DNA from: a virus
DNA: 64,000 nt
Reading direction: 5' to 3' (one strand)
IMG/VR virus record: IMGVR_UViG_3300030419_001484
Coordinates: 1 to 64,000 of that record
Shown: positions 1 to 64,000 of the stretch, piece by piece
Position numbering within the stretch: position 1 is the first letter of the stretch
Layout: the number at the start of each line of letters is the position of its first letter
Program-made: the position numbers and the translations under genes
Notes under the pieces: model-generated
The model's input: only the letters and a program-made list of their open reading frames with translations
Database searches by the model: none
What the model was told of the DNA's origin: nothing

Positions 1-20
1 AATAACGAGGAGAGTAGGAA

Positions 21-905
21 ATGCCTTTTCAGAAAACATTTAGAATTTTATTGGAAGAAGACAACACTGATGGGTCTATCCTAGACAGTTTCGGTGGTGC
101 AAGTTTTCTATCATTAAACGGAACAGACTCAAACACATCAAATGCTGATGCTATATTGTTGGGTGTAGACGGAACTGCCGCTGAGGGAAAACCAGGCTGG
201 TTATCAGAGAACGCAGATGGTGGTGGTGACTATGCGAAAAGAAGAGTTATCGCAACAAATAGTGGTTGGGTGTTCACGCCTGGACAACCAAACTCTGGAA
301 GTGACAACACAGGAGCACAACCAGAAGTAATTGAGTGTCACAGAAGACTAAAAGATACAATAGACGTACCAACAGGTAATCAAGTATCCATAGGAAACGG
401 AACAAGTAAAACAACTTTCTATCCAGACGGAGATACATTTACTGGAGAATCATCATCTGATTTAGGAGATGTGGTCGCATATGTTTACTTCAATGAACCA
501 ATCAATGTTCAAGGTACACCACAGTTACAGCTCAATCAAGCAACTGCATTGGGTTCAAATTTTGGAACTATAATGGATTATAGCACGACATACTCAGATG
601 AAGGTAATGGTATCATGGCATTTGCACTTCCTGCTGGAGAAGATACACAGACATCAAACGTGACTAATAATACATTAGGTCTTATCAGTTCAAGTACAAT
701 ATCACTTAACAGTGGTACAATTCAAAAAATGACAGGTGATAGAATAATATTAGAAGATGTTATAGCATCATACTCTGATAATGACACTGAAGCTGGTATC
801 ATGTTAGAGAATGAAGTTGGACATATGTTAGAAGAAGCTGGTGTAGGTATGCCTGCTGACTTAGATTTAGGACTAGATGAGAACGCAAGTTTTACAGTAT
901 CTTAG
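21..905 (+). CDS. acidic virion structural protein (tail/baseplate-associated)
   Basis: G/S/T/D-rich ORF with recurring ILLE/IILE/MLE motifs like those in the gp7-like ORF at the window end; SD GGAGAG upstream. Confidence 0.5.
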   Translation: MPFQKTFRILLEEDNTDGSILDSFGGASFLSLNGTDSNTSNADAILLGVDGTAAEGKPGWLSENADGGGDYAKRRVIATNSGWVFTPGQPNSGSDNTGAQPEVIECHRRLKDTIDVPTGNQVSIGNGTSKTTFYPDGDTFTGESSSDLGDVVAYVYFNEPINVQGTPQLQLNQATALGSNFGTIMDYSTTYSDEGNGIMAFALPAGEDTQTSNVTNNTLGLISSSTISLNSGTIQKMTGDRIILEDVIASYSDNDTEAGIMLENEVGHMLEEAGVGMPADLDLGLDENASFTVS

Positions 906-916
906 TAAATTAGTTA

Positions 917-924
917 TATAAATA
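917..924 (+). promoter_or_regulatory. T4-type late promoter TATAAATA (also at 5700, 8239, 12663, 14283, 28035, 30606, 36612, 41179, 55126, 56389, 59628; minus strand at 36162-36169)
   Basis: exact gp55 consensus, mostly a short distance upstream of ORF starts. Confidence 0.75.
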
Positions 925-955
925 ATATTGTTAAATTAAAAACGTGAGGTGAATT

Positions 956-1168
956 ATGTTGAATGAAAATACTATAAACGAAAGAATAAAAGTTCTAGAT
1001 GGTGATATTGCAAAAGTTCAAAAAGAGTTGCAAACCTTAGAACAAAAGAAAGGAGAAACGACTGCATTGTTACACGCACTCAATGGTGCAAAACAACAAT
1101 GTAACTCGTTTCTACAACAGTTAAATAATGGTGAGCCAGATACTTCTGACTCAAGTGATGTGGAATAA
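956..1168 (+). CDS. small coiled-coil hypothetical protein
   Basis: ORF after late promoter, SD GAGGTG. Confidence 0.7.
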   Translation: MLNENTINERIKVLDGDIAKVQKELQTLEQKKGETTALLHALNGAKQQCNSFLQQLNNGEPDTSDSSDVE

Positions 1169-1185
1169 ATATCCACAGTAACATT

Positions 1186-1214
1186 CCCAATCACAATTAA
1201 GTGATGGGGTTTTT
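1186..1214 (+). terminator. putative intrinsic terminator
   Basis: CCCAATCAC/GTGATGGG stem followed by T-run. Confidence 0.45.
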
Positions 1215-1235
1215 ATTAATAGGGAGATCAGACTA

Positions 1236-1709
1236 ATGGCTGATAAAAAAATTACCGCCCTCACAGACTTGTCAACAGGTATCGCATCTGCTGACTTGTT
1301 TCATGTTGTGGACGACCCTACAGGTACACCGATAAACAAGAAAGTTTCAGTTGCAAACTTCTTGGGTAACTTACCATCAGGTGCTCCTATTGGGTTCAGT
1401 TCTGAAACAGTGACTACAGCGGCTACACTTTCAAATACAACAACTATTTCTTTCATCAGTGGTGCTGCCACAATTCTTGGTGACGGAACAGTAGACGGAC
1501 AATTAAAAATTGTTGCTGCTACTGGTGTTGGTACAACAACAGACGTTGACTTCATCGACTCTGCTGGAACAACTGCAACAGTTACATTCCAAGCAGTAGG
1601 TGAGTCAATTTCATGTATCTATGATGGTACAGGTTCTAAGTGGCACATCATTGCTTATGGTGCAACAGCTACTGGTTCTAACATCGTTGGTACACAAGAC
1701 GCTACATAA
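1236..1709 (+). CDS. virion structural protein (tail-fibre-associated, MADKKITAL-type N-terminus)
   Basis: T/G/A-rich beta protein; C-terminal domain paralogous to 39874..40236 (LxDGTxxGQLKI). Confidence 0.6.
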
Positions 1710-1770
1710 TATTTTTTCTGGGTTGGGGGGACTTTTCCCCCCACTCTATTTTATTCGGTAAGGTAGTAAG

Positions 1771-2205
1771 ATGAGATCATTTAATAAATTTATAACAGAA
1801 GGTCGTGGCCCTCATACATCAGACCAGAGTATGGCATCTGATAGTGGTTTGAATCCATCAGAGATACAAAATCCTAAAGTCCTTAGAAGTTTAAATGCAT
1901 ATGTTGGTGCAATTGCAAATATGGAATACATTCTTCCAGAACACGCACTTAACAAATTAAGAAATAGTTTATCAAGAGTAGGTTTTTCCTTTGGTGCAAT
2001 ACCAGAGATGACAGAAGAAAGTGGTTCATTCAGTTTACCACTTACAAGATTTGGTGGTAGATTTGGTAAAGATACAAACACACCACATGATGAAGTTGTA
2101 AATGACGATGGTATATCACATATCATTGAAGGTGGGTTGGCATTAAAAATACAGTATGAGATGATGAAGAATAATTCCTGTAGGATTTTTGCAAAAATCG
2201 AGTAA
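1771..2205 (+). CDS. T4-like protein with capsid-targeting-like N-terminus
   Basis: MRSFNKFITE resembles T4 internal-protein CTS MKTYQEFIAE. Confidence 0.6.
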   Translation: MRSFNKFITEGRGPHTSDQSMASDSGLNPSEIQNPKVLRSLNAYVGAIANMEYILPEHALNKLRNSLSRVGFSFGAIPEMTEESGSFSLPLTRFGGRFGKDTNTPHDEVVNDDGISHIIEGGLALKIQYEMMKNNSCRIFAKIE

Positions 2206-2567
2206 TGTACGAAACCATTAACCCAAGTAATGTTGTTATGTATGCGATACGACATTACAATAATCCTCAATGCGAAGGTGAAAAAGAATTTGAGGATGAC
2301 CTAAAAAGATTTAAATACATCAAAAGACTTCTTAGAAAATACCACGATACAGGTATTCTCAAAGAAAGACTTCTTCTTAATCACTTAATAGTATTACATA
2401 ACGTGTTTGAAACAACACCATGTGTTACATTATTATTGTATAAAATACAAGAAGAATACTGGCCTACTCTCAAGTCATTTTTAATTTTCCTAAATAGTAT
2501 TACTGAAGATGAATTAACTCATGTTCAAGAAGATAATAACGTATTAGAGATTTTAAGGAAAGTCTAA
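2205..2567 (+). CDS. conserved T4-like hypothetical protein
   Basis: YNNPQC...EFEDDLKRFKYIKRLL...LLLNHLI, recognised from marine T4-like phages. Confidence 0.75.
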   Translation: MYETINPSNVVMYAIRHYNNPQCEGEKEFEDDLKRFKYIKRLLRKYHDTGILKERLLLNHLIVLHNVFETTPCVTLLLYKIQEEYWPTLKSFLIFLNSITEDELTHVQEDNNVLEILRKV

Positions 2568-3181
2568 TGGGAAGAGCGATTGATTTATTTGTAACTTATA
2601 GGTTTCTCAAGTTACTTACAACACCTTTTGAAAAGACAGATGCATACAAACTAGGTATCATTGATAAAGATGGTAATCGTATTCGTCAAGAGAAATCTAC
2701 GAAACCAGCAGTCGCACTTGCGACTTCTGAGTTAAAGAACGCATACACAATCCTCCACAAATTAGTATTCAATATAAAGAAATTATTTGCAAAGGTGCCT
2801 GGTCTTAGGACAAAGGTTGGTACTTATGCAGCCGCACTTTTTTTACTCAAGGATACATTCAAAGAATCAGTTGATGACCCACATATGTTTGAGAAAGAGT
2901 TTGTCAAATACCTCAAGGAAAACGATATAGAGTTTGATGATAGTATATCAGAGGAGGTTATTGGGTTTGGAGAGATACTACCCAAAGGAGAGTACGTTCT
3001 AGTCAATGATATACTAAATAAAGAAGAAGAAGAGTTATCTGCGAAGAAAGGTGATAAGGTTGTCGCATTTGATGACGAACCACCGATTGACACAGTTTTG
3101 GGTGTTGAGATTTTTCCTGTTGTTCATGCACAGTCCCAAGAAAAAATATATGTAAGTTTAGAGGATATTAAAGATGTCTAA
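2567..3181 (+). CDS. conserved T4-like hypothetical protein
   Basis: DLFVTYRFLKLLTTPF..DAYKLGIID..YTILHKLVFNIKK. Confidence 0.7.
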   Translation: MGRAIDLFVTYRFLKLLTTPFEKTDAYKLGIIDKDGNRIRQEKSTKPAVALATSELKNAYTILHKLVFNIKKLFAKVPGLRTKVGTYAAALFLLKDTFKESVDDPHMFEKEFVKYLKENDIEFDDSISEEVIGFGEILPKGEYVLVNDILNKEEEELSAKKGDKVVAFDDEPPIDTVLGVEIFPVVHAQSQEKIYVSLEDIKDV

Positions 3182-3716
3182 ATGGAAAGATTTAAAAACC
3201 TACACAGAGGTAAACCCATACACAGGAGCACCAGTAGATGAAGATGCACCAGCAAATGCAACTGGTGTCAATGTTGCTGGTACTGGTGATGACTCATCAG
3301 TTGTAGTTGTAAAGAAGAAAAAGAAAACACTCATAGATGCACGTTCTAAAAGTTACAAAGAACATAGAGCAAAACTTATGAAAGCTCGCGAACAAAGAGA
3401 AAAAAGAAAAAGTAAACTTGCACAGAAGATTGAAGATAAGAATGAATCTTTTACAAGAGAGAGTCATTTAGAAGAAGAAAGGGCAAGTAGTTATATATTA
3501 TCTACTTTGAGAGATATAGTCAAAAACAAATCTGCAAAGAGTATGAAGTTCAAAGATGGTTCTATGAAAGTAGACATGACTACTGCGAACATGATGTTAC
3601 AAGTCCTAGATAAAATAAACCCAATGAACAAAAAGAAAGTCATGGGTATTTTAGATAAAGGTGGTAAAGGTGACTTCATGAAAGTTCACAATGTGGTCAT
3701 GAAAGCATTAGGATAA
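3174..3716 (+). CDS. putative internal head protein
   Basis: EDAPANATG motif, K-rich, possible protease sites after x-x-E. Confidence 0.5.
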   Translation: MSKWKDLKTYTEVNPYTGAPVDEDAPANATGVNVAGTGDDSSVVVVKKKKKTLIDARSKSYKEHRAKLMKAREQREKRKSKLAQKIEDKNESFTRESHLEEERASSYILSTLRDIVKNKSAKSMKFKDGSMKVDMTTANMMLQVLDKINPMNKKKVMGILDKGGKGDFMKVHNVVMKALG

Positions 3717-3719
3717 TGC

Positions 3720-5186
3720 ATGAAAACTTTCAAGGAATATGTAACTAAGGATATCACTAATCCTTACAATCAATATGGTCGTGGAAGTGGTTTACTAGGG
3801 CCAGGTATGGGTCAGTATGACCCCATTGCAGACCTCAACGCACAATCAGAAAAAGAAGTAAAGAAATCTGACTTAGACCAGATTGAGAAGTATGCAGATA
3901 GATTGTTTGCATCTTTGGATATTGATGTAGAATTTACTAGACACTTCCTTGACAGAGTAAATGATGAGAGAAATGTAAAACAAATAACTCCCTCAGAACT
4001 CACAAGACTTTTCAAACAGACATATAAGAAACATGGTAAGACCATTGCAAGACTAGGGCCTGATGCACAAGCAGTTCTTACTGATATGAAAACAGATATC
4101 AATATGCCCTTTGTTCTTAATCTAAAAGGTGGTGAGTTGGAACTTGTCGCAAAGACTGTGATGAGAAAGAAAAACTTCAAGACTCCAAATCGTAAACTTG
4201 CGTTTGAGGAAATAAGTGAGGGTAGAGCAAAGAAAGCAGTTGCTGGTGGTAAGGTTCAGAAACTTGTGACTGCACATGGAATTGGATATAAGGGTAAAAA
4301 GTATAAAGAAATAGATATGGAGTTAGTAAAGATTGATAACTCTAGTGAAATGGTTACATTTAATATTATTCACCCAAAAGAAATATTTGGTAATGAAATT
4401 AAAATCCCATTTAGAACTCTGAGAAGAGGCCCGTTCATGGCGACTGATACCTCAAAGATAAATGAGGGAACATATTTCACAAGAACTAGATCAAATAAAT
4501 CTAGAGGTCAGATTATGAAAAAACAACTAAGACCTAAGATAGAACCTTTGATGAAAGATATTGGTTTTAAAAGAGGTAGTTACAAAATGGAGCCCAATGC
4601 AAGTGCAAACAATTTAATTATTACTGTGAATAAATCAGATTTGGATAGAGTTAAAAAAGCACTTAAACCACTTGGATTACCAAATATAGTACAAGTAGTG
4701 TCAGAGGGTAGAAAGACAATCAAGGTTGGTGAAGATGCATTGTTAGGAGATGGTAGTCCACACTACGCACTTGTATCAGACAGGGAAGTTATCGCAACAG
4801 GAACTAAACAGGAGATGTTAGAACTAAGTGATAAGGTACATGGTAGAGTATGGTTAACAAAATCTAATGTAGGTGATATAGTAGAACAATCAAATCCCAG
4901 AATACCTAGAAAGAAAGGTCAACCAGCAAAATCTAAGAAACATTCAGACTTATATACAGATGAAGACCCTGTGGGAACAATACATGGATTAGGTTTTAAA
5001 GATGTTGAAACTGCAAGAGCAAGTGTCAAGAAGATAGAAAATTCTGATAGAACACACGCACACAAGATACAAGCCGCAGTTGCAATGGAACAACGTGCAA
5101 AAGAAATGGGTAAGTCAGCAGAAGCAAACATATATCGTGCATATATTAATAAGATGAAAAAGAAAACTAAGGAGATGCGATCATGA
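3720..5186 (+). CDS. modular internal head polyprotein
   Basis: MKTFKEY N-terminus; several basic modules separated by ISE/INE/VSE/IVE. Confidence 0.6.
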   Translation: MKTFKEYVTKDITNPYNQYGRGSGLLGPGMGQYDPIADLNAQSEKEVKKSDLDQIEKYADRLFASLDIDVEFTRHFLDRVNDERNVKQITPSELTRLFKQTYKKHGKTIARLGPDAQAVLTDMKTDINMPFVLNLKGGELELVAKTVMRKKNFKTPNRKLAFEEISEGRAKKAVAGGKVQKLVTAHGIGYKGKKYKEIDMELVKIDNSSEMVTFNIIHPKEIFGNEIKIPFRTLRRGPFMATDTSKINEGTYFTRTRSNKSRGQIMKKQLRPKIEPLMKDIGFKRGSYKMEPNASANNLIITVNKSDLDRVKKALKPLGLPNIVQVVSEGRKTIKVGEDALLGDGSPHYALVSDREVIATGTKQEMLELSDKVHGRVWLTKSNVGDIVEQSNPRIPRKKGQPAKSKKHSDLYTDEDPVGTIHGLGFKDVETARASVKKIENSDRTHAHKIQAAVAMEQRAKEMGKSAEANIYRAYINKMKKKTKEMRS

Positions 5187-5635
5187 AATCATTTAGTGAA
5201 TTATACGAAAGTCTGTGGGCAAACATCCACAAGAAAAGACAAAGAATAAAACAAGGTTCTGGTGAGAAGATGAGAAAAGTTGGTGACAAGGGTGCACCTA
5301 CACGAGCGCAGATGAAACGTGCAAAAGGTGAACAGATGTATGATAGAGTCGGTAATGTAAAAATAATGAAACCTATACTGGTAAAACCAAAACCACTGGG
5401 TACTCCACCAAAGTTAGGTGGTCAAACTAAAAGAGGTTACAAGGTTATTGCAAGACCACCCAGATTACCAGAGAGTGAAGTCCAAGATACAAAAGATAAT
5501 CATAGAAGACAAAATCAAGCACGAAGACAAAAACAACAACAAGAATTAGAAACAGCTGCACGAATAGATGCACGAAACAAACAAAGAGAACAAGAAAAGA
5601 AAGAACGAAATAAACAACGACAAACAAAAACATAG
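5183..5635 (+). CDS. basic internal head protein
   Basis: MKSFSELYE CTS-like start; LWANIHKKRQRIKQGSGEKMRK module. Confidence 0.6.
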   Translation: MKSFSELYESLWANIHKKRQRIKQGSGEKMRKVGDKGAPTRAQMKRAKGEQMYDRVGNVKIMKPILVKPKPLGTPPKLGGQTKRGYKVIARPPRLPESEVQDTKDNHRRQNQARRQKQQQELETAARIDARNKQREQEKKERNKQRQTKT

Positions 5636-5756
5636 TCAAGCAATCAAAACTACAAATCTAATACCTAGAGCCGATGGCACTAAGAGGAAATCCCCCAAGT
5701 ATAAATAATAGACCACCAATAAAGGTAGGGCGACCCATAAGGACAAGGAGATATAT

Positions 5757-5930
5757 ATGTTAACTTGGCTTAAAAATAGGATGATTGAAATACATAACTG
5801 GGGCGGTGTCGGTATGATCGCAGTCGGAGTTATGATACTAATGGGATCATCTTTCATAGATTGGGTAGCGTATGCGACTATCGCTTACGGACTATACTCC
5901 ATATGGCATGGTATGGTGAGAGGAGAATAG
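5757..5930 (+). CDS. 57-aa two-TM membrane protein (not in ORF track)
   Basis: MLTWLKNRMIEIHNWGGVGMIAVGVMIL...GE*; SD AAGGAG; late promoter at 5700. Confidence 0.7.
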   Translation: MLTWLKNRMIEIHNWGGVGMIAVGVMILMGSSFIDWVAYATIAYGLYSIWHGMVRGE

Positions 5931-5931
5931 T

Positions 5932-6165
5932 ATGACTATTATTGAAACAAACTTTGGTACTAGAATAGACCCTCATAGAGTTGCACTTGGTTCTGCAACC
6001 AACGTAACTAAACAGGGTGCATTCTATGTGTTCTCTCTTAGAGTCGATACAGACGATGTAAGAGAATACTCTTTTAGTAATCGTGACAGAGCTGTTGCGA
6101 TGAGGAGTGTACTTATTTCTCACTTGAGAGAAAAAGTTAGATTCGAAAACAGGAAGAGAGCATAA
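5932..6165 (+). CDS. hypothetical protein
   Basis: SD AGGAG, translationally coupled. Confidence 0.65.
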   Translation: MTIIETNFGTRIDPHRVALGSATNVTKQGAFYVFSLRVDTDDVREYSFSNRDRAVAMRSVLISHLREKVRFENRKRA

Positions 6166-6383
6166 TGGAAGAAAACGAAATCATGATCGAACAAACCATT
6201 GGTGAAGTTGGAAGTAAAACTATTAACATTGGAACTGGTGGTGGAGGCATGAGTGATGTTGAAGCAGGGATAGAGTTTATCTATCATATGCGTGAACACA
6301 TACTTGATATTGGTGTCGCAACGATTTATGGTCTTGTTGTTTATGCACTCGTACTCTGGATTACTAAAAAGATCAAAGGGTAA
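6165..6383 (+). CDS. small membrane protein
   Basis: C-terminal TM helix. Confidence 0.6.
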   Translation: MEENEIMIEQTIGEVGSKTINIGTGGGGMSDVEAGIEFIYHMREHILDIGVATIYGLVVYALVLWITKKIKG

Positions 6384-6754
6384 TGTTTAAAACCTATATC
6401 ATAATTGCAGTTGTGGGGTCGATGGTTGCGACTGTCGGTCTTCTATACTACAGGGATACACAGAAACGCATATCGGCCTTACAACAAAATAACGCAAAGT
6501 TAGAAGTTGCAGTACAGTCTAAAGAGGCTGCACTTAACGAGATGACTGATAACTTTGAGAAACAAGCAAGATTAAATAAAGAACTCTCAGGCAAACTTGA
6601 AGATGCAGAAAAATACCAAGACGATTTGAGATCTAAGTTACAGAAACACGACTTAACTCGACTCAGTATTGGTAAGCCTGGAATGATGGAGAAAAGGATA
6701 AATGATGATACTAAGAAACTCTTTAGTGATTTTGAGTCTATTACTGCTAAGTAA
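6383..6754 (+). CDS. i-spanin (Rz-like)
   Basis: N-terminal TM plus long coiled coil, overlapped by downstream lipoprotein gene. Confidence 0.7.
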   Translation: MFKTYIIIAVVGSMVATVGLLYYRDTQKRISALQQNNAKLEVAVQSKEAALNEMTDNFEKQARLNKELSGKLEDAEKYQDDLRSKLQKHDLTRLSIGKPGMMEKRINDDTKKLFSDFESITAK

Positions 6755-7082
6755 CTGTTCAACCCCAGAAGGAAAAGTAGTTACAGTAACACAAGTAATA
6801 AAACCAAAAATCGCAGTAGTTGATAGACCCAAACCTTTGTCTATGACAAACCTAGATTGGTATGTTGTCACAGAAAAAAACTATGCAGAGTTTATTGAAC
6901 GATTTACAAAAGAAAATGGTGACTATGTTTTTTATGTAATAAGTGTTCGTGATTTCCAAAGACTAGCGTTAAACATGGCAGATATCAAAAGATATCTTGA
7001 ACAACAAAAAGAAATCATCCTTTACTATGAAAAGTCTGTAACAGAAGACCCAGAAATAGTAGAGGAAGATTTAGATGGCTAA
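6702..7082 (+). CDS. o-spanin (Rz1-like lipoprotein)
   Basis: signal peptide with lipobox LLSNC; overlaps i-spanin 3' end. Confidence 0.7.
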   Translation: MMILRNSLVILSLLLLSNCSTPEGKVVTVTQVIKPKIAVVDRPKPLSMTNLDWYVVTEKNYAEFIERFTKENGDYVFYVISVRDFQRLALNMADIKRYLEQQKEIILYYEKSVTEDPEIVEEDLDG

Positions 7083-7215
7083 GAAAAGTTTTACAACAGT
7101 CGCAGTTCATGAACCGACAATCAAAGGTACTTCACAAGGAAAGAAACCTATCACTTCAACTATGAATAAACATAAGAGAAGAAGTTATAAAAAGTACAGA
7201 GGACAAGGGAGATAA
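7075..7215 (+). CDS. small basic protein ending KKYRGQGR (not in ORF track)
   Basis: MAKKSFTT...MNKHKRRSYKKYRGQGR*, motif seen in marine T4-like phages. Confidence 0.7.
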   Translation: MAKKSFTTVAVHEPTIKGTSQGKKPITSTMNKHKRRSYKKYRGQGR

Positions 7216-7218
7216 GTC

Positions 7219-7980
7219 ATGGCTCAAAAAATGACAGAACAAAATAAACCCTTTGTTATGGCAACTTTGTCTGGTGTTGCATATAAACAACCAGAGGAAG
7301 CAAAAGAAACTTTTGAACAGTATAGATTTTTAGATCATGTGTTTATTGACAGAGATGGTGCTCAATGTTATCTTATCTGGAATGATGATGATGCAGTAGT
7401 GATATTTAGAGGAACAGAACCTAACCAATGGTCAGATGTAAAAGCAGACCTAAAGACATTTAAAAAAATGGGTATGTACAAAGATGGTTATGTTCATGGT
7501 GGATTTCAAGGAGAGATTGATAAGGTGTGGGATGAACTGGACACTCATTTAAGCGTACTGGAAGATAGAAAAATTCATGTGACAGGACATTCTCTGGGAG
7601 CCGCAATGGCAACCATATGTGCAAAAAGACTTTCAGAGGAATATGAAAATATACATTGTTTATATACCTTTGGTTCTCCAAGAGTGGGTAATCGAAAATG
7701 GTGTAAATCACACAAAGTAAAACACTATCGTTTTCAAAACAATAACGACATGGTTTGCAAAGTTCCATTTTGGATGATGGGTTTTAGACATCATGGAACA
7801 AACGTATATATGAACTACAAAGGTAGAGTAGTAAAGTATAGATGGTGGAGAAGAATGATTGACAGTATGCGTGGACGATTGAGAGCATTACTGAAGTTTC
7901 AATTATTTGATGGTATCTATGACCACGATATTTCTGCATATACAAATAGGTTAAAAGATGTGGTTTTGGATAGTAAGTAG
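7219..7980 (+). CDS. class 3 lipase
   Basis: FRGT, VHGGF, GHSLG nucleophile elbow, TFGSPRVG, DMVCKVP, C-terminal DH. Confidence 0.9.
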   Translation: MAQKMTEQNKPFVMATLSGVAYKQPEEAKETFEQYRFLDHVFIDRDGAQCYLIWNDDDAVVIFRGTEPNQWSDVKADLKTFKKMGMYKDGYVHGGFQGEIDKVWDELDTHLSVLEDRKIHVTGHSLGAAMATICAKRLSEEYENIHCLYTFGSPRVGNRKWCKSHKVKHYRFQNNNDMVCKVPFWMMGFRHHGTNVYMNYKGRVVKYRWWRRMIDSMRGRLRALLKFQLFDGIYDHDISAYTNRLKDVVLDSK

Positions 7981-8233
7981 TATCGCTGGAAGTATACTTG
8001 GGAGTGCAACTAATTCGTGGTTTGAAAAAACTGCGTTGGGTAAATGGTTCTACAAAAAAGTTGAAAACATTTACAACTGGGCTGCAAAAAGGTATGGGTT
8101 TGAGGTCTTGAAGTCAGAGGATAAATGGAGAAAAAAATATCCTAATATTGCAAAGAAGATTGATGACTTAGAAAAACAAGTCAAAGAAATGACAAAGGTG
8201 ACTGACAAAAATAGACCAATAAAAAAAGATTGA
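7958..8233 (+). CDS. hypothetical membrane-associated protein
   Basis: hydrophobic N-terminus, WRKKYP motif. Confidence 0.6.
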   Translation: MWFWIVSSIAGSILGSATNSWFEKTALGKWFYKKVENIYNWAAKRYGFEVLKSEDKWRKKYPNIAKKIDDLEKQVKEMTKVTDKNRPIKKD

Positions 8234-8266
8234 CATCATATAAATATTAATTAGTAAGGAAGTAAA

Positions 8267-8701
8267 ATGTCAGAACCTAATCTATTTTCTAAACACGATA
8301 TGTATACCCAAATAGAACTTCTCAAGAAAGAGGTTTCAGATATGAAAGGTATATATCAACGACTCGATACTGCAATAGTCAAGATTGGTGATGTGTCTAA
8401 CTCTATCAATCGTATGTTAGCAGTACACGAAGAAAAAATATCTCAACAAGAAGAAGTATTGATACGTTCAGATGCAGAGTTTTCTGCAAATGTAAAAGAG
8501 TTGCATTCTCGTATTACAACTAATACAAAAGAGATGATGGCTCTAATGTCAGAACAACACAAAGAACAAACTGATGCAATGACAAAACTCAAAACAGAAC
8601 TACAGAGCAGAGTAGGAGTTCTGGAAAAATGGAGATGGTTAATAATCGGTGGTTCTATAGTTGTTGGATTTATCGCACAGAAAATGATAATTTTGTCTTG
8701 A
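8267..8701 (+). CDS. coiled-coil protein with C-terminal TM
   Basis: LEKWRWLIIGGSIVVG; late promoter at 8239. Confidence 0.65.
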   Translation: MSEPNLFSKHDMYTQIELLKKEVSDMKGIYQRLDTAIVKIGDVSNSINRMLAVHEEKISQQEEVLIRSDAEFSANVKELHSRITTNTKEMMALMSEQHKEQTDAMTKLKTELQSRVGVLEKWRWLIIGGSIVVGFIAQKMIILS

Positions 8702-8726
8702 CAAACCAGTAATACTTGTGTATTAT
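8698..8726 (+). promoter_or_regulatory. sigma70-type promoter upstream of primase
   Basis: TTGACA-17nt-TATTAT with TG extension; ATG at 8734 implies a near-leaderless mRNA. Confidence 0.6.
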
Positions 8727-8733
8727 GGTTTCT

Positions 8734-9741
8734 ATGTATATTGAACAAAAGTATTTACTACTCGTATCTTCCCAATTATCACAGTTCACGAAAAAGGGTG
8801 ATTACCTTTGGAATTTTCGTTGTCCTTATTGTGGTGACTCCCATAAATCTAAAACTAAGGCTCGAGGATACGTTTTTCGTAAAGAACAGAAATTACTATA
8901 TAGATGTCATAACTGTTCAAAAGGTACTACCCTACAAGGACTCTTAAAACATATAGATGTTAATATATACAAAGACTATATATTTGAACAGTTTAAAAAA
9001 GATAAGACGAACAAAGAGTTGGATGGAAAATTAACATTCACTCCACCTAAATTTATGAAAGGGTCTTCACCACTTAAATCTCTCAAAAAAATATCACAAC
9101 TTAAACATGACCACCCTGTAAAGAAGTTTGTAGATAGTAGAAAGATACCAAGTAGGACTCACTTTGAATTGTTTTTTGCCCCTAAGTTTTATAAGTGGGT
9201 GAATACAATAATACCTAACAAGTTTCCCTCAACAGAGGGTGACCATCCAAGATTGGTGATACCATTCTTTGATGAGAATAATAAATTTTTTTGTTTTCAA
9301 GGGAGAGCATTCGGTGACGAAAATCCTAAATATATTACCCTCAAACTTGACCCAGACAAAAATAAAATATACGGACTCAATCGAGTCGATAAATCAAAAC
9401 ATATCCTTGTGGTCGAAGGCCCAATAGATAGTTTGTTTCTGGACAACTGTATTGCAGTTGCTGGTTCTACTAACTTTGCAAAGGATATACCGAAAGAGAA
9501 CACGACTATAGTATTTGATAATGAAAGAAGAAATAAACAGATATTAATACAAGTGAAACAGATAATAGACAAAGGTTACAATGTCGTTTTGTGGCCTGAT
9601 GATGTCAAAGAAAAAGATATAAACGACATGATACTGTCTGGTATGACGAAAGACCAGATACAAACAATTATTAAGAATAACACTTATCAAGGCAATATGG
9701 CCAAGATGAAGTTCGCAACATGGAGAAAAGTAAATGTCTAA
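8734..9741 (+). CDS. 61: DNA primase gp61
   Basis: NFRCPYCGDS..CHNC zinc finger; QGR; VVEGPIDSLF Toprim; KDIND. Confidence 0.95.
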   Translation: MYIEQKYLLLVSSQLSQFTKKGDYLWNFRCPYCGDSHKSKTKARGYVFRKEQKLLYRCHNCSKGTTLQGLLKHIDVNIYKDYIFEQFKKDKTNKELDGKLTFTPPKFMKGSSPLKSLKKISQLKHDHPVKKFVDSRKIPSRTHFELFFAPKFYKWVNTIIPNKFPSTEGDHPRLVIPFFDENNKFFCFQGRAFGDENPKYITLKLDPDKNKIYGLNRVDKSKHILVVEGPIDSLFLDNCIAVAGSTNFAKDIPKENTTIVFDNERRNKQILIQVKQIIDKGYNVVLWPDDVKEKDINDMILSGMTKDQIQTIIKNNTYQGNMAKMKFATWRKVNV

Positions 9742-11653
9742 TCAACTACCCACACAATACCAACAATTCATTCACCTTTCAAGATACTCACGATGGTTAG
9801 AAGATGAAGGTCGTAGAGAAACTTGGAGTGAAACTATAGAAAGGTACTTCAACTTTTTTGAAGAACATTTACAGGAAACGTGTGATTACAAATTAGACAA
9901 AGAAACTAAAAATGTATTGGAACGTGCAATACTAGAACAGAAGGTAATGCCCTCTATGAGATGTTTGATGACCGCTGGAGAGGCGTTGAAAAGAGAGAAT
10001 ATCGCTGGGTATAACTGTTCCTATGTCGCAGTAGACAGAGTTGCAGCTTTTGATGAAATACTTTATGTGTTGATGAATGGAACTGGTGTTGGATTCTCAG
10101 TAGAAAGACAATTCACTGCAAAACTACCTGTAGTCGCAGAGGAGTTCTTTCACTCAGACACCATGATACAAGTTGCAGATAGTAAACTAGGTTGGGCGAA
10201 AGCACTCAAAGAATTAGTTGGTATGTTATATATTGGTCAAATACCAAGATGGGATTTATCAAAAATACGACCAGCAGGAACACCACTTAAAACATTTGGT
10301 GGTCGTGCATCTGGGCCAGAACCACTAGAAAGATTATTTGAGTTCTGTGTTACCACATTCCAAAACTCAAAAGGTAGAAAACTATCATCAATAGAATGTC
10401 ACGATATCGTGTGTAAGATTGCAGAGATCGTTGTGGTCGGTGGTGTAAGAAGAAGTGCATTGATATCACTATCTAATTTATCAGATGATAGAATGAGACA
10501 CGCAAAGTCTGGTCAATGGTGGGAACATAATGGACAAAGAGCACTTGCAAATAACTCTGCGTGTTATACAGAAAAACCAGACATGGGAATATTCATGGAT
10601 GAGTGGAAATCACTTTACGAGTCTAAATCTGGAGAACGTGGTATATTTAATCGTGCATCTGCAAACATGATGGCAGAGAAAACTGGACGTAGAGAAATAG
10701 AAGGTCATGAGTTTGGAACGAACCCATGTTCAGAAATTATACTCAGAGATAGAGAGTTTTGTAATTTATCAGAATGTGTGGTAAGACCAACAGACACCAG
10801 AGAAACATTACTCAAGAAAGTAGAACTTGCAACTATCATAGGAACATTTCAATCAACACTTACAAACTTCAAGTATGTTTCAAGTGCATGGAAAAAGAAT
10901 TGTGAAGAAGAAAGATTACTTGGTGTATCACTCACAGGTATCATGGATAATAAACTTACAAATGGTAAACAAGGTGGAGCTGCACTCAGAGGATTACTTA
11001 ATGATTTGAAAGAAAGAGCAGTAGAAACAAATAAGGTATGGGCGAAGAAACTAGGTATCAATCAATCAGTATCAATCACTTGTGTTAAACCATCTGGAAC
11101 AGTATCACAGTTAGTAGATGCGGCCTCTGGTATTCACGCAAGACATAATCCATATTACATTCGAACTGTTCGTGGTGACAAGAAAGATCCATTGACTCAG
11201 ATGATGACAGATGCTGGATTTCCAGTAGAAGATGATGTGATGAATCCAAGTCATACGGCTGTGTTTTCATTCCCAATGAAAGTAGACAAGGGTGCAGTAT
11301 TTAGAACTGATATGACTGCGATTGAACAACTAAGATTGTGGTTGGAGTATCAAAAACACTGGTGTGAACATAAACCATCTGTAACCATTTCAGTAAAAGA
11401 ACATGAGTGGTTAGAGGTCGGTGCATGGGTGTATGAACACTTTGATTATATGTCTGGTGTATCATTCTTACCATTCAGTGAACACACATATAAACAAGCA
11501 CCTTATCAAGATTGTGATAAAGAAAAGTATGAGGAGATTTTACAATCAATGCCCACCAATGTAGATTGGTCAAAACTTGGTGAGTATGAAACCAAAGACA
11601 TGACTACGAGTTCACAAGAACTTGCGTGTGTTGCTGGTGGTTGTGAAATTTAA
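9734..11653 (+). CDS. nrdJ: class II (AdoCbl-dependent) ribonucleotide reductase
   Basis: YNC, VVVGGVRRSALI, GTNPCSEI, FCNLSE, TCVKPSGTVS, C-terminal CxxGxC; no beta subunit nearby. Confidence 0.93.
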   Translation: MSNQLPTQYQQFIHLSRYSRWLEDEGRRETWSETIERYFNFFEEHLQETCDYKLDKETKNVLERAILEQKVMPSMRCLMTAGEALKRENIAGYNCSYVAVDRVAAFDEILYVLMNGTGVGFSVERQFTAKLPVVAEEFFHSDTMIQVADSKLGWAKALKELVGMLYIGQIPRWDLSKIRPAGTPLKTFGGRASGPEPLERLFEFCVTTFQNSKGRKLSSIECHDIVCKIAEIVVVGGVRRSALISLSNLSDDRMRHAKSGQWWEHNGQRALANNSACYTEKPDMGIFMDEWKSLYESKSGERGIFNRASANMMAEKTGRREIEGHEFGTNPCSEIILRDREFCNLSECVVRPTDTRETLLKKVELATIIGTFQSTLTNFKYVSSAWKKNCEEERLLGVSLTGIMDNKLTNGKQGGAALRGLLNDLKERAVETNKVWAKKLGINQSVSITCVKPSGTVSQLVDAASGIHARHNPYYIRTVRGDKKDPLTQMMTDAGFPVEDDVMNPSHTAVFSFPMKVDKGAVFRTDMTAIEQLRLWLEYQKHWCEHKPSVTISVKEHEWLEVGAWVYEHFDYMSGVSFLPFSEHTYKQAPYQDCDKEKYEEILQSMPTNVDWSKLGEYETKDMTTSSQELACVAGGCEI

Positions 11654-11808
11654 TGAAAAAATTAGTGTACTGTGAGTCGTGTGATGCAGAGTTTCGTATA
11701 ACACACAATATGGACAAACGACTATATAAAATAGAACATTGTCCTTTTTGTGGTGACGATTTAACTGAGGAAAACGAGGACTTATTAGAGGAGTATGAAG
11801 ATGAGTAA
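11653..11808 (+). CDS. zinc-ribbon protein (not in ORF track)
   Basis: CESC...CPFCG, acidic tail. Confidence 0.7.
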   Translation: MKKLVYCESCDAEFRITHNMDKRLYKIEHCPFCGDDLTEENEDLLEEYEDE

Positions 11809-11980
11809 TTGTCAAAACTGTGGTCGTGACTCACATTGTGGAACACCTTTACATGGTGTCGCAGAAGGTTTTATAAGTGAAAATTATGGAGAGGGTAAAA
11901 CTATAAAGATATGTGATAGTTGTCGTTGTGAGGAGTGCAAGGAAAATGAAAATAGATATTCAAATGAAAGTATTGTATGA
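11795..11980 (+). CDS. small Cys-rich protein
   Basis: CQNCG..HCG..CDSCRCEEC. Confidence 0.65.
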   Translation: MKMSNCQNCGRDSHCGTPLHGVAEGFISENYGEGKTIKICDSCRCEECKENENRYSNESIV

Positions 11981-12315
11981 AAACCCAAAGTGCAAAGGCT
12001 AAGGGTCGCAGATTTCAACAATGGGTTCGTGACAAACTCATAGAGACACTTGGTGTCCATCCAGAGGATATTGAGTCAAGGTCTATGGGTGCTGGTGGTG
12101 AGGATTTGATAATGGCAAGAGCTGCAAGAGAAAAGTTTCCATATTCGGTTGAGTGTAAGAATCAAGAGAGATTAAATCTATGGGAGGCGTATAGTCAAGC
12201 AGAGTCAAACTGTGGTGACTATCAACCCATAGTGTTTTTAAAGAAGAACAACCATAAACCTCTAGTATTGGTAGATGCAGACTATTTTGTGGGGTTACAC
12301 AAGGACGAAAAATGA
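11977..12315 (+). CDS. PD-(D/E)XK nuclease, Holliday-junction-resolvase-like
   Basis: SAKAKGR..GEDL..SVECKNQE. Confidence 0.75.
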   Translation: MKTQSAKAKGRRFQQWVRDKLIETLGVHPEDIESRSMGAGGEDLIMARAAREKFPYSVECKNQERLNLWEAYSQAESNCGDYQPIVFLKKNNHKPLVLVDADYFVGLHKDEK

Positions 12316-12518
12316 TAACTGCTTTCATTTCAGTGTTTGAGGAAAGATTGGATAAACTCAAAAAATCCCTCAAAAAAGAACTACAACTCACAAAATCTGA
12401 ACGTAGAAAGGATGTAATGAAAAGATTGGTCAAAGATGCAAAGTCATTACAGAAAACAATAAATGGGGTTAAAAAAGAAAATGCAAAAGTTTGTCCACAC
12501 TGTGGTGGAGAACTATAG
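12312..12518 (+). CDS. hypothetical protein
   Basis: coiled coil with C-terminal CPHCG. Confidence 0.6.
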   Translation: MITAFISVFEERLDKLKKSLKKELQLTKSERRKDVMKRLVKDAKSLQKTINGVKKENAKVCPHCGGEL

Positions 12519-12721
12519 TCTAATATTAGTTAGCCCAATAATATCTTATTTCCTTAGTATCTTTATAGTTGCAACTTTTGGTGAATTTGTAAGTCAAGAC
12601 AAGTATATATTAGGTGAACTCATAGTTATACAAATTGTAATTCTTTTTCTAATATTACTTTATATAAATAAGGGGGTAAAGAGAGATAAGTAAGTCTCTC
12701 TTTTTTTATGAAGGAAAAAAG

Positions 12722-13066
12722 ATGAAAAAACTACTAGCATCACTTTTCATCATGTTCGCATTTACAGTTCCAGCATCTGCATGGGATTTTGGAAATAGCG
12801 TAGAAGCGAAATATAATGTAGATCAAAAACTAACTACAATTACTATGGAATCTGGAGTTACCCAAAACCTAAGTGACAATCTTGTTTTTAATATAAATGC
12901 TGATTTTAATCTAAAAGAAATCAACAATACATCTGGTCTATATCAAGGTTTAGATATAGGAGTAGATTACAATATTGCTGATAACGTAATGTTCGAAGTT
13001 GACACTGGAATCGACACCGATTGGAAGAGAGAGGATATCTCTGTTTCTATGACTTGGACTTTCTAA
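12722..13066 (+). CDS. exported beta-strand protein, outer-membrane-protein-like
   Basis: signal peptide (ASA cleavage), amphipathic strands, C-terminal TWTF. Confidence 0.55.
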   Translation: MKKLLASLFIMFAFTVPASAWDFGNSVEAKYNVDQKLTTITMESGVTQNLSDNLVFNINADFNLKEINNTSGLYQGLDIGVDYNIADNVMFEVDTGIDTDWKREDISVSMTWTF

Positions 13067-13109
13067 AAACGAATCACCTTTAAATTATCTACTATATTAA
13101 AATATTTTG

Positions 13110-13149
13110 AACCCTTGTAAGTCATTGATTTGCAAGGGTTTATTTTTTT
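13110..13149 (+). terminator. intrinsic terminator with an IHF-consensus site in its loop
   Basis: AACCCTTG...CAAGGGTT plus T-run; TAAGTCATTGATT inside. Confidence 0.55.
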
Positions 13150-13151
13150 AC

Positions 13152-13180
13152 TTGACAAAGAAAGAATAGTATGATACTTT
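13152..13180 (+). promoter_or_regulatory. sigma70-type early promoter (others with -35 at 13427, 18092, 18784, 28012, 29659, 41558, 41909, 42286, 52672, 52744, 52991, 53381)
   Basis: TTGACA/TTGACT, 16-17 nt spacer, TAnnnT -10. Confidence 0.75.
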
Positions 13181-13214
13181 AATGGTAGAGTTAATAAAAA
13201 AGAGAGAATCATAT

Positions 13215-13430
13215 ATGACAAATACAACATTTTCAACTTCTATCAATTTCGTCAATTTAGACGAAGATGGTATATTAGTATGTGATAATGCGATTGTTTC
13301 TCTGGGTAACATCAGAGGTACTACAAGAGCAGAATCAGAAGCTGCAGCTATTTCAACCTTTGAGGTATTAGGGTTGTCTGCTGACCAATTGGTGTCGATT
13401 GAAACAACTAAGATAAAAAATAGTACTTGA
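13215..13430 (+). CDS. early hypothetical protein
   Basis: follows promoter and AGAGAGA leader. Confidence 0.65.
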   Translation: MTNTTFSTSINFVNLDEDGILVCDNAIVSLGNIRGTTRAESEAAAISTFEVLGLSADQLVSIETTKIKNST

Positions 13431-13494
13431 CATATTCTGTCAATGTGTTACTATAATAGTGTAAGTGATTCGTTAATAATATAGAGAGGTAAAT

Positions 13495-13890
13495 ATGGCT
13501 TATATTTCACAACAAGATAAAAAAGACCTTGCTCCTGCGATCAAGGCAGTTCTTAAAAACTATGGTATGAAAGGTACTATTTCGATAAATCATCACAGTT
13601 CATTAGTTGTTACTGTTCAATCTGGTGTTCTAGATTTCAGTGGACATTTTAGTCATGGTGATGGTTACATTCAAGTTAACACTTATCACATAGACAATTG
13701 GTATTCTGGAACTATCAGAAATTTTCTTAAAGACCTTGTAAAGGCAATGAAAGGAAACAAGTGGTATGACAAATCAGATGCAATGGTTGATTATTTTGAT
13801 ACTGCATACTATGTTGATATTAATATTGGAAAATGGAATAAACCTTATGTCCAAACAAAAACTAATCCTCATGTAAAGGTGGCTGCATGA
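13495..13890 (+). CDS. conserved early phage protein
   Basis: MAYISQQDKK..YDKSDAMVDYFDTAYY..IGKWNKPY. Confidence 0.75.
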   Translation: MAYISQQDKKDLAPAIKAVLKNYGMKGTISINHHSSLVVTVQSGVLDFSGHFSHGDGYIQVNTYHIDNWYSGTIRNFLKDLVKAMKGNKWYDKSDAMVDYFDTAYYVDINIGKWNKPYVQTKTNPHVKVAA

Positions 13891-14174
13891 TTGATAGTAT
13901 AATCAAAGCAAAGATAAAGGGGGATATAAGTATGTCAGTTCCTTTATATTTGATGATGAGTTATGCATATTACGAAGAAGATAAACCGATTGCAACTGAT
14001 GGCACTTTTGATGAGGTTTCAAAATTAATGTTAAAGAATTGGAAAAAGATAAAACACCATCACAAAGAACTAATAAATCTTGATAATCTAAAGGCTGGAA
14101 CTTACTTGGGTAAATATCCAACAATAGTAAAAGATACTTTAGAAATGGTAAGAAAGAGATATAACAATGATTAG
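13887..14174 (+). CDS. NAD-dependent ligase Ia-domain-like small protein
   Basis: SYAYYEEDKPIATDGTFD resembles LigA YYxxDxPxxxDxxYD. Confidence 0.55.
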   Translation: MIDSIIKAKIKGDISMSVPLYLMMSYAYYEEDKPIATDGTFDEVSKLMLKNWKKIKHHHKELINLDNLKAGTYLGKYPTIVKDTLEMVRKRYNND

Positions 14175-14292
14175 ACTTGCAATGTTTTTAATAGGGTTAT
14201 ATATTAGAGTTCTTATAGGTGCAACAGTGTTTATTTGGGGAAGTCTGATTATAATACATTTTTTAGGAATAATTTAGAGAGGTATAAATATT

Positions 14293-14679
14293 ATGGTGAA
14301 AATAAAACGTAGAAGAAAACCAATGACTCCAGAACAACGTGCGGCCGCAGTTGAACGTCTTGCAAAGGCAAGAGAAGCAAAAGGGCCTGCACAACATCAA
14401 AATATACATCCAGAGGTTCTTGCAAGACCAGACGACCATTTTCTATCTTTAAAAAATGTTAGGTCTTGGATAAAGAGTAACAAAGAACAATTGAGTTCAC
14501 TCAGAGGTGAGGTCAGACGAGATGTAAAGGGCGCTAAGGCGAAGTTTCATAGTGTAGAGGGTTATATAAGACATATGCAACACTATCTCAAACATGGTGA
14601 TTGGATAGATAATGCATATGGAGAACATCAAGAAAAGAGTGTTAAATGGGTGACGATAAAGGCCAGTGGAGTAATATAA
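14293..14679 (+). CDS. conserved hypothetical protein
   Basis: RKPMTPEQRAAAVERLAKAR. Confidence 0.7.
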   Translation: MVKIKRRRKPMTPEQRAAAVERLAKAREAKGPAQHQNIHPEVLARPDDHFLSLKNVRSWIKSNKEQLSSLRGEVRRDVKGAKAKFHSVEGYIRHMQHYLKHGDWIDNAYGEHQEKSVKWVTIKASGVI

Positions 14680-15044
14680 TCATAGGGCCATGGGAGTCTA
14701 AAACTCCCAAAGGTGGTAAGAATAGAGATCAGATAATCAAAGAAGAAATGGATGCGATTGATGAACTCTCTCAAAAAGCTATGATTAAATTAATAGAAGT
14801 CCTTAAAGAATATGAGGTGAATATAACTTCAAAGGATTTCTATAGACATATTGGTTTTATGAATGAAACACTCAAAGCAAAACTATTTAAAGAAATGGGT
14901 TATGAACACCCATTGTCTGATTTAGTAAATCATATAATAATCCCATCAATGACTAAGGATAAGAGGGATATATACACAAAGTTTAGAGCTGACTTAGTTC
15001 ATGAACTTGTAGAATATTTGGAGCAAGATTTTGAAGAAGAGTGA
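14646..15044 (+). CDS. hypothetical protein
   Basis: SNIIIGPW motif; ORF track. Confidence 0.6.
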   Translation: MGDDKGQWSNIIIGPWESKTPKGGKNRDQIIKEEMDAIDELSQKAMIKLIEVLKEYEVNITSKDFYRHIGFMNETLKAKLFKEMGYEHPLSDLVNHIIIPSMTKDKRDIYTKFRADLVHELVEYLEQDFEEE

Positions 15045-15714
15045 AGTTAATTTTATTACACCATTTAGTCCGACTATTATGCAGACAGAGGTGCCAGATA
15101 AATTTATTAAACTAATTAATAAGATTGGTGATGAAGTTTTAAGTGATGATAAAAAATCTACACAATTTGATTGGTCAGATCATCTAGTAGGAAAAGTTCA
15201 TAAAGAAGTTCAGATACCAATGATAAACCCAAACGATGCTAATTATTGTAAATCAATTTTAAAAGAAAATTGTCTTATGTATTTAAAAGAACTTATTAAT
15301 AAAGGTCGTGCATACATAGATAACATGATTTTACATCATCCAACAAAAGGTAACTTACATCCAACAGAATCTAATATTAACATAAGTCAATCTTGGATAG
15401 TAAGTCAATATAAGGGTGAGTACAACCCATGGCATCAACACAGTGGACATCTATCAGCAGTCATATATCTTAAAGTACCAAAGGGTATGGATGAGTTCTT
15501 TGAGAAAGAGGGTGAAGACCATTATCCTGTTGGTGGTGCAATACAGTTTATGCAAGGTGATAAACAAAACTTTAGAAACGATACATTAACATTTAGACCA
15601 GAGGTTGGTAAGATGTTAATATTCCCATCGTGGTTGAAACATTCAGTTTATCCTTTTGATGTAGACGGAGAAAGAAGAAGTATGAGTTTCAATGCATATT
15701 ATGTGAGTAGATGA
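15031..15714 (+). CDS. 2OG-Fe(II)-type oxygenase (HxH type)
   Basis: PWHQH, FPSWLKHSV, RRSMSFN. Confidence 0.85.
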   Translation: MKKSEVNFITPFSPTIMQTEVPDKFIKLINKIGDEVLSDDKKSTQFDWSDHLVGKVHKEVQIPMINPNDANYCKSILKENCLMYLKELINKGRAYIDNMILHHPTKGNLHPTESNINISQSWIVSQYKGEYNPWHQHSGHLSAVIYLKVPKGMDEFFEKEGEDHYPVGGAIQFMQGDKQNFRNDTLTFRPEVGKMLIFPSWLKHSVYPFDVDGERRSMSFNAYYVSR

Positions 15715-16217
15715 TGAAAATAATAGACAACATTCTAAGTAAAAAAGAACTTGATTATATAAAAACTAAAATGATGCATAATCAAGAAATGCCTTGGTAC
15801 TTTAATGATGCGATAGCAACGGATCGTGAAAATGACCCCATGTATTATTTTACCCACAACTTTTTTCTTTCAAGAGGTAGCACTGATCAGTTTAAATATG
15901 AAAAGTCTGATTGGTTTCATATAATACGTTCAATATTGGATTTTATAAAACCTAAAGTATTGATTAGGTCTAAAGGGAATATGTATCCATCAACTCCAAC
16001 AATCGTTCATCATGATAGCCATATTGATCTTCCATATGAACATAAAGGTGCGATATTCTATGTTAATACAAATAATGGTATGACAGTGTTAGAGGATGGA
16101 ACTGAAGTTGAAAGTATAGAAAATAGACTACTTCTTTTTGACTCTAGTAAAAAACACAATAGCACATCTTGTACAGATGCGAAAGTAAGAGTAAATATTA
16201 ATTTTAATTATTTTTAA
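15711..16217 (+). CDS. 2OG-Fe(II)-type oxygenase
   Basis: HID, KKHNS, RVNINFNY. Confidence 0.8.
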   Translation: MMKIIDNILSKKELDYIKTKMMHNQEMPWYFNDAIATDRENDPMYYFTHNFFLSRGSTDQFKYEKSDWFHIIRSILDFIKPKVLIRSKGNMYPSTPTIVHHDSHIDLPYEHKGAIFYVNTNNGMTVLEDGTEVESIENRLLLFDSSKKHNSTSCTDAKVRVNINFNYF

Positions 16218-16228
16218 ATGAGACAGAT

Positions 16229-17068
16229 ATGATACTAATTGATATGAATCAGATTGCATTAGCAAATCTGATGATGAACATGAAAATGAATAATAATAAA
16301 ACCATAGATGAAAATATGGTTAGACACATGATACTTAATTCTATTCGTATGTATAGAAAAGAGCATCATAATGAATATGGTGAGGTGGTTCTTACTTGGG
16401 ACTCAAAACATTCATGGAGAAGAGATTATTTTCCAGAGTACAAGGCCAGTCGTAGAAAAGGTCGAGAAGAGTCAGACTTAAATTGGGAAGACATTTTTGG
16501 AACTCTCAATAAGATACGAAATGAAATCAAACAAAACTTTCCATACAAATATATTGAGGTTTTCGGTGCAGAAGCAGATGACATCATAGGATTTTTGTGT
16601 GAAGAAAACAGAGATGAAAAGATTATGATAATCTCTGGTGATAAAGATTTTATTCAACTACAAAAATATCCAAATGTTACACAGTGGAGTCCTATTACAA
16701 AGAAACAAGTCAACGGATTTGACCCCACTATATATTTAAAAGAACATATTTTAAAAGGTGATACAAGTGATGGTGTACCGAATGTACTGTCACCAGATAA
16801 CACTTTTTCAGATGGATTAAGACAACGACCTTTGAGTAGAAAGAAAATACAATCTTGGCTCAATAGTGTAGAGGATTGTAATGATGAGGTGAAAAGAAAT
16901 TATCAAAGAAACTTAACTCTGATTGACTTATCAAAGACACCAGAGGAACTAAAAAATCAAATCAGATTAGAATACAATAACGCACCACATGGTGATCGTA
17001 GTAAACTCTTAAATTATTTTATGATATATAAACTCAAAGAGTTAACTGAAAACATTGGAGAATTTTAA
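16229..17068 (+). CDS. rnh: T4-type RNase H (5'-3' exonuclease)
   Basis: ILIDMNQ, WRRDYFPEYKASR, EADDII, SGDKDFIQLQ, GDTSDGVPN. Confidence 0.95.
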   Translation: MILIDMNQIALANLMMNMKMNNNKTIDENMVRHMILNSIRMYRKEHHNEYGEVVLTWDSKHSWRRDYFPEYKASRRKGREESDLNWEDIFGTLNKIRNEIKQNFPYKYIEVFGAEADDIIGFLCEENRDEKIMIISGDKDFIQLQKYPNVTQWSPITKKQVNGFDPTIYLKEHILKGDTSDGVPNVLSPDNTFSDGLRQRPLSRKKIQSWLNSVEDCNDEVKRNYQRNLTLIDLSKTPEELKNQIRLEYNNAPHGDRSKLLNYFMIYKLKELTENIGEF

Positions 17069-17069
17069 A

Positions 17070-17516
17070 ATGCCAGGAAATACATTATTATTTTCAGAAG
17101 TCCTTGATAAAGTACATAAGGCGAAAACAAAAGACCAAAAGGTCAAAATACTAAAAGAACACAATACACCAGCATTGAGGTCAGTATTAAAATCATCTTT
17201 TGACCCAAACATCAAGTGGGTTTTACCAGAGGGTGAAGTTCCTTATAGAAAGAACGATGCACCTATTGGAACTGAACATACAACACTTGCAACAGAATCA
17301 AGTAAGTTATGGCACTTTATTAAAGGTGGTGACGGACAGACTCCTCAATGGAAAAAAGAACAGATGTTTGTTCAGATGTTAGAGGGTTTACATCAAACAG
17401 AAGCAGATCTTTTGATTAATGCAAAAGACAAAAAGTTACATCAAGTTTACAAAGGTTTATCTACAAACGTAGTGATGGAAGCTTTTGGTTGGAATGAGGA
17501 ATTTAAACTACCATGA
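17070..17516 (+). CDS. conserved T4-like protein downstream of rnh
   Basis: FDPNIKWVLPEGEVPY..EQMFVQMLEGLH..KDK. Confidence 0.75.
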   Translation: MPGNTLLFSEVLDKVHKAKTKDQKVKILKEHNTPALRSVLKSSFDPNIKWVLPEGEVPYRKNDAPIGTEHTTLATESSKLWHFIKGGDGQTPQWKKEQMFVQMLEGLHQTEADLLINAKDKKLHQVYKGLSTNVVMEAFGWNEEFKLP

Positions 17517-17731
17517 TGACAGATGAAGAAATAGAAACCGCAATTAAAAATATTGAAAATGGTAAGAGTATTAACTTTAATGATCAGTTTAAAATACTTG
17601 CAACAATTTACAAAAAAATTAAACAGTTACATCAACAAACATATAGTCCACCAACAAACAATGATTTAAATAAATCTATAAATGATCTTGCAAGTCGTAT
17701 TAGTATCATAGAGGGTAAGTTAAAAGGATGA
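17513..17731 (+). CDS. hypothetical protein
   Basis: ORF track, coupled to neighbours. Confidence 0.5.
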   Translation: MMTDEEIETAIKNIENGKSINFNDQFKILATIYKKIKQLHQQTYSPPTNNDLNKSINDLASRISIIEGKLKG

Positions 17732-18102
17732 ATATTGATGTTAATAAAAGGTTAGCGTCAAAAGAACAATACGAGTATTTAAAAAATTTACATTATCAAC
17801 CTTGTAATTTACCAAATGTTGGTGTGCATTATGGAGATATCAGATCAATCTGTATAAACAAAGAGTCATCAGCCCATGTGAGTGAAGGACACATGAAATC
17901 TTTTACTCAACAATATAATAATAAAGTGGTACAAAATGATATACCAATTAATCAACCAACAGAAATAATAAATGAAACAGCGAGAAAAGTTTATCTTATT
18001 TTAGATGGCTGTATGTTATTAGATGAAAAGATTGGTGATTACACCATACGTTTTAAAAAAGGTGTAGACCCAGATATAAAAAAAATAAGTGTTGACAATT
18101 GA
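17728..18102 (+). CDS. hypothetical protein
   Basis: ORF track, coupled to neighbours. Confidence 0.55.
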   Translation: MNIDVNKRLASKEQYEYLKNLHYQPCNLPNVGVHYGDIRSICINKESSAHVSEGHMKSFTQQYNNKVVQNDIPINQPTEIINETARKVYLILDGCMLLDEKIGDYTIRFKKGVDPDIKKISVDN

Positions 18103-18154
18103 AACGAATCAGTGTATATTAGTAGTATAGTTAATAATAAAGAGAGAGAATATT

Positions 18155-18526
18155 ATGATAGTAGAACAAAGTGCGACAACATTAGAAGATGGAATTGATA
18201 CCCTAATTAATTCTGCAAAAGCAGATTATGTTAAAAGATATGGTAGTGATGTCAACTCAGATGTTGCAAAGAAAATGATAGGTCAGTTTAACGATGGATT
18301 TGTTGTTAAGTCTGGTTCAAAGTATGTAAAAATTATGTGTGGTAATGGTGGAACGCCTGGTGGTTCATGCTGGGGGTTTGTTGTGAAAGAAGACACACCA
18401 AAATTTAAAAAGGGTGACATTTTAAAACCTGCTGGTTGGAATAAACCTGCTACTAACGCAGCTAGAGGTAATGTGTTAGATGGTAATTACGAAATACATT
18501 GGACAGGGCCTGTATATCTGTCCTAA
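18155..18526 (+). CDS. conserved early phage protein
   Basis: WGFVVK..FKKGDILKPAGWNKPATNAARGNV. Confidence 0.75.
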   Translation: MIVEQSATTLEDGIDTLINSAKADYVKRYGSDVNSDVAKKMIGQFNDGFVVKSGSKYVKIMCGNGGTPGGSCWGFVVKEDTPKFKKGDILKPAGWNKPATNAARGNVLDGNYEIHWTGPVYLS

Positions 18527-18532
18527 AGGAAC

Positions 18533-18591
18533 ACGACCTATATGACGTACCTCTCTCAAACTCGCAAAACTCAAAAAGTCATATAGGTCGT
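18533..18591 (+). promoter_or_regulatory. 14-bp perfect hairpin with CCUCUCUC-containing loop
   Basis: ACGACCTATATGAC / GTCATATAGGTCGT, 31-nt loop. Confidence 0.7.
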
Positions 18592-18602
18592 ACAGAGAGA
18601 AT

Positions 18603-18794
18603 ATGAAACACAGAACAAAATTATTTTATATAAACATAGATGGTGAAGATACTTATCTAATCGCAGAGGGTGAAGATGAGGGTAAGGCTGCACAAAACGC
18701 TGTAAAAGAATTTCAGAAAATACAAAAGATATACGGAGAACAAAATCTTCCCATAACGAATATAACTCGTATGGATAAAATAGTTGACAATTAA
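18603..18794 (+). CDS. hypothetical protein
   Basis: AGAGAGA leader. Confidence 0.6.
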   Translation: MKHRTKLFYINIDGEDTYLIAEGEDEGKAAQNAVKEFQKIQKIYGEQNLPITNITRMDKIVDN

Positions 18795-18833
18795 AACGAA
18801 TCAGTGTATAATATAAACATAATAGAGAGAGAT

Positions 18834-19217
18834 ATGTTTATAGAATTTAGAAATACCAATAAAAAAAGACAACGAACCATTGAGGATGCTCTTTGGTTCG
18901 CAAAGTCGTATCTGTTACCTAGACACAAGATTGATGAAATTGAGATTGAGTCTGTAAATGGTTTACATGCAGATGGTGATTGTTATGATGCAGATGATAG
19001 ATCATTCATCATAAGAGTGAATAAAGACTTATCAAAAGAAGATTTACTTACCACAATCTTTCATGAATTTGTTCATATTAAGCAATTTATCAAAAAAGAG
19101 TATGGTGATATATTTGCAATAAATAACGATGAGGTCGCATACTTAGACAGACCTTACGAAATAGAGGCGTTTAAATTAGAAAAGGAACTATTAGAGGAGT
19201 ACAACAATGTTACTTGA
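18834..19217 (+). CDS. zincin metallopeptidase
   Basis: TIFHEFVHIKQ and PYEIEA. Confidence 0.8.
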   Translation: MFIEFRNTNKKRQRTIEDALWFAKSYLLPRHKIDEIEIESVNGLHADGDCYDADDRSFIIRVNKDLSKEDLLTTIFHEFVHIKQFIKKEYGDIFAINNDEVAYLDRPYEIEAFKLEKELLEEYNNVT

Positions 19218-19650
19218 AACTGCATTTATGTGTCTTGCACTTAACACATATCATGAGGCTAAGAACCAATCAATGATAGGTCAAGTTGCAACTGCACAAG
19301 TGGTTATGAACAGAGTTAAAGATAGTCGATTTCCAAATACAATTTGTGAGGTCGTTAAACAAGGCCCACACAGACCATCTTGGGAAGACCCAAACAAAGA
19401 ATATCCTATTCGACACAAGTGCCAGTTTAGTTGGTACTGTGACGGCAAAAGTGATGAACCAAGAAGAAATAGTAAAGAATGGTTTAAAGCACAAGAGTAT
19501 GCAAGAATAGTTTTATCTGGCAGAATAGTGCTTGATGTTACAGAGGGTGCTACACACTACCATGCAACTTATGTAAGACCAGCATGGGCAAAAACAAAAA
19601 CAAGAACGACTCGAATAGAGTCACATATATTTTATAGGTGGGAGAAGTAA
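19207..19650 (+). CDS. SleB-family cell wall hydrolase
   Basis: CLALNTYHEA, VVMNRV, CQFSWYCDG, GATHYHA, HIFY. Confidence 0.92.
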   Translation: MLLETAFMCLALNTYHEAKNQSMIGQVATAQVVMNRVKDSRFPNTICEVVKQGPHRPSWEDPNKEYPIRHKCQFSWYCDGKSDEPRRNSKEWFKAQEYARIVLSGRIVLDVTEGATHYHATYVRPAWAKTKTRTTRIESHIFYRWEK

Positions 19651-20231
19651 TGGATAAAGTGATGCCTCTCTTTCATTGCGACTTATTCATAAAAGAAGAT
19701 GTCGGTACTGATGAACAAAGAGAAGATTTAAAGAAACAAATACTTCAAGCGAAAGAAGATAACAGAGGTGGAGTAGGTGGTGGTAATCCAGGCTGTTGGA
19801 GATCAACTGCAACTTATAACATGGATTGGTTATATGAGTCAATGCGAGTATTATCAAACGAAGCAAACAAAATTTATTTTGAGGGTGATAGAGTATTTAA
19901 ATCACTACTTGACAACTGCAACAATAGAGACTATAATATATGGACAAACGTAAATGAAGTAGGTTCAAAGAATGTATTACATACACATACAACAGATGCA
20001 TGGGCTGGTATCTACTATCTTCAAGCAGAGGGAACTGGAAATCTAGTGTTTACAAATCCAGCAAATCTATTATTACAGTGTAATACTAAATCACCTTATA
20101 CAAGAAAAACTGGTATTAAACCAAAAGATGGTATGTTAGTATTGTGGCCAGGTTGGGTGCCACATGAGGTTATGGAAAATAAATCTAACCAACAAAGAAT
20201 AAACTTGGCATGGGGTATAAATTACAACTAA
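19650..20231 (+). CDS. 2OG-Fe(II)-type oxygenase (HxH type)
   Basis: HTH, WPGWVPHEV, RINLAW. Confidence 0.85.
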   Translation: MDKVMPLFHCDLFIKEDVGTDEQREDLKKQILQAKEDNRGGVGGGNPGCWRSTATYNMDWLYESMRVLSNEANKIYFEGDRVFKSLLDNCNNRDYNIWTNVNEVGSKNVLHTHTTDAWAGIYYLQAEGTGNLVFTNPANLLLQCNTKSPYTRKTGIKPKDGMLVLWPGWVPHEVMENKSNQQRINLAWGINYN

Positions 20232-20788
20232 TGAATATATTTTATCTACACGAAGATCCAGAAATATCTGCAAAGATGCATTGTGATAAGCACGTTGTCA
20301 AAATGATAATCGAATATGCACAGATGTTATCCACTGCACATAGAATGTTAGATGGAAAACTGACAAAGAAACCAAGTAAGTCTGGTAAGACTATGATTAA
20401 ACATTATGATTTATTTGAGGGTGCAGATGACTTAGAAGCAGAATATACTTACTACAAGGCTGTTCATTATAATCACCCATGTAATATTTGGGTTAGAGAA
20501 TCAAATGAAAATTATCACTATCTTTACAAAATGTTTTATCATTTATGTGAGGAATATCGACATAGGTATGGTAAATTTCATATGACAGATAATAAATTGA
20601 GATCTGCACTATGGACATTTCCTAGAAATATACCCCATAAACCCTTTTCACCACCCCCACAAGCGATGCCAGAGTACTGTAAAAGACCAGACGTAAAGGA
20701 TGCATACAGAACATACTATATAAAAGAGAAGAAAAGTTTTGCAAAGTGGACTAAAAGACAAATTCCATATTGGTTCTGGGCTGCATGA
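20231..20788 (+). CDS. pyrimidine-dimer DNA glycosylase-like protein
   Basis: MNIFYL..HCDKHVVKMIIEYAQMLSTAH..HYNHPC..PPQAMP. Confidence 0.7.
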   Translation: MNIFYLHEDPEISAKMHCDKHVVKMIIEYAQMLSTAHRMLDGKLTKKPSKSGKTMIKHYDLFEGADDLEAEYTYYKAVHYNHPCNIWVRESNENYHYLYKMFYHLCEEYRHRYGKFHMTDNKLRSALWTFPRNIPHKPFSPPPQAMPEYCKRPDVKDAYRTYYIKEKKSFAKWTKRQIPYWFWAA

Positions 20789-20795
20789 GGTAAAA

Positions 20796-21386
20796 ATGGA
20801 TAGAGATTGGATAAAAATAGAAAATTTTCTCACTAGAGATATTGCTGATTTACTTTATGGTTATGTGTTACTTGCAGATCGAAGATTAAGAGTTTTAAAA
20901 GAGAATGATATAAATTCTTCATTACCTCATCTTGGAACTATTGGTGATAGTCAATCAGATTGTAATTTTAGTTGTTATGGGGATTTAATTTTTGATACAG
21001 TCCTTTTGGGAAAGGTTACTGAACTACAAAATGTAACAGGACTAGGGCTGATACCACAGTACACATATTACAGATTATATTCAAATGGTTCTGAACTAAA
21101 AAAACATAAGGACAGACCATCATGTGAAATATCTGGTACAATGTGTCTTGGTTATGAATCACATTACAACTGGCCAATATTTTTCACAGATAAAAATGGA
21201 CAAGATATTTCAGTAGAATTAAATCCAGGCGACTTGGTAATGTATAAAGGAACTGAATTGACACACTGGAGAGAACCATTTGAAGGAACTAACCACGCAC
21301 AAGTTTTTCTTCACTACACGAATAAGGATGGACAATATAATGATTACAAATTTGATCATAGAATTGGATTGGGTGTGCAACTGTGA
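20796..21386 (+). CDS. 2OG-Fe(II)-type oxygenase
   Basis: HKDRPSCEIS, HWRE, QVFLHY. Confidence 0.85.
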   Translation: MDRDWIKIENFLTRDIADLLYGYVLLADRRLRVLKENDINSSLPHLGTIGDSQSDCNFSCYGDLIFDTVLLGKVTELQNVTGLGLIPQYTYYRLYSNGSELKKHKDRPSCEISGTMCLGYESHYNWPIFFTDKNGQDISVELNPGDLVMYKGTELTHWREPFEGTNHAQVFLHYTNKDGQYNDYKFDHRIGLGVQL

Positions 21387-22000
21387 GTAGTGAATTAATA
21401 CCATTTCACGCATTACCTATTTACAAAGAATCAACTGATTTTGTCTTGACAGATGAAGAGAGGTCTGTTATATTGGATGGTGAATTTCGTAAGGCACTAT
21501 CTAAACAAGGTAATGCAATATCAAAAAGTGCAGAGGTATTAGATGATGAAAGATTAGTAAGACTCAAGACACACATACTTACTGTGTTCAATGATTATAT
21601 AACAAATCATTTACAAATAGAAAATCAATTTTATCTTACACAGAGTTGGACAGCAGTGAATCACAAAGGTGATGCACATCACTCACATATACACCCCAAT
21701 ACAGTTTTTAGTTGTGTATATTATGTACAAGCAAATAGTGGTGATTTACAAATTAAGATGCCTGTCAGTAGAATACAAGAGGGATATAATTTATCATATA
21801 AAGTAATACAACAGAATATTTTTAATGCAAGAACAATTAACTTATCAGTAAAAACTGGTGATGTAGTAATCTTTCCAGGCTGGTGTGAACATCAAGCATT
21901 ACCTAATGAAGATGACTCACCAAGAATAATTTTAGGAACAAATTATTTTGTTACAGGTTCGTTTGGTGATTATGATAACAAAGATTTAATACAGATATGA
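21383..22000 (+). CDS. 2OG-Fe(II)-type oxygenase (HxH type)
   Basis: HIHPN, FPGWCEHQA, RIILGTN. Confidence 0.85.
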   Translation: MSSELIPFHALPIYKESTDFVLTDEERSVILDGEFRKALSKQGNAISKSAEVLDDERLVRLKTHILTVFNDYITNHLQIENQFYLTQSWTAVNHKGDAHHSHIHPNTVFSCVYYVQANSGDLQIKMPVSRIQEGYNLSYKVIQQNIFNARTINLSVKTGDVVIFPGWCEHQALPNEDDSPRIILGTNYFVTGSFGDYDNKDLIQI

Positions 22001-22278
22001 GTGATGAAGAACCAGAGAGATATCACGAATGGATTTTATGGAAATTTAAACAGGAGAAAAAAATGTCTGAAGAACAATTACAACTTAATTTTTTTGATAG
22101 TCCTCATGGTGGTATATCATCATCTGATTCTATAATTAGACGAGAGATGTATGAGATGCAGAAACATATTCATGCATTACAGATTCGTGTTAAAGAACTC
22201 GCAGATGAAAACTATGAACTAAGAAAAAAAATTATACCTGATTTGTCAGACAAAATACCAGAGGTCACTGGAAAATAG
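21997..22278 (+). CDS. hypothetical coiled-coil protein
   Basis: PERYHEWILWK; LQIRVKEL. Confidence 0.6.
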   Translation: MSDEEPERYHEWILWKFKQEKKMSEEQLQLNFFDSPHGGISSSDSIIRREMYEMQKHIHALQIRVKELADENYELRKKIIPDLSDKIPEVTGK

Positions 22279-22279
22279 A

Positions 22280-22852
22280 ATGAGTTCTAAATTAAATCTA
22301 TTTTTCCCAATACCGATTATGCAAGATACGATTGAATCTGATCTTACAGATTATGTTCTTGATATGGTTGGTTCACAAGAAGGTGTTAAACTATCAAACA
22401 GAGGTGGTTTTCAATCACAACACTTTTTTAAACCAGAGAAAGAGTTTCAAGAACTGTGGGAACAAATAGAGGTGAAATTAAATAAGTTTCATGAAGAAGT
22501 TGCACTCAAGGGTTATGTTCAAATAAATGAATGGTGGTTCAATGTTAATTATAAAGGGTGTATGAACAGACAACATCAACATCCAAATAGTATACACTCT
22601 GGTGTATATTATATAAAAGCACCAGAAAATTGTGGTAATATATGTTTTCCAAACCCAAACCAAACTCTTATGTGGGGTTGGCCTAGTGGTATTACAAAAA
22701 CTTCTAACTCAACTAATTCTGAAATCGCAACTTTAAAACCAGTAAAAAACTTATTATATATATTTCCTAGTTGGACAAATCACTCAGTAGATGCAAACGA
22801 GTCAGATGAACCAAGAATAAGTTTATCATTTAACACAGGATTAATACAATAA
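22280..22852 (+). CDS. 2OG-Fe(II)-type oxygenase (HxH type)
   Basis: SNRGGFQS, HQHPNS, FPSWTNHSV, RISLSFN. Confidence 0.88.
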   Translation: MSSKLNLFFPIPIMQDTIESDLTDYVLDMVGSQEGVKLSNRGGFQSQHFFKPEKEFQELWEQIEVKLNKFHEEVALKGYVQINEWWFNVNYKGCMNRQHQHPNSIHSGVYYIKAPENCGNICFPNPNQTLMWGWPSGITKTSNSTNSEIATLKPVKNLLYIFPSWTNHSVDANESDEPRISLSFNTGLIQ

Positions 22853-23196
22853 TGCCAACATACATACTAAGAAATAAAAAGACACATATAACATATGAAA
22901 TATTCTGTAAGTATCCAGAATTACAAGAGATGTTAGAAAATGACCCAGATCTAGTTCAGATGTTAACTGCACCAGCAATAGTTGGTGACCATATTGTTAA
23001 ACAAGGTGATGGTAGAATGGATGGTGGTATGAAAGAAGTTTTTAGTCGTGTTGCAGAGGCTCACCCCAATAGTCCTCTTGCAGATAGGTTTGGTAGTGGT
23101 CAAACTTCTGCACAAAAGAAAGTGCAAGAGGTAGGAAAAAAACATGGTTTAGTTCGTAAGAGTGGTGGACAAAATATGAGTAAAGTTAAACTATAG
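22852..23196 (+). CDS. FmdB-like protein upstream of phoH
   Basis: MPTY start; IAEAHPNS-like motif. Confidence 0.55.
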   Translation: MPTYILRNKKTHITYEIFCKYPELQEMLENDPDLVQMLTAPAIVGDHIVKQGDGRMDGGMKEVFSRVAEAHPNSPLADRFGSGQTSAQKKVQEVGKKHGLVRKSGGQNMSKVKL

Positions 23197-23297
23197 ATAG
23201 ATAATAAATACTACTGTGCAGACTTCAATTTAATTGAGTGTGTACAGGGGGAAACCAGTTGGGTCGGTTTCCCCCACTATAACGAAATGGAAATATT

Positions 23298-23999
23298 ATG
23301 GCAAAGAAAGATATTACAAATACAGACTTAGTAAAAATAGAACCAATCACAGACAATCAGAAATTAGTATTTGACTCTTATGCAAAAGGTCAACATCAAT
23401 TTATGTTTGGTAGTGCTGGTACAGGAAAAACTTTTGTATCACTTTATCTCGCACTATCAGAAGTGTTAAGAGATGACACCAAGTTTGACAAAGTGGTTTT
23501 GGTTCGTTCACTTATACCAACAAGAGAGATAGGTTTTCTTCCAGGCGATGAAGAGGACAAGGCTGCACTTTATCAAGTACCATATCAGAACATGGTTAAG
23601 TTCATGTTTAAACAAGCAAATGAACAAGCGTTCTCCATGTTATATGATAGGTTAAAACAACAGGGCAGTTTCTATTTCCTATCAACATCATTCCTCAGAG
23701 GTTTGACATTTGATAACTCAATCATCATAGTAGATGAGTGTCAGAACTTAAACTTCCACGAACTTGATACCATAGTGACCAGAGTAGGTCAAGACTCCAA
23801 GATAATGTTCTGTGGTGATTTCATGCAGAGTGATTTATCAAAACTATCTGAGAAAAATGGTCTACATGACTTCCTAAGAATACTTGAGGAGATGGAGGAA
23901 TTTAACTGTGTAGAGTTTAATATAGGTGACATAGTACGTTCTGGTTTTGTAAGAAACTATCTGATACAGAAAACTAAGTTAGGTATCGGAGTAGAATAA
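23298..23999 (+). CDS. phoH: PhoH-family ATPase
   Basis: GSAGTGKT, IGFLPG, FLRGLTF, DECQN, GDFMQSD, DIVRSG. Confidence 0.95.
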   Translation: MAKKDITNTDLVKIEPITDNQKLVFDSYAKGQHQFMFGSAGTGKTFVSLYLALSEVLRDDTKFDKVVLVRSLIPTREIGFLPGDEEDKAALYQVPYQNMVKFMFKQANEQAFSMLYDRLKQQGSFYFLSTSFLRGLTFDNSIIIVDECQNLNFHELDTIVTRVGQDSKIMFCGDFMQSDLSKLSEKNGLHDFLRILEEMEEFNCVEFNIGDIVRSGFVRNYLIQKTKLGIGVE

Positions 24000-24608
24000 T
24001 TGTTTAAAAGTGAATATTTCTCATCACCCATTTATCATGAGGATAAATCAGAATGGTTGAACAAATTAGATAACTTGTGTGACCCATATATCAAAACTGC
24101 TAGAAGTGAACATCAAATTCAAGACGAAGTTGGTGTGGTTTATCACTCCACTAATTTATACAAAGACCCAGAATTTAATTTTTTCCATGATTATATTTTA
24201 AATAAATCTCACTGGTTATTAGATGACATGGGTTATGATGTTAACCATTACAATCTTATCTTTACTGAAAGTTGGGTACAAGAGTTTTCTTTTAATGGTT
24301 GTGGACATCATTGGTTTCATACTCACTCAAACAATCATGTATCTGGATTTTACTTTTTAAAATCTAGTCCAAAAACTTCTAAACCTATGTTTCAAGATCC
24401 CAGAGTTGCACATGCAGCTTTAAAAATAAAAGAAAAAGATGAGTCAACTATAACAAATTCTAATGACTTTATTCATTATCAAGCACCCAGAGGTACATTT
24501 ATATTTTTTCCAGCATACTTATCTCATTCATATAAAGTAGATCATGGGATAGAACCATTTAGATTTATTCATTTTAATTTAAGAGCAGTAGAAAGATATT
24601 TGAATTGA
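24000..24608 (+). CDS. 2OG-Fe(II)-type oxygenase (HxH type)
   Basis: HTHSN, FPAYLSH, FRFIHFN. Confidence 0.85.
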   Translation: MFKSEYFSSPIYHEDKSEWLNKLDNLCDPYIKTARSEHQIQDEVGVVYHSTNLYKDPEFNFFHDYILNKSHWLLDDMGYDVNHYNLIFTESWVQEFSFNGCGHHWFHTHSNNHVSGFYFLKSSPKTSKPMFQDPRVAHAALKIKEKDESTITNSNDFIHYQAPRGTFIFFPAYLSHSYKVDHGIEPFRFIHFNLRAVERYLN

Positions 24609-25207
24609 TAGGAGTTCGTGCAGTTTTTCAAATACCAATGGCTCATTATGAGAATAAAGAACTTACAAATATTTTGAGTGGGTATATTCTATCAAAAGAA
24701 ACAAAGGGTATAGAGTCTGAAGTTGCAACTGGTATTAAACATAATCTAGTTGAATCAAAATTTGATTTTCTTTATGGTAATGCACTTATTGTTAAAGATA
24801 CTAAAGAATGGATTGATAAATGTTTGAAAGAAACAATCAATACAATTCAAATGGAGGATATAGATTATGATATCACTTATAATGAAAGTTGGTATCATGT
24901 AACAAAAACTAATGGTATGCACGAACCACATATACACCCAAGTTGTAGTTGGTGTGGTATATATTATTTGAAGGCTGGGAATGATGATAGTGGACATACA
25001 GTGTTTGAAAATCCAACAAAATCTACATATATAGATCGTGGAAATTTATTCCTAAATAATATGAGTACAATAAGAATAAAACCACAAGATGGATTATTAG
25101 TTTTGTTTCCATCTTATTTAAGTCACTATCAGGCTTTATACAAGGGAACTGAAGATAGAATAGTAGTAGCATTTAATGCTAGTATAGACAAATTAGGAGA
25201 TAACTAA
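24605..25207 (+). CDS. 2OG-Fe(II)-type oxygenase (HxH type)
   Basis: HIHP, FPSYLSHYQ, RIVVAFN. Confidence 0.85.
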   Translation: MIGVRAVFQIPMAHYENKELTNILSGYILSKETKGIESEVATGIKHNLVESKFDFLYGNALIVKDTKEWIDKCLKETINTIQMEDIDYDITYNESWYHVTKTNGMHEPHIHPSCSWCGIYYLKAGNDDSGHTVFENPTKSTYIDRGNLFLNNMSTIRIKPQDGLLVLFPSYLSHYQALYKGTEDRIVVAFNASIDKLGDN

Positions 25208-25728
25208 TGGAAAAAAATTACCAACAATGTTTAGAGATGATATTACATCACGAAGGTGGATATGTGAATCATCCAGAAGATCCAGGCGGCGCCACAAATC
25301 TAGGCGTAACTTTACGAGTTTACCAAGAATGGATTGGTAGAAAAGTAACTACAGATATGATGGAACGATTACAAGTATCTGATGTTGCACCCATCTATAA
25401 AAAGAATTACTGGAATCGTATAAAGGGTGACCAACTACCATCTGGTCTTGACCTTTGTGTTTTTGATTTTGGAGTGAACGCTGGAACTGGAAGAGCTGCA
25501 AAGTATCTACAAAAAATGGTCGGTGCAACAGCAGATGGTGCGATAGGCCCTGCAACTTTGGCTGCAGTAAATACATATGTGCAACAAGAGGGTCACAAAG
25601 GTGCGATTGAAAAGTATCAAAAAGACCGACTTGCATACTACAAAAAACTGAAACATTTTAAAACATTTGGAAAGGGTTGGACTCGCAGAAACAAAGAAAC
25701 CACTGCAGCTGCAAAGAAGATGATATAA
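25207..25728 (+). CDS. GH108 muramidase endolysin with peptidoglycan-binding domain
   Basis: HEGGYVNHPEDPGGATNLGVT; DGAIGPAT; FGKGWTRR. Confidence 0.92.
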   Translation: MEKNYQQCLEMILHHEGGYVNHPEDPGGATNLGVTLRVYQEWIGRKVTTDMMERLQVSDVAPIYKKNYWNRIKGDQLPSGLDLCVFDFGVNAGTGRAAKYLQKMVGATADGAIGPATLAAVNTYVQQEGHKGAIEKYQKDRLAYYKKLKHFKTFGKGWTRRNKETTAAAKKMI

Positions 25729-25731
25729 TGA

Positions 25732-26190
25732 ATGTTTCATAATGTTTTGACTAATGATCATGTTAATGAATTAATTGAGATAGGACAATTTGAGGTAAAG
25801 TATTTTAGGTGTAATAATGTATGGGGTCATCAATCCTTTGCAGACATGAATAAAAAATATGCACACATTAAAAGTGTAAGTGACTTAGTAACTATATTAG
25901 AGAGTTTATATAGAATTACATTTAACAAACATTGTGAGGTAATAAAATTATGGTTTAATATTGTGAAACAAGATAGGGAGGGTTACGATTGGCACACTCA
26001 CTCTAATACGACAGCGATATATTATTTATTCAATACAGAAAATTCTGGGACTTTGATAGATAATGAAAAAGTTTATCAAGTAGATAGTATTGACAATTCT
26101 TTATTGTTTTTACAACCTAATATTAAACATAAAACACCAGATTGGAAAGGAAAAGATCGCATAACAATTGCGATAAATTTTAATGATTGA
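25732..26190 (+). CDS. 2OG-Fe(II)-type oxygenase (HxH type)
   Basis: WHTH, HKTP, RITIAINF. Confidence 0.75.
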   Translation: MFHNVLTNDHVNELIEIGQFEVKYFRCNNVWGHQSFADMNKKYAHIKSVSDLVTILESLYRITFNKHCEVIKLWFNIVKQDREGYDWHTHSNTTAIYYLFNTENSGTLIDNEKVYQVDSIDNSLLFLQPNIKHKTPDWKGKDRITIAINFND

Positions 26191-26855
26191 TTATGAAAAA
26201 ATTTATACACAAAACTATACATCTTGAAGACCTAAATACCAAAACCATAGATAAAAAAAGGTTCTATGAAACTCCAGAGGGTGAACTGTATCCGTCTATT
26301 ACTACAGTTCTATCCGTAAGGAATAAAAAAGGATTATTTGAATGGCGTAAACGAGTTGGTGATGATGTTGCAAATTATGTTGCAAGAACAGCTGCAAATC
26401 GTGGAACTGCCGTTCATCATATGTGTGAGGACTATTTAAACAATGACTTTGATGAAGAAAAACACAAAAAGAAATTTCTCCCCTACTGCCTTTTCAACCA
26501 GTTACGAAAAGAAACTTTGGACAATGTTGACAATATTCATGCTCAAGAGTGTGGGTTATATTCGGACAAATACAAAGTCGCAGGGCGAGTAGATTGTATC
26601 GCAGAATATAATGGTGAACTTTCCATCATTGATTTCAAGACTTCTTCTAAAGAACGAAGTGATGAGTGGAATGAAAACTATTACATACAAGCATCTGCAT
26701 ACGCAGAGATGTTTGAAGAGCGAACTGGAAAACCGATTGAACAAGTCGTTATTCTGGTTGTTACTGAAGATGGAGTAGTACAAGAGTTTATTAAAAAGAA
26801 ACATGATTACCTACCCATGTTAGAGAATGTTATAGAGGAGTTTAATGGAGTATAA
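26187..26855 (+). CDS. Cas4/RecB-like PD-(D/E)XK exonuclease
   Basis: YPSITTVL, RGTAVH, AGRVDCI, IIDFKTS, QASAYAEM. Confidence 0.88.
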   Translation: MIMKKFIHKTIHLEDLNTKTIDKKRFYETPEGELYPSITTVLSVRNKKGLFEWRKRVGDDVANYVARTAANRGTAVHHMCEDYLNNDFDEEKHKKKFLPYCLFNQLRKETLDNVDNIHAQECGLYSDKYKVAGRVDCIAEYNGELSIIDFKTSSKERSDEWNENYYIQASAYAEMFEERTGKPIEQVVILVVTEDGVVQEFIKKKHDYLPMLENVIEEFNGV

Positions 26856-27453
26856 CTTAGATGATTTTATAGGTGTATTTGATGGAGCATTCGATAAAGA
26901 ATATTGTGATAGTTTAATTGATAAGTTTGAGTTTTTATCAAAAATGGGTAAAACTAAAAGTAGGGCAGAGTTTTCTGGTAACCCCCAATTAATTTTAGAC
27001 AACAATATATATTTTGCAATGTCTGACATGACAGATACACAAACAATGGGGTCTAACTTTACTTGGCTTCAAGAATTTAATATAAAAATGTGGGAGTGTT
27101 ATAATATATACACAAAAAAATATGGGACATTAAATAGTGTACAAAGACATCAACTTAACCCAGATGTAAAAATACAAAAAACGAAACCTAGTGAGGGTTA
27201 TCATGTTTGGCATTGTGAGAATGGAAATTTAAGTGATGCATCAAGATTAATACTTGTCATGTTGTATTTAAATGATATTGAAGAGGGTGGAGAAACAGAA
27301 TTTTTATATCAAAGTAGAAGAGTGCAACCAAAAATGGGAAGATTAGTTTTTTGTCCAACATCTTTTACACATACACATAGAGGAAACCCACCACTCAAAG
27401 GAGACAAATATATGTTAAATGGTTGGTTACAATACTATCATGAGATATCATAA
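26845..27453 (+). CDS. 2OG-Fe(II) oxygenase, prolyl-4-hydroxylase-like
   Basis: GYHVWHCE, YLNDIEEGGETEF, HTHRG. Confidence 0.88.
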   Translation: MEYNLDDFIGVFDGAFDKEYCDSLIDKFEFLSKMGKTKSRAEFSGNPQLILDNNIYFAMSDMTDTQTMGSNFTWLQEFNIKMWECYNIYTKKYGTLNSVQRHQLNPDVKIQKTKPSEGYHVWHCENGNLSDASRLILVMLYLNDIEEGGETEFLYQSRRVQPKMGRLVFCPTSFTHTHRGNPPLKGDKYMLNGWLQYYHEIS

Positions 27454-27707
27454 TGTTAGATAAATTTTTTATAATAGTTACAATGGTCACTGTAAATCCA
27501 GAGTTAGGAACTGATCTATATGCATTTAAAAAACCATATGATACAAAAGAAGTTTGTGTAAAAAATTTAGAGTTAAATTATAATAAATACTTTACAGCCG
27601 CATATAATAATTATAAAGGAAAACTAAGTCCAGATAAAGCATATTGTATATCTGGTGAACTATTAAAACAAGTATTCGAAGGTAACATAACAAGTAACGA
27701 TATATGA
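27453..27707 (+). CDS. small exported Cys-containing protein
   Basis: hydrophobic N-terminus, two Cys. Confidence 0.55.
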   Translation: MLDKFFIIVTMVTVNPELGTDLYAFKKPYDTKEVCVKNLELNYNKYFTAAYNNYKGKLSPDKAYCISGELLKQVFEGNITSNDI

Positions 27708-28015
27708 TAACATTAACTGAAAACGCAAAAGAATATCTAACAGATATGGTATCCAAGTCAGATGATACATATGCAAGATTATCTGTCAAGGGTGGTGGTT
27801 GTGCTGGTTTCGAATACAAGTGGGAAACTACAGACACAACCGAAAAAGGAACACTCATAGATGATGTCTTGGTGTTAGATACTATGGCTGAGATGTTTCT
27901 ACTTGGTTGCACTGTGGACTACATAAAAGAATTTGGTGGTTCTTACTTAACAGTTAAGAATCCTAACGCACACTCCTCATGTGGGTGTGGAACAAGTTTC
28001 TCAATTAAGACTTGA
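27704..28015 (+). CDS. iscA: HesB/IscA A-type Fe-S carrier protein
   Basis: ITLTENA, GGGCAGFEY, NPNAHSSCGCGTSF. Confidence 0.92.
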   Translation: MITLTENAKEYLTDMVSKSDDTYARLSVKGGGCAGFEYKWETTDTTEKGTLIDDVLVLDTMAEMFLLGCTVDYIKEFGGSYLTVKNPNAHSSCGCGTSFSIKT

Positions 28016-28046
28016 CAAACGGAACGAATCATGTTATAAATATAGT

Positions 28047-28110
28047 ATAGTTCGTTGATACGGATTGAAAGATGGACAGGACTTGGGTGCGATACCCAAC
28101 ACCTCCACCA
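28047..28110 (+). ncRNA. ssrA: permuted tmRNA, acceptor (3') piece
   Basis: T-arm TTGGG-TGCGATA-CCCAA then CACCTCC-A-CCA; TAGTTC and TGATACG pair with GAACTA and CGTATCG in the coding piece; 5' boundary approximate. Confidence 0.88.
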
Positions 28111-28113
28111 AAC

Positions 28114-28228
28114 ACTCGTCCAGTACAACGCCTTTGTAGTCGTAATGCACATGGTAAATTACTCACGGCAGATCGAACACGAATGGTAAGACATTTTAGG
28201 ATTTATCTGGTGTGGCGACCAGACGAGT
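28114..28228 (+). ncRNA. unidentified multi-way-junction RNA inside the tmRNA intervening segment
   Basis: ACTCGTC/GACGAGT closing helix, four internal stems, complementary loops CGCC/GGCG. Confidence 0.55.
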
Positions 28229-28287
28229 ACCTCGCTAAAAGGAGATTAATATGATTTTAGATAATACAATAATGGGGGGTCAAGACG

Positions 28288-28404
28288 ATGAAGAACCCTC
28301 TAGTGCAAACAATAAGTAAGTGGATGTTTAGAGCCTACATTGCATGGAGCATATGTGCAGACATCATAGTGATAGGTGGTATCATATACCTAATCTTTTT
28401 TTAG
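28288..28404 (+). CDS. 38-aa membrane peptide inside the tmRNA intervening segment
   Basis: MKNPLVQTISKWMFRAYIAWSICADIIVIGGIIYLIFF*; GGGGG upstream; stop abuts tmRNA G1. Confidence 0.6.
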   Translation: MKNPLVQTISKWMFRAYIAWSICADIIVIGGIIYLIFF

Positions 28405-28573
28405 GGGGGTGAAATAGGATCGACTGACGTTGAATAGAAAAGTGGAGAACTATCGGTTTACCTCGTATCGGTTAAAAAAACTAAACGCAAACGATGATTT
28501 TGCACCTGTAGATTACGCACTAGCTGCTTAATCGTACTGAGTTCGGTGGGTACTTGGAAACAGAAACCCACCA
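28405..28573 (+). ncRNA. ssrA: permuted tmRNA, coding (5') piece with tag ANDDFAPVDYALAA
   Basis: GGGGGTGAAATAGGATCGAC start; G3:U70 with acceptor piece; tag ORF 28487-28531; terminal GGTGGGT/ACCCACC hairpin. Confidence 0.92.
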
Positions 28574-28604
28574 CAGTTTCAGAGTTTCGCTGACGGGCGA
28601 AAAC

Positions 28605-28789
28605 GTGTCGTGCAAGGAAGAGATTCTCACCAGAGGGTCGAACTTGATTAGTTAGAGGTGGTACTCAGGCATGGTTGCAGAAATGCGTTGTGTCACATCA
28701 ATCTACCGATTGGAACTAGGTTCTGAAAGTATGAAAGAATGGTATCTTGGTCTTTCAGTTGTAGGTGTTAACCTTAGTCCTACCGACAC
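28605..28789 (+). ncRNA. manA-like large structured RNA
   Basis: GTGTCG/CGACAC closure; ACTTGA, GTGGTACTCAGG, CACATC, GTTCT, GGTATC, GTTGTAGGT..TCCTAC recalled as manA-motif-like. Confidence 0.6.
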
Positions 28790-28911
28790 AAATTAATGAT
28801 GCCTATGCGAATAGGTTCGGTTGAAAAAAATCGGTAAGATCATTAAGGGTCACTACTTAATAAGTGCGTGTGGGGTCATGGTTAACCCCACATCTTATAA
28901 ATGGAGTTATT

Positions 28912-29124
28912 ATGCAAAATACAAAGACGTTCTCACTTGAGATTGAAAAGATGGCCCAAGAAAAATCCATAACACACATGGATGCAGTTTTAGAATATTG
29001 TAAGACAAAAGAATTAGAACCAGAGTCAGTTACAAGACTCATATCAAAAAGTCTAAAAGATAAGATAGAAGCAAACGCAAGAGATTTGAACTATCTACCC
29101 AATCAAGCAAAGTTACCAATATAG
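28912..29124 (+). CDS. 33: late transcription co-activator gp33
   Basis: FSLEIEK..MDAVLEYC..LISKSLKDKIEANARDLNYL; synteny with 59 and 32. Confidence 0.88.
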   Translation: MQNTKTFSLEIEKMAQEKSITHMDAVLEYCKTKELEPESVTRLISKSLKDKIEANARDLNYLPNQAKLPI

Positions 29125-29127
29125 TTA

Positions 29128-29718
29128 ATGTCACAATCAATAGATATCTATCTAACCTATTGTGCAATGAAGGCTCACTTTGGAAAAGGTGACTATGACT
29201 TTGTTAAGTTCAATGGTAAGACAAAGGTATCAAGAGACTCTTTCTGGAAAAGAAAAGACAGAGTATGGTTCGTGATGTTGGGTAGAAAGTATAACTCATC
29301 TCTCATAGAGAGTGTTGAAGATTATCTACTCGCAAACTTCTTGGTAGACAACAAAGGATATATAGGTAATTTTAATGACCAGAATTATTTTGATTGGATG
29401 ACTAGAATGTCAAGATTAGAAACATTATTTAAAAACGAAGCAACTAAATTATTTGAGGATGGGAGTTTAGACGTATTGAATGTTCCAGACAACTCTCACC
29501 CAAAACTTCTCAAAGAATATCTTGGTAAAAGAATATCACTAGAAACTATGGTGATACTAGATGGTATCTTTGACTACAGTTCAAAGTGGGATAAGAAAAT
29601 GAATGATGATATCATGTGGCCTGATGTAAAAAAACTTATAGAAAATTATAAAAAGTTCTTGACATATCCACATGATTCGTGTAAGATGGTAGTATTAAAT
29701 TTAACAAAAATGGAGTAG
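29128..29718 (+). CDS. 59: helicase loader gp59
   Basis: YCAMKAHF..YDFVKFNGK..KRKDR..ISLET. Confidence 0.88.
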   Translation: MSQSIDIYLTYCAMKAHFGKGDYDFVKFNGKTKVSRDSFWKRKDRVWFVMLGRKYNSSLIESVEDYLLANFLVDNKGYIGNFNDQNYFDWMTRMSRLETLFKNEATKLFEDGSLDVLNVPDNSHPKLLKEYLGKRISLETMVILDGIFDYSSKWDKKMNDDIMWPDVKKLIENYKKFLTYPHDSCKMVVLNLTKME

Positions 29719-29722
29719 TGGT

Positions 29723-29914
29723 ATGGAAATGCCAGACAAATTAGTCATAGAACAACTCAGAGGTCAAATCAAAGGGTTGCAATATGACTGTGCAGAATTA
29801 CAAAAGAAAAATGACGAACTTGCAGAAAGATGTAAGAAACTTGCATCTCGTCAACCAACTTGGCCCAAAGGGTATTCACCCAGAAGGTATACACCGAAAC
29901 ATAAACATACATGA
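29723..29914 (+). CDS. small coiled-coil protein
   Basis: ORF after promoter at 29659. Confidence 0.6.
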   Translation: MEMPDKLVIEQLRGQIKGLQYDCAELQKKNDELAERCKKLASRQPTWPKGYSPRRYTPKHKHT

Positions 29915-30705
29915 GAACGATAGTCTACGGAAACGGAAAGTCACGCCTGAAATGGAATGTGAATAATGGTTTGATACCAAACTCTGTTGTCACATGGGGT
30001 TGTAACAGAATCTTTAATGGTAATGCAAAAATTGACAATCTTGTTTCCGTAGATTATCATGTGCAACATCTGATATACAAATCTGGATATGCACATGAGA
30101 ATAAATGTTGGTTCAGTGATTGGAATATTCTACCAAGTAATGTTCCCTACATTGATATTACATTTGGTGGACAAAAACCTAATCTACCAATTACAGAGAA
30201 TGACAGAGGTGATAGACAAAACTTGGTAGTCAATGGTAAATTTACGAAACCAAATGAAGGATTATATATAACTTGGGTTGATGATGAGGACATGGTTGAA
30301 AGTATAGATTTTCCTAGAGAATGGAGTTCTGGAACAACTGCTATACACCTTGCGTGTCAGAATGGTGCAACAGAAGTATATCTCATGGGATTTGATATTA
30401 GTGATGACCCAAGACATAACGTATATGAAAAAGAACAGAGTGAGTATCACTCACAAGTTTCTAACTTCAGTTTAAGACTTGACTGGGCTAGAGAATTGAA
30501 AGTTGTATTTAATGAATTTAAAGATGTGCAATTTATATGGGCAGAACCAAATAAATCTATGAATAGATTTATGGAGTCATGTAATTCATCTGATTTAAAT
30601 GCACTTATAAATAAGTCAGTGACAGGTCACGATAGACTTATATTTGATAATGATAATTTAACATACGATACATACGAAAACATAAGGAGAAAAATATGTC
30701 GTTAG
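29911..30705 (+). CDS. MptE/Maf-like nucleotide-binding transferase-fold protein
   Basis: YGNGKSR, WGCN, LVSVD, SSGTTA, VYLMGFD. Confidence 0.5.
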   Translation: MRTIVYGNGKSRLKWNVNNGLIPNSVVTWGCNRIFNGNAKIDNLVSVDYHVQHLIYKSGYAHENKCWFSDWNILPSNVPYIDITFGGQKPNLPITENDRGDRQNLVVNGKFTKPNEGLYITWVDDEDMVESIDFPREWSSGTTAIHLACQNGATEVYLMGFDISDDPRHNVYEKEQSEYHSQVSNFSLRLDWARELKVVFNEFKDVQFIWAEPNKSMNRFMESCNSSDLNALINKSVTGHDRLIFDNDNLTYDTYENIRRKICR

Positions 30706-31580
30706 ATACGCTAAAGAGAAGTAATTCTCTAGATAAATTACTCAACGCAGTAAAAGAGGACAATGCACCTCAAGAGAAAAAATCATACATTGATGAAAGA
30801 CTATGGAAACCAGAACTGGATAAATCTGGGAATGGTTATGCAGTTATTCGTTTTCTTCCATCACCAGAGGGTGAGGACTTGCCTTGGGCGAAAGTTTGGA
30901 ATCATGCATTTCAAGGCCCAACAGGTCAATGGTATATTGAAAACTCACTTACAACAATCGGTCAGAAAGACCCTGTGTCAGAGTACAACTCAAAGTTGTG
31001 GAACTCTGGTGTAGAGTCTGACAAAGAGATTGCAAGGAAACAGAAAAGGAAACTACAATACTTTTCTAACATTCTTGTAGTGAGTGACCCAAAACACCCA
31101 GAGAACGAAGGTAAAGTATTTCTGTTTAGATACGGAAAGAAAATCTTTGATAAAATGATGGAAGCGATGCAACCAGCATTTGAAGATGAAACACCTATCA
31201 ATCCATTTGATTTTTGGGAAGGTGCAGACTTCAAACTAAAAATCCGAAAGGTAGATGGTTTCTGGAACTATGATAAATCAGAGTTCGCAGCTACATCACC
31301 TATCGCAGATGATGAGTCTAAAATTGAAACTATTTGGAAATCACAGTATTCTCTTGCAGAGAAACTTGATGCAAGTAACTTCAAATCTTATGATGAGTTA
31401 TCTACTCGTTTTCATGCAGTGATTTCTGGTACTACCAAAGTTGGTAACGTATCTGAAGAGATGGATGATGAACCGATTGCAACACCAGTTGTTGATACTA
31501 AACCAGTGGAGTCACCTGTAACCTCAAAAGAGGAAGAGGATGACACTATGGATTATTTTTCAAAACTCGCAAACGGATAA
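30696..31580 (+). CDS. 32: single-stranded DNA-binding protein gp32
   Basis: DKSGNGYAVIRFLP, WYIENSLTT, NYDKSEF, acidic tail DYFSKLA. Confidence 0.96.
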   Translation: MSLDTLKRSNSLDKLLNAVKEDNAPQEKKSYIDERLWKPELDKSGNGYAVIRFLPSPEGEDLPWAKVWNHAFQGPTGQWYIENSLTTIGQKDPVSEYNSKLWNSGVESDKEIARKQKRKLQYFSNILVVSDPKHPENEGKVFLFRYGKKIFDKMMEAMQPAFEDETPINPFDFWEGADFKLKIRKVDGFWNYDKSEFAATSPIADDESKIETIWKSQYSLAEKLDASNFKSYDELSTRFHAVISGTTKVGNVSEEMDDEPIATPVVDTKPVESPVTSKEEEDDTMDYFSKLANG

Positions 31581-31587
31581 TGGTTTC

Positions 31588-31663
31588 GCTGGTGTAGCTC
31601 AATTGGTAGAGCAACTGATTTGTAATCAGTAGGTTGGGAGTTCGAGTCTCTTCACCAGCACCA
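31588..31663 (+). tRNA. tRNA-Thr(UGU)
   Basis: 76-nt cloverleaf, anticodon loop TTTGTAA, TTCGA T-loop, encoded CCA. Confidence 0.96.
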
Positions 31664-33583
31664 TTAGTTGTTGGCAGTGTTTGCAACTTCATTTGCAAAT
31701 CTATCTTCTAAGTATAATAGATTTGTTTTACTGATTTTGTCACCTTGAACAGTTGTATCCCCACCATTGTAAATATTAACTCCAGAACTCTCTACATTTC
31801 TTCCACCAAACTTTATGAACGCTGAAAATGCGTTTGCAAACTTTTCTAATATACCACCAGACACATCAACATTGTCTGCTTCTATCTTGACAGTTGGTTT
31901 TGCAATCCCTTTACCACCAAGTTTTTGAATACCAATATCTAGTTCTGGGTCAAATGCACCCATTATGCCTGGTGCAGATGGAGCGCCAGGATAATATCGG
32001 CTCTTGGATTCAAAAGGATTTCTGCCTGCAAATGAAAATCTATTGAATATAGGAAGATCTAAATCACGCATTTGTGTTCCCAATGCGGCCTTACCAGCTC
32101 CTAGTGGTGCAACATCTTTTACTGTCATTTGACCACCACTTACTGTTTTTCCAGGCTTTTCTCCAGTTCCATTAAACAATTTGTTTATGTCATACCCACC
32201 TAAGATCTGTGGTATTAATTTTGGAAATGATTTTACATCCATACCAAGTGCAAATTCAGCAATACCAGCTGCAAGTTTTTTTCCTACTGCTTCACCAGCA
32301 AAATAACCAATTACTCCACCACCAGCAGATCCAATGAGAGTACTAAGACCAAATGTTGGTACTGCACCTATTGAACCTATTATTCCTCCAAGTATTGCCC
32401 CTAAAGCACCACCACCAAGACCAGTAAGAATACCAGTTAATTGTTCAAACTTCTCTTGTTTAGTTCCCTCAGAACCAAAGATACTAATCAAATCTTGTAT
32501 TGCAAAAAATTGTGCTAAGAGAGGAACTCTTCTAACCACTCCCTTTAAAGTTTTGAGAAATGTACCACCTCTACCAGTAACCAATTTGGTCTGACCTTTA
32601 CTCAACTGCCCCTCTTCTGCAAGTTGTCGTATGAGTTTATCTTGGTCTGGTGCTTTACCAGCAATCAATTTGCCATCTGCACCTACTCTTCTTAACTCAC
32701 CTTTATCACTTAATCTAAATGTTTCACCACTTTTTAATTTAAAATCCTTATCTTTTTTAATACCTATATCTTTTGCAGTCAATTTTGTTTGTGATAGACC
32801 TTTTCCATACCCACCACCAGCACCAAGTAACAACCTTGCGGCTAAAGTTGAAACTGTCGCAACTGTCGCTGCCAGTGCATTAGTTAAATTAAATACTGCA
32901 TCTTTCATATTTTGCACTATGTTCTCTGGTTTAAAATCTGCAATCGCATCTATTATATCATCAAATAAATCACTTCTTAAAAACTTAATAACTGCACCTA
33001 TAGCAACAAGACCAGCAAGTCTACCAAAAGTAAAGCCAGGAAGAACTTTACCTATACCTTTGTTGATAAAACCAGCAACAGTTGTCAGTGGATTTATGAT
33101 AGGTGCAAATGCAAGTTTTAAACTATCTACTTGTGCTTGTCTTAAATCCTTGTTTATCTCTTTTTTCTGAGATGGAGATGCTTCTCGTTTTCTTAGTTCA
33201 AGTTCTTGTATTTGTATTTTATTATTTCGTTTTAGGAACGCAAGATTTTCCTCTGCTTTACCACCATTTGCTTCTATTCTTTTTGCAATCTCTGCCTGTG
33301 CTTCTTTTTGGTCTTTGATGAATTGTGCTTCTTTACTGAGTTTTATTCTATCTTGTCTTCTCTCATCTCGATCTAGTTTAATTTGTATTTTTTGTGCTTG
33401 TAATGATTTCTTTTCAGTACCAGATGCAGTCTTGAGTTGATCTGAAATCTTCTTTAACGTAGCTTGTTCTTTACCAAATCTTATATCTTCTTGTCTTTCT
33501 GATTTAGCGGTTTCTTCATTACGTCTTTCCTCCATGTTCTGGAGAACTTTCATAAAATCTTTTGTGGTTACTCCCTCTGCCAT
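31664..33583 (-). CDS. probable tape-measure/baseplate hub protein (gp29-like)
   Basis: N-terminal coiled coil, glycine-zipper hydrophobic segments, position downstream of gp26/gp51. Confidence 0.55.
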   Translation of the reverse strand: MAEGVTTKDFMKVLQNMEERRNEETAKSERQEDIRFGKEQATLKKISDQLKTASGTEKKSLQAQKIQIKLDRDERRQDRIKLSKEAQFIKDQKEAQAEIAKRIEANGGKAEENLAFLKRNNKIQIQELELRKREASPSQKKEINKDLRQAQVDSLKLAFAPIINPLTTVAGFINKGIGKVLPGFTFGRLAGLVAIGAVIKFLRSDLFDDIIDAIADFKPENIVQNMKDAVFNLTNALAATVATVSTLAARLLLGAGGGYGKGLSQTKLTAKDIGIKKDKDFKLKSGETFRLSDKGELRRVGADGKLIAGKAPDQDKLIRQLAEEGQLSKGQTKLVTGRGGTFLKTLKGVVRRVPLLAQFFAIQDLISIFGSEGTKQEKFEQLTGILTGLGGGALGAILGGIIGSIGAVPTFGLSTLIGSAGGGVIGYFAGEAVGKKLAAGIAEFALGMDVKSFPKLIPQILGGYDINKLFNGTGEKPGKTVSGGQMTVKDVAPLGAGKAALGTQMRDLDLPIFNRFSFAGRNPFESKSRYYPGAPSAPGIMGAFDPELDIGIQKLGGKGIAKPTVKIEADNVDVSGGILEKFANAFSAFIKFGGRNVESSGVNIYNGGDTTVQGDKISKTNLLYLEDRFANEVANTANN

Positions 33584-33587
33584 TTAC

Positions 33588-33923
33588 TTACTTCTTTTTA
33601 TCTACATATGCGTTTGCACCAAAATAGGCTGCAACTAACGCTGAGATTGCAACAAAATATGTCGGTGCGATATCTCCAATAATCTTTGCAGTTCCCTCAT
33701 ATCCTAACATTGATGTAACTAAAATTCCTAATGGATATAACAACATACCCATCAATGCAAACCATGTCATTTTTCGCATTGCATCTCTACGGGCATCTGC
33801 ATCTTCAAGTTCTTTTCTTTTAAATTCCAAATTCATCTCCATTTCTTCTTGTGAAATGTGACCATCACCATTTCTGTCAACTTTTCTTGCGACCTCTGGG
33901 TCAACTGTTACTTCAACGGCCAT
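33588..33923 (-). CDS. EF-hand plus two-TM membrane protein
   Basis: DRNGDGHISQEE loop; two hydrophobic helices. Confidence 0.7.
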   Translation of the reverse strand: MAVEVTVDPEVARKVDRNGDGHISQEEMEMNLEFKRKELEDADARRDAMRKMTWFALMGMLLYPLGILVTSMLGYEGTAKIIGDIAPTYFVAISALVAAYFGANAYVDKKK

Positions 33924-33935
33924 ATTGTGTCCTCT

Positions 33936-34133
33936 CTACTGTTTGTGTTTTGCCTTTTCTTTCTCTAATCTCTCATTCTCTTCTTTAATCCACTTCATGA
34001 GTAAACCCATGTATATTTCTCTTTCCCAAGGCATCATATCCTCTAACTCTGTTAAAGAATATTTATGGTGTTGCATCAATGCAAAATTAGTTTTATAGTA
34101 ATTATAAACTGTATCATGAGAAAGACTTATCCT
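33936..34133 (-). CDS. 51: gp51-like baseplate assembly chaperone, in the -1 frame of gp26 (first ATG at 34076)
   Basis: SHDTVYNYYKTNFALMQHHKYSLTELEDMMPWEREIY; absent from ORF track. Confidence 0.8.
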   Translation of the reverse strand, partial: RISLSHDTVYNYYKTNFALMQHHKYSLTELEDMMPWEREIYMGLLMKWIKEENERLEKEKAKHKQ

Positions 34134-34831
34134 AAAAAACTTTGGAGGCCCTCCAATACAACCTCACTCTTTACTTTTGTCTTTGGATTTGTTACTTCAA
34201 CTGTGTGACTAAGTTTGGGCATGGTATTAAAAAATTGTGTTATACTCTCAAATTGTTCAGTTGTAAGTTGGTCTATAAATTCTTCAATTTCTTTATCTGA
34301 AATATCAATCCTACTAAAAACGTCATCACCAAAATGTATTTCAGATATACATCTATACATCAGTTTGAATATACCATCACTACTTTCTACATCTCCAACT
34401 CTAGTTACGTCTGACATAGTGGGATATCTTAATATCATTTTTATTTTATCATTTATTTGTATTATGTTATTATGATTATCTTTTACTTGCAGATTTATAT
34501 CATCTAAATTTAATTTTACTGGAACAGTTGTGACCTCATCATCTGGACAGGTGATTTGCATATCAACACTTTCACCAGCAGACTTTGATCTTATTTTTAA
34601 GAAAAGGTATTCAACGTCAAATGTTGGTAAGTTTTGAATATCAATTTTATTAAAAGTACAAGAGGTCACCAATCTTATTAGTGCATCTGTCGTTTGTTTT
34701 ATATCATTACTCTCTTGAGCGATCATAATGATTTTTTGCTCCTTTACTAAGAAAGGTCTGAATTGAATTTCTTGTCCTGTTGATGGGAGTTTTGTTTGAT
34801 ACGTTGGTGTATCAATTCTGGGTAAAACCAT
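34127..34831 (-). CDS. 26: baseplate hub assembly protein gp26
   Basis: LPSTGQEIQFRPFLVKEQK, FDVEYLFLKIRSKSAGE, FFNTMPKL, LEGLQSF. Confidence 0.9.
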   Translation of the reverse strand: MVLPRIDTPTYQTKLPSTGQEIQFRPFLVKEQKIIMIAQESNDIKQTTDALIRLVTSCTFNKIDIQNLPTFDVEYLFLKIRSKSAGESVDMQITCPDDEVTTVPVKLNLDDINLQVKDNHNNIIQINDKIKMILRYPTMSDVTRVGDVESSDGIFKLMYRCISEIHFGDDVFSRIDISDKEIEEFIDQLTTEQFESITQFFNTMPKLSHTVEVTNPKTKVKSEVVLEGLQSFLG

Positions 34832-34858
34832 AATTTATCATCCTTTATAATTATAAAA

Positions 34859-35599
34859 TTATCTACCACCTAAAAGTCTACTAACTGATGGTATTTGTGA
34901 GGCTATTTTTCTCACCGCTTGATCCTTAAATTGTTCAATTATTCTATCACCTAACGCTTGTGGTAGGCTCGCTTCTGTTCCAAGATTTGTCCAATATCTA
35001 TATGAGAATGTTACTGATATCTTCAATTGTTCATTTATCGTTCCATAGTTCAAAACTTGTTGTTCCAAAGTTTTTGGAAAACATTCCCAAATTTTTACAC
35101 CATATCTTCTATTGTCTTGTTCATCTAATAAGTATATTTGTATTTCACCTATGTAATCATTATAAAATTGCATCGCCCATGTCTGTGCATTAAAAGATGC
35201 TTTTTGCCAGTTTTCAAAAAACTCTTTTTCTTTCAAGTCAGAACTACACTGAAATGTTGCAGTTATATCTGCAAACGAAAACCCTGTTGCAATCTCTCTG
35301 GTTGGGCCATAAATGTTAGTATCTGGTGTTGTATCTATGTTTCTGCCTGGAAAAGCTATACTCTCACATTTGAGTGATACATCTCTGGAACTTCCAATAC
35401 TGGTCAGTAAAGATGTAAATGGATTTGTAGGACTTCCACTAGGTGGAAGTATCACCACTTCATAACGTGATGGTCTTGCAATCCCATCTTTGGTTCTATA
35501 TCCTGCTAAAACTTCATTTATGGTTGCAAATGCAATTCCTGATACTGCACTTCCAAATGGATTACCTATCGCACCCTGTATTATACTTCCTAGTGACAT
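34859..35599 (-). CDS. baseplate tail-tube initiator (gp54/gp19-like)
   Basis: ARPSRYEV, FPGRNI, FFENWQ, VTFSYRYW. Confidence 0.75.
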   Translation of the reverse strand: MSLGSIIQGAIGNPFGSAVSGIAFATINEVLAGYRTKDGIARPSRYEVVILPPSGSPTNPFTSLLTSIGSSRDVSLKCESIAFPGRNIDTTPDTNIYGPTREIATGFSFADITATFQCSSDLKEKEFFENWQKASFNAQTWAMQFYNDYIGEIQIYLLDEQDNRRYGVKIWECFPKTLEQQVLNYGTINEQLKISVTFSYRYWTNLGTEASLPQALGDRIIEQFKDQAVRKIASQIPSVSRLLGGR

Positions 35600-36156
35600 T
35601 ATAACATTCTCCTACTATCACTCCATACTGCACTTGCAGTCGCTTTCTTAAATCTTTGCACAGGTAAGAGTGTTGCAATTACAAACTCGTCTGCATCTAT
35701 TCTACGAAAACGTGATCTTACATAACCAGATAGATATTTGTGTATGGTTGGTTTTACTGACTTTAGATTTTTTACATCATTATAACTAACTCGTAAAAAT
35801 GTTGACTCATCAAACTTAGTATTATTACTAAAGTCTGTAAGTCTATCTAACAATCTTATTCTCAAAGGTATTGGTAAGTAGTGTAGGTTGATACCCAGAA
35901 AACCATCTGAGTATGACTCTATTGGTAGTACTAGAGGAAAGGTATCATAGTATGGTAACTTCCTTGCAAACTTGGGTGCATAGACAAACATATTCAACAC
36001 ACCATCAAAGGGTGACTTTGCTTGTTTACCATCACGAATAAGGTCAAGAGCTTTAGGTGTACCAAACTCTTTAATTTTATCTTTGTACCACTCTGTAGAT
36101 TTTGGTCTACCTCTTGCAGCTTGTTGTACCTGTTGTATGAAATTCTTGATTGCCAT
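35599..36156 (-). CDS. 2: DNA end protector gp2
   Basis: LPYYDTFPLV, FLGINLHYLP, PTIHKYL. Confidence 0.88.
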   Translation of the reverse strand: MAIKNFIQQVQQAARGRPKSTEWYKDKIKEFGTPKALDLIRDGKQAKSPFDGVLNMFVYAPKFARKLPYYDTFPLVLPIESYSDGFLGINLHYLPIPLRIRLLDRLTDFSNNTKFDESTFLRVSYNDVKNLKSVKPTIHKYLSGYVRSRFRRIDADEFVIATLLPVQRFKKATASAVWSDSRRML

Positions 36157-36160
36157 GTAA

Positions 36161-36607
36161 TTATTTATACTTTGGAAACAGATGGTCTTCTGTAAAAATC
36201 TTAAACTCCATACCATGATCTTTACAGAACTCTTCTGCTGATTTCCACTTTGCTTGATTGACTGCATAGGTAAACACCTCGTTCAACCATTTTTTAGTTC
36301 TGCGTTTTGGGTTCTTAACAGGTTCTTTACATTGTGCTTTGGGTTTGACTTCAATGATAAACTTTTTGTGTGTACCATCTGTCTGTTTAACTTTCATATA
36401 GAAATCTGGAAAGTATCTATGTATTCTATTATCTTTTGGTGAACGATATGGTATGATAATTTCTTCACTTCCCCACTCAACTACAGATTTGTTCTTATCA
36501 CAATAGACCATAAGTTTTCGTTCCCAGAGTGAACGATATACTACTTGAGATGGGTCACCCCTATATTTCTTGGGGTTCATTGGATTATACTTACCTTTAT
36601 ACGACAT
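36161..36607 (-). CDS. 4: head completion nuclease gp4
   Basis: YRSLWE, WGSEE, HRYFPDF, IEVKP, NQAKWKSA. Confidence 0.92.
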   Translation of the reverse strand: MSYKGKYNPMNPKKYRGDPSQVVYRSLWERKLMVYCDKNKSVVEWGSEEIIIPYRSPKDNRIHRYFPDFYMKVKQTDGTHKKFIIEVKPKAQCKEPVKNPKRRTKKWLNEVFTYAVNQAKWKSAEEFCKDHGMEFKIFTEDHLFPKYK

Positions 36608-36646
36608 TGTGTATAAATACTTATAAAGATTATAGGAGATGTTATA

Positions 36647-37927
36647 ATGGTTCAAGAGTATCCACCACCATCAACTGGATTTAGTAAAGTTACACCTCAA
36701 ATGTTGGGGAATATTCAACCCAAATTAAAAAGTGGTTATGTTGCTGGTGGTGATTTCTTTGGTGAAGAAACCTTAGGCCCACTAGGAACAAAAAATGGTC
36801 AAACAAGTCCTGCTCCTCGTTCTGGAGGAACAATACTTGAATTTCCCATGAATGTTGCATCTGGTGATGCAGCTCTTGGTAATCATGGTCACTATATTAT
36901 GTTTTATATTAACGAACAGGATAAAGCACAATTATCCATGAGTGATAGGGCAACTGGTGGTAGTATCGCAGACAATCTTGCAGAACCATACAATATTCCA
37001 TCTTTTGTACGAGAGTATGATGCTAAAAGTAAAAGTTATCAAAGTCAAAGAAACCCCAAACTAGACAAAAAAAATGTAAATGATAATATACCAGAGAATC
37101 AAACTATTGATGAGATGCGATTAGGTAGAGGAAGAACAGCACAACAAGACACTCAAGAAAAAACACTAAATGTTCAACAAAACCTTGTAGGTCAACAAAA
37201 AGTTGCAAGTGGTTCTACAGTTAGAGTAAAAAGAAAACCCACTAAAAGACTTAAAACATCTATCGCAATGTATATGCCACAATCAGTACAAGTTACATAT
37301 GGTGCTCAATATCAAGACACACAGATTGGTGCAATATCAGAGGAAGCACTTAACGTATATAATAGTTTAGTCGAGGGTAGAGCTGGTGCAAGAGCAGAAT
37401 TAAAACAAGCGGGTAAAAATGTTGCAGATAGTTTACAACAATTTCTTCTTACATCGGTTGGTGTGATACCAGGCCTAGGTGGTCTAAGAGAAACTGCTGA
37501 AATGAAAACTGGTAATGTGATTGCAGATAGACTTGAACTTGCATTTAAGGGTATTAATAAAAGAAACTTTCAATATACATTTAAGATGACACCTAAAGAT
37601 AGAAAAGAAGTTGAGATGATAAGAAAAATCATATTTGCATTCAAATCAAATATGATGCCAGAGTTTGTTGGTGGAAATAGAGGTGGTAGAAGATTATTAG
37701 TTCCAAATACTTTTGATATTGCTTATATGTACACTGGAAATCAAAATTTGCATTTACATAATATATCAACTTGCGTGTTAGAGAATATGACTGTTTCATA
37801 TGGTGGGGATAGATATAGGACATTTGAGGCAGATGCAGAGGGAGCGCAACCAGTGGAGACAACTATAACTCTTGCATTTAAAGAAATGGAACTTATTACT
37901 AGAGAAAGAATTTTTGAGGGTTACTAA
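36647..37927 (+). CDS. 48: baseplate tail-tube cap gp48
   Basis: IAMYMP, LELAFKG, RNFQYTF, CVLENMTVSY, LAFKEME. Confidence 0.82.
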   Translation: MVQEYPPPSTGFSKVTPQMLGNIQPKLKSGYVAGGDFFGEETLGPLGTKNGQTSPAPRSGGTILEFPMNVASGDAALGNHGHYIMFYINEQDKAQLSMSDRATGGSIADNLAEPYNIPSFVREYDAKSKSYQSQRNPKLDKKNVNDNIPENQTIDEMRLGRGRTAQQDTQEKTLNVQQNLVGQQKVASGSTVRVKRKPTKRLKTSIAMYMPQSVQVTYGAQYQDTQIGAISEEALNVYNSLVEGRAGARAELKQAGKNVADSLQQFLLTSVGVIPGLGGLRETAEMKTGNVIADRLELAFKGINKRNFQYTFKMTPKDRKEVEMIRKIIFAFKSNMMPEFVGGNRGGRRLLVPNTFDIAYMYTGNQNLHLHNISTCVLENMTVSYGGDRYRTFEADAEGAQPVETTITLAFKEMELITRERIFEGY

Positions 37928-38475
37928 TGTATTTTTCATCTTTTCCAAAAATAGTGTATGACTCAAAAGGTCAAGGTAATATAAAGGTTGTTACTAATCT
38001 TTTGAAGAGGGTTGCAGTAAGATCTAAAGTAAAAGATAGTGCGATGTTATATGATACATATGATATTAAAAATGGTGACACTCCAGAAAGTCTTGCAGAC
38101 CAATTGTATAATGACCCCCAACTTCATTGGGTAATATTATTAACAAATGATATTACAGATCGTTATCATGAGTGGCCAATGATGGAACAACAATTTAATA
38201 CTTTTGTAAATGAGAAATATTCTGACCCAGATGGTGTACATCATTATGAGATTGCACAAAGTTCTGGTGATACCTCAACAAAATTAGAAGTGTATAATTC
38301 GTCTGCACTTTATAGTGGAGATACAGATTTTTACAGTTCTGCAACTACAGTCACTAATAGAGAATATGAGGAAAGTGAACAAGACAAGAAGAGAAAGATA
38401 AAGTTGCTTGATCCAAGTTTTGTTGGTCAATTTGTTCAAGAGTTTGATTTACTTATGAAAGAAAGTCCTTTATAA
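37927..38475 (+). CDS. 53: baseplate wedge protein gp53
   Basis: MYFSSFPKIVY, GDTPESLA, HWVILLTN, EWP, HHYE. Confidence 0.9.
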   Translation: MYFSSFPKIVYDSKGQGNIKVVTNLLKRVAVRSKVKDSAMLYDTYDIKNGDTPESLADQLYNDPQLHWVILLTNDITDRYHEWPMMEQQFNTFVNEKYSDPDGVHHYEIAQSSGDTSTKLEVYNSSALYSGDTDFYSSATTVTNREYEESEQDKKRKIKLLDPSFVGQFVQEFDLLMKESPL

Positions 38476-39860
38476 TGCAGAATGAAGTTCAGTACGCTGG
38501 TGATTTCGAAGTTGTTGAACTAAAAATGATTTTACCCACAGGTCAAATATTAAGTTTAGACGAAGATTTTGCTCTATCAGAGGTAAACATTTTTGAAGAT
38601 TTATTTTCACACTCTGTTATGGGTAATGTTATAGTTGCAGACACCAGAGAACTGATAACAAAAGGTGCATTTATTGGTCAAGAAAAATTGACACTTAAAA
38701 TACAAACACCATCTCCAGATTTTAAAACAAAGTTCAGTGACGGAACAACAAAGTTGATAGACTTTACCGAAGCACCTTTAACAATATACAAGATACCCTT
38801 GAGGACAGGGATAAGTAGTGGTGCTCAATTGTATGAACTACAATTCATATCAAGTCACGCAATAGTAAATTCAACAAAAAGAGTATCTAAATCATATGTT
38901 AAATCCAAATCTAATATTGGTGAGATGGTAAAAGATTTATTAATCACAGAATTAGGTATTCCATCTGATAGAGTAACAAAAAATGTTGAAGGGACTTTAG
39001 GTCGTAGGTCACTATTAGTGCAGAACGCAAATCCACTTGCATTTATTTCAAGATTATCTAAAGAAGCTATATCACAAGAAAATCATTCCTCTGAGTATGT
39101 ATTTTTTGCAAACAAAAATGGAGTGCATTTCAGAACTTTACAGAGTTTATTTGAAAGAGAACCTAGAGGTTTATTTCACGATGGTGATAAAGGTTTTGAT
39201 GAAAAATATTCAAACGACGTAGACTCTGGTAAGATGACACAAAGTTATAGAAGAATATTAGATTTTGAATTATTACAAGGTCATGACTTATTGTTTAACA
39301 CTTATAGTGGAATGATAGGTGGTAAAGTTGTAGAACATAATCTTTATCGTAAAAAGTTAGAAACAAAAACATTCAACTATTTTGACGATGAAAGTTATAA
39401 AAGTAATGAAAGAATAGATAAAGAAAGAATATATGTTCGTGATGCTCTTGAGGTATCTGACGATGATTTGACAAACACAAATATAAGTGTGATATCAAAC
39501 TCTAAGAATAAAGTAGAACAAGATATGTGGTTTGAACTTAAAAAAGATGCAAATCAGAGAAATAAAACCATACTTAGAAGACAATCTAAGTTTTCAGAAA
39601 TACGAAAAGGTATAAGTATTAAGATGGAAGTCACAGGATACACCGCTCTAACTGTTGGAGATATGATATTTGTAAACCTACAAAGTATAGGTGGTGATGA
39701 CAGTGATCCAGACAATAACAAATTTTATTCTGGTCTTTATCTCATACAAACACTCAGACATAAATTTTCATATCCAACCAAAACGCACACTATGGGAATG
39801 ACTGTTGTTAAAGATGGTGTACCTTTCCCATTAGAACCAGATAAGACTGCGTTTATTTAG
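38475..39860 (+). CDS. baseplate hub protein (gp27-like)
   Basis: IFEDLF..G, IGQEKL, LTVGDMI, SGLYLI; follows gp53. Confidence 0.65.
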   Translation: MQNEVQYAGDFEVVELKMILPTGQILSLDEDFALSEVNIFEDLFSHSVMGNVIVADTRELITKGAFIGQEKLTLKIQTPSPDFKTKFSDGTTKLIDFTEAPLTIYKIPLRTGISSGAQLYELQFISSHAIVNSTKRVSKSYVKSKSNIGEMVKDLLITELGIPSDRVTKNVEGTLGRRSLLVQNANPLAFISRLSKEAISQENHSSEYVFFANKNGVHFRTLQSLFEREPRGLFHDGDKGFDEKYSNDVDSGKMTQSYRRILDFELLQGHDLLFNTYSGMIGGKVVEHNLYRKKLETKTFNYFDDESYKSNERIDKERIYVRDALEVSDDDLTNTNISVISNSKNKVEQDMWFELKKDANQRNKTILRRQSKFSEIRKGISIKMEVTGYTALTVGDMIFVNLQSIGGDDSDPDNNKFYSGLYLIQTLRHKFSYPTKTHTMGMTVVKDGVPFPLEPDKTAFI

Positions 39861-39873
39861 AAAGGAGTAATAC

Positions 39874-40236
39874 ATGACAAACATTACCTCTTCAACAAAC
39901 TTGAACTTAACCGCTTCAGATAATGTTAATCTAAGTGGAGGAGCCACTTTTAGTGTGCAACATATTACTGGGCCAGGTGCAATTAATTTAACAGACACAG
40001 TAACAATGATGACAACAACTGGTGCAAATGCTTATACATTAGCAGATGGTACAGCAGAAGGTCAACTTAAAATAATCATAATGAAGGTAGACGGCGGCAA
40101 TGCTACTGTTACTCCAGATAACTATATAAACGGAACATCAATTTTATTCAATAATGTTAATGACACCATTGTATTGATGTGGCAATCCACTGGTTGGGTT
40201 CAATTAGCACGACAAAATGCAACTGTTCAAGGATAA
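39874..40236 (+). CDS. small structural beta protein, paralog of 1236..1709 C-terminal domain
   Basis: TLADGTAEGQLKII. Confidence 0.6.
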   Translation: MTNITSSTNLNLTASDNVNLSGGATFSVQHITGPGAINLTDTVTMMTTTGANAYTLADGTAEGQLKIIIMKVDGGNATVTPDNYINGTSILFNNVNDTIVLMWQSTGWVQLARQNATVQG

Positions 40237-40324
40237 TCACTTCAACAGGCAACAAAAATAAGTTAAAAGAAAGGAGATTCTATATCTTTGTAATGAACAA
40301 TTCATAATAAGGAGCAACAAATAC

Positions 40325-40504
40325 ATGACAAATAAATCCAGAATGAAACTAAAGAAGTTTAATTTTTTAAGTCAACATAGGAATACTACACCAGAGATTG
40401 CACCAACGAAACAGATTACTAAATATAGAATAAGAAGAAAAGAGCCACAGGATGAAAACATACTCACAATTATTAGAGGGAGTCAACGACCCCAATATAT
40501 TTAA
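40325..40504 (+). CDS. small basic protein overlapping the kinase start (not in ORF track)
   Basis: MTNKSRMKLKKF...RGSQRPQYI*; SD AAGGAG. Confidence 0.4.
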   Translation: MTNKSRMKLKKFNFLSQHRNTTPEIAPTKQITKYRIRRKEPQDENILTIIRGSQRPQYI

Positions 40505-41138
40505 AGCATTCTTCCTTGCGGGTGGGCCAGGCAGTGGTAAGTCCTACGTTGTTAGGAAAACCACTGGTGGTCTTGGAATGAGAATAGTGAACTCAGATGA
40601 TGCGTTTGAGAAAAAACTAAAAGATGCTGGACACTCTCTCGATATCAGAGCGATGGATAATATAGAGAGAGATAGAATTAGAGATGTCGCAAAACGAATT
40701 ACAAAGAAGAGACAAGCAAACTACATTGAAGGTAGACTTGGACTTATCATTGATGGTACAGGTAAAGATTTTGAAAAGATAACAAGACAGGCAAGAAACC
40801 TAGAAGCATTAGGTTACGATACACACATGATATTTGTGAACACATCACTTGATGTCGCATTACAGAGAAACGCAGAGAGAGCTAGAAAACTTGCAGAACC
40901 TATTGTTGTTCAGTCTTGGAATGATGTTCAGAAAAACATAGGTAAGTTCAATAATTACTTCAAAGGCAATTTCATAATCATTGATAACAATGATGCAAAA
41001 GAAGATGTGTTTACACAAGTATTCAAAAGAGTCAAATCACTTGCGAACAGAAAGATACAAAACAAGAGAGCGCAACAGTGGATTGACAACGAACTCAAAA
41101 TGAGAAACATCACCAAGTTCAAAAGAAGAGTTGTTTAA
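40452..41138 (+). CDS. P-loop kinase (zeta-toxin/AAA_33-like) with CTS-like N-terminus
   Basis: LAGGPGSGKS, VNSD, IIDGTG, ALQRNAER; MKTYSQLLE. Confidence 0.8.
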   Translation: MKTYSQLLEGVNDPNIFKAFFLAGGPGSGKSYVVRKTTGGLGMRIVNSDDAFEKKLKDAGHSLDIRAMDNIERDRIRDVAKRITKKRQANYIEGRLGLIIDGTGKDFEKITRQARNLEALGYDTHMIFVNTSLDVALQRNAERARKLAEPIVVQSWNDVQKNIGKFNNYFKGNFIIIDNNDAKEDVFTQVFKRVKSLANRKIQNKRAQQWIDNELKMRNITKFKRRVV

Positions 41139-41237
41139 TCTGCATATACACTATGCATTTAGTTTAGAGGTAAACTACTATAAATAGTTCTGTGTCCATT
41201 CAAGGACATATCATTTCAGAAAATAAGAGGTAAAAGA

Positions 41238-41510
41238 ATGTCAGTTGCAAGTACTGTGTATGATAGCACCTGTGTGGTGTGTGATTATGTTAACAATGTA
41301 GTAAGAAGAATGTGGTTAGGAATGCAGAGATCCAGACAATTATCTGCAAACTACAAGATATATGAGGAAATAAAAAGATTTGATGAAGATGCTGGTTACC
41401 ATCTCGCAAATATGAACGACAATACGAACAAACATTATGAAATAGAGATGTCCAAGACAAAACGAATCACTTGGGCGTGGGATATGAAAAACGACATAGA
41501 CAACGAATAG
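41238..41510 (+). CDS. hypothetical protein
   Basis: late promoter at 41179, SD GAGG. Confidence 0.6.
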   Translation: MSVASTVYDSTCVVCDYVNNVVRRMWLGMQRSRQLSANYKIYEEIKRFDEDAGYHLANMNDNTNKHYEIEMSKTKRITWAWDMKNDIDNE

Positions 41511-41548
41511 AATATCTACGAATTTCACCAATAAAAACAATGACTTAG

Positions 41549-41576
41549 AAAAAGGGGTTGACAAGCCCCTTTTTTT
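41549..41576 (+). terminator. intrinsic terminator whose loop is the -35 of the next promoter
   Basis: AAAGGGG-TTGACAAG-CCCC-TTTTTTT. Confidence 0.65.
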
Positions 41577-41618
41577 GTTGTATATTAATAGTATAGTTAA
41601 TAAGAGAGAGAAAAAAAT

Positions 41619-41900
41619 ATGACAAACGAAACAGTTTTTATTGAAGCAGAAAATGGTGGTATTGGTGTTTACATCGGTGCTGGTAACAAAGTTGGTTGGG
41701 CAAAGACCGCCAAGACGTTAAAGTACATACTAGACACTAAGAACATTAATGTGTTTGAAGATAGATTGTTTTTCACAAGTTCTATGGATTTTGCAGATGA
41801 GTATGGGTTTGAAACTCATGATGGTGGAAAAGAGATTTTCTACTCTGCACAGAATATGATACAAGATGAGATAATTGCAAACGGACAATTCGATGGATAA
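41619..41900 (+). CDS. early hypothetical protein
   Basis: own promoter and GAGAGAG leader; TSSMDFADEYGF. Confidence 0.7.
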   Translation: MTNETVFIEAENGGIGVYIGAGNKVGWAKTAKTLKYILDTKNINVFEDRLFFTSSMDFADEYGFETHDGGKEIFYSAQNMIQDEIIANGQFDG

Positions 41901-41979
41901 AAAAACACTTGACATTATTTGTCATTGTGATATTATAATAGTGTAAGTGATTCGTTTTTAATAAAAAAGAGAGGTTATT

Positions 41980-42147
41980 ATGAAAAGAAGTAAAATACAA
42001 GAATTACAAGCTTTAGTTGAAGATATGTATTGGGAATACGATAGAGTATCTTCTAGTGGTCAAAAGACCTTAGATAAAATTGCAAAATTAGTTGGTGTTG
42101 CAACTGAGGCTGAGATGAACGAAGTAATTGAAGGAAGTGGATCATAA
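41980..42147 (+). CDS. early hypothetical protein (not in ORF track)
   Basis: DMYWEYDRVSSSGQKTLDKIA; own promoter. Confidence 0.65.
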   Translation: MKRSKIQELQALVEDMYWEYDRVSSSGQKTLDKIAKLVGVATEAEMNEVIEGSGS

Positions 42148-42340
42148 TGGATTTAGAAACACTACAAGAAATAAAGTGGAGATTAGAAAGTGCATCTAGG
42201 TTGTACCTAGAAGGTAACCACTCAGCATCGTCTTGGGCTGTACATGAGGTTATGGGTATATTGAAAGTAGTAGAAGAAAAACTACTTGACTCTGAAAACG
42301 AATCATGTTAGTATGTAAGTGAAGTTAAAAGAGAGAGAAT

Positions 42341-42526
42341 ATGAAAACATTAGATACAAATTTGAAAAAAGTAAAAGACTTGTACATGACATACAGTGCA
42401 ATTCTTGCTGGTAATTGGATTGGTGATTTAGATGCAATCGAAGATCAGATTGCTGATTTATGTGAAAAATCAAATATAGATTTGTTAGAAGTCATTGCAA
42501 AAATTGACAATGAAAATTTAAATTAG
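42341..42526 (+). CDS. early hypothetical protein
   Basis: own promoter and GAGAGAG leader. Confidence 0.65.
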   Translation: MKTLDTNLKKVKDLYMTYSAILAGNWIGDLDAIEDQIADLCEKSNIDLLEVIAKIDNENLN

Positions 42527-42540
42527 AGAGAAGGTATATT

Positions 42541-42795
42541 ATGAATAAATTATCAAAAATAAATGATCAACTTATGGGCCTATCGGTTTCGGAGTTAGGT
42601 CAAGTTTCGAGGATGATTGATAGTATCAAGACTTTGAAAAGTAAATCAAGTCTATTCGTTGGACAGAACGTGTTTGTTGTTCAGAAAACAAAGAAAACGC
42701 CTGGAGTGGTTGAGAAAATCAATCAGACTAGAGCACTTGTTAAAATGCGAGGTACATTGTTTAATGTTCCTTTCACAATGTTGGAGGCTGCGTAA
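42541..42795 (+). CDS. SH3/KOW-like early protein
   Basis: VGQNVFVVQKTKKTPGVVEKINQTRALV; ends LEAA. Confidence 0.65.
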   Translation: MNKLSKINDQLMGLSVSELGQVSRMIDSIKTLKSKSSLFVGQNVFVVQKTKKTPGVVEKINQTRALVKMRGTLFNVPFTMLEAA

Positions 42796-42920
42796 TGAAA
42801 ATGTCAGAAGCAATTGCAATTATTTTAGAAAACCCCTTGACATCTTTGATGGAATTTGTTACACTATCCATGATGTTCACTTGTTTTTATTTTGCGTTAA
42901 TTATATTTTAGGAGAGAGAA

Positions 42921-43232
42921 ATGAATAAGAAGTTATTAGATAATTATGATAAGATGGTAGTAAAGGACACTGTTGCAGTGATACATTGTGCGTTTGGTGA
43001 TACACCACATACAGTTGCAATGGTATCAGTAGATAAAGGATTATTAGATACAGAGAAATGTGATAAAGCGTTCATGTTGACAAATTCAATAGACAATGCA
43101 TGGTGGAAGAACAAAGAAGTTACACCCATGTTTCCTAACGATGGTTGTCGATCAACGAGTGTAGGTGACCAAGTATTAGTTGGTAATACAAAGTATGAGT
43201 GTTCACCTTATGGTTGGGAAATAGTTACTTAA
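42921..43232 (+). CDS. conserved early protein (YodL-like RSTSVGD motif)
   Basis: RSTSVGDQVLV. Confidence 0.6.
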   Translation: MNKKLLDNYDKMVVKDTVAVIHCAFGDTPHTVAMVSVDKGLLDTEKCDKAFMLTNSIDNAWWKNKEVTPMFPNDGCRSTSVGDQVLVGNTKYECSPYGWEIVT

Positions 43233-43242
43233 TGGAGATGAT

Positions 43243-43843
43243 ATGATTACAGAATATATTGCAAAACCAAACCTAAATAATAACATAGGATTAAAGACTT
43301 TCACGTTAGAGTCTGATGCGATTAAGTATCTTGAAGAATATACGGGCTACGAGATGTCGTTTGAAAAGAACAAGAAGACGGGCGAAAAGTATTCTGATTG
43401 GTATCTTATTGATAAGTTGATTAAGGTGGATAAGACAGCATGAAATCATGGGTGTTAATAACAACCATTTTATTTACGACTCCAGAGAAAGACTTTTCTG
43501 GTGTTGTTGTATATGAGTTTAAAAATCGTATAGAGTGTGATGTAAGGTTACAGAAAACACAAAATATGGAAATGAAGATTAATGATTTTATGAGTATGAA
43601 AGTAGATAATAGATGTGAGGAGAAAAAATGAAAGTATTAAGATTTTTGAGATGGGGATTTAAAGACATGGATACTTATACCATGAGAACACTAACTTTTG
43701 GTATGGTGGGTCTAGGTGGTTTACTCGTACATAGTCCTTATTGGATGTTAGGTGGTTTATTTTGTATGTGGTTAGATTTTATGTATCAGATTTTTAAAGA
43801 TAGATGGGAAGAATTTACAAGGGTAGAAAATGAAAAAAGTTAG
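43243..43843 (+). CDS. three small hypothetical genes (43243-43443, 43440-43631, 43628-43843)
   Basis: overlapping ATGA-coupled ORFs, two hydrophobic. Confidence 0.55.
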
Positions 43844-43945
43844 AGATATTTTAGACAAATATGGTGAGGGTACTAAGTGGGACTTAGACTATGGTAAATT
43901 AGTTATACTTGGTCTTTGTATTTACATTGCAATAAAGGTATCTTA

Positions 43946-44164
43946 ATGTTCACGATATACACAAAACCAGATTGTAATTTTTGTGTTAAAGCAAAAGATT
44001 TACTCAACTTGAGAGGAGAACCTTTCATGGAAGTTGATATATCTAAGGATACTAGAGCAAAAGACAAACTAAAGAGTCAAGGGTTCAAAACTGTTCCCCA
44101 GATTTTTTATCCAGATGGTAAACACTTTGGTGACTATCTGAAACTGGAGAGCAATTATGTATGA
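43946..44164 (+). CDS. glutaredoxin
   Basis: YTKPDCNFC, KTVPQIF. Confidence 0.9.
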   Translation: MFTIYTKPDCNFCVKAKDLLNLRGEPFMEVDISKDTRAKDKLKSQGFKTVPQIFYPDGKHFGDYLKLESNYV

Positions 44165-44552
44165 GTATAAGTGTAAGGTAGTTCACATAGTAGATGGTGA
44201 TACTGTTGACGTAGATATAGATTTAGGGTTTGGAGTGTGGATGCGTAAACAAAGAGTAAGACTCTATGGTATAGATACACCAGAATCAAGAACAAGTGAT
44301 GCAGACGAAAAGGTATATGGTCTGGCCGCAAAGGAGTTCTTGACAAAGTGGTTGACCTCTGGTGGAGTATCAATAAGAACACACAAAGATGCGAAAGGTA
44401 AGTTTGGTCGTATACTTGGTGAGATGTGGTGTTTTGACACTAATGTAAATGAGAAGATGATTGAAGAACATCATGCAGTAAGATATCATGGACAATCTAA
44501 AGATGATATCGCAGAAGAACATTTGAAAAATAGGGAATTAGTTAAAATATGA
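44157..44552 (+). CDS. thermonuclease (SNase) family nuclease
   Basis: VDGDTVDV, RLYGIDTPES, GKFGRILG. Confidence 0.9.
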   Translation: MYEYKCKVVHIVDGDTVDVDIDLGFGVWMRKQRVRLYGIDTPESRTSDADEKVYGLAAKEFLTKWLTSGGVSIRTHKDAKGKFGRILGEMWCFDTNVNEKMIEEHHAVRYHGQSKDDIAEEHLKNRELVKI

Positions 44553-45310
44553 CAGAACAAATTATGACACACCCAACATCATTTGAAGTTACAAAATGGT
44601 TTGGGCCACAAACTGCGACAGTGATGTTACCAGATGATGCTTTAAGTACATTAGTTAACATGACAGATGATATCATTAATGATAAAAAATCTAAAACACA
44701 TGGTCAAAGTCTTGCTGGAGTGATTGACACTGAATTAAGAATTTACAAATCTGACATGGACAAATGTGGATTTGATCAACTATTTGAATCATGTGTCAAA
44801 AGTTATGTGGTACACTGTGCAAAAACTCATGGATTTTTTAAACCAGATTACAATTTTGAAACGTCAGTAAACTCTGCATGGGTGGTATCACAATACCAAA
44901 ATGAATATAATCCATTACACAATCACACTGGTTGTGAGTTAAGTGGAGTGATATATTTAAAAACACCAAGTGTAAAAGGTCGTAGAAATCTTGAGTCTAA
45001 AAAGGGTAAAATAGAGGGTGATGGTGATATAAACTTTGTTTACAATGCAGCCTCTCAGAGAAACCAAGACATATTCGAAAAAGGTCTTGTGCAGATAACA
45101 CCCACGCCTGGTTTGATGTTGATGTTTCCGTCATATCTTTTACATACTGTGTATCCATTTGTCGGTGAGGGTGAAAGAAGATGTATTGCATTTAATGGAA
45201 CTTATAGAATAACAGAAACACTTGATGGTGGTTCTGTTAACTTAATCGCTGGTAATATGCAAGGTGTAAAAAATAAACATTTCTATTTGGAGGAAAAACC
45301 AAGTGAGTAG
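44549..45310 (+). CDS. 2OG-Fe(II)-type oxygenase (HxH type)
   Basis: YNPLHNH, FPSYLLHTVYPF, RRCIAFN. Confidence 0.85.
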   Translation: MTEQIMTHPTSFEVTKWFGPQTATVMLPDDALSTLVNMTDDIINDKKSKTHGQSLAGVIDTELRIYKSDMDKCGFDQLFESCVKSYVVHCAKTHGFFKPDYNFETSVNSAWVVSQYQNEYNPLHNHTGCELSGVIYLKTPSVKGRRNLESKKGKIEGDGDINFVYNAASQRNQDIFEKGLVQITPTPGLMLMFPSYLLHTVYPFVGEGERRCIAFNGTYRITETLDGGSVNLIAGNMQGVKNKHFYLEEKPSE

Positions 45311-45497
45311 AAGTCAACAAATGAATCATATAAGACATTTAGAGTTTGAGATTAAAGAATTAGAGGGTAGATTGCAACCACATGACACTGGACATATCCA
45401 CACTACAATATCTGTGTTGACAGAAAGACTAGAAGAAATACAAAAAGAATTAGATGAACACAAAGTAGAAGAACCAATAGAAGCTCATGATGGTTAG
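45303..45497 (+). CDS. conserved small phage protein
   Basis: LQPHDTGHIHTTISVL. Confidence 0.65.
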   Translation: MSRSQQMNHIRHLEFEIKELEGRLQPHDTGHIHTTISVLTERLEEIQKELDEHKVEEPIEAHDG

Positions 45498-45882
45498 ACT
45501 ATATGTGAAATAGGAGAGTAAAATGATGACATATATTGCACTAGGAGTAGTACTCATAGTATGTTTAGGTTTAGTAGTTTGGTATATTAATAGTATCACG
45601 AAGAAAATACCATGATCTATGGATTTATTTTAGTCGTTGTATGGATATTACCTAGTGGTGTTGTGACAGGTGATGCGTTGAATTGGTATGATAACCCAAC
45701 CTCTTGTTGGGAAGATGCTATTCGTATGAAAGAGGATAGTGAATTGGGATTTAGTTATGTTTGTGTAGAGGATACAGGAGCATCATCATGAAAATAACTG
45801 AGGGAACTGCACTTGGAATCATGGTAGTAATCATGGTCACTGGAACACTTGCACTTAATATACTCGTACAAGGATTTATTGG

Positions 45883-46533
45883 TTGAGAGTAGATTTAGTA
45901 GATAAAATGGGTAGTGACCTTACAGTAGTCAATGCAGCCCGAGTGTCCTTTGCAAAAAAGTCTAATTGGGATGACATACCATTTGCAGAGGGAAACGTAC
46001 TCAAGGACTCAGATACACGACTTATAAAGTATCTTGCAAAACATAATCACTGGAGTCCATTCGCACACGCATCATTACAGTTACACATTAAGGCACCCAT
46101 ATTCGTTGCACGACAGTTAGTCAAACACCAAGTCGGTCTGGTGTGGAACGAGATATCTAGAAGATATGTAGACACAGAGCCAGAGTTTTATATTCCAAAG
46201 GTCTGGAGAAAAAGACCAGCGGAGAATATCAAACAAGGGTCGGATGAGTCCGAAACTATCAAGTATGGTATTGATGGTACAATGATGTTTGTAAAAGAAA
46301 CGTATCAAAATCTACTGAAAGAAGGAATTGCACCAGAGATGGCGAGGATGGTTCTACCACAGAACCTATATACAGAGTGGTATTGGAGTGGAACACTCTA
46401 TGCATTTTCAAGAGTGTGTAATCTAAGATGTGCAGAAGACACACAATCGGAAACAAGAGTGATTGCAGACGGAATACAAAAGATATGTGCGAAAGAGTTT
46501 CCGATAAGTTGGAAGGAGTTATATCATGGGTAG
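45883..46533 (+). CDS. thyX: flavin-dependent thymidylate synthase
   Basis: VVNAARVS, HWSPF, VARQLVKH, NEISRRY, ARMVLPQ. Confidence 0.95.
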   Translation: MRVDLVDKMGSDLTVVNAARVSFAKKSNWDDIPFAEGNVLKDSDTRLIKYLAKHNHWSPFAHASLQLHIKAPIFVARQLVKHQVGLVWNEISRRYVDTEPEFYIPKVWRKRPAENIKQGSDESETIKYGIDGTMMFVKETYQNLLKEGIAPEMARMVLPQNLYTEWYWSGTLYAFSRVCNLRCAEDTQSETRVIADGIQKICAKEFPISWKELYHG

Positions 46534-46744
46534 AAAATTAATACACGAACATTGGGGTGATAGTGATAATAATCGAAGTGCAAAGATATATCATGTAGAA
46601 GATATCATGGATTTCTTTGAGGTTGATTTTTATGAAGATGAACAACTCAAAGAAAGTCGTCAGATGATAACAAACGGAGTTGCACATAGTGAGAGATACG
46701 CTGAAGATGCGGCTGAGAATTGGTGTTTGGGATATATACCTTGA
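46526..46744 (+). CDS. conserved small T4-like protein
   Basis: HSERYAEDAAENW. Confidence 0.7.
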   Translation: MGRKLIHEHWGDSDNNRSAKIYHVEDIMDFFEVDFYEDEQLKESRQMITNGVAHSERYAEDAAENWCLGYIP

Positions 46745-46884
46745 TGGATTTGTTTCGACATTTGAGGATACATACGCAGAAGAAACCAGAAGAAGGCCCA
46801 GAGGAGATGGACTTTCCAGAGATGTATCTAATGGGTCTGGGTGCAACAACAGAACTACCAGATAATTTTGAAAGGAAGAAAACT

Positions 46885-47058
46885 ATGAATTGTTATCACT
46901 GTGAAACAGAGCTTACATGGGGTGGTGACCATGACATAGAAGAAGAATTTGATCATGTGGATGCACACAAGATGGTGACTAATCTCACTTGTCCGAATTG
47001 TGCGACATTTCATTTGGTCTACACACCAAAGTCATTTTTTGAAGAAGGAGAAACATAA
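46885..47058 (+). CDS. zinc-ribbon protein
   Basis: MNCYHCETELTWGGDHD..CPNC. Confidence 0.7.
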   Translation: MNCYHCETELTWGGDHDIEEEFDHVDAHKMVTNLTCPNCATFHLVYTPKSFFEEGET

Positions 47059-47270
47059 TGAACGGATTACACTTTTTATTTATAGGAATTGCACTACTGA
47101 TGATGATGTCAGTAACAGGTTGTAATACACCATACATCACGAAAGATGGTGAGAGATTACTATCAAACTCAGTGGTAGGTTGTGCAGTAGGTCAAGTATT
47201 CTTTGATGATTGTGGAGCAGGAGCTGCAGTGGCTGCTGGTGCAACAATCATTGATGATCAAACAAAATGA
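47058..47270 (+). CDS. small lipoprotein
   Basis: lipobox VTGC; glycine-zipper tail. Confidence 0.6.
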   Translation: MNGLHFLFIGIALLMMMSVTGCNTPYITKDGERLLSNSVVGCAVGQVFFDDCGAGAAVAAGATIIDDQTK

Positions 47271-47821
47271 GTTATGCAACTTGGGACTACTGGACATACA
47301 GAGATTATATCCCACATTACATATGTGATGAGTTAATAAAAAACCACAATAATTTTGATCATGGAACTTTACGAGGTGGTACGATAGATGAAGACATGAG
47401 AAGGAGTGGTGTATGTTGGATAAATTCATCATTCTGGATAAATTTATTTTTTGATATAATTCTAAGAGCAAATCAAGAATCTGAGTTGAATTATAATATA
47501 GTTGGTATGGAGGATTTACAACTCACTAGATATGTCGCACCAGATGGACATTATGATTTTCACATTGATGGAGATGGACACACAAGAAAAAATGTTGATG
47601 ACAATGTAAGAAAACTATCAATGAGTTGTTTACTTACAGACCCAAAAGAATTTGAGGGTGGAAAGTTTCAGTGTCAAAATGGTGGTGAACCATATGATGT
47701 AGAACTCAACAAGGGTGATATTGTCGTATTCCCATCCTATACTTTACATAGAGTTTCCCCTGTAACAAAGGGAGAACGATATTCATTAGTCGCATGGGCC
47801 AATGGAAAGGCATTTACATGA
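47267..47821 (+). CDS. 2OG-Fe(II) oxygenase (PKHD/P4Hc-like)
   Basis: YDFHID, RKLS, FPSYTLHRVSPVTKGERYSLVAW. Confidence 0.9.
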   Translation: MSYATWDYWTYRDYIPHYICDELIKNHNNFDHGTLRGGTIDEDMRRSGVCWINSSFWINLFFDIILRANQESELNYNIVGMEDLQLTRYVAPDGHYDFHIDGDGHTRKNVDDNVRKLSMSCLLTDPKEFEGGKFQCQNGGEPYDVELNKGDIVVFPSYTLHRVSPVTKGERYSLVAWANGKAFT

Positions 47822-48008
47822 AAACACTTGCGTGGGTATTGGTTATACTCAATCAATCACAGACAATTAGTGATGATGAGTTGATATATCCAAGTCTACA
47901 GAAGTGTGAAATGTACGAAAAACAAATCAATCGACCACTTCAAAAAATACAAACATATACATTTTCTGCGTACTGTAAACCCACAGTAATCGACAGAGTA
48001 GAAGAATA

Positions 48009-48548
48009 GTGAGAATAATCCACTTCAATGAGCCATGGCAGCATTTTGAGGTGTATGATTTTATATCATATAATGAACATAAAGAGATAAAAAAACTATT
48101 TAAAACTTTCCCAGATCCACGTTCAACTAATGATAGAATAAGTCACAAGATAGAAAATGAAATGTTGAGAGAAAGATTTAAAGAATTACTTAGATTATTA
48201 AACGTGGAGTGGAACGAGAATAAACACTCAATACACATGGAATTAGACAAAATATCACCTAAATTCAAGTTTCAAATACACACAGATATATGGACAAAGG
48301 TGTTGTCTCTCATCATACATATATCAGAGACAGGACATGGAACAAGGTTATATTCACCACATAAGTCATTTGATGAGTGGCGAACACTGGTTAGAACAAT
48401 GAACTGGACACCAAGAGGTGGTGGTGGGTTTTTAAGAACAGATGAAACTTATCATAGTTTTGACACAATAGAGGACAATATGATGAGACAGACGATACTA
48501 CTAACACTAAGACAAAATAAAAACTGGATGACAGGAGAAGACAATTGA
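48009..48548 (+). CDS. 2OG-Fe(II)-type oxygenase
   Basis: IHTD, GTRLY, YHSF, RQTI. Confidence 0.7.
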   Translation: MRIIHFNEPWQHFEVYDFISYNEHKEIKKLFKTFPDPRSTNDRISHKIENEMLRERFKELLRLLNVEWNENKHSIHMELDKISPKFKFQIHTDIWTKVLSLIIHISETGHGTRLYSPHKSFDEWRTLVRTMNWTPRGGGGFLRTDETYHSFDTIEDNMMRQTILLTLRQNKNWMTGEDN

Positions 48549-49108
48549 AAAAAACTACATTATTTGACATACCAATATGGACAAACAAGATAGATAATTT
48601 CTATTCAGTGAGGAAACAATTAGAGGATGAATTTAATAAATTTCCAGACACGAAGAATGAAATCAATCAAAGTGAGTATCAAAAGTTTTATACAAACAGA
48701 CAAAAAGATAGACCTGGCCTAACACAAAAATTCACAAATATAATATCAAAAGAGATACAAAATTTAGTTTCTGACATAAACAAAAACAGTGATATAAAGA
48801 TAAAAGATTTGACTGTCAAAGATGTTTGGTCAGTGACTTATCAGACAGGGGATTATCAGTCTATACACAATCATGGTTCAACAGGTTTGTCTGGTTTATT
48901 ATTCTTGGATAGTCCTATAGACGGCCCAAATTTGACCATAGTACAACCTTATAATAATTGGATGACGGACACTACTCGTTCTTTTTGTGCAAAGTTTGAA
49001 GAGGGTGCGATGGTTGTATTTCCTAGTTTCTTATTACATTCAAGTGACCCAAACAGATCACACAGACAAAAAAGAGTTATCAGTTGGGATATGGAGATAG
49101 TTCTCTGA
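48545..49108 (+). CDS. 2OG-Fe(II)-type oxygenase (HxH type)
   Basis: IHNH, FPSFLLHSS, KRVISWD. Confidence 0.85.
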   Translation: MKKTTLFDIPIWTNKIDNFYSVRKQLEDEFNKFPDTKNEINQSEYQKFYTNRQKDRPGLTQKFTNIISKEIQNLVSDINKNSDIKIKDLTVKDVWSVTYQTGDYQSIHNHGSTGLSGLLFLDSPIDGPNLTIVQPYNNWMTDTTRSFCAKFEEGAMVVFPSFLLHSSDPNRSHRQKRVISWDMEIVL

Positions 49109-49866
49109 TGTTCTTCAGAAAGAAGAAAACTGACGATATAATTCTTGATTGTTATACCTATAATCCTTATGCGTATAACTTTGCAAAAATAAACTATGGA
49201 TATCATTACATTCCAGAGTGGTGGAAAAAGACACCAAAAATTCTAGAAAAAAGAATTGCGACAATCAAAAACTGTCCAGCATTTGTTGAGTATTACACGA
49301 AAGGTATTGTCTTACCGATGTGGTGTGAACTTATAATACAGATTGAACCAAAGGGAAGTGAACAATTATTTACTTGGAAAAGTTCGCATAAAAAGTTCGG
49401 TATCAATCCCCATATACAAGAACAATTTAAAGGGTTTTCAAAAGAGGATGGACATAATCTAAAAATGGTGTCGCCTTGGTATATAAAGTGTAAAGAGGAG
49501 ATTTCTTTTACATATACACAACCAACTTGGAATCAGAGAGATACAATATTCGACCTTATATTACAACCAGGCGTGTTAAGTTTCAAATCAAATATGCAGA
49601 CAAATCTAAATTACTTCTTTCAACAAAAAAACACACAACAGAACATACACATACAACCATTAACACCAATGGTGATTATGCATCCAATATCAGAGAGAAA
49701 AGTAAAACTCAGACATCACTTTTTGACAAGTAAAGAAGACGAAGATGGAGCTCTATCTGGAATTAACAACGGAATGTTATTTGATAATTATCCAGAAAAT
49801 GTACATAAAAAGGCAAAGAAATTATTTGAAAAAATAGATGAAGTAGATGGAGGGATATACAAATAA
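49108..49866 (+). CDS. conserved marine-phage beta-sandwich protein
   Basis: PEWWK, TIKNCPAF, SPW, PG, TP motifs. Confidence 0.55.
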   Translation: MFFRKKKTDDIILDCYTYNPYAYNFAKINYGYHYIPEWWKKTPKILEKRIATIKNCPAFVEYYTKGIVLPMWCELIIQIEPKGSEQLFTWKSSHKKFGINPHIQEQFKGFSKEDGHNLKMVSPWYIKCKEEISFTYTQPTWNQRDTIFDLILQPGVLSFKSNMQTNLNYFFQQKNTQQNIHIQPLTPMVIMHPISERKVKLRHHFLTSKEDEDGALSGINNGMLFDNYPENVHKKAKKLFEKIDEVDGGIYK

Positions 49867-51047
49867 TGAAACTTGCTGTAATTGGAAAGGGAACTGTTGG
49901 TTCTTTGGCAGTTTTACATTTTCTAACATATACTGATTGGGATATAGATTGGGTATCTGACCCAAACACTCCAACCACTGCTGTTGGTGAAGGAACTACA
50001 ATTCGTGTTCCGTCTGCTCTTGCAAACTCTATATTAGAATTTTCTCATGATGATTTGATTGCAATGAATGGAACTCCAAAGGTGGGTATTTGGAAAGAAA
50101 ATTGGGGTGGTGGAAAAAAGTATTTACATCCATTTCCCATTGATTTAAGTGGATTACATTTCAATGCGATTGAGTTTCAGAACAAAGTATTTGAGATGTT
50201 ACAAGGTAATCAAAGAATTACAATGGTCAACGAGAGAGTGACAGATCCACAATCATATTCTGCTGATTACGTCATGGTGTGTTCTGGTTCTCCTAAAGAT
50301 CTAGATGAGTATAATATACTTGACTCCATTGTGGTGAACTCTGCATATGTTACTCAATGTTTCTGGGATACACCGACCTTTAATTATACACTCACACTTG
50401 CAAGGCCATGGGGTTGGGTATTCGGTATTCCTCTTCAGAACAGATGTTCAATCGGTTACGTTTATAATTCTGATTTTGTGTCTCTGAATGAAATTAAAGA
50501 GGATGTGAAGAACGTATTTCAACAGTATAACTTGACACCAAGTGATACCACAAATCATCTGGAATTTAAGAACTATGTACGAAAGAATAATTTTACTTCA
50601 AAAGTGGTCTATAATGGTAACGCATCATTCTTTTTAGAACCACTCGAAGCGACATCAACAACTACCTCTGATGACGTTTCACGTTTCGCATATGATATGT
50701 GGAATGGTAATATAAGTGTAGATGAAGCGAACAGAAAACACTTACACAATATTGAAGAAGTACTTGATATGATCGCTCTACATTATTGTAACAATATCGT
50801 CTATCGAAATGATTTCTGGGATAATGCAATACGGATTTCCTGTAACAGAATCAAAAACTCTTTAGACACTAATCCTGATTTTCAAAACCTTATTCATAAT
50901 TCCATACAAGGAACAGAGAATATGTTATCTGTATTCGGATTGAGTGATCCTGTACATTATGGTACATGGTCTTGGAAATCTTGGAATATCAATGTAAAAA
51001 ATCTTCAAATAAAAAGAACACTCAAATATTTAATGGGAGAGAAATAA
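49866..51047 (+). CDS. tryptophan-halogenase-like flavoprotein
   Basis: VIGKGTVG, VGEGT, GWVFGIPL, GNASFFLEPLEATS. Confidence 0.8.
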   Translation: MKLAVIGKGTVGSLAVLHFLTYTDWDIDWVSDPNTPTTAVGEGTTIRVPSALANSILEFSHDDLIAMNGTPKVGIWKENWGGGKKYLHPFPIDLSGLHFNAIEFQNKVFEMLQGNQRITMVNERVTDPQSYSADYVMVCSGSPKDLDEYNILDSIVVNSAYVTQCFWDTPTFNYTLTLARPWGWVFGIPLQNRCSIGYVYNSDFVSLNEIKEDVKNVFQQYNLTPSDTTNHLEFKNYVRKNNFTSKVVYNGNASFFLEPLEATSTTTSDDVSRFAYDMWNGNISVDEANRKHLHNIEEVLDMIALHYCNNIVYRNDFWDNAIRISCNRIKNSLDTNPDFQNLIHNSIQGTENMLSVFGLSDPVHYGTWSWKSWNINVKNLQIKRTLKYLMGEK

Positions 51048-51287
51048 ATGGGATTATTCAGTTGGGGTGGAAAACCCATAAAAGTAGAAACATTAGAACA
51101 AACACACAGGAAACTAGAAAGAGATATACTTACGTTAGAGAAGATGAACAAGGTATCAAACGTACATGAACATGAGATTAAAGAGAAGAAAAAACAGAAA
51201 CTTGCAATCAAAGATGAACTGGAACGTATGAAAAAGAACTTCAATGGTAAGACCTATGTAAAAGACGGAATAGAGAGTGACTTCTAG
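51048..51287 (+). CDS. DUF465/YdcH-like coiled-coil protein
   Basis: HRKLE..KKQKLAIKDEL. Confidence 0.65.
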   Translation: MGLFSWGGKPIKVETLEQTHRKLERDILTLEKMNKVSNVHEHEIKEKKKQKLAIKDELERMKKNFNGKTYVKDGIESDF

Positions 51288-51649
51288 ATACGAACTATTT
51301 AAAGGACATTACAAGATACTGAGAGAACAACGCAGACGAGAATCGATTTTTCGGACATTAGTTTCTGTATATCCATCTGGTCTATATCATCCTGTTTATT
51401 CTATGTGGAACTGTATGATATGGGCATGGAGTAATAGTGGAACACACAATTTAGATGGTAAAGGAAAGATAAGAAAGTGAACCACTATTCAACAACATCA
51501 TATAGAGAGTATTTTCGTATGAAAACCCATGACGAGAGATGGGTAAAACGTATGATGGAGAAGTATAATTTATCAATACATTATCCACGATGTGTAGAGT
51601 ACGTTCTTAGAAGAGAGGCTTATCTAGAGTGGTTACAAGGAGGATATCT

Positions 51650-52267
51650 ATGAACGTGTTACCTTTATTTTCATCACCTGTCACAATGGATATGTATGAG
51701 TTAGACAGAGATGAAATAGAACTCATTAAGAGAGAACCATTTCACTCACACACATATGACCTTGATGGTTTGTCTAGTGATAATCGTAATATACTTACAA
51801 AAACACCAAACTTATTTCATGTTGTTCATTCACATATAAAGAAATCACTGTATGATAATTTAAAAATAGTGGATAATATAGGATATAAAGTAACATCTTC
51901 TTGGTTGAATAATCATCCACCAAGACATTCTGCACATGGACATTCTCATGTGAATAGTATGTTTACAGGAGTATTATATGTAGATTGTCCTCAAGACAGT
52001 GGAGAACTTATATTCGTGATGCCCTATACAACACCCACATGGAACACAGGAACAATACAACCAAACATAAAAGAACATAACATATTCAATAGTAGAGAGT
52101 GGAGATTACCAACACCAACAGGTATGTGTATATTATTTCCATCACATTTACGACATGGAGTGACTACAAATGAAAGTGACCATAATAGATATTCAATAGG
52201 ATTTAATATCATGTTGGAGGGTCACATAGGTGTAAGTGATGAAACAATTAATATAAGATTACTATGA
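51650..52267 (+). CDS. 2OG-Fe(II)-type oxygenase (HxH type)
   Basis: HSHVNS, FPSHLRHGV, RYSIGFN. Confidence 0.87.
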   Translation: MNVLPLFSSPVTMDMYELDRDEIELIKREPFHSHTYDLDGLSSDNRNILTKTPNLFHVVHSHIKKSLYDNLKIVDNIGYKVTSSWLNNHPPRHSAHGHSHVNSMFTGVLYVDCPQDSGELIFVMPYTTPTWNTGTIQPNIKEHNIFNSREWRLPTPTGMCILFPSHLRHGVTTNESDHNRYSIGFNIMLEGHIGVSDETINIRLL

Positions 52268-52455
52268 CATATCCAGAAACAATCATATATACAGATAAAG
52301 AAAGAATATACTGTAATGGTGACTTTGGAAACGATCACCCAAGAGTATATTATTCAGTACCCACAGAAGGGTTTGTAGTTTGTGGTTATTGTGATACAAA
52401 GTATACTAGAGATGATAACTTTAAAGACTATACTAATACTTACGACTCTGAGTAA
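52264..52455 (+). CDS. zf-CHCC zinc-finger protein
   Basis: CNG...HPRVY...CGYC. Confidence 0.85.
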   Translation: MTYPETIIYTDKERIYCNGDFGNDHPRVYYSVPTEGFVVCGYCDTKYTRDDNFKDYTNTYDSE

Positions 52456-52518
52456 TCTATTCATAGTAGATGACGACCTAGTGAGAACAAGACCGATAGG
52501 GGGATATCGGAAAGAATA

Positions 52519-52646
52519 TGGTACTTGATGGGAATGTATGGTATTTTCGGACACTATTTAAAAAGGTATAAAAAAACATAGAGTTGTTGTGTTCTTACTT
52601 TGTAGTCTATCGTCAGAATTACCCCACAGTCCCCCAGATTTTACCA
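52519..52646. promoter_or_regulatory. two convergent triplets of TGGGN-like boxes with 10-bp period (MraZ-box-like)
   Basis: TGGTA/TGGGA/TGGTA at 52519/52529/52539; CCCCA/CCCCA/TACCA at 52622/52632/52642. Confidence 0.45.
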
Positions 52647-52778
52647 CAGACAGACAGTAGAAACGAATCAGTTGACAGGTATCAAGTGATAGTATAGAGT
52701 ATCAAGTCCTGTAAGTCTTTGATTCTAAAGGGAAATAAAACACTTGACAACCACACGAATCTCTGATACATTATAAGT

Positions 52779-52977
52779 GTAGTTAGTAAAAAGGTTAAAG
52801 ACAGACATTAGGCATGTGTTGATACTAACTTGTTGGTCACTCATTAACTGTCGTAAAAGCCCTCCTTTTTACTTTCTACACAATGGGTGTCCGATCATGA
52901 GGACTCAAACAAACACATAACAAAAACTTAACCCAGACTGATGAGCGGTGGCATAACAAGTAGGTCTGGGTTTTTTT
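52779..52977 (+). ncRNA. candidate ~200-nt early small RNA
   Basis: promoter at 52744, no substantial sense ORF, terminator 52930-52977. Confidence 0.55.
52930..52977 (+). terminator. intrinsic terminator
   Basis: AACCCAGAC/GTCTGGGTT plus T7. Confidence 0.7.
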
Positions 52978-53024
52978 GTGTCGAAAAGACTTGACAAGTA
53001 TTACAGATTCGTGTATACTTATAG

Positions 53025-53270
53025 TGTAGTTAATAGAGAGGTGATTCGATATGGTGTAAAAGGAAACGGAGATAGACACCCTCAACCTTTGGGAAGTTTA
53101 TCGTTTGGAGAGATTATGGAGTTCGGAGTTCCAGCCTAGGATCGTTAGTGTAAAAGGTTACAACCCCAGATGAGGTGGGTCATTCGATAAAGGAGTGATT
53201 CATAAGAGTAGTCTGGGGTTGACTTGTATCTGGGGTAGGTGATTCGTTTCGGCCTTATACCCCCCTTAAA
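53025..53270 (+). ncRNA. candidate second early structured RNA
   Basis: promoter at 52991; ATG-GTG-TAA mini-ORF; long hairpin 53161-53221; boundaries approximate. Confidence 0.45.
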
Positions 53271-53551
53271 TCTGTGATTCGTTTTGTAATCTATAAATGT
53301 AATAAGTATCCAGAGAGATTTTTCAGAGTACCCCCCCCCAAAACTGAGCGGCTTTTATTTTCACTTCCCTAGATAAATACTTGACACATATACCGAATCA
53401 TGTTATAGTAAGAATATGAGATTAATGACTGACGATTATATTATGAATATAACAAGTGTTCCTATATGGAGTGAGTGGACTCCGTAAGGGGCCGCAGTAG
53501 ACTTGAAGTTTCTTTCATTGTTTCATATGAATAAATTATTAGGAGTATATT

Positions 53552-54556
53552 ATGAATAAAGATAAAAGTATAATTAAGAATGTTAGGTTGGCTCTAAAAA
53601 TTCTTGGTAAACCTAGTCTATCTAGTACAATAGGAAAAGTGATAAGAAAACTAGACCCTACTGATGATGGATATAGATTTAGATGGATACTATCACAATC
53701 TGGTCACTTTGATTATGATAGACAACTATCCACACCTAAAAAGTATTATTGGATTGACCCTAATGTATAATCGTAGTGAACAACGTGAGAGGAAACTTGC
53801 GATAAGACCACTCATAGAATTAGAAGATGAACTGTGGCAACTCAACCAATTGTCAAAGTTAAACAAAGATACACGCAATCGTAAAGCTCGTCTGGAGCGA
53901 GTAGTCGCAGTTAAGAGATTTGCATTACAGAAAGTACAAGAGAAGATTGCAAAAGAAGTTGAGAAAAGTAAATGAAAAAAAATATTGAAGAAATGCATAA
54001 ACAGTTCTTCATACTTGTAAGAATGTTAACAAAGGATGGACACGACCCACTTGCAATAGCTGGGTGTATGTTAGCAGGTGCAGTACAAATATATCAAAAA
54101 GAGTTGGGTATGGAAACGACACAGGATTTGTTAGATCAGATTGCAAATGGTGGTGATGATGATTTAGATAGTTTAGAGGATATGAAAGATCCAGATACCT
54201 ATCATTGACATGGAGATTATATTATGGGTTTGATGCCAATATATTATACGACTACCAAACTGAGTGGTAGAAGAAAGGTTTCTGTTCGTGAGAGAAGGTT
54301 GAGAGAGAATCATGAGAAATGGTTAAAGACTATGGGTATAGATAAGCCTTGGAAACCAAAGAAAGAGGTGTTAAAATTAGCGAGCGAAAAAAAGGAGAGA
54401 TATTCGAGTGTAGGGAATGGTATCGGTAATGGTTTCGTTAAGACTTCTTCTGTGTTAAGTGGTGAGTATATCATAGGTCAAGCATACAACAAAGGTAATC
54501 TAGTTGTGTTAAGTAAAGAGGACGCAAAGGACGAGAGTACTGGAAAGAGAAGATGA
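53552..54556 (+). CDS. four early hypothetical genes (53552-53770, ~53763-53975, 53972-54208, 54224-54556)
   Basis: coupled ORFs; the last has a conserved IGQAYNKGNL motif. Confidence 0.6.
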
Positions 54557-55101
54557 CAAGAGAAGTCAGACTCAGCACAGTAGGTTTAATTGAACGTGTT
54601 GAAGGTCATGATGTATTCAAAAAATATATGTTGAATTACATTGATGATAAACCCCTAAACAGATTGATTGAAAGAAACACTGATGTGTCACATACTGATT
54701 GGGATGAGAGTGGTAACGAGAATAGAGAATATGTAAACAAATTTACATCACTCATAAGTTATAACATGAAGACTATAACGAATAGATTGTCTTTGTCTTA
54801 CATGGATATAACTGATGTGTGGTTTCAACAATACTCAAGAAACGCGGAACATTCATGGCATGGTCATTTCGGAAGTGACTGGGCTGGTATCTATTATGTT
54901 GAGATGCCTAATGAAAAAGATAAAACATTATTGTGGGATTATCATTCATCTAAGATAGTGGATGATATAGATTTACATGAGGGTGATATGTTTGTGTTTC
55001 CATCAACTATTTTACATTGTTCACCACTCAATATTACTGACATAAGAAAAACAGTTATTTCATTTAACATGAAAGTAGGAGATGTTACAAGACTTTACTA
55101 A
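54553..55101 (+). CDS. 2OG-Fe(II)-type oxygenase (HxH type)
   Basis: WFQQY, WHGH, FPSTILHCS, KTVISFN. Confidence 0.85.
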   Translation: MTREVRLSTVGLIERVEGHDVFKKYMLNYIDDKPLNRLIERNTDVSHTDWDESGNENREYVNKFTSLISYNMKTITNRLSLSYMDITDVWFQQYSRNAEHSWHGHFGSDWAGIYYVEMPNEKDKTLLWDYHSSKIVDDIDLHEGDMFVFPSTILHCSPLNITDIRKTVISFNMKVGDVTRLY

Positions 55102-55154
55102 ACAATTCGTAAAGTATGTCGTTTATATAAATAGATAGAACAAAGGATAGAGAG

Positions 55155-55412
55155 ATGCAAATAGGTACAGTTACAAATCAGTACATCAATAACTACCACT
55201 ATCAAGGTGTGCAACAAGCAAATCAACAATCTATAACAAGAGAGATTGAGGATTTATCAGACACACGACTTATGGAATATAGACAAGAACAACAACGTGA
55301 ACAACACAGATGGTTAGCATATATTATGATGATGCAGTTTTTTGCTAAGAACCAGATGTGGAATTTGTTAGATCAAATGCGTATCCAGAGGACTCTCAAC
55401 ATCACTGCCTGA
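55155..55412 (+). CDS. Q-rich hypothetical protein
   Basis: late promoter at 55126; ends LNITA. Confidence 0.55.
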   Translation: MQIGTVTNQYINNYHYQGVQQANQQSITREIEDLSDTRLMEYRQEQQREQHRWLAYIMMMQFFAKNQMWNLLDQMRIQRTLNITA

Positions 55413-55611
55413 TGGGCAGATTTACTAAAAAAGAAGTAGACTATTTACCAGACGGGCCTATCATGTCTTGTCTGAGAGAACCACAACTTATGGTTGCAGA
55501 GTGGCGTGAGAGAAGTGCATTCTCTAAAAACTTACAACACAACAATGATATTAACAGAGAGTGGAGAAAGAAACTCTCTAAGACAACTTGTTGTGGACGA
55601 TATATAAAAGA

Positions 55612-56229
55612 ATGCAAATAGAAAAATATTATGAACCCTTTCCATACATTATCATAGATGATTATTATGAGAAAGATGAACTAAGTCTTATCTGGGAAGA
55701 ACTTGAGTTTTTGACTCATCCACAAAAATTACGCCGTGCAACTAAAGAAAGTGGTGGAGCTCAGAAAGATGGTAAACTACTTAAATATAACTATCACAGA
55801 TACTTAGATAATTTATATGAAGATAGAAATATGTCTAACATATTATCTGTGAATAGAAAGTTGTTTGACCAAGATATATTTAAAACAAATGAAAGTTGGT
55901 TTTTCCAAAACGTAACAAATACCATAAACATGGATTTCACTCAAGTGGGATACTATGAGAATAATGATGAGTATGGGTTACACCATGATCATTCAGTTGT
56001 AACTTCTTTAACTTGGTTGTACAAAGAACCAAAAAAATTCACAGGCGGTGATTTGTATATCGGTGATAGTGAAATAAAAATTGAGTGTGTAAATAATAGA
56101 ACATTAGTATTTCCATCAATGATAAAACACAAAGTGAATACCATTCACATGGAAGAAGAACATTTAAATCAAAGACTTGGTAGATATTGTATATCTCAGT
56201 TTGCATTGACATCAATATATAAACCATGA
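55612..56229 (+). CDS. 2OG-Fe(II) oxygenase
   Basis: HHD, KFTGGDL, FPSMIKHKV, RYCISQF. Confidence 0.87.
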   Translation: MQIEKYYEPFPYIIIDDYYEKDELSLIWEELEFLTHPQKLRRATKESGGAQKDGKLLKYNYHRYLDNLYEDRNMSNILSVNRKLFDQDIFKTNESWFFQNVTNTINMDFTQVGYYENNDEYGLHHDHSVVTSLTWLYKEPKKFTGGDLYIGDSEIKIECVNNRTLVFPSMIKHKVNTIHMEEEHLNQRLGRYCISQFALTSIYKP

Positions 56230-56425
56230 TATTTAATTATATTGTATATACATCACTTCTTATTATTGTGACACAATTGTTATACATTGGAAACAAATTA
56301 GAAAAGATAACATGGCAAGAGTATTATGTTATATGGGGAATAATTTTATATACATTGTTTAGTTAACTATTTTTCTCTAAGTCGTTATTATAAATAGTAT
56401 TGCGAGTTAGAGAGAGGTACGTTTA

Positions 56426-56908
56426 ATGATTGATCCAGTAACAGCACTAGGTGTTGCAACCACAGCGTTCAACGCAATCAAGACAGGTTTCCAAGCAGGG
56501 AGAGATGTTGAGGGTATGGCAGGCGACCTATCCAGATGGATGGGTGCAGTCAGTGACATCAAGAAGGCAGAAGAATACAACCAAAAACCACCATTGTTTA
56601 AAAAACTATTTGCGGCTGGTTCTGTAGAAGAGGAGGCGTTGCAAACACTTATGGCAAAAAAGAAAACTGAGGATATGAGAGATCAGCTCAAGAATATTAT
56701 TATGTTTTCCAGAGGTCATGGTGCTTGGGAGGAGCTTTTGAGAACTGAAGGCGAGATTAGAAAAAAACGACAGAAGATGATTTATGACCAAGAGGAACGA
56801 TGGAGAAAAATCTGGGAGTGGGTTGGTCTTGGTTTTCTAGGAGTGGTGGTTACAGGTTTTATCGTGTTTCTCTTTTATCTTTATCTATCCACAAGAGGTT
56901 ACATCTAA
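56426..56908 (+). CDS. conserved marine-phage membrane protein
   Basis: MIDPVTALGVATTAFNAIK; C-terminal TM. Confidence 0.7.
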   Translation: MIDPVTALGVATTAFNAIKTGFQAGRDVEGMAGDLSRWMGAVSDIKKAEEYNQKPPLFKKLFAAGSVEEEALQTLMAKKKTEDMRDQLKNIIMFSRGHGAWEELLRTEGEIRKKRQKMIYDQEERWRKIWEWVGLGFLGVVVTGFIVFLFYLYLSTRGYI

Positions 56909-57041
56909 GTGTTAGACGTAATAGAGTATTTTATCGAATACTTTGATATGTATTATTATCTTTTTGTGCCTTGGGATTTTCACAATACAGTATGGGTTAT
57001 ACTTGGTCTTATATGGTATCTAAACAGATTGAACACACGAT

Positions 57042-57479
57042 ATGTCATTTCAGAAAAAACACAAACATCTTTCTACTATCCAGATATTTAATATCTATGC
57101 GTGGGTAATCGTATATCTAACAATTTTCGCACAACCACTTCTTGCAGAAAAGAATCGTTATGGTCAAGAAGAAAAACACCCCAACATCATACAATGTTTT
57201 TCATGTTACCTAAAGAAGTTTTCTGATTGGACTTGGGAACAAGAGAAACGATTAGGTAAACGTGAAGACCCTAAGTATATAACCTGTCGAAGATACAAAA
57301 GAGTTCAAGCAAAGAACGGACAACAAGTCTGCATCTACAAAGGTGCAAACAACACTTACACATTAGTTGTCGAAGGCCAGTGTCCGAGTGAATATCGTTG
57401 TAAGTATGACCCACATGGAAAAGAACCAAACATAGATAGTGTGGTGGATTCTCTTAACGACTCATTCAAAAAGAAGTAA
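57042..57479 (+). CDS. exported Cys-rich protein
   Basis: TCR..VCIYKGANNT..CPSEYRC. Confidence 0.6.
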   Translation: MSFQKKHKHLSTIQIFNIYAWVIVYLTIFAQPLLAEKNRYGQEEKHPNIIQCFSCYLKKFSDWTWEQEKRLGKREDPKYITCRRYKRVQAKNGQQVCIYKGANNTYTLVVEGQCPSEYRCKYDPHGKEPNIDSVVDSLNDSFKKK

Positions 57480-57504
57480 TAAATAACTCGTAAGGAGTTT
57501 ATTT

Positions 57505-59625
57505 ATGCAAAACTTTATGGGTATGGATGGTTTCGTCTGGTTTACTGGAGTCGTAGAAGATAGAGGTGACCCATCAAAACTTGGTCGTGTAAGAGTTCGT
57601 TGTGTAGGACATCATACAGACGATAAGAATAAAATACCAACAGCAGATCTGCCTTGGGCTCATGTCATGCACCCTGTTACAGACCCATCTATGAATGGTA
57701 TGGGTCATACTCCATCATTCATGGTTGAGGGAACATGGGTGATTGGTTTCTTTATGGATGCAGAAGATAAACAACAACCTGTTATTATAGGAACACTACC
57801 TGGCGTTCCAGATGAAAAACCCAACCCATCAAAAGGTTTTTATGACCCAAATGGTGTTTATCCCAAATCAGATTTCCTAGATGAGTCAGATACCAATCGT
57901 CTTGCAAGAGGTGAAACAGACAATACTATCGTCCCTTTGAAAAAGAGCAGTAGACTAAAAAATATAACACTCGCAGATGGAACAGAGTGGGATGAACCAG
58001 AAACAACTTATGATGCAAAATATCCAAGTAATCATGTGTTCGAGTCTGAAGCTGGACATATAGTAGAACTTGATGACACATCTGGTGCAGAGAGATTGCA
58101 TGAGTATTCTAGTTCTGGTACGTTCTATGAGATAGATAAAGATGGAAATAGACACGCAAGAGTTATTGGTGATAACAAAGAAATAATAAATGGCAGTAAC
58201 TTCAATTTTACACAAAAAGATTTCAACCTCACAGTCGCTGGAACTCTCAACATTAAATGTAAAAATTTAAATATAGAGGTTGAAGAAGATTACATAGATG
58301 AGATTGAGGGAGATAGAATAAGTTATATTCTAGGACAAAAGACTTTAGATATTACAGGTGCAGTTACAGAAAACTATGGTTCTACCATTACTCGTTCTGT
58401 AAGTGGTATCACAACAAACAATCATGATGCAAATGTTTTAAATTATATTGATGGTGACTTTGAAGTTCATACATCAGCTGCAGTTGATATATTTGCAAAG
58501 ACCACAGTAAATATTGATACTGCATCTTTTGATGTTGATGCAGAAACAGTTGCAACCATAACTTCTGCAACATCAACAATCAATGGTTCTACAGCTGCAA
58601 ATCTAAGAGGTGCGACTATAGATATAAGCGATACCTCTGTAGGATCTCCATCTGTTACTGACCCAACTGAACCTACAATTACAGAACCGACTGAACCAAC
58701 CATATTACTTTCAACACCATCGGCTGCAAACATTGGTGGTGGGTTAGAAGAAGAGCCGACTGACTTAACAACAGGACAAAAATTCAAATCAGAATCAGGC
58801 GCTCCCTTTGCTGGTTCTAATTCACAGGATAATGAATTTGATAACTCAGACCTAGACCCACCAACAAGTACAAGTTGTACAAGAAAAGATTTAGGAACAG
58901 TATCAGCACAGGAAGAATCAAATAAAGATGCTGGTGCGTTAGGTTGGGATAGTGGAGGAGGTTACTCATACGGAACATATCAAGTTGCATCTGGTAATGG
59001 TCGAACTGATATTGATGGGCCAAAAGGTTCGAGTATGGTTTCTTTTGCAAAATTTTTAAGAAATGAAAAGAATGGATACAGGGATTTTTATACGATACTT
59101 GGAGGTGACAATATTCCAAAGGATGCAGCTGCGAGTAATAATGCAACATTTGTTGGTCAAGGTGGAACTCCACCAGCAGGAACTTTTCAGAGAAAATGGA
59201 GTGACCTTGCCAAAGATCCAGTAAATGGTGAGAGGTTTAAACAAGCACAACATGATTGGGTACAAAGAACTCACTACGATAGAGCAGTTAGTAAAATTAA
59301 AAACTCAACAGGTATTGACCTTTGTGATAATTTTCATAGTTCTGGTATTCAAGATGCGATATGGAGTACGGCAGTTCAACATGGGCCTGGTGGTGCGAAT
59401 ACTATCTTTAAGGAAGCACTAAGAAAAACTGGAAAGACAATAGACACAGTTACAGATGAAGAATTGATTAATGCAATATATGATGAAAGAGAACTAAAAA
59501 TAAAAGAGGGTGGTTTAACATCAAGTGAGAAAACAGCAGTTTTAAATAGATACGATAGGGAAAGACCGAAGGCACTCGCATTAAATACTAATACTGAGTT
59601 CAATGTTACGTCTATCGGCCCATAG
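57505..59625 (+). CDS. 5: baseplate spike gp5 with C-terminal muramidase-like domain
   Basis: WFTGVVEDRGDP..GRVRVRC OB fold, LPWA, GHIVELDDT, beta-helix; C-terminal EES..SYGTYQ..WSTAVQHG. Confidence 0.88.
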   Translation: MQNFMGMDGFVWFTGVVEDRGDPSKLGRVRVRCVGHHTDDKNKIPTADLPWAHVMHPVTDPSMNGMGHTPSFMVEGTWVIGFFMDAEDKQQPVIIGTLPGVPDEKPNPSKGFYDPNGVYPKSDFLDESDTNRLARGETDNTIVPLKKSSRLKNITLADGTEWDEPETTYDAKYPSNHVFESEAGHIVELDDTSGAERLHEYSSSGTFYEIDKDGNRHARVIGDNKEIINGSNFNFTQKDFNLTVAGTLNIKCKNLNIEVEEDYIDEIEGDRISYILGQKTLDITGAVTENYGSTITRSVSGITTNNHDANVLNYIDGDFEVHTSAAVDIFAKTTVNIDTASFDVDAETVATITSATSTINGSTAANLRGATIDISDTSVGSPSVTDPTEPTITEPTEPTILLSTPSAANIGGGLEEEPTDLTTGQKFKSESGAPFAGSNSQDNEFDNSDLDPPTSTSCTRKDLGTVSAQEESNKDAGALGWDSGGGYSYGTYQVASGNGRTDIDGPKGSSMVSFAKFLRNEKNGYRDFYTILGGDNIPKDAAASNNATFVGQGGTPPAGTFQRKWSDLAKDPVNGERFKQAQHDWVQRTHYDRAVSKIKNSTGIDLCDNFHSSGIQDAIWSTAVQHGPGGANTIFKEALRKTGKTIDTVTDEELINAIYDERELKIKEGGLTSSEKTAVLNRYDRERPKALALNTNTEFNVTSIGP

Positions 59626-59659
59626 AGTATAAATAATATAAAATAAGGAGTCTATATAA

Positions 59660-60085
59660 ATGGGATTTTATGATGCACAAGCAAATAATACTGCAAGAGC
59701 AACACGACAGTATACAGATTTAGATTTATTTTTTGGAAAAAAATCATCTAATAATGATGTCAGACAAGTAACAGATGTTCAAGCAGTTAAGAGATCTATT
59801 CGTAATCTTGTGCAACTTAATACATACGAAAAACCTTTTCATCCAGAAATCTCTGGTGGTGTAAGAGAGTTATTGTTTGAACCTATGTCTCCAATTACAG
59901 CAGTTGTAGTCGCAAGAAAAATAGAAGATGTGATTAACAACTTTGAACCAAGAGCTCGTCTGGTTTCTGTTCGTTCAATACCAGACTTAGATCGTAATGC
60001 ATATGAAGTGTCAGTAGAATTTTATATTGTGAATGCTCCAACAGAACTTGTGGACTTCTCCATCATGTTAGAAAGATTACGATAA
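59660..60085 (+). CDS. 25: baseplate wedge protein gp25
   Basis: YTDLDL, AVKRSIRNL, EKPFHP, FEPR. Confidence 0.93.
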   Translation: MGFYDAQANNTARATRQYTDLDLFFGKKSSNNDVRQVTDVQAVKRSIRNLVQLNTYEKPFHPEISGGVRELLFEPMSPITAVVVARKIEDVINNFEPRARLVSVRSIPDLDRNAYEVSVEFYIVNAPTELVDFSIMLERLR

Positions 60086-62016
60086 TGGCAGTAAATGAAA
60101 AAAGACTCAATGTTACAGAATTTGATTTTGATGACATAAAAGATAATTTAAAAGTTTTTCTGAAAGGTCAATCAGAATTTAAAGACTATGATTTTGAGGG
60201 TTCTGGTATGAGTACGTTATTAGATGTGCTTGCATATAACACTCACTATCTAGGTTTTAATGCAAATATGTTAGCAAATGAAATGTTCCTTGATAGTGCA
60301 TCTCTTAGGTCAAGTGTTGTATCACACGCAAAGACTTTAGGGTATGAGGTGACTTCTGCAAGAGCTCCAATTGCAACAGTAAATGTTGCACTTACCACAA
60401 CAAGTTCTTCAAAAACAATGTCTGCTGGAACTGCGTTCTCCACTACAGTAGATGATGTGAGTTATCAGTTTGTCACTATTGCAGACGTAACTGAAACTAA
60501 CAGTGGTGGGTTTGTAACTTTTAATAACGTAAGTATATATGAGGGTACTTATCTAACTTCAAAGTACCTTGTCGATACATCTGATGCAGCTCAAAGATTT
60601 CTGTTACCAGATAGTCGTATAGATACATCAACATTAAAGGTACAAGTTCAAAACTCTGCATCTGATTCAACAGTTACAACTTACACTAAAGCGACAGACA
60701 TATCTCAACTATCTTCAACAAGTTCAGTTTATTATTTACAAGAAGTTGAAAATGGTAGACATGAAGTATACTTTGGTGATGGTAATGTTAGTAAAGCATT
60801 GTCTGATGGAAACATTGTTATATTTAATTATGTTGTTACAAACAAAACTGCATCTAATGGAGCATCATCTTTCTCTAGTCCGTCAACAATTGATGGTGTG
60901 AGTGACATTACAGTTACCACAGTTGCAGATGCATCTGGTGGGGCAGAACCAGAAAGTCTTGCATCTATAAAACTACAGGCACCACTTGATTATGCATCAC
61001 AAGGTCGTGCAGTTACCACAGACGATTATGTAACGTATACCAAAAAACTTTTTGCAAACACACAGGCCGTTTCTGTTTGGGGTGGAGAAGATGGTGGATA
61101 TGACCCAGCAACAGGTATCACCTCAGTTCCAGAATATGGTAAAGTTTTTATTTCTGTAAGAAGTACTACAGGACAAAATCTTACGGACACAGAGAAAACA
61201 CAATTAGTAAATGACTTTTCAAAATATAAAGTGGGGTCTATAACTCCTGTGATTGTTAATCCAGAAACAACATTCCTCATACTTGGTGTAACATTTCAGT
61301 ACAACTCAAACACAACAACAAAAACAAATACTGATTTAGAAACATTAGTTAATGCAACAATATCAGATTACAATACTGATAACCTAAAAGATTTTAACAG
61401 ACCATTTAGACACTCACAACTAACAGGTTTAATTGATGATACTGATACATCAATATTAAGTAACGTGACTACAGTTACACTTGCAAAGTTGATTACACCA
61501 ACAACAACAGCTGAAACTGCATACACACTAAGTTTTAACAATGCATTTTATAATCCACATTCTGGACATAAGGCGACTGATGGTGGTATAGTAGCATCAA
61601 CTGGTTTTTTTATAGATGGTGCATCTACAGAGTATTTCTTTGATGAAGATGGTGAAGGTAATCTTAGAATATATTATCTAGTTGCTGGTGTTCGAACATA
61701 TTATGATGCTCTTGCTGGAACAATAGATTATACTAATGGAATAATAAAAATCAATCCTGTAAAAATAACAAGTGTGTCTGATGTTGATGATTCTTCATCT
61801 ACACAGTTTAGATTAACAGTTATACCAAACTCCAACGATATCGTGCCTGTTAGAAATCAATTAATAGAACTTGATTTAACTAATACAACTGTAACTGGTT
61901 CTGTTGATACAACTGCAACCACAGGAAAAGGTTATACTGTAAAAACAACTGGAACAACAAGTACAACAACTGTAACTACGACTGCATCGACAACACCGAC
62001 CACATCTGGTTACTAA
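60085..62016 (+). CDS. 6: baseplate wedge protein gp6
   Basis: DYDFEGS, LAYNTHY, FLDSASLRSSVVSHAK, RAVTTDDY, WGGE. Confidence 0.95.
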   Translation: MAVNEKRLNVTEFDFDDIKDNLKVFLKGQSEFKDYDFEGSGMSTLLDVLAYNTHYLGFNANMLANEMFLDSASLRSSVVSHAKTLGYEVTSARAPIATVNVALTTTSSSKTMSAGTAFSTTVDDVSYQFVTIADVTETNSGGFVTFNNVSIYEGTYLTSKYLVDTSDAAQRFLLPDSRIDTSTLKVQVQNSASDSTVTTYTKATDISQLSSTSSVYYLQEVENGRHEVYFGDGNVSKALSDGNIVIFNYVVTNKTASNGASSFSSPSTIDGVSDITVTTVADASGGAEPESLASIKLQAPLDYASQGRAVTTDDYVTYTKKLFANTQAVSVWGGEDGGYDPATGITSVPEYGKVFISVRSTTGQNLTDTEKTQLVNDFSKYKVGSITPVIVNPETTFLILGVTFQYNSNTTTKTNTDLETLVNATISDYNTDNLKDFNRPFRHSQLTGLIDDTDTSILSNVTTVTLAKLITPTTTAETAYTLSFNNAFYNPHSGHKATDGGIVASTGFFIDGASTEYFFDEDGEGNLRIYYLVAGVRTYYDALAGTIDYTNGIIKINPVKITSVSDVDDSSSTQFRLTVIPNSNDIVPVRNQLIELDLTNTTVTGSVDTTATTGKGYTVKTTGTTSTTTVTTTASTTPTTSGY

Positions 62017-62026
62017 TGAGTAAACA

Positions 62027-64000
62027 ATGAGTAAGAATGAAACTAAACTTACCACTAAGGTATCCTCACTTATTTCTGGTCAAGTGCCTGAGTTTGTTGA
62101 ATCGGATCATTCTTTATTCGTAAAATTTTTAAAAGATTATTACAAATTTTTAGAAGCAGGACAATTAACTGTAACTGCAACTATACAAAATATAATTCAA
62201 GAAACAGTAACCACAAGTTACATCTTACAAGAGGATGGTGAAAGAACTCTTGCAGAAAGTTCATCTGGTAAGTTTATAAACGGAGAAACTATTACAGGTG
62301 GAACATCTAATGCGACTGCAACTGTTCTTATAGAAGATTCTAGAAATAGTCGCCTTTATATTACATCTCAACAATTATTCATAACAGGAGAAACCATAAC
62401 AGGTTCTACATCTAGTTCTACTGCGACTGTAGATGAGTATCGTGCAAACCCTGTTCAGAACATACAACAACTTCTTGAGTATGGTAATACAGATACAACT
62501 ATTCACGACTTTCTTGAAAAACTTAGATTATCATTTATGGCTGGAATACCTAACAGTCTTGCATCTGGAACATCAAAAAGAAATCTTATAAAAAATATAA
62601 AAGATTTATATGCGGCTAAAGGAACAAGTGAAGCAACTAAACTTTTTAGTAGATTGTTTCTAGGGGAAGAAGCTGGAGTTCTATATCCCAATCAATATAT
62701 TATGAAACCCTCACATGGTGACTTTAGACAAAAAACAGTTCTTAGAGCATCTGCTGATTCTGGTGTTTTTGGTAGTGAAGTTATAGGACAAGTTATCACT
62801 GGTGCATCATCTGGTGCAACTGCTGTTATTGAGGCAAGTGTTGATTTCCAACAAGCTGGTGTTGCTATATCAGAACTACAAATTGCAAACTTAGTTGGAA
62901 CATTTACTGATGGTGAGAAGTTTACTGCAACATCAACTACAAAAGATTTAGAGGTTGGGTTTACAATTAGAGCCATAGTATCTTCTGGAACTATAGTTAA
63001 TGATGGTATACTTCATGATGATAATGAGGATATAACATTAGAGTCAATCGGTAATGAAAATGCAACTGTAAAAGTTGGTGGAATTAAAAGAGGTTCAGTA
63101 AGTGGAGTTGAGATTGATGATGTAGGTCAGAAATATGAAGTTGGTGATGCTATTACTTTTACAGCGGTCAGTGCAGATACAGATGTTGAGTCTGCTGTAG
63201 GTTTTGTTAGTATGGTTGGTGGTGGTATCCAGTTAGAAACTGGAACACTGGACGACTCAAGTTTGACTGATGATGCAATTATATTGGAGTCTGGTTCAAC
63301 AACACACTTAGAACCTTTTAGTATTATACTTGAACAAATTACTACCGATACTTTTAAAGGTGATGGTGATACAACAGTATTCACTCTAACCAATCTAAGT
63401 ACAAGCACAGACTCAGACATAACAGTTTATCTTGACAATATAAAACAGACAACCACTAACAAAGATGGAACTACTAACTTTACACTGAGTGGAACAACAC
63501 TTACATTCACAACTGCACCAGAAGATAGAGCAAATATAAGACTTGAGGGTGCAGCCAATGATGCGTTAGTTTTGGATGGAACAAATTCATCATCTCTAGA
63601 TGCTGGACATAACATCACAACTGAAGAGGGTCTTGACTTTGAACAGAAAGATGCACATACAACATCTACAGACCAAATTGTTTTAGAGTTTGATACCTTT
63701 GAGAACTTAGGTGAAACAGCAGAGAATGGTTCTATACAAAAGATACACATATCTGATGGTGGTGGTTCTTACACAGATTTACCAACATTAGGTATTACAA
63801 CCACAACTGGTACAGGTGCAAAGATTGTTGGAGTTACAAATGACATAGGTGCGTTAACAGATATTAATATACAAGACTCTGGGTTTGCATACTCTGAATC
63901 TAATCCACCAGAAATGACACCACAAGCTCACTTTGTTCTGAAAGATGTAACAGGAACTTTTGCAAGTGGTAATACTTTAACAACTCATGTGGGAACAGTC
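62027..64000 (+). CDS. baseplate wedge initiator gp7-like, truncated by window end (not in ORF track)
   Basis: MSKNETKLTTKVSSLISGQVPEFV..FLKDYYKFLE..IKDLYAAKGT; follows gp6; frame not checked codon by codon to the end. Confidence 0.8.
   Translation, partial: MSKNETKLTTKVSSLISGQVPEFVESDHSLFVKFLKDYYKFLEAGQLTVTATIQNIIQETVTTSYILQEDGERTLAESSSGKFINGETITGGTSNATATVLIEDSRNSRLYITSQQLFITGETITGSTSSSTATVDEYRANPVQNIQQLLEYGNTDTTIHDFLEKLRLSFMAGIPNSLASGTSKRNLIKNIKDLYAAKGTSEATKLFSRLFLGEEAGVLYPNQYIMKPSHGDFRQKTVLRASADSGVFGSEVIGQVITGASSGATAVIEASVDFQQAGVAISELQIANLVGTFTDGEKFTATSTTKDLEVGFTIRAIVSSGTIVNDGILHDDNEDITLESIGNENATVKVGGIKRGSVSGVEIDDVGQKYEVGDAITFTAVSADTDVESAVGFVSMVGGGIQLETGTLDDSSLTDDAIILESGSTTHLEPFSIILEQITTDTFKGDGDTTVFTLTNLSTSTDSDITVYLDNIKQTTTNKDGTTNFTLSGTTLTFTTAPEDRANIRLEGAANDALVLDGTNSSSLDAGHNITTEEGLDFEQKDAHTTSTDQIVLEFDTFENLGETAENGSIQKIHISDGGGSYTDLPTLGITTTTGTGAKIVGVTNDIGALTDINIQDSGFAYSESNPPEMTPQAHFVLKDVTGTFASGNTLTTHVGTV

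Follow-up and report, generated by a model that had tools for sequence, protein, structure and literature searches.

In Caulobacter crescentus, a set of CcrM-methylated sigma70 promoters is activated by GcrA (Haakonsen 2015, PMC4647560; Wu 2018, PMC5887438; Wu 2023, PMC9976885). The top-ranked MEME consensus of GcrA-bound sites is TGATTCG, with YGAKTCK as its broader form. Sites of the GcrA regulon lie narrowly around −20 (−20 ± 1) or at +2 to +30 (+5 to +30), and almost none are found at −7 to −1. Promoter PcsM has an upstream box, whereas PmipZ has downstream boxes. On the non-template strand, the cryo-EM upstream-box scaffold reads TTGACA-CCCGGG-CGAATC-CCTGC-TATAAT, and the PmipZ downstream boxes read (A/T)GAGTCG. 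Here we describe a word of this kind in early promoters of an uncultured marine T4-like phage. Marine T4-like phages that infect streamlined heterotrophs lack MotA/AsiA, which raises the question of how their gene expression is timed.

The window is a 64,000-nucleotide stretch, and the phage contig itself (G000) is 73.8 kb long. We compared it with a 95%-complete relative (G001) and an unrelated jumbo-phage contig (G002). The word CGAATCA (complement TGATTCG), hereafter the box, occurs in 14 exact copies versus 4.3 ± 2.1 expected by chance, and none of 100 shuffles reached 14 heptamers. Two one-off variants are also present, CGAATCT at 52756 and AGATTCG at 53005. All 16 sites named in the initial annotation (14 exact heptamers and two variants) are real and correctly placed. 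The promoters and copies are as follows.

18092–18120, + strand: sigma70-type promoter; CGAATCA at 18105–18111, spacer positions 8–14, about −22 to −16; behind it a DUF7717-like early gene of 123 aa (18155–18526)
18784–18812, + strand: sigma70-type promoter, near-duplicate of the 18092 cassette; CGAATCA at 18797–18803; behind it 18804–19217 and a cell-wall hydrolase gene
28012–28040, + strand: promoter of the two-piece tmRNA (start about 28049); TTGACA, 7 nt, CGAATCA (28025–28031), tgt, TATAAA
29659–29687, + strand: inverted-box promoter; TGATTCG at 29673–29679, GATTC centre about −18; precedes a 63-aa ORF, a 264-aa ORF and gp32
42286–42314, + strand: promoter of small early ORFs from 42341 on; TTGACT, 7 nt, CGAATCA (42299–42305), tgt, TAGTAT
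52744–52772, + strand: promoter of a predicted ~190-nt non-coding transcript (hairpin and T-run end at 52934–52978); CGAATCT at 52756–52762, one base upstream of the main class
52991–53048, + strand: two-box promoter; inverted AGATTCG at 53005–53011 in the spacer, TGATTCG at 53042–53048, about +20
53381–53409, + strand: promoter; TTGACA, 7 nt, CGAATCA (53394–53400), tgt, TATAGT
13427–13472, + strand: sigma70-type promoter, spacer without box; TGATTCG at 13466–13472, non-template strand, about +6 to +9
41909–41954, + strand: paralogue of the 13427 promoter; TGATTCG at 41948–41954, about +6 to +9
52664–52700, + strand: TTGACA-N17-TAGAGT promoter; CGAATCA at 52664–52670, directly 5' of the −35, centre about −40
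13070–13076, + strand: heptamer copy just past an ORF 3' end, about 80 nt 5' of the 13152 promoter
41463–41469, + strand: heptamer copy within ORF 41238–41510
53240–53281, + strand: two TGATTCG copies in non-coding DNA, 53240–53246 and 53275–53281, the second lying 9 nt 5' of a late-type TATAAAT

All eight promoters with a box in the spacer are built from sigma70-type elements (TTGACA/T, 17 nt, TAnnnT/A), several with a TGn. In the main class CGAATCA spans −22 to −16, between the consensus −35 and −10, with TGATTCG on the template strand. The three layouts proposed in the initial annotation were recovered: TTGACA/T, 7 nt, CGAATCA, 3 nt and −10 hexamer at 18092, 18784, 28012, 42286 and 53381; a spacer of 6 nt, CGAATCT and 4 nt at 52744; and the inverted arrangement of 8 nt, (T/A)GATTCG and 2 nt at 29659 and 52991. 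The spacer boxes are centred at −20 in one promoter, −19 in five and −18 in two, where all positions assume a start 7 nt past the −10 and starts are predicted rather than mapped. The same annotation had placed copies just past the predicted starts (13466, 41948, 53042), and these were also found; all three read TGATTCG on the non-template strand, two of them at about +6 to +9 and one at about +20. Exactly TGATTCG/CGAATCA is present in 6 of the 8 spacer boxes and in all 3 downstream boxes, and the other two read AGATTCG/CGAATCT. The box is limited to sigma70-type promoters; the late-type TATAAATA promoters are without it. As a separate observation, the spacer of the 29659 promoter also contains TATCCACA, which is similar to a DnaA box.

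A search of the 73.8-kb contig with the pattern TTGAC[AT]-N17-TAnnn[TA] returned about 23 sites, and in 8 of these GANTC (GAWTC) was centred at −20 to −18. When the same spacers were shuffled in 5000 trials, the mean was 0.22 boxed promoters and the maximum 3. The number of independent box events is smaller than eight, because the promoter cassettes at 18092 and 18784 are near-duplicates, as are those at 13427 and 41909. Of the 14 heptamers, nine are intergenic, and intergenic DNA makes up 11% of the sequence. The bare pentamer GAWTC showed no intergenic enrichment against composition (18 vs 15.8), and GANTC was mildly depleted overall (154 vs 219 ± 13.5; Markov O/E 0.87), so it is the extended word and where it sits that carry the signal. 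The earlier claim that fixed position is the evidence thus held, as did the positional enrichment over shuffled spacers (8 vs 0.22) on which it was to be judged.

The boxes resemble those bound by GcrA in sequence context, YGAKTCK with TGATTCG as the best form, and in position, lying at −20 ± 1 or +2 to +30 with one misfit at −40 (the 52664 box, outside the published GcrA range). In the 52744 promoter GAATC occupies −22 to −18, the same as in the PcsM scaffold. The strand also agrees, since CGAATC is non-template upstream and YGAKTCG non-template downstream apart from the two inverted upstream boxes, the comparison being with just two reference promoters (the PcsM and PmipZ scaffolds). Pooled over G000, G001 and G002, the heptamers upstream of the −10 read CGAATCA in 13 of 14 cases, and those downstream of it read TGATTCG in 14 of 14. 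The two inverted boxes of the window, the −40 box and the G001 boxes at −7 to −1 speak against a GcrA reading.

Orthologous promoters of the close relatives L001, L004, L008, L192 and L197 keep the box while neighbouring spacer bases have changed. The L197 orthologue of the 18092 promoter retains it; the L001 orthologue of the 52744 promoter has it shifted by 2 nt; and at the 53381 promoter it persists in L001, L008 and L192 despite differences in other spacer bases. The initial annotation had included the tmRNA in the proposed programme: the box in its promoter is real here, but it was not found in the orthologous promoters of G001 and L166. In G001, four promoters have TGATTCG at −7 to −1 and a fifth reads TGATTCT. 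The identical architecture occurs in about 22 promoters of G002, whose terminase shares about 55% identity with the terminases of PA5oct and Atu_ph07, and many further IMG/VR contigs also match it. We did not find it in the cultured relatives HTVC008M, Mosig and Melnitz, in Caulobacter phage Cr30, or in Agrobacterium and Sinorhizobium jumbo phages. Five of the cultured phages without it infect hosts with GcrA and CcrM (HTVC008M, Mosig, Cr30, Atu_ph07 and Phosso), which counts against the GcrA reading; because the cultured phages examined lack the box, no known phage–host pair links it to GcrA. A literature search found no paper describing this box in phage promoters.

A search for gcrA and ccrM, suggested in the initial annotation, found neither gene in the 73.8-kb contig, and no GcrA gene was found in G000–G005. 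Both G001 and G002 encode beta-class N6/N4 methyltransferases that are only about 28% identical to CcrM, and this distant likeness may weigh against the GcrA reading. MotA/AsiA (PF09114, PF09010) were not found in G000, G001 or G002. We rejected a T4 MotA-dependent middle promoter, given the intact −35, the word at −20 and the failure to find motA/asiA.

SAR11 and OM43 are the hosts of the nearest cultured relatives, and the gene content of G000 and G001 resembles that of the OM43 phage Melnitz no less than that of the SAR11 phages. The alpha-type tmRNA is no proof of an alphaproteobacterial host, because Melnitz has one and infects OM43. According to the literature, SAR11 has both CcrM and GcrA. 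In two SAR11-like genomes of 1.2 Mb there are genes for a full-length CcrM orthologue (E 1.5e-136 to 6pbd) and for a GcrA that aligns to Caulobacter GcrA in its DNA-binding and sigma-interacting domains. SAR11-like genomes have no promoters of the boxed type in their own DNA, an observation against the GcrA reading. One Methylophilaceae (Methylobacillus-labelled) MAG includes a 2.5-kb fragment that resembles G000 and bears a box promoter, although binning of such a short contig is weak evidence, and GcrA had no match over the family cut-off in 41 genomes searched from the family of that MAG. The closeness to Melnitz and the binned fragment may also count against GcrA.

The heptamer could instead be the operator of a protein other than GcrA, such as a phage early activator, a repressor that shuts promoters off through the spacer or another host factor, acting independently of methylation. 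Spacer operators seem common in this group, because related phages have other lineage-specific words in the same type of spacer, tttgttNNNNaaaacatg in Melnitz and G001 and TCTTGAAYG in a sister clade. Such an operator would also suit the lack of the box in cultured phages of GcrA hosts, and half of G000 is missing while most early ORFs are without known function. However, the match of the word, the −20 position, the +2 to +30 copies and the mirror orientation to GcrA rules would then be coincidence. The unrelated box-bearing lineages have no candidate reader gene in common, and our search for a DNA-binding gene present in box-bearing phages and missing from box-free ones yielded no candidate. 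Moreover, the −35 and −10 elements of these promoters are already close to consensus, and the genes they drive are the first ones, expressed at a stage when no phage protein could yet have been made. We regard this explanation as unlikely, though likelier than the two that follow.

Dam-sensitive promoters occur in some phages and transposons, and it is conceivable that GANTC is a methylation switch sensed directly by RNA polymerase with no cofactor; promoter strength would then differ between methylated DNA that has just been injected and unmethylated DNA that has been replicated. GANTC is a known methyltransferase target, the site lies within the spacer, and G001 and G002 encode the methyltransferases noted above. 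Yet the conserved flanks (C...A) exceed what a GANTC methyltransferase needs and suit the preference of GcrA, the stretch from −22 to −16 receives few base-specific contacts from the sigma70 holoenzyme, and the mirrored orientation on the two sides of the −10 suggests a reader anchored at that element; we consider a direct switch improbable. Most improbable of all would be a box without a function of its own, either a hitchhiker in a duplicating or recombining promoter cassette or a DNA-shape element of strong promoters. The near-identity of the 18092/18784 and 13427/41909 cassettes, the AGTATAGTTAATA and AGAGAGAG elements that early leaders have in common and the lack of conservation of the tmRNA-promoter box in relatives would fit this. 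It accords badly with a box that is kept amid diverging spacer bases, stays near −20 even when shifted, is present in phages without nucleotide similarity to G000 and exceeds the same-spacer expectation.

We concluded, with a probability of roughly 55%, that the phage promoters work like GcrA-box promoters. Host-type (sigma70, early) promoters of a marine T4-like phage thus probably contain a GcrA box and borrow a host factor. The motif, its position, strand and conservation and its restriction to sigma70-type promoters are observed directly; from these we infer GcrA as the reader, methylation of the box and any tie to the host cell cycle. The wiring of phage early genes to S phase would be an extrapolation from Caulobacter. 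Under the GcrA reading the host would be an alphaproteobacterium whose RNA polymerase bears GcrA bound to sigma70 domain 2. The small DNA-binding domain of GcrA would dock on the adenine-methylated GANTC box, on the spacer face away from the polymerase, and would promote both the binding of the polymerase and the formation of the open complex, an effect shown at Caulobacter PcsM and PmipZ. Injected DNA, methylated in the previous cycle by host CcrM or a phage methyltransferase, would then fire early promoters strongly, and freshly replicated hemi-methylated or unmethylated DNA would fire them more weakly.

A more tentative proposal, which we think doubtful as it stands, is that the early promoters of several unrelated, abundant marine phage lineages have evolved into the best possible template for GcrA-loaded polymerase. 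Adenine methylation of the injected genome would serve as a timer, with methylated incoming DNA firing early genes, the phage tmRNA among them, and dilution by replication would shut them off with no need for a phage protein that makes the early-to-late switch. If the GcrA reading is true, this would be the first phage whose early genes are wired to the epigenetic module of GcrA and CcrM; TTGACA-N7-CGAATCA-N3-TATAAT would be a signature for assigning uncultured phages to GcrA-bearing hosts; and GcrA function would become testable in SAR11-type bacteria, where little is known of it.

Several described systems resemble these promoters in part. CtrA sites in alphaproteobacterial phages (Mascolo et al. 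2022, PMC9437464) likewise represent a host cell-cycle regulator co-opted via phage promoter regions, but the regulator and its site (TTAA-N7-TTAA) are different. In that study a GcrA matrix was also run over phage genomes and gave no positional signal, so the pattern reported here is not part of its findings. Middle promoters of T4 similarly combine a T4-like phage, a fixed extra word and a factor working through sigma70. There, however, the MotA box takes the place of the −35, at about −30, and depends on the phage proteins MotA and AsiA, whereas the present promoters keep an intact −35 and have their word at −20. Early promoters of the pelagimyophage/Melnitz group (Buchholz 2022, PMC9004378) belong to the same phage group and are sigma70-type; middle promoters are lacking and an early promoter precedes the tmRNA, as here. 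Instead of the box, the spacers of Melnitz, Mosig and HTVC008M contain different conserved words or no such word.

Compared with the GcrA-activated, CcrM-methylated promoters of Caulobacter, the phage promoters are alike in sequence. Their boxes lie on a lytic phage genome instead of on cell-cycle genes, are paired with near-consensus −35 and −10 elements and often a TGn, and occupy 8 spacers among about 23 early-type promoters, in contrast to a small regulon. The main class is 1 bp nearer the −10 than in the PcsM scaffold, and some copies lie at −40 or, in the relative G001, at −7 to −1. What the two share is the heptamer, its site at −20 ± 1 or downstream, its strand on each side of the −10, the sigma70 class with both −35 and −10, and mostly one box per promoter.

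G000, a linear IMG/VR contig of 73.8 kb (~48% complete by CheckV) whose first 64 kb make up the window (35% G+C), carries the word CGAATCA at a fixed place in its sigma70-type promoters. All 14 exact copies of this box or its complement, TGATTCG, that the initial annotation had listed were found at their coordinates (expectation 4.3 ± 2.1). The main arrangement was likewise confirmed: in five promoters, TTGACA/T is followed by 7 nt, CGAATCA, 3 nt and the −10 element. One further promoter has CGAATCT one base farther upstream than this main class and two have the inverted word one base farther downstream, as had been claimed for these eight promoters (18092, 18784, 28012, 29659, 42286, 52744, 52991 and 53381, named by start coordinate in the window). 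With the −10 element taken as −12 to −7, the centre of GAWTC falls at −20, −19 or −18. The copies described past predicted starts were also recovered, with TGATTCG a few to ~20 nt downstream in promoters 13427, 41909 and 52991; in promoter 52672, the word lies directly upstream of the −35 element. The word occurs within −40 to +30 in 11 of ~14 intergenic sigma70-type promoters of G000, and essentially none of the ten late-type TATAAATA promoters has it.

A positional test was performed against shuffled spacers, using the same 23 promoter-like spacers of the G000 contig and 5000 shuffles. The box was present at 8 of the 23 sites (fewer than eight independent promoters, because two promoter pairs are near-duplicates) versus 0.22 expected, with a maximum of 3 in any shuffle. 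The initial annotation had held that fixed position, not raw site count, was the evidence, and rightly so: the bare pentamer carries no signal. GAWTC showed no enrichment in intergenic DNA once composition was allowed for, and GANTC overall is only mildly depleted in G000; for these reasons, GANTC statistics were dropped as a signature of CcrM, the GANTC adenine methyltransferase. We concluded that the position-fixed box is a real promoter element under selection.

G000 encodes T4-type proteins (gp5, gp6, gp32, gp59, RNase H and a gp48-like protein) alongside PhoH, ThyX, a class II ribonucleotide reductase and many 2OG-Fe(II) oxygenases. It also has a manA RNA motif, a tRNA-Thr and the following feature:

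28008–28575 of G000: alpha-type two-piece tmRNA

Judged by gp6, the cultured phages nearest to it are Methylophilales phage Melnitz (52% identical) and Pelagibacter phages Mosig and HTVC008M (50%). We compared it with G001, a syntenic IMG/VR relative (145 kb, 95% complete), and with G002, a 155-kb jumbo-phage fragment that has no nucleotide similarity to the window and whose terminase shares ~55% identity with the PA5oct and Atu_ph07 enzymes. Close relatives (L001, L004, L008, L192 and L197; gp6 81–87% identical) keep CGAATCA in orthologous promoters where other spacer bases have changed, and one orthologous promoter has the box shifted by 2 nt, still near −20. At the tmRNA promoter the box is found in G000 only, being absent from the orthologues in G001 and relative L166; thus, boxes are gained and lost. 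The full promoter pattern was present in more than 119 IMG/VR contigs among the matches listed (31 to 51% G+C); among these matches, ~45 were relatives of G000 or G001, ~15 were relatives of G002, and many were of neither. G002 itself has ~22 such promoters (consensus TTGACAttctaaaCGAATCActaTATAAA), identical in architecture to those of G000. A 45-instance logo is partly circular, in that many contributing contigs were retrieved by searching for the heptamer; all instances free of this bias (G000, G001 and L001–L080) have CGAATCA.

In a 1.1-kb non-coding stretch of the window (52455–53550), four sigma70-type promoters occur together with 7 of the 16 listed word copies, two hairpin-plus-T-run ends (~52934–52978 and ~53330–53360) and a two-codon ORF, ATGGTGTAA, at 53052. 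This stretch is probably the source of two or three small RNAs; the non-coding DNA from 52400 to 53600 had no match in Rfam. In the promoter that precedes the gp32 operon (29659–29681), the spacer TATCCACA adjoins the inverted box, with an 8/9 match to TTATCCACA, the DnaA-box consensus. At 41545–41575, the loop of a terminator-like hairpin, aaaaaggggTTGACAagccccttttttt, contains the −35 element of promoter 41558, so that a terminator and the following promoter overlap. Early transcripts (e.g., 18121–18150 and 41587–41615) share a AGTATAGTTAATA leader, followed by a AGAGAGAG-type ribosome-binding stretch; the leader is the same in G001 and similar in Melnitz. Sequence of this phage occurs in marine plankton metagenomes. 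Contigs assembled from public RNA runs (90–99% identity) span parts of the tmRNA and gp32; many are below 95% identity and probably come from relatives, and they were set aside as a source of transcript starts, which assembled contigs cannot show. In two runs (X16 and X19), such contigs join 28576 to 28846 via AAT, skipping the 269 nt in which the manA RNA motif lies, so this element is apparently missing from related phages.

The search for gcrA and ccrM that the initial annotation had proposed yielded neither a GcrA nor an N6/N4 methyltransferase in G000 (~48% complete). The G001 segment matching the missing half of G000 holds a 514-aa beta-class methyltransferase; this enzyme and a 288-aa methyltransferase of G002 are only distant kin of CcrM. 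Genes for GcrA, MotA or AsiA were found in none of G000, G001 and G002. Nor did a shared candidate for a phage-encoded reader emerge: genes common to these three and not to HTVC008M or Melnitz specify a membrane protein, PAAR proteins, a cytidylyltransferase, an IMPDH/GMP-reductase-like enzyme, a lipase and a DUF7717-like protein, the last missing from G001.

Among candidate hosts, SAR11 has both CcrM and GcrA according to the literature. We examined two single-contig alphaproteobacterial genomes of 1.2 Mb each that match a SAR11 16S probe apart from two mismatches. Each has a CcrM orthologue of 353 aa (E 1.5e-136 to 6pbd), as well as a GcrA that can be aligned to Caulobacter GcrA over its DNA-binding helix region and its sigma-interacting domain; a SAR11-type host would thus be feasible for G000. 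The host may instead be of OM43 type, as suggested by Melnitz-like gene content and a G000-like fragment in a Methylophilaceae MAG; a search of 41 genomes of that MAG's family gave no GcrA match above the cut-off. Three MAG-binned fragments were discarded as host evidence because they look like binning artefacts: two short T4-like pieces, L238 (labelled Methylobacillus) and L248 (labelled Verrucomicrobiales), and L250 (MAG labelled Rickettsiales), which has the same box promoter and no similarity to the phages compared. Cellular promoters were set aside as a guide to the host: over 185,579 species genomes, matches to the strict pattern were 18 singletons, taxonomically scattered and at chance level. 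Across 301 alphaproteobacterial genomes (including two unpublished ones, G048 and G248, on neither of which we build a specific claim), TTGAC-N8-CGAATC reached at most 5 sites per genome and totalled 215 versus ~74 for a reversed control, which is imperfect in that it alters dinucleotides. Ten small GcrA-bearing genomes had no excess of CGAATCA-N3-TAnnnT. The tmRNA was abandoned as a host indicator, with only two weak partial BLAST matches in the 301 genomes; an alpha-type tmRNA is not a host marker, because the OM43 phage Melnitz carries one too (PMC9004378).

The spacer word may be an operator for some other protein, and related phages do have different words in the spacer: Melnitz and G001 share tttgttNNNNaaaacatg, and a sister clade has TCTTGAAYG. 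The first is a dyad, found in ~12 Melnitz promoters and 3 of G001, in the same promoter type as the box; the second, in full (T/C)TCTTGAA(T/C)G, occurs in L068, L075, L076 and L080. Each may serve as an operator for some other factor. Cultured phages bear on the same question. Box promoters were not found in HTVC008M or Mosig (both on SAR11 strain HTCC1062) or in Melnitz (on OM43); any heptamers in these three phages lie in coding-like DNA. As a positive control we tried cultured phages of GcrA-bearing hosts: Cr30 (Caulobacter) and the jumbo phages Atu_ph07 (Agrobacterium) and Phosso (Sinorhizobium). TTGAC-N8-10-GANTC sites numbered 5 versus 2 in the control for Cr30, 12 versus 4 for Atu_ph07 and 16 versus 7 for Phosso, an excess of at most 2–3-fold; no heptamer consensus emerged at these sites, and the heptamers that Cr30 has fall within coding DNA. 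Thus, no cultured phage–host pair links the box to GcrA, which is the main weakness of a GcrA interpretation. We found no paper describing phage promoters of this kind, and a study of GcrA sites in phage genomes by a different method reported no signal (Mascolo et al. 2022, PMC9437464).

GANTC is almost completely avoided in HTVC008M (L221–L228; 43 sites, Markov O/E 0.17), with no such avoidance in Mosig (L267–L274; O/E 0.76) on the same SAR11 strain. Almost no GATC sites occur in Mosig or Melnitz (L229–L236; O/E 0.05 in both phages), and few occur in G000 (0.31).

GcrA, an alphaproteobacterial RNA-polymerase cofactor, prefers the methylated site TGATTCG (YGAKTCK), and in the promoters it regulates sites are "narrowly centred around −20" or lie over +2 to +30, almost never at −10 (Haakonsen et al., PMC4647560). 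Wu et al. (2018, PMC5887438; 2023, PMC9976885) place them at −20 ± 1 and −30 ± 2, or at +5 to +30; they explain the spacing by a monomeric DNA-binding domain on the spacer face opposite polymerase, with the C-terminal domain holding sigma70 domain 2. One G001 arrangement departs from this: in four promoters (110513, 132435, 139922 and 140179) TGATTCG overlaps the last −10 base (TATAG[TGATTCG]taa, box −7 to −1), and a fifth (63819) has TGATTCT at −7 to −1, where Caulobacter sites almost never lie. On the non-template strand, the cryo-EM scaffold of Wu et al. reads TTGACA-CCCGGG-CGAATC-CCTGC-TATAAT and their downstream-box template (A/T)GAGTCG. The main phage class is 1 bp nearer the −10 element than this scaffold, and promoter 52744 matches its position exactly. 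Pooled over G000, G001 and G002, 13 of 14 heptamers upstream of the −10 element read CGAATCA and 14 of 14 downstream read TGATTCG, a mirror orientation common to the phages and the Caulobacter scaffolds. Because word, place and strand all match Caulobacter, they fit a reader anchored to domain 2 of sigma. We infer that the phage promoters might also depend on methylation, undergo a replication-coupled shut-off and have some link to S phase. Our best explanation, to which we give a probability of roughly 55%, is that the box acts in the manner of GcrA boxes in Caulobacter, with polymerase-bound host GcrA as its reader.

Follow-up and report, generated by a model that had tools for sequence, protein, structure and literature searches.

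A conserved gene for a putative membrane peptide in the spacer of a circularly permuted phage tmRNA gene

Introduction

In the two-piece tmRNA genes of Caulobacter and other Alphaproteobacteria, the acceptor piece precedes the coding piece, and a spacer separates the two. In 2000, Keiler, Shapiro and Williams reportedly described this cellular spacer as a short hairpin, which is removed and has no known coding function. Among phages, two-piece ssrA genes have been reported for the Methylophilales phage Melnitz and for pelagimyophage-like contigs (Buchholz et al., 2022; PMC9004378). The two-piece architecture, which a preliminary description of the locus studied here had presented as typical of Alphaproteobacteria, was hence already published for this phage group (PMC9004378), but the content of the spacer seems to be new. 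The intervening segment is not discussed in the Melnitz paper, where the word “intervening” occurs 0 times (PMC9004378), and the GenBank record of Melnitz annotates the locus only as “tmRNA”.

Extra content in long spacers of permuted tmRNA genes has been described in single cases: a nominally archaeal MAG carries an intact tRNA-Ala gene in this position, referred to as “a unique feature”, and the longest permuted tmRNA gene, with 1152 bp, contains a repetitive element in its spacer (PMC11915505). Moreover, group I introns, sometimes with homing-endonuclease ORFs, occur in the T-loop of tmRNA genes (PMC11915505). Searches of the openly accessible literature turned up no report of a protein-coding gene within the intervening segment of a tmRNA. 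Here, we describe a phage tmRNA gene whose 294-nt spacer contains a conserved gene for a small, putatively membrane-inserted peptide.

Results

The window, i.e., the whole stretch of 64,000 nucleotides that was analysed (positions 1 to 64,000 of IMG/VR record IMGVR_UViG_3300030419_001484), contains a tmRNA locus (Table 1) that is matched by two Rfam covariance models over their entire length: tmRNA_permuted (RF04321) at 28049-28531 with 100.5 bits (cut-off 47, model positions 1-213 of 213), and alpha_tmRNA (RF01849) at 28008-28575 with 92.8 bits (cut-off 50, positions 1-355 of 355). The preliminary description had suggested scans with Rfam and ARAGORN; the former, with both models above cut-off, bears out its assignment, while the latter called only a tRNA-Thr in the window and missed the permuted tmRNA gene. 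The encoded CCA (28108-28110) ends the stretch CACCUCC-A-CCA at 28100-28110, and G1 is placed at 28405 because CACCUCC pairs with GGGGGUG (28405-28411) to form the acceptor stem, including the G3:U70 pair. Among 36 relatives, G3:U70 is invariant and two other pairs of the stem covary. The acceptor piece is 97% identical over 34 nt to the tmRNA of HTVC008M. As expected of a permuted tmRNA, the tag frame ANDDFAPVDYALAA is intact and terminates in a hydrophobic, ALAA-type degron end followed by a stop codon; the tags of relatives follow the pattern ANDN...(Y/F)(A/R)LAA. The earlier assignment of a permuted phage tmRNA, with a CCA end at 28110, G1 at 28405, G3:U70 and this tag, thus proves exact to the base. 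No SmpB gene was detected in the 73.8-kb contig (approximately 48% complete), so the tmRNA must use host SmpB. Judging from its sequence, the locus is a probably functional ssrA gene of a phage, with two pieces in the circularly permuted order of the alpha type. An interruption by a group I intron was considered and rejected, as no intron family was detected at Rfam gathering thresholds and the extra sequence lies between CCA and G1 rather than in the T-loop.

Table 1. Positions of features in and around the tmRNA locus, counted from the first nucleotide of the window.
Feature	Position	Strand	Basis
Promoter TTGACA-N17-TATAAATA: sigma-70-like -35/-10 pair overlapping a T4-type late-promoter octamer; GAATC in its spacer	28012..28042	+	pattern search
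Acceptor piece, 3' half of tRNA-like domain: T-arm, CACCUCC strand, discriminator A, encoded CCA	28049..28110	+	Rfam alignments
Intervening segment (IVS), 294 nt: ancestral hairpin, then ORF cassette	28111..28404	+	CCA/G1 positions
Ancestral spacer hairpin, closed by ACUCGUC (28114-28120) and GACGAGU (28222-28228)	28111..28230	+	homology
Junction ACCUCGCU, resembling a putative remnant of a second acceptor 3' end (ACCUCCACC) before AAAGGAGAUU	28229..28236	+	comparison
Shine-Dalgarno sequence (SD) AGGAG of the cassette	28240..28244	+	AAAG(G/A)AGAUU in 77 of 77 distinct cassettes
Leader ORF (uORF), 22 codons, MILDNTIMGGQDDEEPSSANNK	28251..28319	+	translation; AGGAG-led
38-aa single-helix membrane peptide gene (predicted), MKNPLVQTISKWMFRAYIAWSICADIIVIGGIIYLIFF; G-run ribosome-binding site 28274-28279; TAG 28402-28404 abuts G1	28288..28404	+	translation
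3' arm of fold-back helix, encoding the C-terminus (YLIFF + stop); pairs with SD/uORF-start region 28235-28255	28380..28404	+	fold
Coding piece: GGGGGUG 5' acceptor strand with G3:U70, mRNA-like region, 3' terminal hairpin GGUGGGU...ACCCACC	28405..28575	+	Rfam alignments
Tag frame ANDDFAPVDYALAA, then TAA; first codon GCA (alanine resume)	28487..28531	+	translation
manA RNA motif, between tmRNA and gp33, separate from tmRNA	28585..28793	+	RF01745, 66.1 bits, cut-off 55.2
gp33-like late-transcription coactivator, downstream neighbour	28864..29124	+	PF16805, E = 1.2e-17

The promoter pattern upstream of the acceptor piece has one match, compared to 0.01 expected by chance, and the layout TTGAC(A/T)-N17-TATAAATA recurs upstream of the tmRNA in L401-L404, L394, L338 and Melnitz. 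An overlapping sigma-70 and late promoter had been proposed together with a GANTC element; the overlapping promoter is present and its layout is kept in relatives, but GANTC is absent in L394 and Melnitz, is not kept beyond close relatives, and was discarded as a conserved promoter feature. Downstream, the manA RNA is also present in Mosig and L122, and is missing as a 269-nt indel in L127/L130 and in the RNA-library contigs described below. As no terminator-like sites were found in 27600-29300, there are none between the tmRNA and the gp33-like gene. This neighborhood resembles that of Melnitz, which belongs to the same Kyanoviridae-like marine myovirus group, shares the alpha-type permuted tmRNA, the promoter type and a similar tag (ANDNYVPVDYALAA), and has its tmRNA directly upstream of the gp33 coactivator and the gp59 loader. 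The two loci differ in that Melnitz has a glutamine riboswitch 3' of the tmRNA in place of the manA RNA, and in that the gp59 proteins are only 40% identical.

The 3' part of the spacer encodes a peptide of 38 amino acids. Across 58 unique core sequences, pN/pS of this ORF is 0.25 in frame, compared to 1.17 and 2.16 off-frame, with near-saturated synonymous sites (pS 0.62), and the entropy summed by codon position amounts to 17, 7 and 28. Members of the peptide family have about 34-48 residues, share the pattern Y..WS..AD.....G...L and end in a C-terminal F; Y17, W20, S21, A24, D25, G31 and L35 are invariant, and the peptide of the window conforms throughout, including F38. AlphaFold2 predicts a helix over residues 4-37 (pLDDT 92). 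The N-terminus is basic and the C-terminal 19 residues have a mean Kyte-Doolittle hydropathy of 2.2, and the peptide probably inserts into the membrane. Neither the peptide nor other spacer ORFs could be assigned to a family in Pfam or PHROGs (DUF2542 matches at a sub-threshold 18 bits), and a tblastn search with the peptide against 50,697 phage records yielded no match. A blastn search of the locus against the same records returned only the T-arm of HTVC008M and the manA RNA of Mosig.

In IMG/VR, the peptide is encoded at 344 loci, as revealed by a peptide-only search that was blind to tmRNA context. The family comprises 251 clusters at 90% identity among gene-caller predictions, and 85 representatives at 50% identity. 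Among the best 80 of the 344 loci, 73 have the peptide gene between CCA and G1, to which L394 with a CCUUCACCA variant can be added; 5 are cut by contig ends, and in one (L338) the gene lies just upstream of the tmRNA promoter. Thus, 74 of the 75 complete loci among these 80 have a nested peptide gene. In every nested copy, 0-2 nt separate the stop codon from G1, i.e., 0 nt in the window, L401 and L402, and 1 nt in nearly all others; the window combines the nested position, an SD-led leader and this stop position. Both the 38-aa membrane ORF proposed earlier (with TAG ending at 28404, position -1 relative to G1) and its conservation, which had been left as a point on which the proposal could fail, are upheld by the selection on the reading frame, the 251 protein clusters and the 344 viral loci. 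The substitution pattern and the blind search show that the 38-aa ORF is, as far as sequence can tell, a real conserved gene that is almost always nested in a tmRNA gene.

Nesting is not obligatory, since the cassette stands outside any tmRNA gene in L338, L406 and L407. The cassette is also dispensable, since it is lacking in the closest relatives of the window, L122, L123, L125, L126 and L128 (81-94% nucleotide identity in the flanks). Among cellular genomes, the peptide occurs on only 3 marine MAG contigs, and this rarity leads us to suspect misbinned phage DNA. Among the contigs of four RNA-library runs, two, which originate from two runs of a single study, span 28177-28521; these contigs have neither ends nor strand, may include DNA, and show only that the spacer is joined to the coding piece.

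The spacer of the window is a composite. Its 5' part is homologous to the whole 102-nt spacer of L127, L130, L403 and L404. What had been noted as a structured domain is hence an ordinary ancestral hairpin, which constitutes the entire spacer in L127, L130 and L403, and its fold is no more stable than expected (z = -0.5 against shuffles for 28111-28236). The proposal that the spacer holds more than discarded sequence fared better: its size of 294 nt is exact, and the 3' 170 nt carry the conserved ORF cassette. At the site corresponding to the junction ACCUCGCU, cassette-type genes read CCUCCACCA|AAAGGAGAUU. Compared to a typical cassette, in which the SD begins 3 nt past CCA, the window has an extra 120-nt hairpin that separates CCA from the SD. 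A recombination between a hairpin-type and a cassette-type gene probably generated this arrangement. Two independent contigs, L401 and L402, which stem from other metagenomes, contain the same composite spacer with an identical junction, and their peptides carry mostly conservative amino-acid changes.

In all 77 distinct versions of the cassette, a start codon follows 10-15 nt from the beginning of AAGGAG. In 70 of the 77, this start opens a leader ORF, typically of 18-28 codons, whose N-terminal sequence is not conserved; in 6 of the 77, the start codon behind the SD shares the reading frame of the peptide. The leader ORF of the window overlaps the peptide ORF by 32 nt, the latter being in the +1 frame relative to the leader. 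The 22-codon, AGGAG-led ORF had thus been located exactly at 28251-28319 and is conserved in position, but its sequence is not conserved except where it overlaps the peptide start. Furthermore, the SD is predicted to pair with the 3' end of the spacer in a fold-back helix (z = -2.15 in the window). In the 13-bp consensus helix, 99.7% of cells are paired, compared to 55-69% with the partner slid, and changes beyond the acceptor stem are one-sided only, without any compensatory double change. By this comparison, the predicted fold-back pairing is shown to be conserved.

The comparison of spacers across related phages, which had likewise been proposed, reveals that the cassette recurs and that spacers differ in both length, from 18 to 499 nt, and ORF content. 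The cassette is present in 13 of 28 syntenic tmRNA genes; of the remainder, 11 have a hairpin, 2 have a minimal spacer and 2 contain other ORFs. Unrelated ORFs are found in L131 (34 and 120 aa), L307 (82 aa) and L158 (an extra 72 aa, in an insert flanked by duplicated CCAAAAGGAGAUU), as well as in L056, L086, L117 and Melnitz. In Melnitz, the SD-led ORF of the 142-nt spacer is a different one, which belongs to the KIPKYLSG family also represented in L131. This ORF remains open up to G1, and excision would therefore yield a non-stop message; the Melnitz-like locus L146 had no blastn match in the 50,697 phage records. UGAUG just before G1 is kept in ORF-free spacers, too. In this marine myophage group, the spacer is, judging from these comparisons, a gene slot.

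Discussion

The locus shares with the Caulobacter type of two-piece tmRNA the order of acceptor piece, spacer and coding piece, the encoded CCA, G3:U70, an acceptor stem formed in trans, the 3' hairpin of the coding piece and a UGAUG-type leader before G1. It differs in the 294-nt spacer with its conserved protein gene. From the cargo of other long spacers, which is an RNA gene or a repeat in single cases, it is set apart by a protein-coding cassette that hundreds of phage genes share and on which purifying selection acts. Group I introns likewise place an ORF inside a tmRNA gene that is absent from the mature RNA; in contrast, the spacer would be removed by tRNA-processing enzymes instead of self-splicing, and its product is a 38-aa membrane peptide and not a nuclease.

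We consider it fairly probable that the locus is a phage permuted ssrA whose transcription unit also serves to express a small-protein gene nested within it. The TTGACA-N17-TATAAATA promoter would drive one precursor that comprises the acceptor piece, the 294-nt spacer and the coding piece, and the two tmRNA pieces would pair via the acceptor stem with its G3:U70. Processing presumably takes place at the canonical sites, where a cut by host RNase P at G1 (28405) and 3' trimming to CCA (28110) would free the spacer RNA. The 3' 170 nt of this RNA would constitute a compact mRNA, with an SD, the 22-codon leader and the overlapping 38-aa ORF in the +1 frame, whereas the 5' 120 nt would be a leftover of the ancestral hairpin. 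The peptide stop codon would be the last triplet before the RNase P site, and the SD and leader start would be paired to the mRNA's own 3' end as an extension of the acceptor stem. With the SD and leader start sequestered in this manner, leader translation or helix opening might gate peptide synthesis. The peptide is probably translated from the precursor or from the excised RNA, and our best guess is that it acts as a membrane-active modulator, holin-like or toxin-like, which is made alongside the tmRNA.

It is possible, though not probable, that the peptide is unrelated to tmRNA function, and that the spacer is simply a strongly transcribed slot, permissive because it is excised anyway, into which small accessory genes (“morons”) enter by recombination at the short repeat CCAAAAGGAGAUU. 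Most translation of the peptide would then take place on the precursor before processing, and the spacer would be degraded after its excision, as in Caulobacter. The 18-499 nt spacers with their mixed content, the unrelated ORFs in the same slot, the L158 insert between duplicated repeats, the standalone copies and the closest relatives without a cassette are all consistent with such an origin. However, the blind search places the peptide gene inside or beside a tmRNA gene in essentially every complete case, which is a tighter association than expected for a random moron; in addition, the stop is within 0-2 nt of G1 wherever the gene is nested, and the SD is built into the acceptor-extension helix. 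The same stop position, together with the tight linkage of the two genes and the Melnitz ORF that runs past G1 without a stop, would fit a coupling to trans-translation, which we nevertheless regard as unlikely. RNase P would leave an mRNA that ends on, or 1 nt past, its stop codon, and 3' nibbling would turn it into a non-stop message, similar to an ArfA-like sensor: the peptide would be tagged and destroyed as long as tmRNA-SmpB is ample, and would accumulate once rescue is saturated, linking rescue load to a membrane-active peptide. Indeed, ribosomes that have few or no mRNA nucleotides 3' of the A site are the substrates of tmRNA, and ArfA is regulated by this mechanism. On the other hand, stop codons at the very end of an mRNA are recognised efficiently by release factors in vitro, standalone copies retain the same C-terminus with ordinary downstream sequence, and the persistence of UGAUG in ORF-free spacers implies that the stop position may be inherited instead of selected.

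A type I toxin of the hok/mok kind, i.e., a hydrophobic toxin whose translation requires an overlapping leader and whose mRNA is kept inactive by a 5'-3' fold-back, is called to mind by the single hydrophobic helix of 38 residues, by the overlapping leader with a strong SD in 70 of 77 cassettes, and by the pairing of the 5' SD with the 3' end. We consider this assignment very doubtful, given that neither Pfam nor PHROGs yields a match, Hok included, that a strong SD drives the peptide directly in 6 cassettes, which would be odd for a potent toxin, and that the fold-back is the usual acceptor-extension helix of a permuted pre-tmRNA. A sigma-70-like antisense promoter lies opposite the leader in the window, but in only 3 of 72 cassettes; a conserved Sok-like promoter was accordingly rejected, and the locus does not qualify as a member of the hok/mok/sok family. 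Finally, the ORFs could be chance frames in a spacer that is conserved as structured RNA only, or the composite could be an assembly chimera. In their favour, one may note the shortness of the ORFs, the dual use of the 3' end of the peptide ORF as a helix arm, and the lack of an ARAGORN call; yet the frame-specific pN/pS of 0.25 at a pS of 0.62, the start codon and SD kept in 77 of 77 cassettes, and the gene-caller predictions in 251 clusters speak against chance frames, and the recurrence of the junction in L401, L402 and the RNA-library contigs against a chimera. On these comparisons, both explanations are largely refuted and scarcely credible.

In mitochondrial tRNA punctuation, the 3' end of an mRNA is set by RNase P at a flanking tRNA-like structure, with the stop abutting the cut. 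The likeness is one of analogy, as the present case concerns a bacteriophage with a tmRNA as the flank and provides no evidence of stop completion by polyadenylation. Similarly, the small hydrophobic peptide, the overlapping leader ORF and the 5'-3' fold-back are reminiscent of hok/mok, and a presumably RNase-made mRNA 3' end and a product whose fate could depend on tmRNA are reminiscent of ArfA, but there is no sequence similarity to either system (Pfam, PHROGs), no conserved antisense promoter, and no evidence of truncation or tagging.

A small membrane-protein gene in the tmRNA spacer of hundreds of related phages has apparently gone undescribed. So far, the spacer in permuted tmRNA genes has been regarded as a loop to be discarded, and annotation pipelines assign the single label “tmRNA” to the entire locus. 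Widespread marine myophages, relatives of the SAR11 and OM43 phages, instead use the spacer as a gene slot, and about half of the syntenic genes in the sample carry one family of small membrane proteins that has gone unannotated in databases. Such genes escape ARAGORN, and gene callers will be at odds with RNA annotators at these loci. The arrangement may be a case, in a bacterial virus, of a protein gene bounded by tRNA-type processing sites, and its layout raises the question whether the fate of the product is tied to the flanking rescue system. Since Melnitz is cultured together with its host and carries a different spacer ORF, experiments on this question are possible. The spacer might be excised as an mRNA and linked in this way to trans-translation. 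A truly bifunctional pre-tmRNA, whose processing makes an mRNA that ends on its own stop (or, in Melnitz, on none) and whose peptide is made or destroyed according to trans-translation capacity, seems a doubtful prospect to us; if true, however, it would allow the phage to sense translational stress and to relay it to a membrane event, e.g., the timing of lysis or host shut-down.

The tmRNA gene and its neighborhood

The permuted tmRNA gene of the window is matched over its full length by the Rfam models for permuted (RF04321, 100.5 bits) and alpha-type tmRNA (RF01849, 92.8 bits), but was not found by ARAGORN, probably because the intervening segment between the acceptor CCA and the 5′ end of the coding piece (hereafter, the spacer) is long. 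The acceptor 3′ strand CACCUCC forms its stem with GGGGGUG (28405-28411), a pairing that includes G3:U70 and places G1 at 28405; the tag frame reads ANDDFAPVDYALAA, followed by a stop codon. The preliminary description was accurate on the permuted gene and its positions, and translation recovers the AGGAG-led 22-codon ORF and the 38-aa ORF described there, with the TAG of the latter (28402-28404) directly 5′ of G1. Its proposal of a promoter associated with GANTC holds in part: the promoter layout (see table) also occurs 5′ of tmRNA in relatives, including Melnitz, but GANTC is confined to close relatives.

The window belongs to a 73.8-kb IMG/VR viral contig (completeness ~48%) and has a GC content of ~35%. 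The tmRNA locus is flanked by T4-like genes, with gp32 further along from gp59. Going by its nearest cultured relatives, namely Methylophilales phage Melnitz (gp59 40% identical) and, among Pelagibacter myophages, HTVC008M and Mosig, the phage belongs to the marine pelagimyophage/Melnitz-like group, of which it is an uncultured member. The manA RNA next to the tmRNA gene is an indel module: a 269-nt gap takes its place in L127, L130 and contigs from RNA libraries, and a glutamine riboswitch (RF01739) replaces it in Melnitz. Three related loci (L158, L173, L307) have a tRNA ~1.5-2 kb 3′ of the tmRNA gene.

Features of the window and spacers of related loci (L-numbers)
Feature or locus	Position	Spacer length	Remarks
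Three ORFs	24000-24608, 24605-25207, 25732-26190		5′ of the oxygenase ORF
2OG-Fe(II) oxygenase ORF	26845-27453		Pfam; blastn to cyanophage and pelagiphage genes
IscA-type Fe-S protein gene	27704-28015
Promoter TTGACA-N17-TATAAATA	28012-28042
Acceptor CCA	28108-28110
Spacer, window	28111-28404	294 nt	Both modules (hairpin and cassette) in tandem
manA RNA motif (RF01745, 66 bits)	28585-28793		Directly 3′ of tmRNA, 5′ of gp33
gp33 late-transcription coactivator gene	28864-29124
gp59 helicase loader gene	29128-29718
tRNA-Thr (TGT)	31588-31663		Directly past gp32
L122, L123, L125, L126, L128		50 nt	Hairpin, no ORF; closest relatives (flanks 81-94% nt identity)
L127, L130		102 nt	Solely homologue of window 28111-28228
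L155, L172, L173, L194, L198, L146 and others		~160 nt	Solely homologue of window 28237-28404
L158, L159		380 nt	Extra 72-aa ORF 5′ of cassette, between repeats of CCAAAAGGAGAUU
L131, L132 (=L045)		499 nt	Two unrelated ORFs (34 and 120 aa)
L156, L178		18 nt	Minimal
HTVC008M		49 nt	Hairpin

Modular spacers in related phages

Syntenic loci were retrieved via the neighboring gp59 and compared with the window. Among 28 syntenic tmRNA genes sampled, 13 (with L164 taken as one of them) carry a cassette of Shine-Dalgarno sequence (SD), leader ORF and membrane peptide ORF, 11 a hairpin, two a minimal spacer and two other ORFs. The “structured domain” previously noted in the window is the ancestral spacer hairpin, since this module makes up the whole spacer in L127 and L130; the fold stability of the window domain is not above that of shuffled sequence (z = -0.5). 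The window junction, ACCUCGCU/AAAAGGAGAUU, resembles the leftover of a second acceptor 3′ end, which suggests that the composite spacer may derive from recombination between a hairpin-type and a cassette-type gene; two loci from other metagenomes (L401, L402) have the same tandem with an identical junction. Apparent spacers of 860-912 nt in L218, L255 and L312 were rejected as spurious, reflecting a second ...TCCACCA ~750 nt 5′ of the true acceptor end.

A conserved, predicted membrane peptide

Patterns of substitution indicate that the cassette codes for a real protein. When loci matching CCA and then AAAG(G/A)AGAUU in a pattern scan were added to those collected before, the set comprised 158 distinct spacers, including 77 distinct cassettes. 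In the ungapped 28-codon core of 58 unique sequences, synonymous sites are near saturation (pS 0.62; pN 0.155), and pN/pS is 0.25 in frame, compared to 1.17 and 2.16 for the two alternative frames; entropy summed per codon position is 17, 7 and 28. Seven residues are invariant (Y17, W20, S21, A24, D25, G31, L35). The peptide is predicted to form a single helix (residues 4-37, pLDDT 92); its N-terminus is basic (net charge +3) and its C-terminal stretch hydrophobic (Kyte-Doolittle 2.2).

A profile search returned 251 clusters at 90% identity (85 matching representatives at 50%), none with a Pfam domain and all named ones “hypothetical”; the peptide itself has no family in Pfam or PHROGs. It has no match among 50,697 deposited phage records and occurs in only three of ~185,000 species genomes, all marine MAG contigs. 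A peptide-only, context-blind search found 344 viral loci encoding it. Among the best 80 of these, 73 lie between acceptor CCA and tmRNA 5′ end, L394 is likewise nested with a CCUUCACCA variant, five are interrupted by contig ends, and the gene in L338 (1170-1300) lies directly 5′ of the promoter of a tmRNA whose spacer is a hairpin. Two of the three MAG contigs carry standalone cassettes: the L407 copy (1501-1611, “Rickettsiales”) is ~0.9 kb from an alpha tmRNA gene in opposite orientation, and the 2.2 kb retrieved for the L406 copy (1501-1593, “Saprospiraceae”) contain no match to tmRNA. The cassette is therefore an autonomous module, found overwhelmingly within or beside tmRNA genes. Both MAG copies encode a peptide with a longer C-terminus of the ...LLLGDIKISF type, and the L407 copy keeps a short overlapping leader ORF.

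Cassette architecture and fold-back

In typical cassettes, AAAGGAGAUU starts directly past the CCA, and a start codon (ATG, GTG or TTG) lies at fixed spacing from it in 77 of 77. The SD-led start opens a leader ORF in 70 of them, usually 18-28 codons long and not conserved in its N-terminal sequence. The leader overlaps the start of the peptide; the latter is read in the +1 frame with respect to the leader and has its own G-rich ribosome binding site 8-12 nt upstream. In six of the 77, the strong SD leads straight into the peptide frame. Between the peptide stop and G1 there is 1 nt in nearly all cassettes; the window lineage has none (0 nt) and L155 has 2 nt.

For 36 precursors, RNAalifold predicts that the 7-bp acceptor stem is extended by a 13-bp helix, in which CA-AAAGGAGAUUA pairs with the end of the peptide ORF (codons for YLVFF, and the stop). 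Cells of this helix are paired in 99.7%, compared to 55-69% with a slid partner; compensatory double changes are confined to the acceptor stem, with none in the extension. The window helix is longer and includes the leader start codon (z = -2.15). Given this pairing, the SD is, in the model, sequestered by the 3′ end of its own mRNA, and the same helix is the usual leader-trailer helix of permuted pre-tmRNA. Antisense to the leader ORF, the window has a σ70-like site (28254-28283, minus strand; TTGACC-18-TAAAAT, 10/12 matches), which is probably due to chance, as only three of 72 related cassettes have one.

Other cargo in the same slot

The 120-aa spacer ORF of L131 and L132 encodes a multi-helix membrane protein, and the 277-nt spacer of L307 and L311 an 82-aa membrane protein preceded by the same AAAGGAGAUU as in cassettes; the spacer ORFs of these four loci and the 72-aa ORF of L158 and L159 have no Pfam or PHROG family. 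In Melnitz (L400, EXVC044M, MZ577097), the 142-nt spacer (2122-2263) holds an SD-led ORF (MFKWLSK...KIPKYLSGTRSVYD...; KIPKYLSG family), which has no stop codon ahead of G1, is a homologue of the ORF that comes first in the L131 and L132 spacers, and is unannotated in the GenBank record, where the entire locus is labeled tmRNA. Further permuted genes on viral contigs came from an acceptor-arm scan rather than via gp59: L056, L086 and L117 (spacers of 182, 180 and 171 nt) have SD-led ORFs of 52-55 aa whose stop is the conserved UGA in the UGAUG that precedes G1, and one of the products is basic with a CxxC motif; L034 (104 nt) has a zinc-ribbon-like frame without start codon.

Probable processing and possible function

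A single transcript most likely supplies a small mRNA as well as both pieces of the tmRNA: cleavage by RNase P at G1 and CCA maturation would set the spacer mRNA free, in a layout akin to tRNA punctuation. RNA-library contigs (two runs, one study) from a ~91%-identical relative bridge 28177-28521 and show only that spacer and coding piece are joined in those libraries. Ribosome-rescue coupling, three-product processing and a role for GANTC, as initially envisaged, are thus far conjectural or unsupported.

An attractive idea is that the peptide, translated from an mRNA whose 3′ end is its stop codon, might be an ArfA-like client of trans-translation, in line with the invariant stop position and with the stop-less KIPKYLSG-family ORF of Melnitz, also present in L131. 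However, UGAUG before G1 is kept in spacers without ORF too, and the standalone copies have the same C-terminus. The leader ORF and the fold-back would also fit a hok/mok-like cassette, but there is neither a conserved antisense promoter nor sequence similarity to Hok.

The window tmRNA itself is not new, because Buchholz et al. (2022; PMC9004378) published a two-piece, alpha-type ssrA from Melnitz and found that 17 of 47 related contigs carry permuted tmRNA. In the same study, 18,146 phage genomes held 53 two-piece tmRNAs, most of them of marine or aquatic origin; the intervening segment is nowhere mentioned. A 2025 tmRNA database paper (PMC11915505) reports one tmRNA spacer with a tRNA-Ala inside, termed “a unique feature,” while the longest tmRNA gene there contains a repeat element; nothing on protein genes in tmRNA spacers was found in the full-text literature searched. 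We rate as new the protein-coding intervening segment in an otherwise known kind of two-piece tmRNA gene. The initial idea that the spacer is cargo and not junk has strong comparative evidence and applies to a whole phage lineage.

Follow-up and report, generated by a model that had tools for sequence, protein, structure and literature searches.

AbcR1 and AbcR2 are the alpha-r15 small RNAs (sRNAs) of Alphaproteobacteria and present the motif CUCCCA in exposed loops or single strands, usually twice, with ABC-transporter mRNAs as targets of Hfq-dependent repression, and the cuckoo or CcsR RNAs of Rhodobacter and its relatives are composed of tandem hairpins that carry CCUCCUCCC in each loop and are encoded downstream of a small DUF1127 gene. 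Among phages and prophages, trans-acting sRNAs include DicF, IpeX and the anti-sRNAs of EHEC prophages, which come from temperate enterobacterial phages, and the tRNA region of phage T4 gives rise to stable RNAs (species 1 and 2) of unknown function, which are processed from a tRNA precursor cluster.

Here we analyzed a locus in a stretch of viral DNA of 64,000 nucleotides (hereafter, the window), which belongs to an IMG/VR virus record of 73.8 kb with an estimated completeness of ~48%. The locus is very probably a real sRNA gene. A first-pass annotation of it had drawn on AbcR and cuckoo RNAs as models, a likeness that was not sustained, since the architecture differs and there is no Rfam match: the sense strand of 52744-52977 returned no family at even E = 10, and six homologous loci returned none at E = 1. 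For the whole, we tentatively favor the reading that this is a genuine, independently transcribed and structured sRNA gene of an undescribed modular family, which may function as an early trans-acting riboregulator by pairing. The marine T4-like phages that infect streamlined heterotrophs belong to the most abundant ocean viruses, and the way in which they schedule gene expression is poorly understood; the sRNA is a concrete candidate for early control at the RNA level.

The record encodes the baseplate proteins gp5 and gp6 of a T4-like myovirus, and the G+C content of the window is 31-38% (2-kb windows). The window contains an alpha-type two-piece tmRNA, a manA RNA, and a tRNA-Thr, and its tRNA/tmRNA genes are located at 28-31.7 kb and, hence, are not adjacent to the sRNA. 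Because an alpha-type two-piece tmRNA is carried, the phage host is possibly alphaproteobacterial. Two-piece tmRNAs are known from the marine Melnitz/pelagimyophage group (PMC9004378).

Boundaries of the RNA gene

The sRNA is situated in a ~1.1-kb stretch without a substantial gene (52456-53551; hereafter, the hub), which is bordered by a zf-CHCC gene on one side and a run of small genes on the other. The genes upstream of the sRNA encode a 2OG-Fe(II) oxygenase and the zf-CHCC protein, and its neighbors, from ~36.6 to 64 kb of the window, are without exception plus-strand genes. The hub contains four near-consensus sigma-70 promoters (52672, 52744, 52991, and 53381), many GANTC and GTGATTCG boxes (7 vs 0.77 expected), phased repeats, and a late-promoter-like motif that is conserved in distant relatives.

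The features of the sRNA gene are listed in Table 1. The promoter, which the first-pass annotation had described as an IHF/GANTC promoter, was found with TTGACA at 52744-52749 and TACATT at 52767-52772, a TG upstream of TACATT, and a CGAATCT box in the spacer (52756-52762; GANTC at 52757-52761). As to IHF, there is one match to the loose consensus WATCAANNNNTTR, seen by eye on the minus strand at 52712-52724, where about two per window are expected. The arrangement TTGACA...GANTC...TAnnnT occurs 6 times in the window against an expectation of 0.45, a count reached by no shuffle, and the same promoter architecture is present upstream of every homologue whose contig extends that far. The promoter appears to belong to the host sigma-70 type, on which marine T4-like phages rely in the early phase. 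The transcript would start at G52777-G52779, 5-7 nt past the -10 element, and end with the U7 tail.

Table 1. Coordinates of the sRNA gene and its parts in the window.
Feature	Position	Strand	Description
Sigma-70-type promoter	52744..52772	+	TTGACA, 17-nt spacer, TACATT; 10/12 matches
Small RNA, ~199-201 nt	52777..52977	+	CM R1 scores the window copy 138.9 bits
P1 5' arm	52777..52794	+	copy of the shared early-mRNA leader (GURUAGUUA...)
P2 hairpin (GACAGA / UGUGUU) and variable P3 hairpin	52800..52840	+	alignment, consensus fold
Junction strand (C/A)CUCAUUAACUGU(C/A)GUAAAA-CnCU	52838..52863	+	invariant columns; mostly unpaired in prediction
Anti-SD-like CCCUCCUUU	52860..52868	+	invariant in the family: CUCC and U run only
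P1 3' arm ("anti-leader" strand)	52864..52881	+	paired in 98% of cells, with a single G-C to A-U exchange
Hairpin H, GGGUG-N-CC [GAUCAUGA] GG-N'-CUCA	52885..52907	+	found in every member retrieved
CA-rich linker, unstructured	52908..52929	+	unpaired in predicted fold
Intrinsic terminator	52930..52977	+	9-10 bp G+C-rich stem, 25-nt loop with small inner stem, U7

The interval between promoter and terminator had been described as ~200 nt without a substantial sense open reading frame (ORF), and this was confirmed: the sole sense ORF has 34 aa (52816-52920, GTG start) and is not conserved in relatives. The same applies to an ORF of 39 aa on the minus strand (52725-52844). Neither strand holds a conserved ORF, and the homologues are set apart by indels whose lengths are not divisible by three.

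The strong terminator of the first-pass annotation was likewise verified, with perfectly paired 9-bp arms (52930-52938 / 52964-52972), T7 at 52971-52977, and a folding energy of -15.6 kcal/mol; a simple terminator scan missed it solely by the loop, which exceeds the limit of 8 nt, and called the short-looped terminator of the homologue L110. Of the homologues with their 3' end on the contig, all but L107 have a terminator. The stems of relatives show compensation (CCCAGAC/GUCUGGG vs CUCAGAC/GUCUGAG) and are combined with at least five different loops. A hammerhead-like CUGAUGAG and a k-turn or loop-E reading, both in the terminator loop, were inspected by eye, together with a 5-codon ORF over hairpin H and a kissing-loop palindrome, UCAUGA, and were dropped as unconserved or off consensus.

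Six marine RNA libraries from three studies contain 5-9% of the sampled words of the region. The contigs of four RNA libraries come from relatives and cover the conserved hub only, and several of the RNA-library contigs run through promoters or the terminator, with which transcription, read-through, and DNA carry-over are all consistent.

Relatives, modules and conserved folding

Related contigs were found by anchoring on gp5, and a degenerate pattern of hairpin H, a segment identical in the window and in the homologue L029, was used as a metagenome query. The pattern retrieved 15 marine metagenome contigs, 14 of which are true homologues, one duplicating the contig of L021; the G+C-rich contig L111 was discarded as a chance match, in which N:N' is the non-pair G/A. 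Besides the window, 13 distinct sequence variants were collected from IMG/VR and marine metagenome contigs, a small sample that represents two or three clades. By blastn, the homologue in L029 is 79% identical across 52744-52908 with flanking genes 74-85% identical, and parts of the hub are conserved as well as or better than most adjoining genes. A shorter version of the sRNA is held by L020 and L021.

The family has not been met beyond this circle. There was no blastn match to 52400-53600 in isolate phage genomes, no copy in the species-representative genomes of bacteria and archaea apart from one chance match in Arthrobacter, and no copy in a CM R1 search of more distant gp5 relatives. Anchoring on the 2OG oxygenase yielded no relatives, and anchoring on the Trp-halogenase gene yielded relatives of 38-47% identity, all without the sRNA. 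In IMG/VR, the exact 17-mer around the anti-Shine-Dalgarno (anti-SD) element gave seven matches, all rejected as reverse complements of an SD with ATG in unrelated genes, and the junction pattern CTCATTAACTGTNGTAAAA gave, besides L029/L101, only one unrelated coding family. Most likely, the sRNA family does not extend beyond a narrow clade of marine T4-like phages, which are uncultured and carry a two-piece tmRNA.

The members are assembled from modules in the order of promoter with CGAATC box, M1, optional M2, H, linker, and terminator. M1 is a 5' domain of ~105 nt, consisting of a closing helix P1 (14-16 bp), P2, P3, and the invariant junction. The two arms of P1 form an 18-nt inverted repeat (52777-52794 / 52864-52881) with 89% complementarity, of which the perfect 10-bp helix noted in the first-pass annotation (52785-52794 : 52864-52873) is a part. 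In relatives, P3 either ends in a tetraloop (UUCG or GAAA) or is extended by 18 nt, and L112 is without the 5' arm of P1. M2 is an inserted hairpin domain of ~125 nt in L104, L108, L113, and L109. The CA-rich tract that had been noticed after the motif is indeed present (52908-52929) and is the linker of the window; it is preceded by an extra hairpin, M3, in L029-type members and replaced by a U-rich linker in the L021 type. A short hairpin replaces the M1 core in L021/L020 and L107, which have no junction and no CUCC and retain the promoter and hairpin H, and L021 also retains the terminator. Of the modules, H alone recurs in all members retrieved, a universality that partly reflects its use as the search pattern. 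Its loop stays GAU(C/A)A(U/C)GA, 8 nt, and is ~100% unpaired in prediction.

The helices are supported by the alignments of the homologues. In alignment A2, with seven distinct 5' domains, 96.6% of cells were paired compared with at most 55.7% in slid controls, the covariation score was 0.132 compared with 0.068, with none of 500 shuffles as high, and four pairs changed on both sides. In alignment A4, with 13 distinct rows, which was fitted to the covariance model and hence favors structure, 94.2% of cells were paired compared with at most 50.6% in slid controls, and 11 pairs had changes on both sides compared with 4.4 +/- 1.4 in shuffles (0/500). Compensatory changes occur in P1, P3, H, and the terminator: three of the four pairs of P3 change on both sides, pair 142/155 of A4, in H, is found as 5 pair types, and N:N' of H is U-A, C-G, G-C, or U-G in all true homologues, a position that was left free in the search pattern and whose pairing was, hence, no criterion of the search. 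Folded on its own, the 5' domain is far more stable than its shuffles (z = -3.6, 0/200 as good), and the whole 199 nt is not (z = -1.2). Over the alignments, 94-97% of cells were paired against at most 56% in slid controls, and the discrete promoter-to-terminator non-coding RNA gene of the first-pass annotation is conserved in related phages with helices that covary. We regard this alignment-based evidence for the sRNA structure as good, not overwhelming, given the small sample from two or three clades.

A conserved structure could also serve a protein. The main rival to a base-pairing regulator is a protein-binding or decoy RNA centered on hairpin H, which would bind or titrate a protein of the host or the phage through the H loop, the A/C-rich linker, and perhaps the CUCC and U-rich strand, and whose partner might be an RNA chaperone, a nuclease or toxin attacking the 16S tail, or a factor recognizing the early leader. 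It would fit well with the fact that H alone is found in every variant retrieved, with a covarying stem and a constant, exposed loop, although this universality is partly owing to the use of H as the search pattern. The complement of the H loop is not enriched in the window and no RNA target for it was found, the leader-like copies in the 5' arm and the M3 loop could mimic early mRNAs, and the gain and loss of modular domains would be typical of scaffold RNAs. However, there is no known candidate for the protein partner, the 73.8-kb record encodes neither Hfq nor ProQ nor CsrA, and the resemblance of the CUCC and U-rich strand to the 3' tail of 16S rRNA, which we presume, is short. We consider this role rather unlikely.

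Selection might, alternatively, act on the DNA, with the RNA as a by-product of a transcription-primed replication origin or of promoter/terminator insulators marked by GANTC methylation sites. The abundance of signals in the hub, namely its four strong promoters, its GANTC/GTGATTCG boxes, its phased repeats, and its late-promoter-like motif, would suit such an element. However, the compensatory changes in helices, the swaps of the P3 tetraloop, and the varied yet functional terminators indicate selection on the RNA, and no GC-skew turn was found at 52-53 kb when the hub was tested, which carries little weight in a T4-like phage. A DNA-level element is decidedly improbable in our estimation.

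The pyrimidine-rich strand and the early leader

According to the first-pass annotation, the sRNA is a switchable anti-SD RNA that represses AGGAG-type host and late mRNAs, lets GAGAG-type early mRNAs escape, and forms a two-RNA timer with a hairpin at 18533. Its anti-SD motif, CCCTCCTTT, is present at 52860-52868, but CCUCC occurs in only two of the 11 members that bear the 5' domain (the window and L110), with the remaining nine reading CGCUCCCUUU, and only CUCC with the U run is shared unchanged by all 11. The variants L021 and L107 lack the element, and the motif is at chance frequency, with CCTCCTTT found once in the window against 1.9 expected. CCUCC was supposed to be conserved and is not, so that the strict form of the idea fails, and a CCUCC-loop model discriminating two classes of ribosome-binding site is not supported.

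The proposed masking and exposure of the motif were upheld in part. The 10-bp masking helix is real, and half of the motif lies inside it: in the consensus fold, P1 takes up the last two C of CUCC (C52864 onwards) together with the U run. Of the seven M1-bearing members folded, five give these bases an unpaired probability of 0.00-0.06, and the other two, L029 and L113, fold differently. The 3-4 bases 5' of the paired C are mostly free in five of the seven, and the four bases 5' of the strand, predicted to be unpaired, constitute a potential toehold. The sequences GTAAAA (52853-52858) and TTTTAC (52867-52872), which were thought to loop the motif out, are present, but the GUAAAA/UUUUAC hairpin is complete in one of seven sequences, namely the window, and shows no covariation. 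The RNA may nevertheless be switchable, since an alternative fold frees the strand in silico, but with a different partner, the junction being paired with the 5' arm. Freeing the CUCC strand, when forced to be single-stranded, costs 7-13 kcal/mol (~13 in the window), a constraint that also bars the M3 partner of L029/L103.

The window uses both AGGAG-like and GAGAG-like leaders, and the discrimination between them was examined by predicted duplex energies. The median for the core was -7.8 kcal/mol with AGGAG-type and -6.7 kcal/mol with GAGAG-type leaders, and that for the whole strand was -11.0 and -10.75 kcal/mol, respectively, so that the claim that the former are repressed and the latter escape comes down to a difference of only ~1 kcal/mol. 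The best predicted duplexes are formed with the GGAGG-type translation initiation regions (TIRs) at 49866 and 51650. The CUCC segment had no specificity against shuffled leaders (-8.9 vs -8.3 kcal/mol), and no extended target site for the CUCC strand was found in the window or L029. The AAAGGAG apex of the unit that follows does not co-vary with the strand, being unchanged in relatives whose sRNA has CUCCCUUU in place of CCUCCUUU. The 18533 hairpin exists, and nothing connects it with the sRNA. Thus, weighing the invariance of CUCC with the U run, the potential toehold, the alternative fold, the two leader classes of the phage, and the favorable GGAGG-type duplexes against the rarity of CCUCC, its pairing in P1, the loop-out hairpin of a single sequence, the small energy difference, and the missing link to 18533, we regard the first-pass model as very improbable, and the specific AGGAG-versus-GAGAG timer in it as extremely so. 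A weaker version, in which a conserved and partly masked pyrimidine strand is able to bind purine-rich leaders, is possible.

The early mRNAs of the phage share a leader of the form GURUAGUUAAUAA-GAGAGAG-(5-9 nt)-AUG, which is seen after the promoters at 13152, 18092, 41558, 42286, and 52991. The first 18 nt of the sRNA copy this leader, and P1 is therefore a leader:anti-leader duplex. The junction CUCAUUAACU is, in turn, complementary to the early-leader core AGUUAAU-GAG and is the best leader-specific segment, with -8.4 kcal/mol compared with -5.6 kcal/mol for shuffled leaders, a modest complementarity (2.8 kcal/mol) that was found after several ideas were examined. When the CUCC strand is held single, four of five homologues (L110, L029, L103, and L105) refold to pair the 5' arm with the junction, a fold that is the minimum free energy structure in L029, and the bases of this alternative pairing are invariant in the family. 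The M3 hairpin of L029-type members carries a further leader-like loop.

It is conceivable, although distinctly unlikely in this specific form, that the RNA is a bistable leader/anti-leader riboregulator that shuts off early (or host) translation with a delay and by RNA alone. Its building blocks would be leader copies (the 5' arm and, in some relatives, the M3 loop) and two complements, the junction CUCAUUAACU and the CUCC strand. The RNA would mask itself in one fold; in the other, the 5' arm would pair with the junction, and the CU-rich strand, resembling the 16S rRNA tail, would be freed to capture early leaders or ribosome-binding sites. The related isolate Melnitz has promoters of the early and late classes, and no middle promoters could be identified in it (PMC9004378). 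If true, the shut-off would operate in a phage group without recognizable middle-mode transcription.

Possible modes of action and comparison with known RNAs

A structured 5' domain and an invariant junction followed by a terminator resemble an aptamer with an expression platform, and the RNA could accordingly be conceived as a cis-acting leader, that is, a riboswitch or attenuator with a terminator that governs how far transcription reads on into the unit downstream. Against this, the near-consensus promoter 52991 lies within 14 nt of the terminator, just past it, so that downstream expression needs no read-through. In addition, the modules between the 5' domain and the terminator vary freely, there is no conserved anti-terminator pairing with the terminator stem, and no Rfam riboswitch was matched. 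A cis-acting leader is hardly plausible. It is scarcely credible that the locus is a small protein gene on the minus strand, with AAAGGAGGG as its SD, an ATG at 52844, and the 39 aa open at 52725-52844; although all seven matches to the 17-mer elsewhere in IMG/VR read as an SD followed by ATG in reverse complement, the SD-to-ATG spacing would be 15-16 nt, L029 has a different peptide of 20 aa, the P3 indels shift the frame, the observed changes keep RNA pairs and not codons, and the neighboring genes are all on the plus strand.

We return to the reading of the locus as an independent gene for an early trans-acting sRNA. Host RNA polymerase would make the sRNA early in infection, and the sRNA would act in trans by base pairing of its pyrimidine-rich strands, the junction CUCAUUAACU and CnCUCC, with purine-rich 5' leaders or ribosome-binding sites. 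The most obvious targets would be the phage's own early mRNAs with the leader GURUAGUUAAUAA-GAGAGAG, and P1 would mask one of the two anti-leader strands. That the RNA acts by pairing with leaders or SD regions is, taken by itself, a somewhat doubtful though possible part of this reading.

The sRNA represents a new and well-defined RNA family, with a covariance model, ~13 variants, and a modular architecture, and is fit for inclusion in RNA databases. Its value would be modest if it were merely another phage sRNA without a known target.

Compared with the described systems, the sRNA shares with AbcR RNAs its stand-alone nature, an intrinsic terminator, and a C/U-rich element that could pair with SD sequences. 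It differs from them in having a single CUCC, which sits at the junction and has its 3' half enclosed in a helix of 16 bp, and in being phage-encoded, ~200 nt long, and modular, with another fold and no Rfam match. With the cuckoo/CcsR RNAs it has in common an anti-SD-like C-rich motif in a small RNA, whereas the CCUCCUCCC loop motif and the repeated hairpin units are absent from the phage sRNA, and the gene upstream of it is zf-CHCC and not DUF1127. DicF, IpeX, and the anti-sRNAs of EHEC prophages resemble it as short non-coding genes with their own promoter and intrinsic terminator in a variable phage region and with presumed pairing to mRNAs; however, they are unrelated in sequence and structure, and the present RNA is larger, belongs to a lytic-type marine T4-like phage, and is partly built from a copy of the phage's own early leader and its complement. 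Finally, like species 1 and 2 of T4, it is a non-coding RNA of a T4-type phage, but it has its own promoter and terminator and is encoded away from the tRNA/tmRNA genes.

Elements shared among the early promoters

The early promoters of the window were found to share a fixed CGAATC(A/T) (GANTC) box, which lies in their spacers and occurs in either orientation, and a transcribed leader, GURUAGUUAAUAA-GAGAGAG, was also common to them. The promoter of the two-piece tmRNA contains a CGAATC box as well. The hairpin at 18533 was confirmed to be present as described in the first-pass annotation, with a perfect 14-bp stem and CCUCUCUC inside its 31-nt loop, and it is located immediately 5' of a ACAGAGAGAAU-AUG start. 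The same annotation had joined this hairpin to the sRNA in a two-RNA translational timer; nothing was found that connects the two.

Coordinates of the features (window positions unless a contig is named; L numbers denote related IMG/VR or marine metagenome contigs)
Feature	Position	Description
Hairpin	18533-18602	Perfect 14 bp; 31-nt loop
Two-piece (alpha-type) tmRNA, then directly manA RNA motif	28008-28793	
Small ORF	52412-52528	38 aa; other frame, overlapping 3' end of zf-CHCC gene
Non-coding block	52529-52618	Conserved in L020, L021, L029
Second unit, 5' part	52991-53062	Promoter at 52991, next after sRNA
Hairpin	53161-53221	Within second unit; compared with sRNA terminator (52930-52972)
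Late-promoter-like motif	53285-53313	Also in L028, L040, L045, L021, L029
Promoter and leader	53381-53551	Leader of ~140 nt
Early promoters	13152, 13427, 18092, 18784, 41558, 41909, 42286, 52744, 52991, 53381	
sRNA variant	L112 5118-5361	P1 5' arm missing; rest intact

Variants of the sRNA and the unit 3' of it

Members of the sRNA family differ in their inserts and, in one case, by a deletion. M2, a well-paired inserted domain of ~125 nt, is located between the 5' domain M1 and the hairpin H in L104, L108, L113 and L109, and its presence varies, with some members carrying it and others not. L029-type members have an additional 45-nt hairpin, M3, of which the loop is G-rich and leader-like. 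In the L112 variant, ~23 nt immediately 3' of the promoter are deleted, resulting in the loss of the 5' arm of P1, the helix closing M1. The variant may have decayed into a degenerate copy, may result from an assembly error, or may be constitutively "open".

The second unit is identical to the sRNA over its first 11 nt. Its early leader is of the canonical form, and the Shine-Dalgarno sequence in it, GAGAGGUGAU or AAAGGUGAU, is strong; a mini-ORF of two codons, AUG-(G/U)UG-UAA/UAG, follows. The start, the single sense codon and the stop of this mini-ORF were retained in 11 of the 11 relatives reaching that far, the loci named for the comparison being the window, L029, L103-L106, L108-L110, L112 and L115. 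The region 3' of the mini-ORF is structured, and a clear terminator was not seen there. The hairpin at 53161-53221 shares its stem and internal-loop pattern with the sRNA terminator, CCCAGA-UGA(U)GAG ... AAG(A)GUAG-UCUGGG. Its apex presents AAAGGAG between two direct boxes of GTGATTCG, a sequence that is overrepresented in the window (7 occurrences, 0.77 expected), and this apex was unaltered in relatives in which the sRNA reads CUCCCUUU instead of CCUCCUUU.

Conserved segments flanking the two units

On the 5' side of the sRNA, the 38-aa ORF, kept in L021 and L029, has a hydrophobic N-terminus and a C-terminal end of ...VRTRPxGGYRKEYGT. The identity of the adjoining non-coding block was 89-91% in L020, L021 and L029, exceeding that of most flanking coding sequence, and the block could still be traced in L040 and L045, which are distant relatives. 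It contains an A-rich tract and TGG-type repeats spaced by ~10 bp.

On the 3' side, promoter 53381 and its leader showed an identity of 86-90% in L020/21, L026/28 and L029. Because the 3' end of a 23-aa ORF within this segment is not conserved, the sequence comparison suggests that the leader is a structured 5' UTR of the gene cluster from 53552 on. The motif at 53285-53313 is near-invariant, reading G(C/T)AATCTATAAATG(C/T)AATAAGTATCCAG, and was retained even where the identity of gp5 was only 56-58%; at the window's two deviations from it, a 5-bp hairpin is maintained via G-U pairs. The motif includes TATAAAT, the core of T4-type late promoters, preceded by a C-run and AAAACTG.
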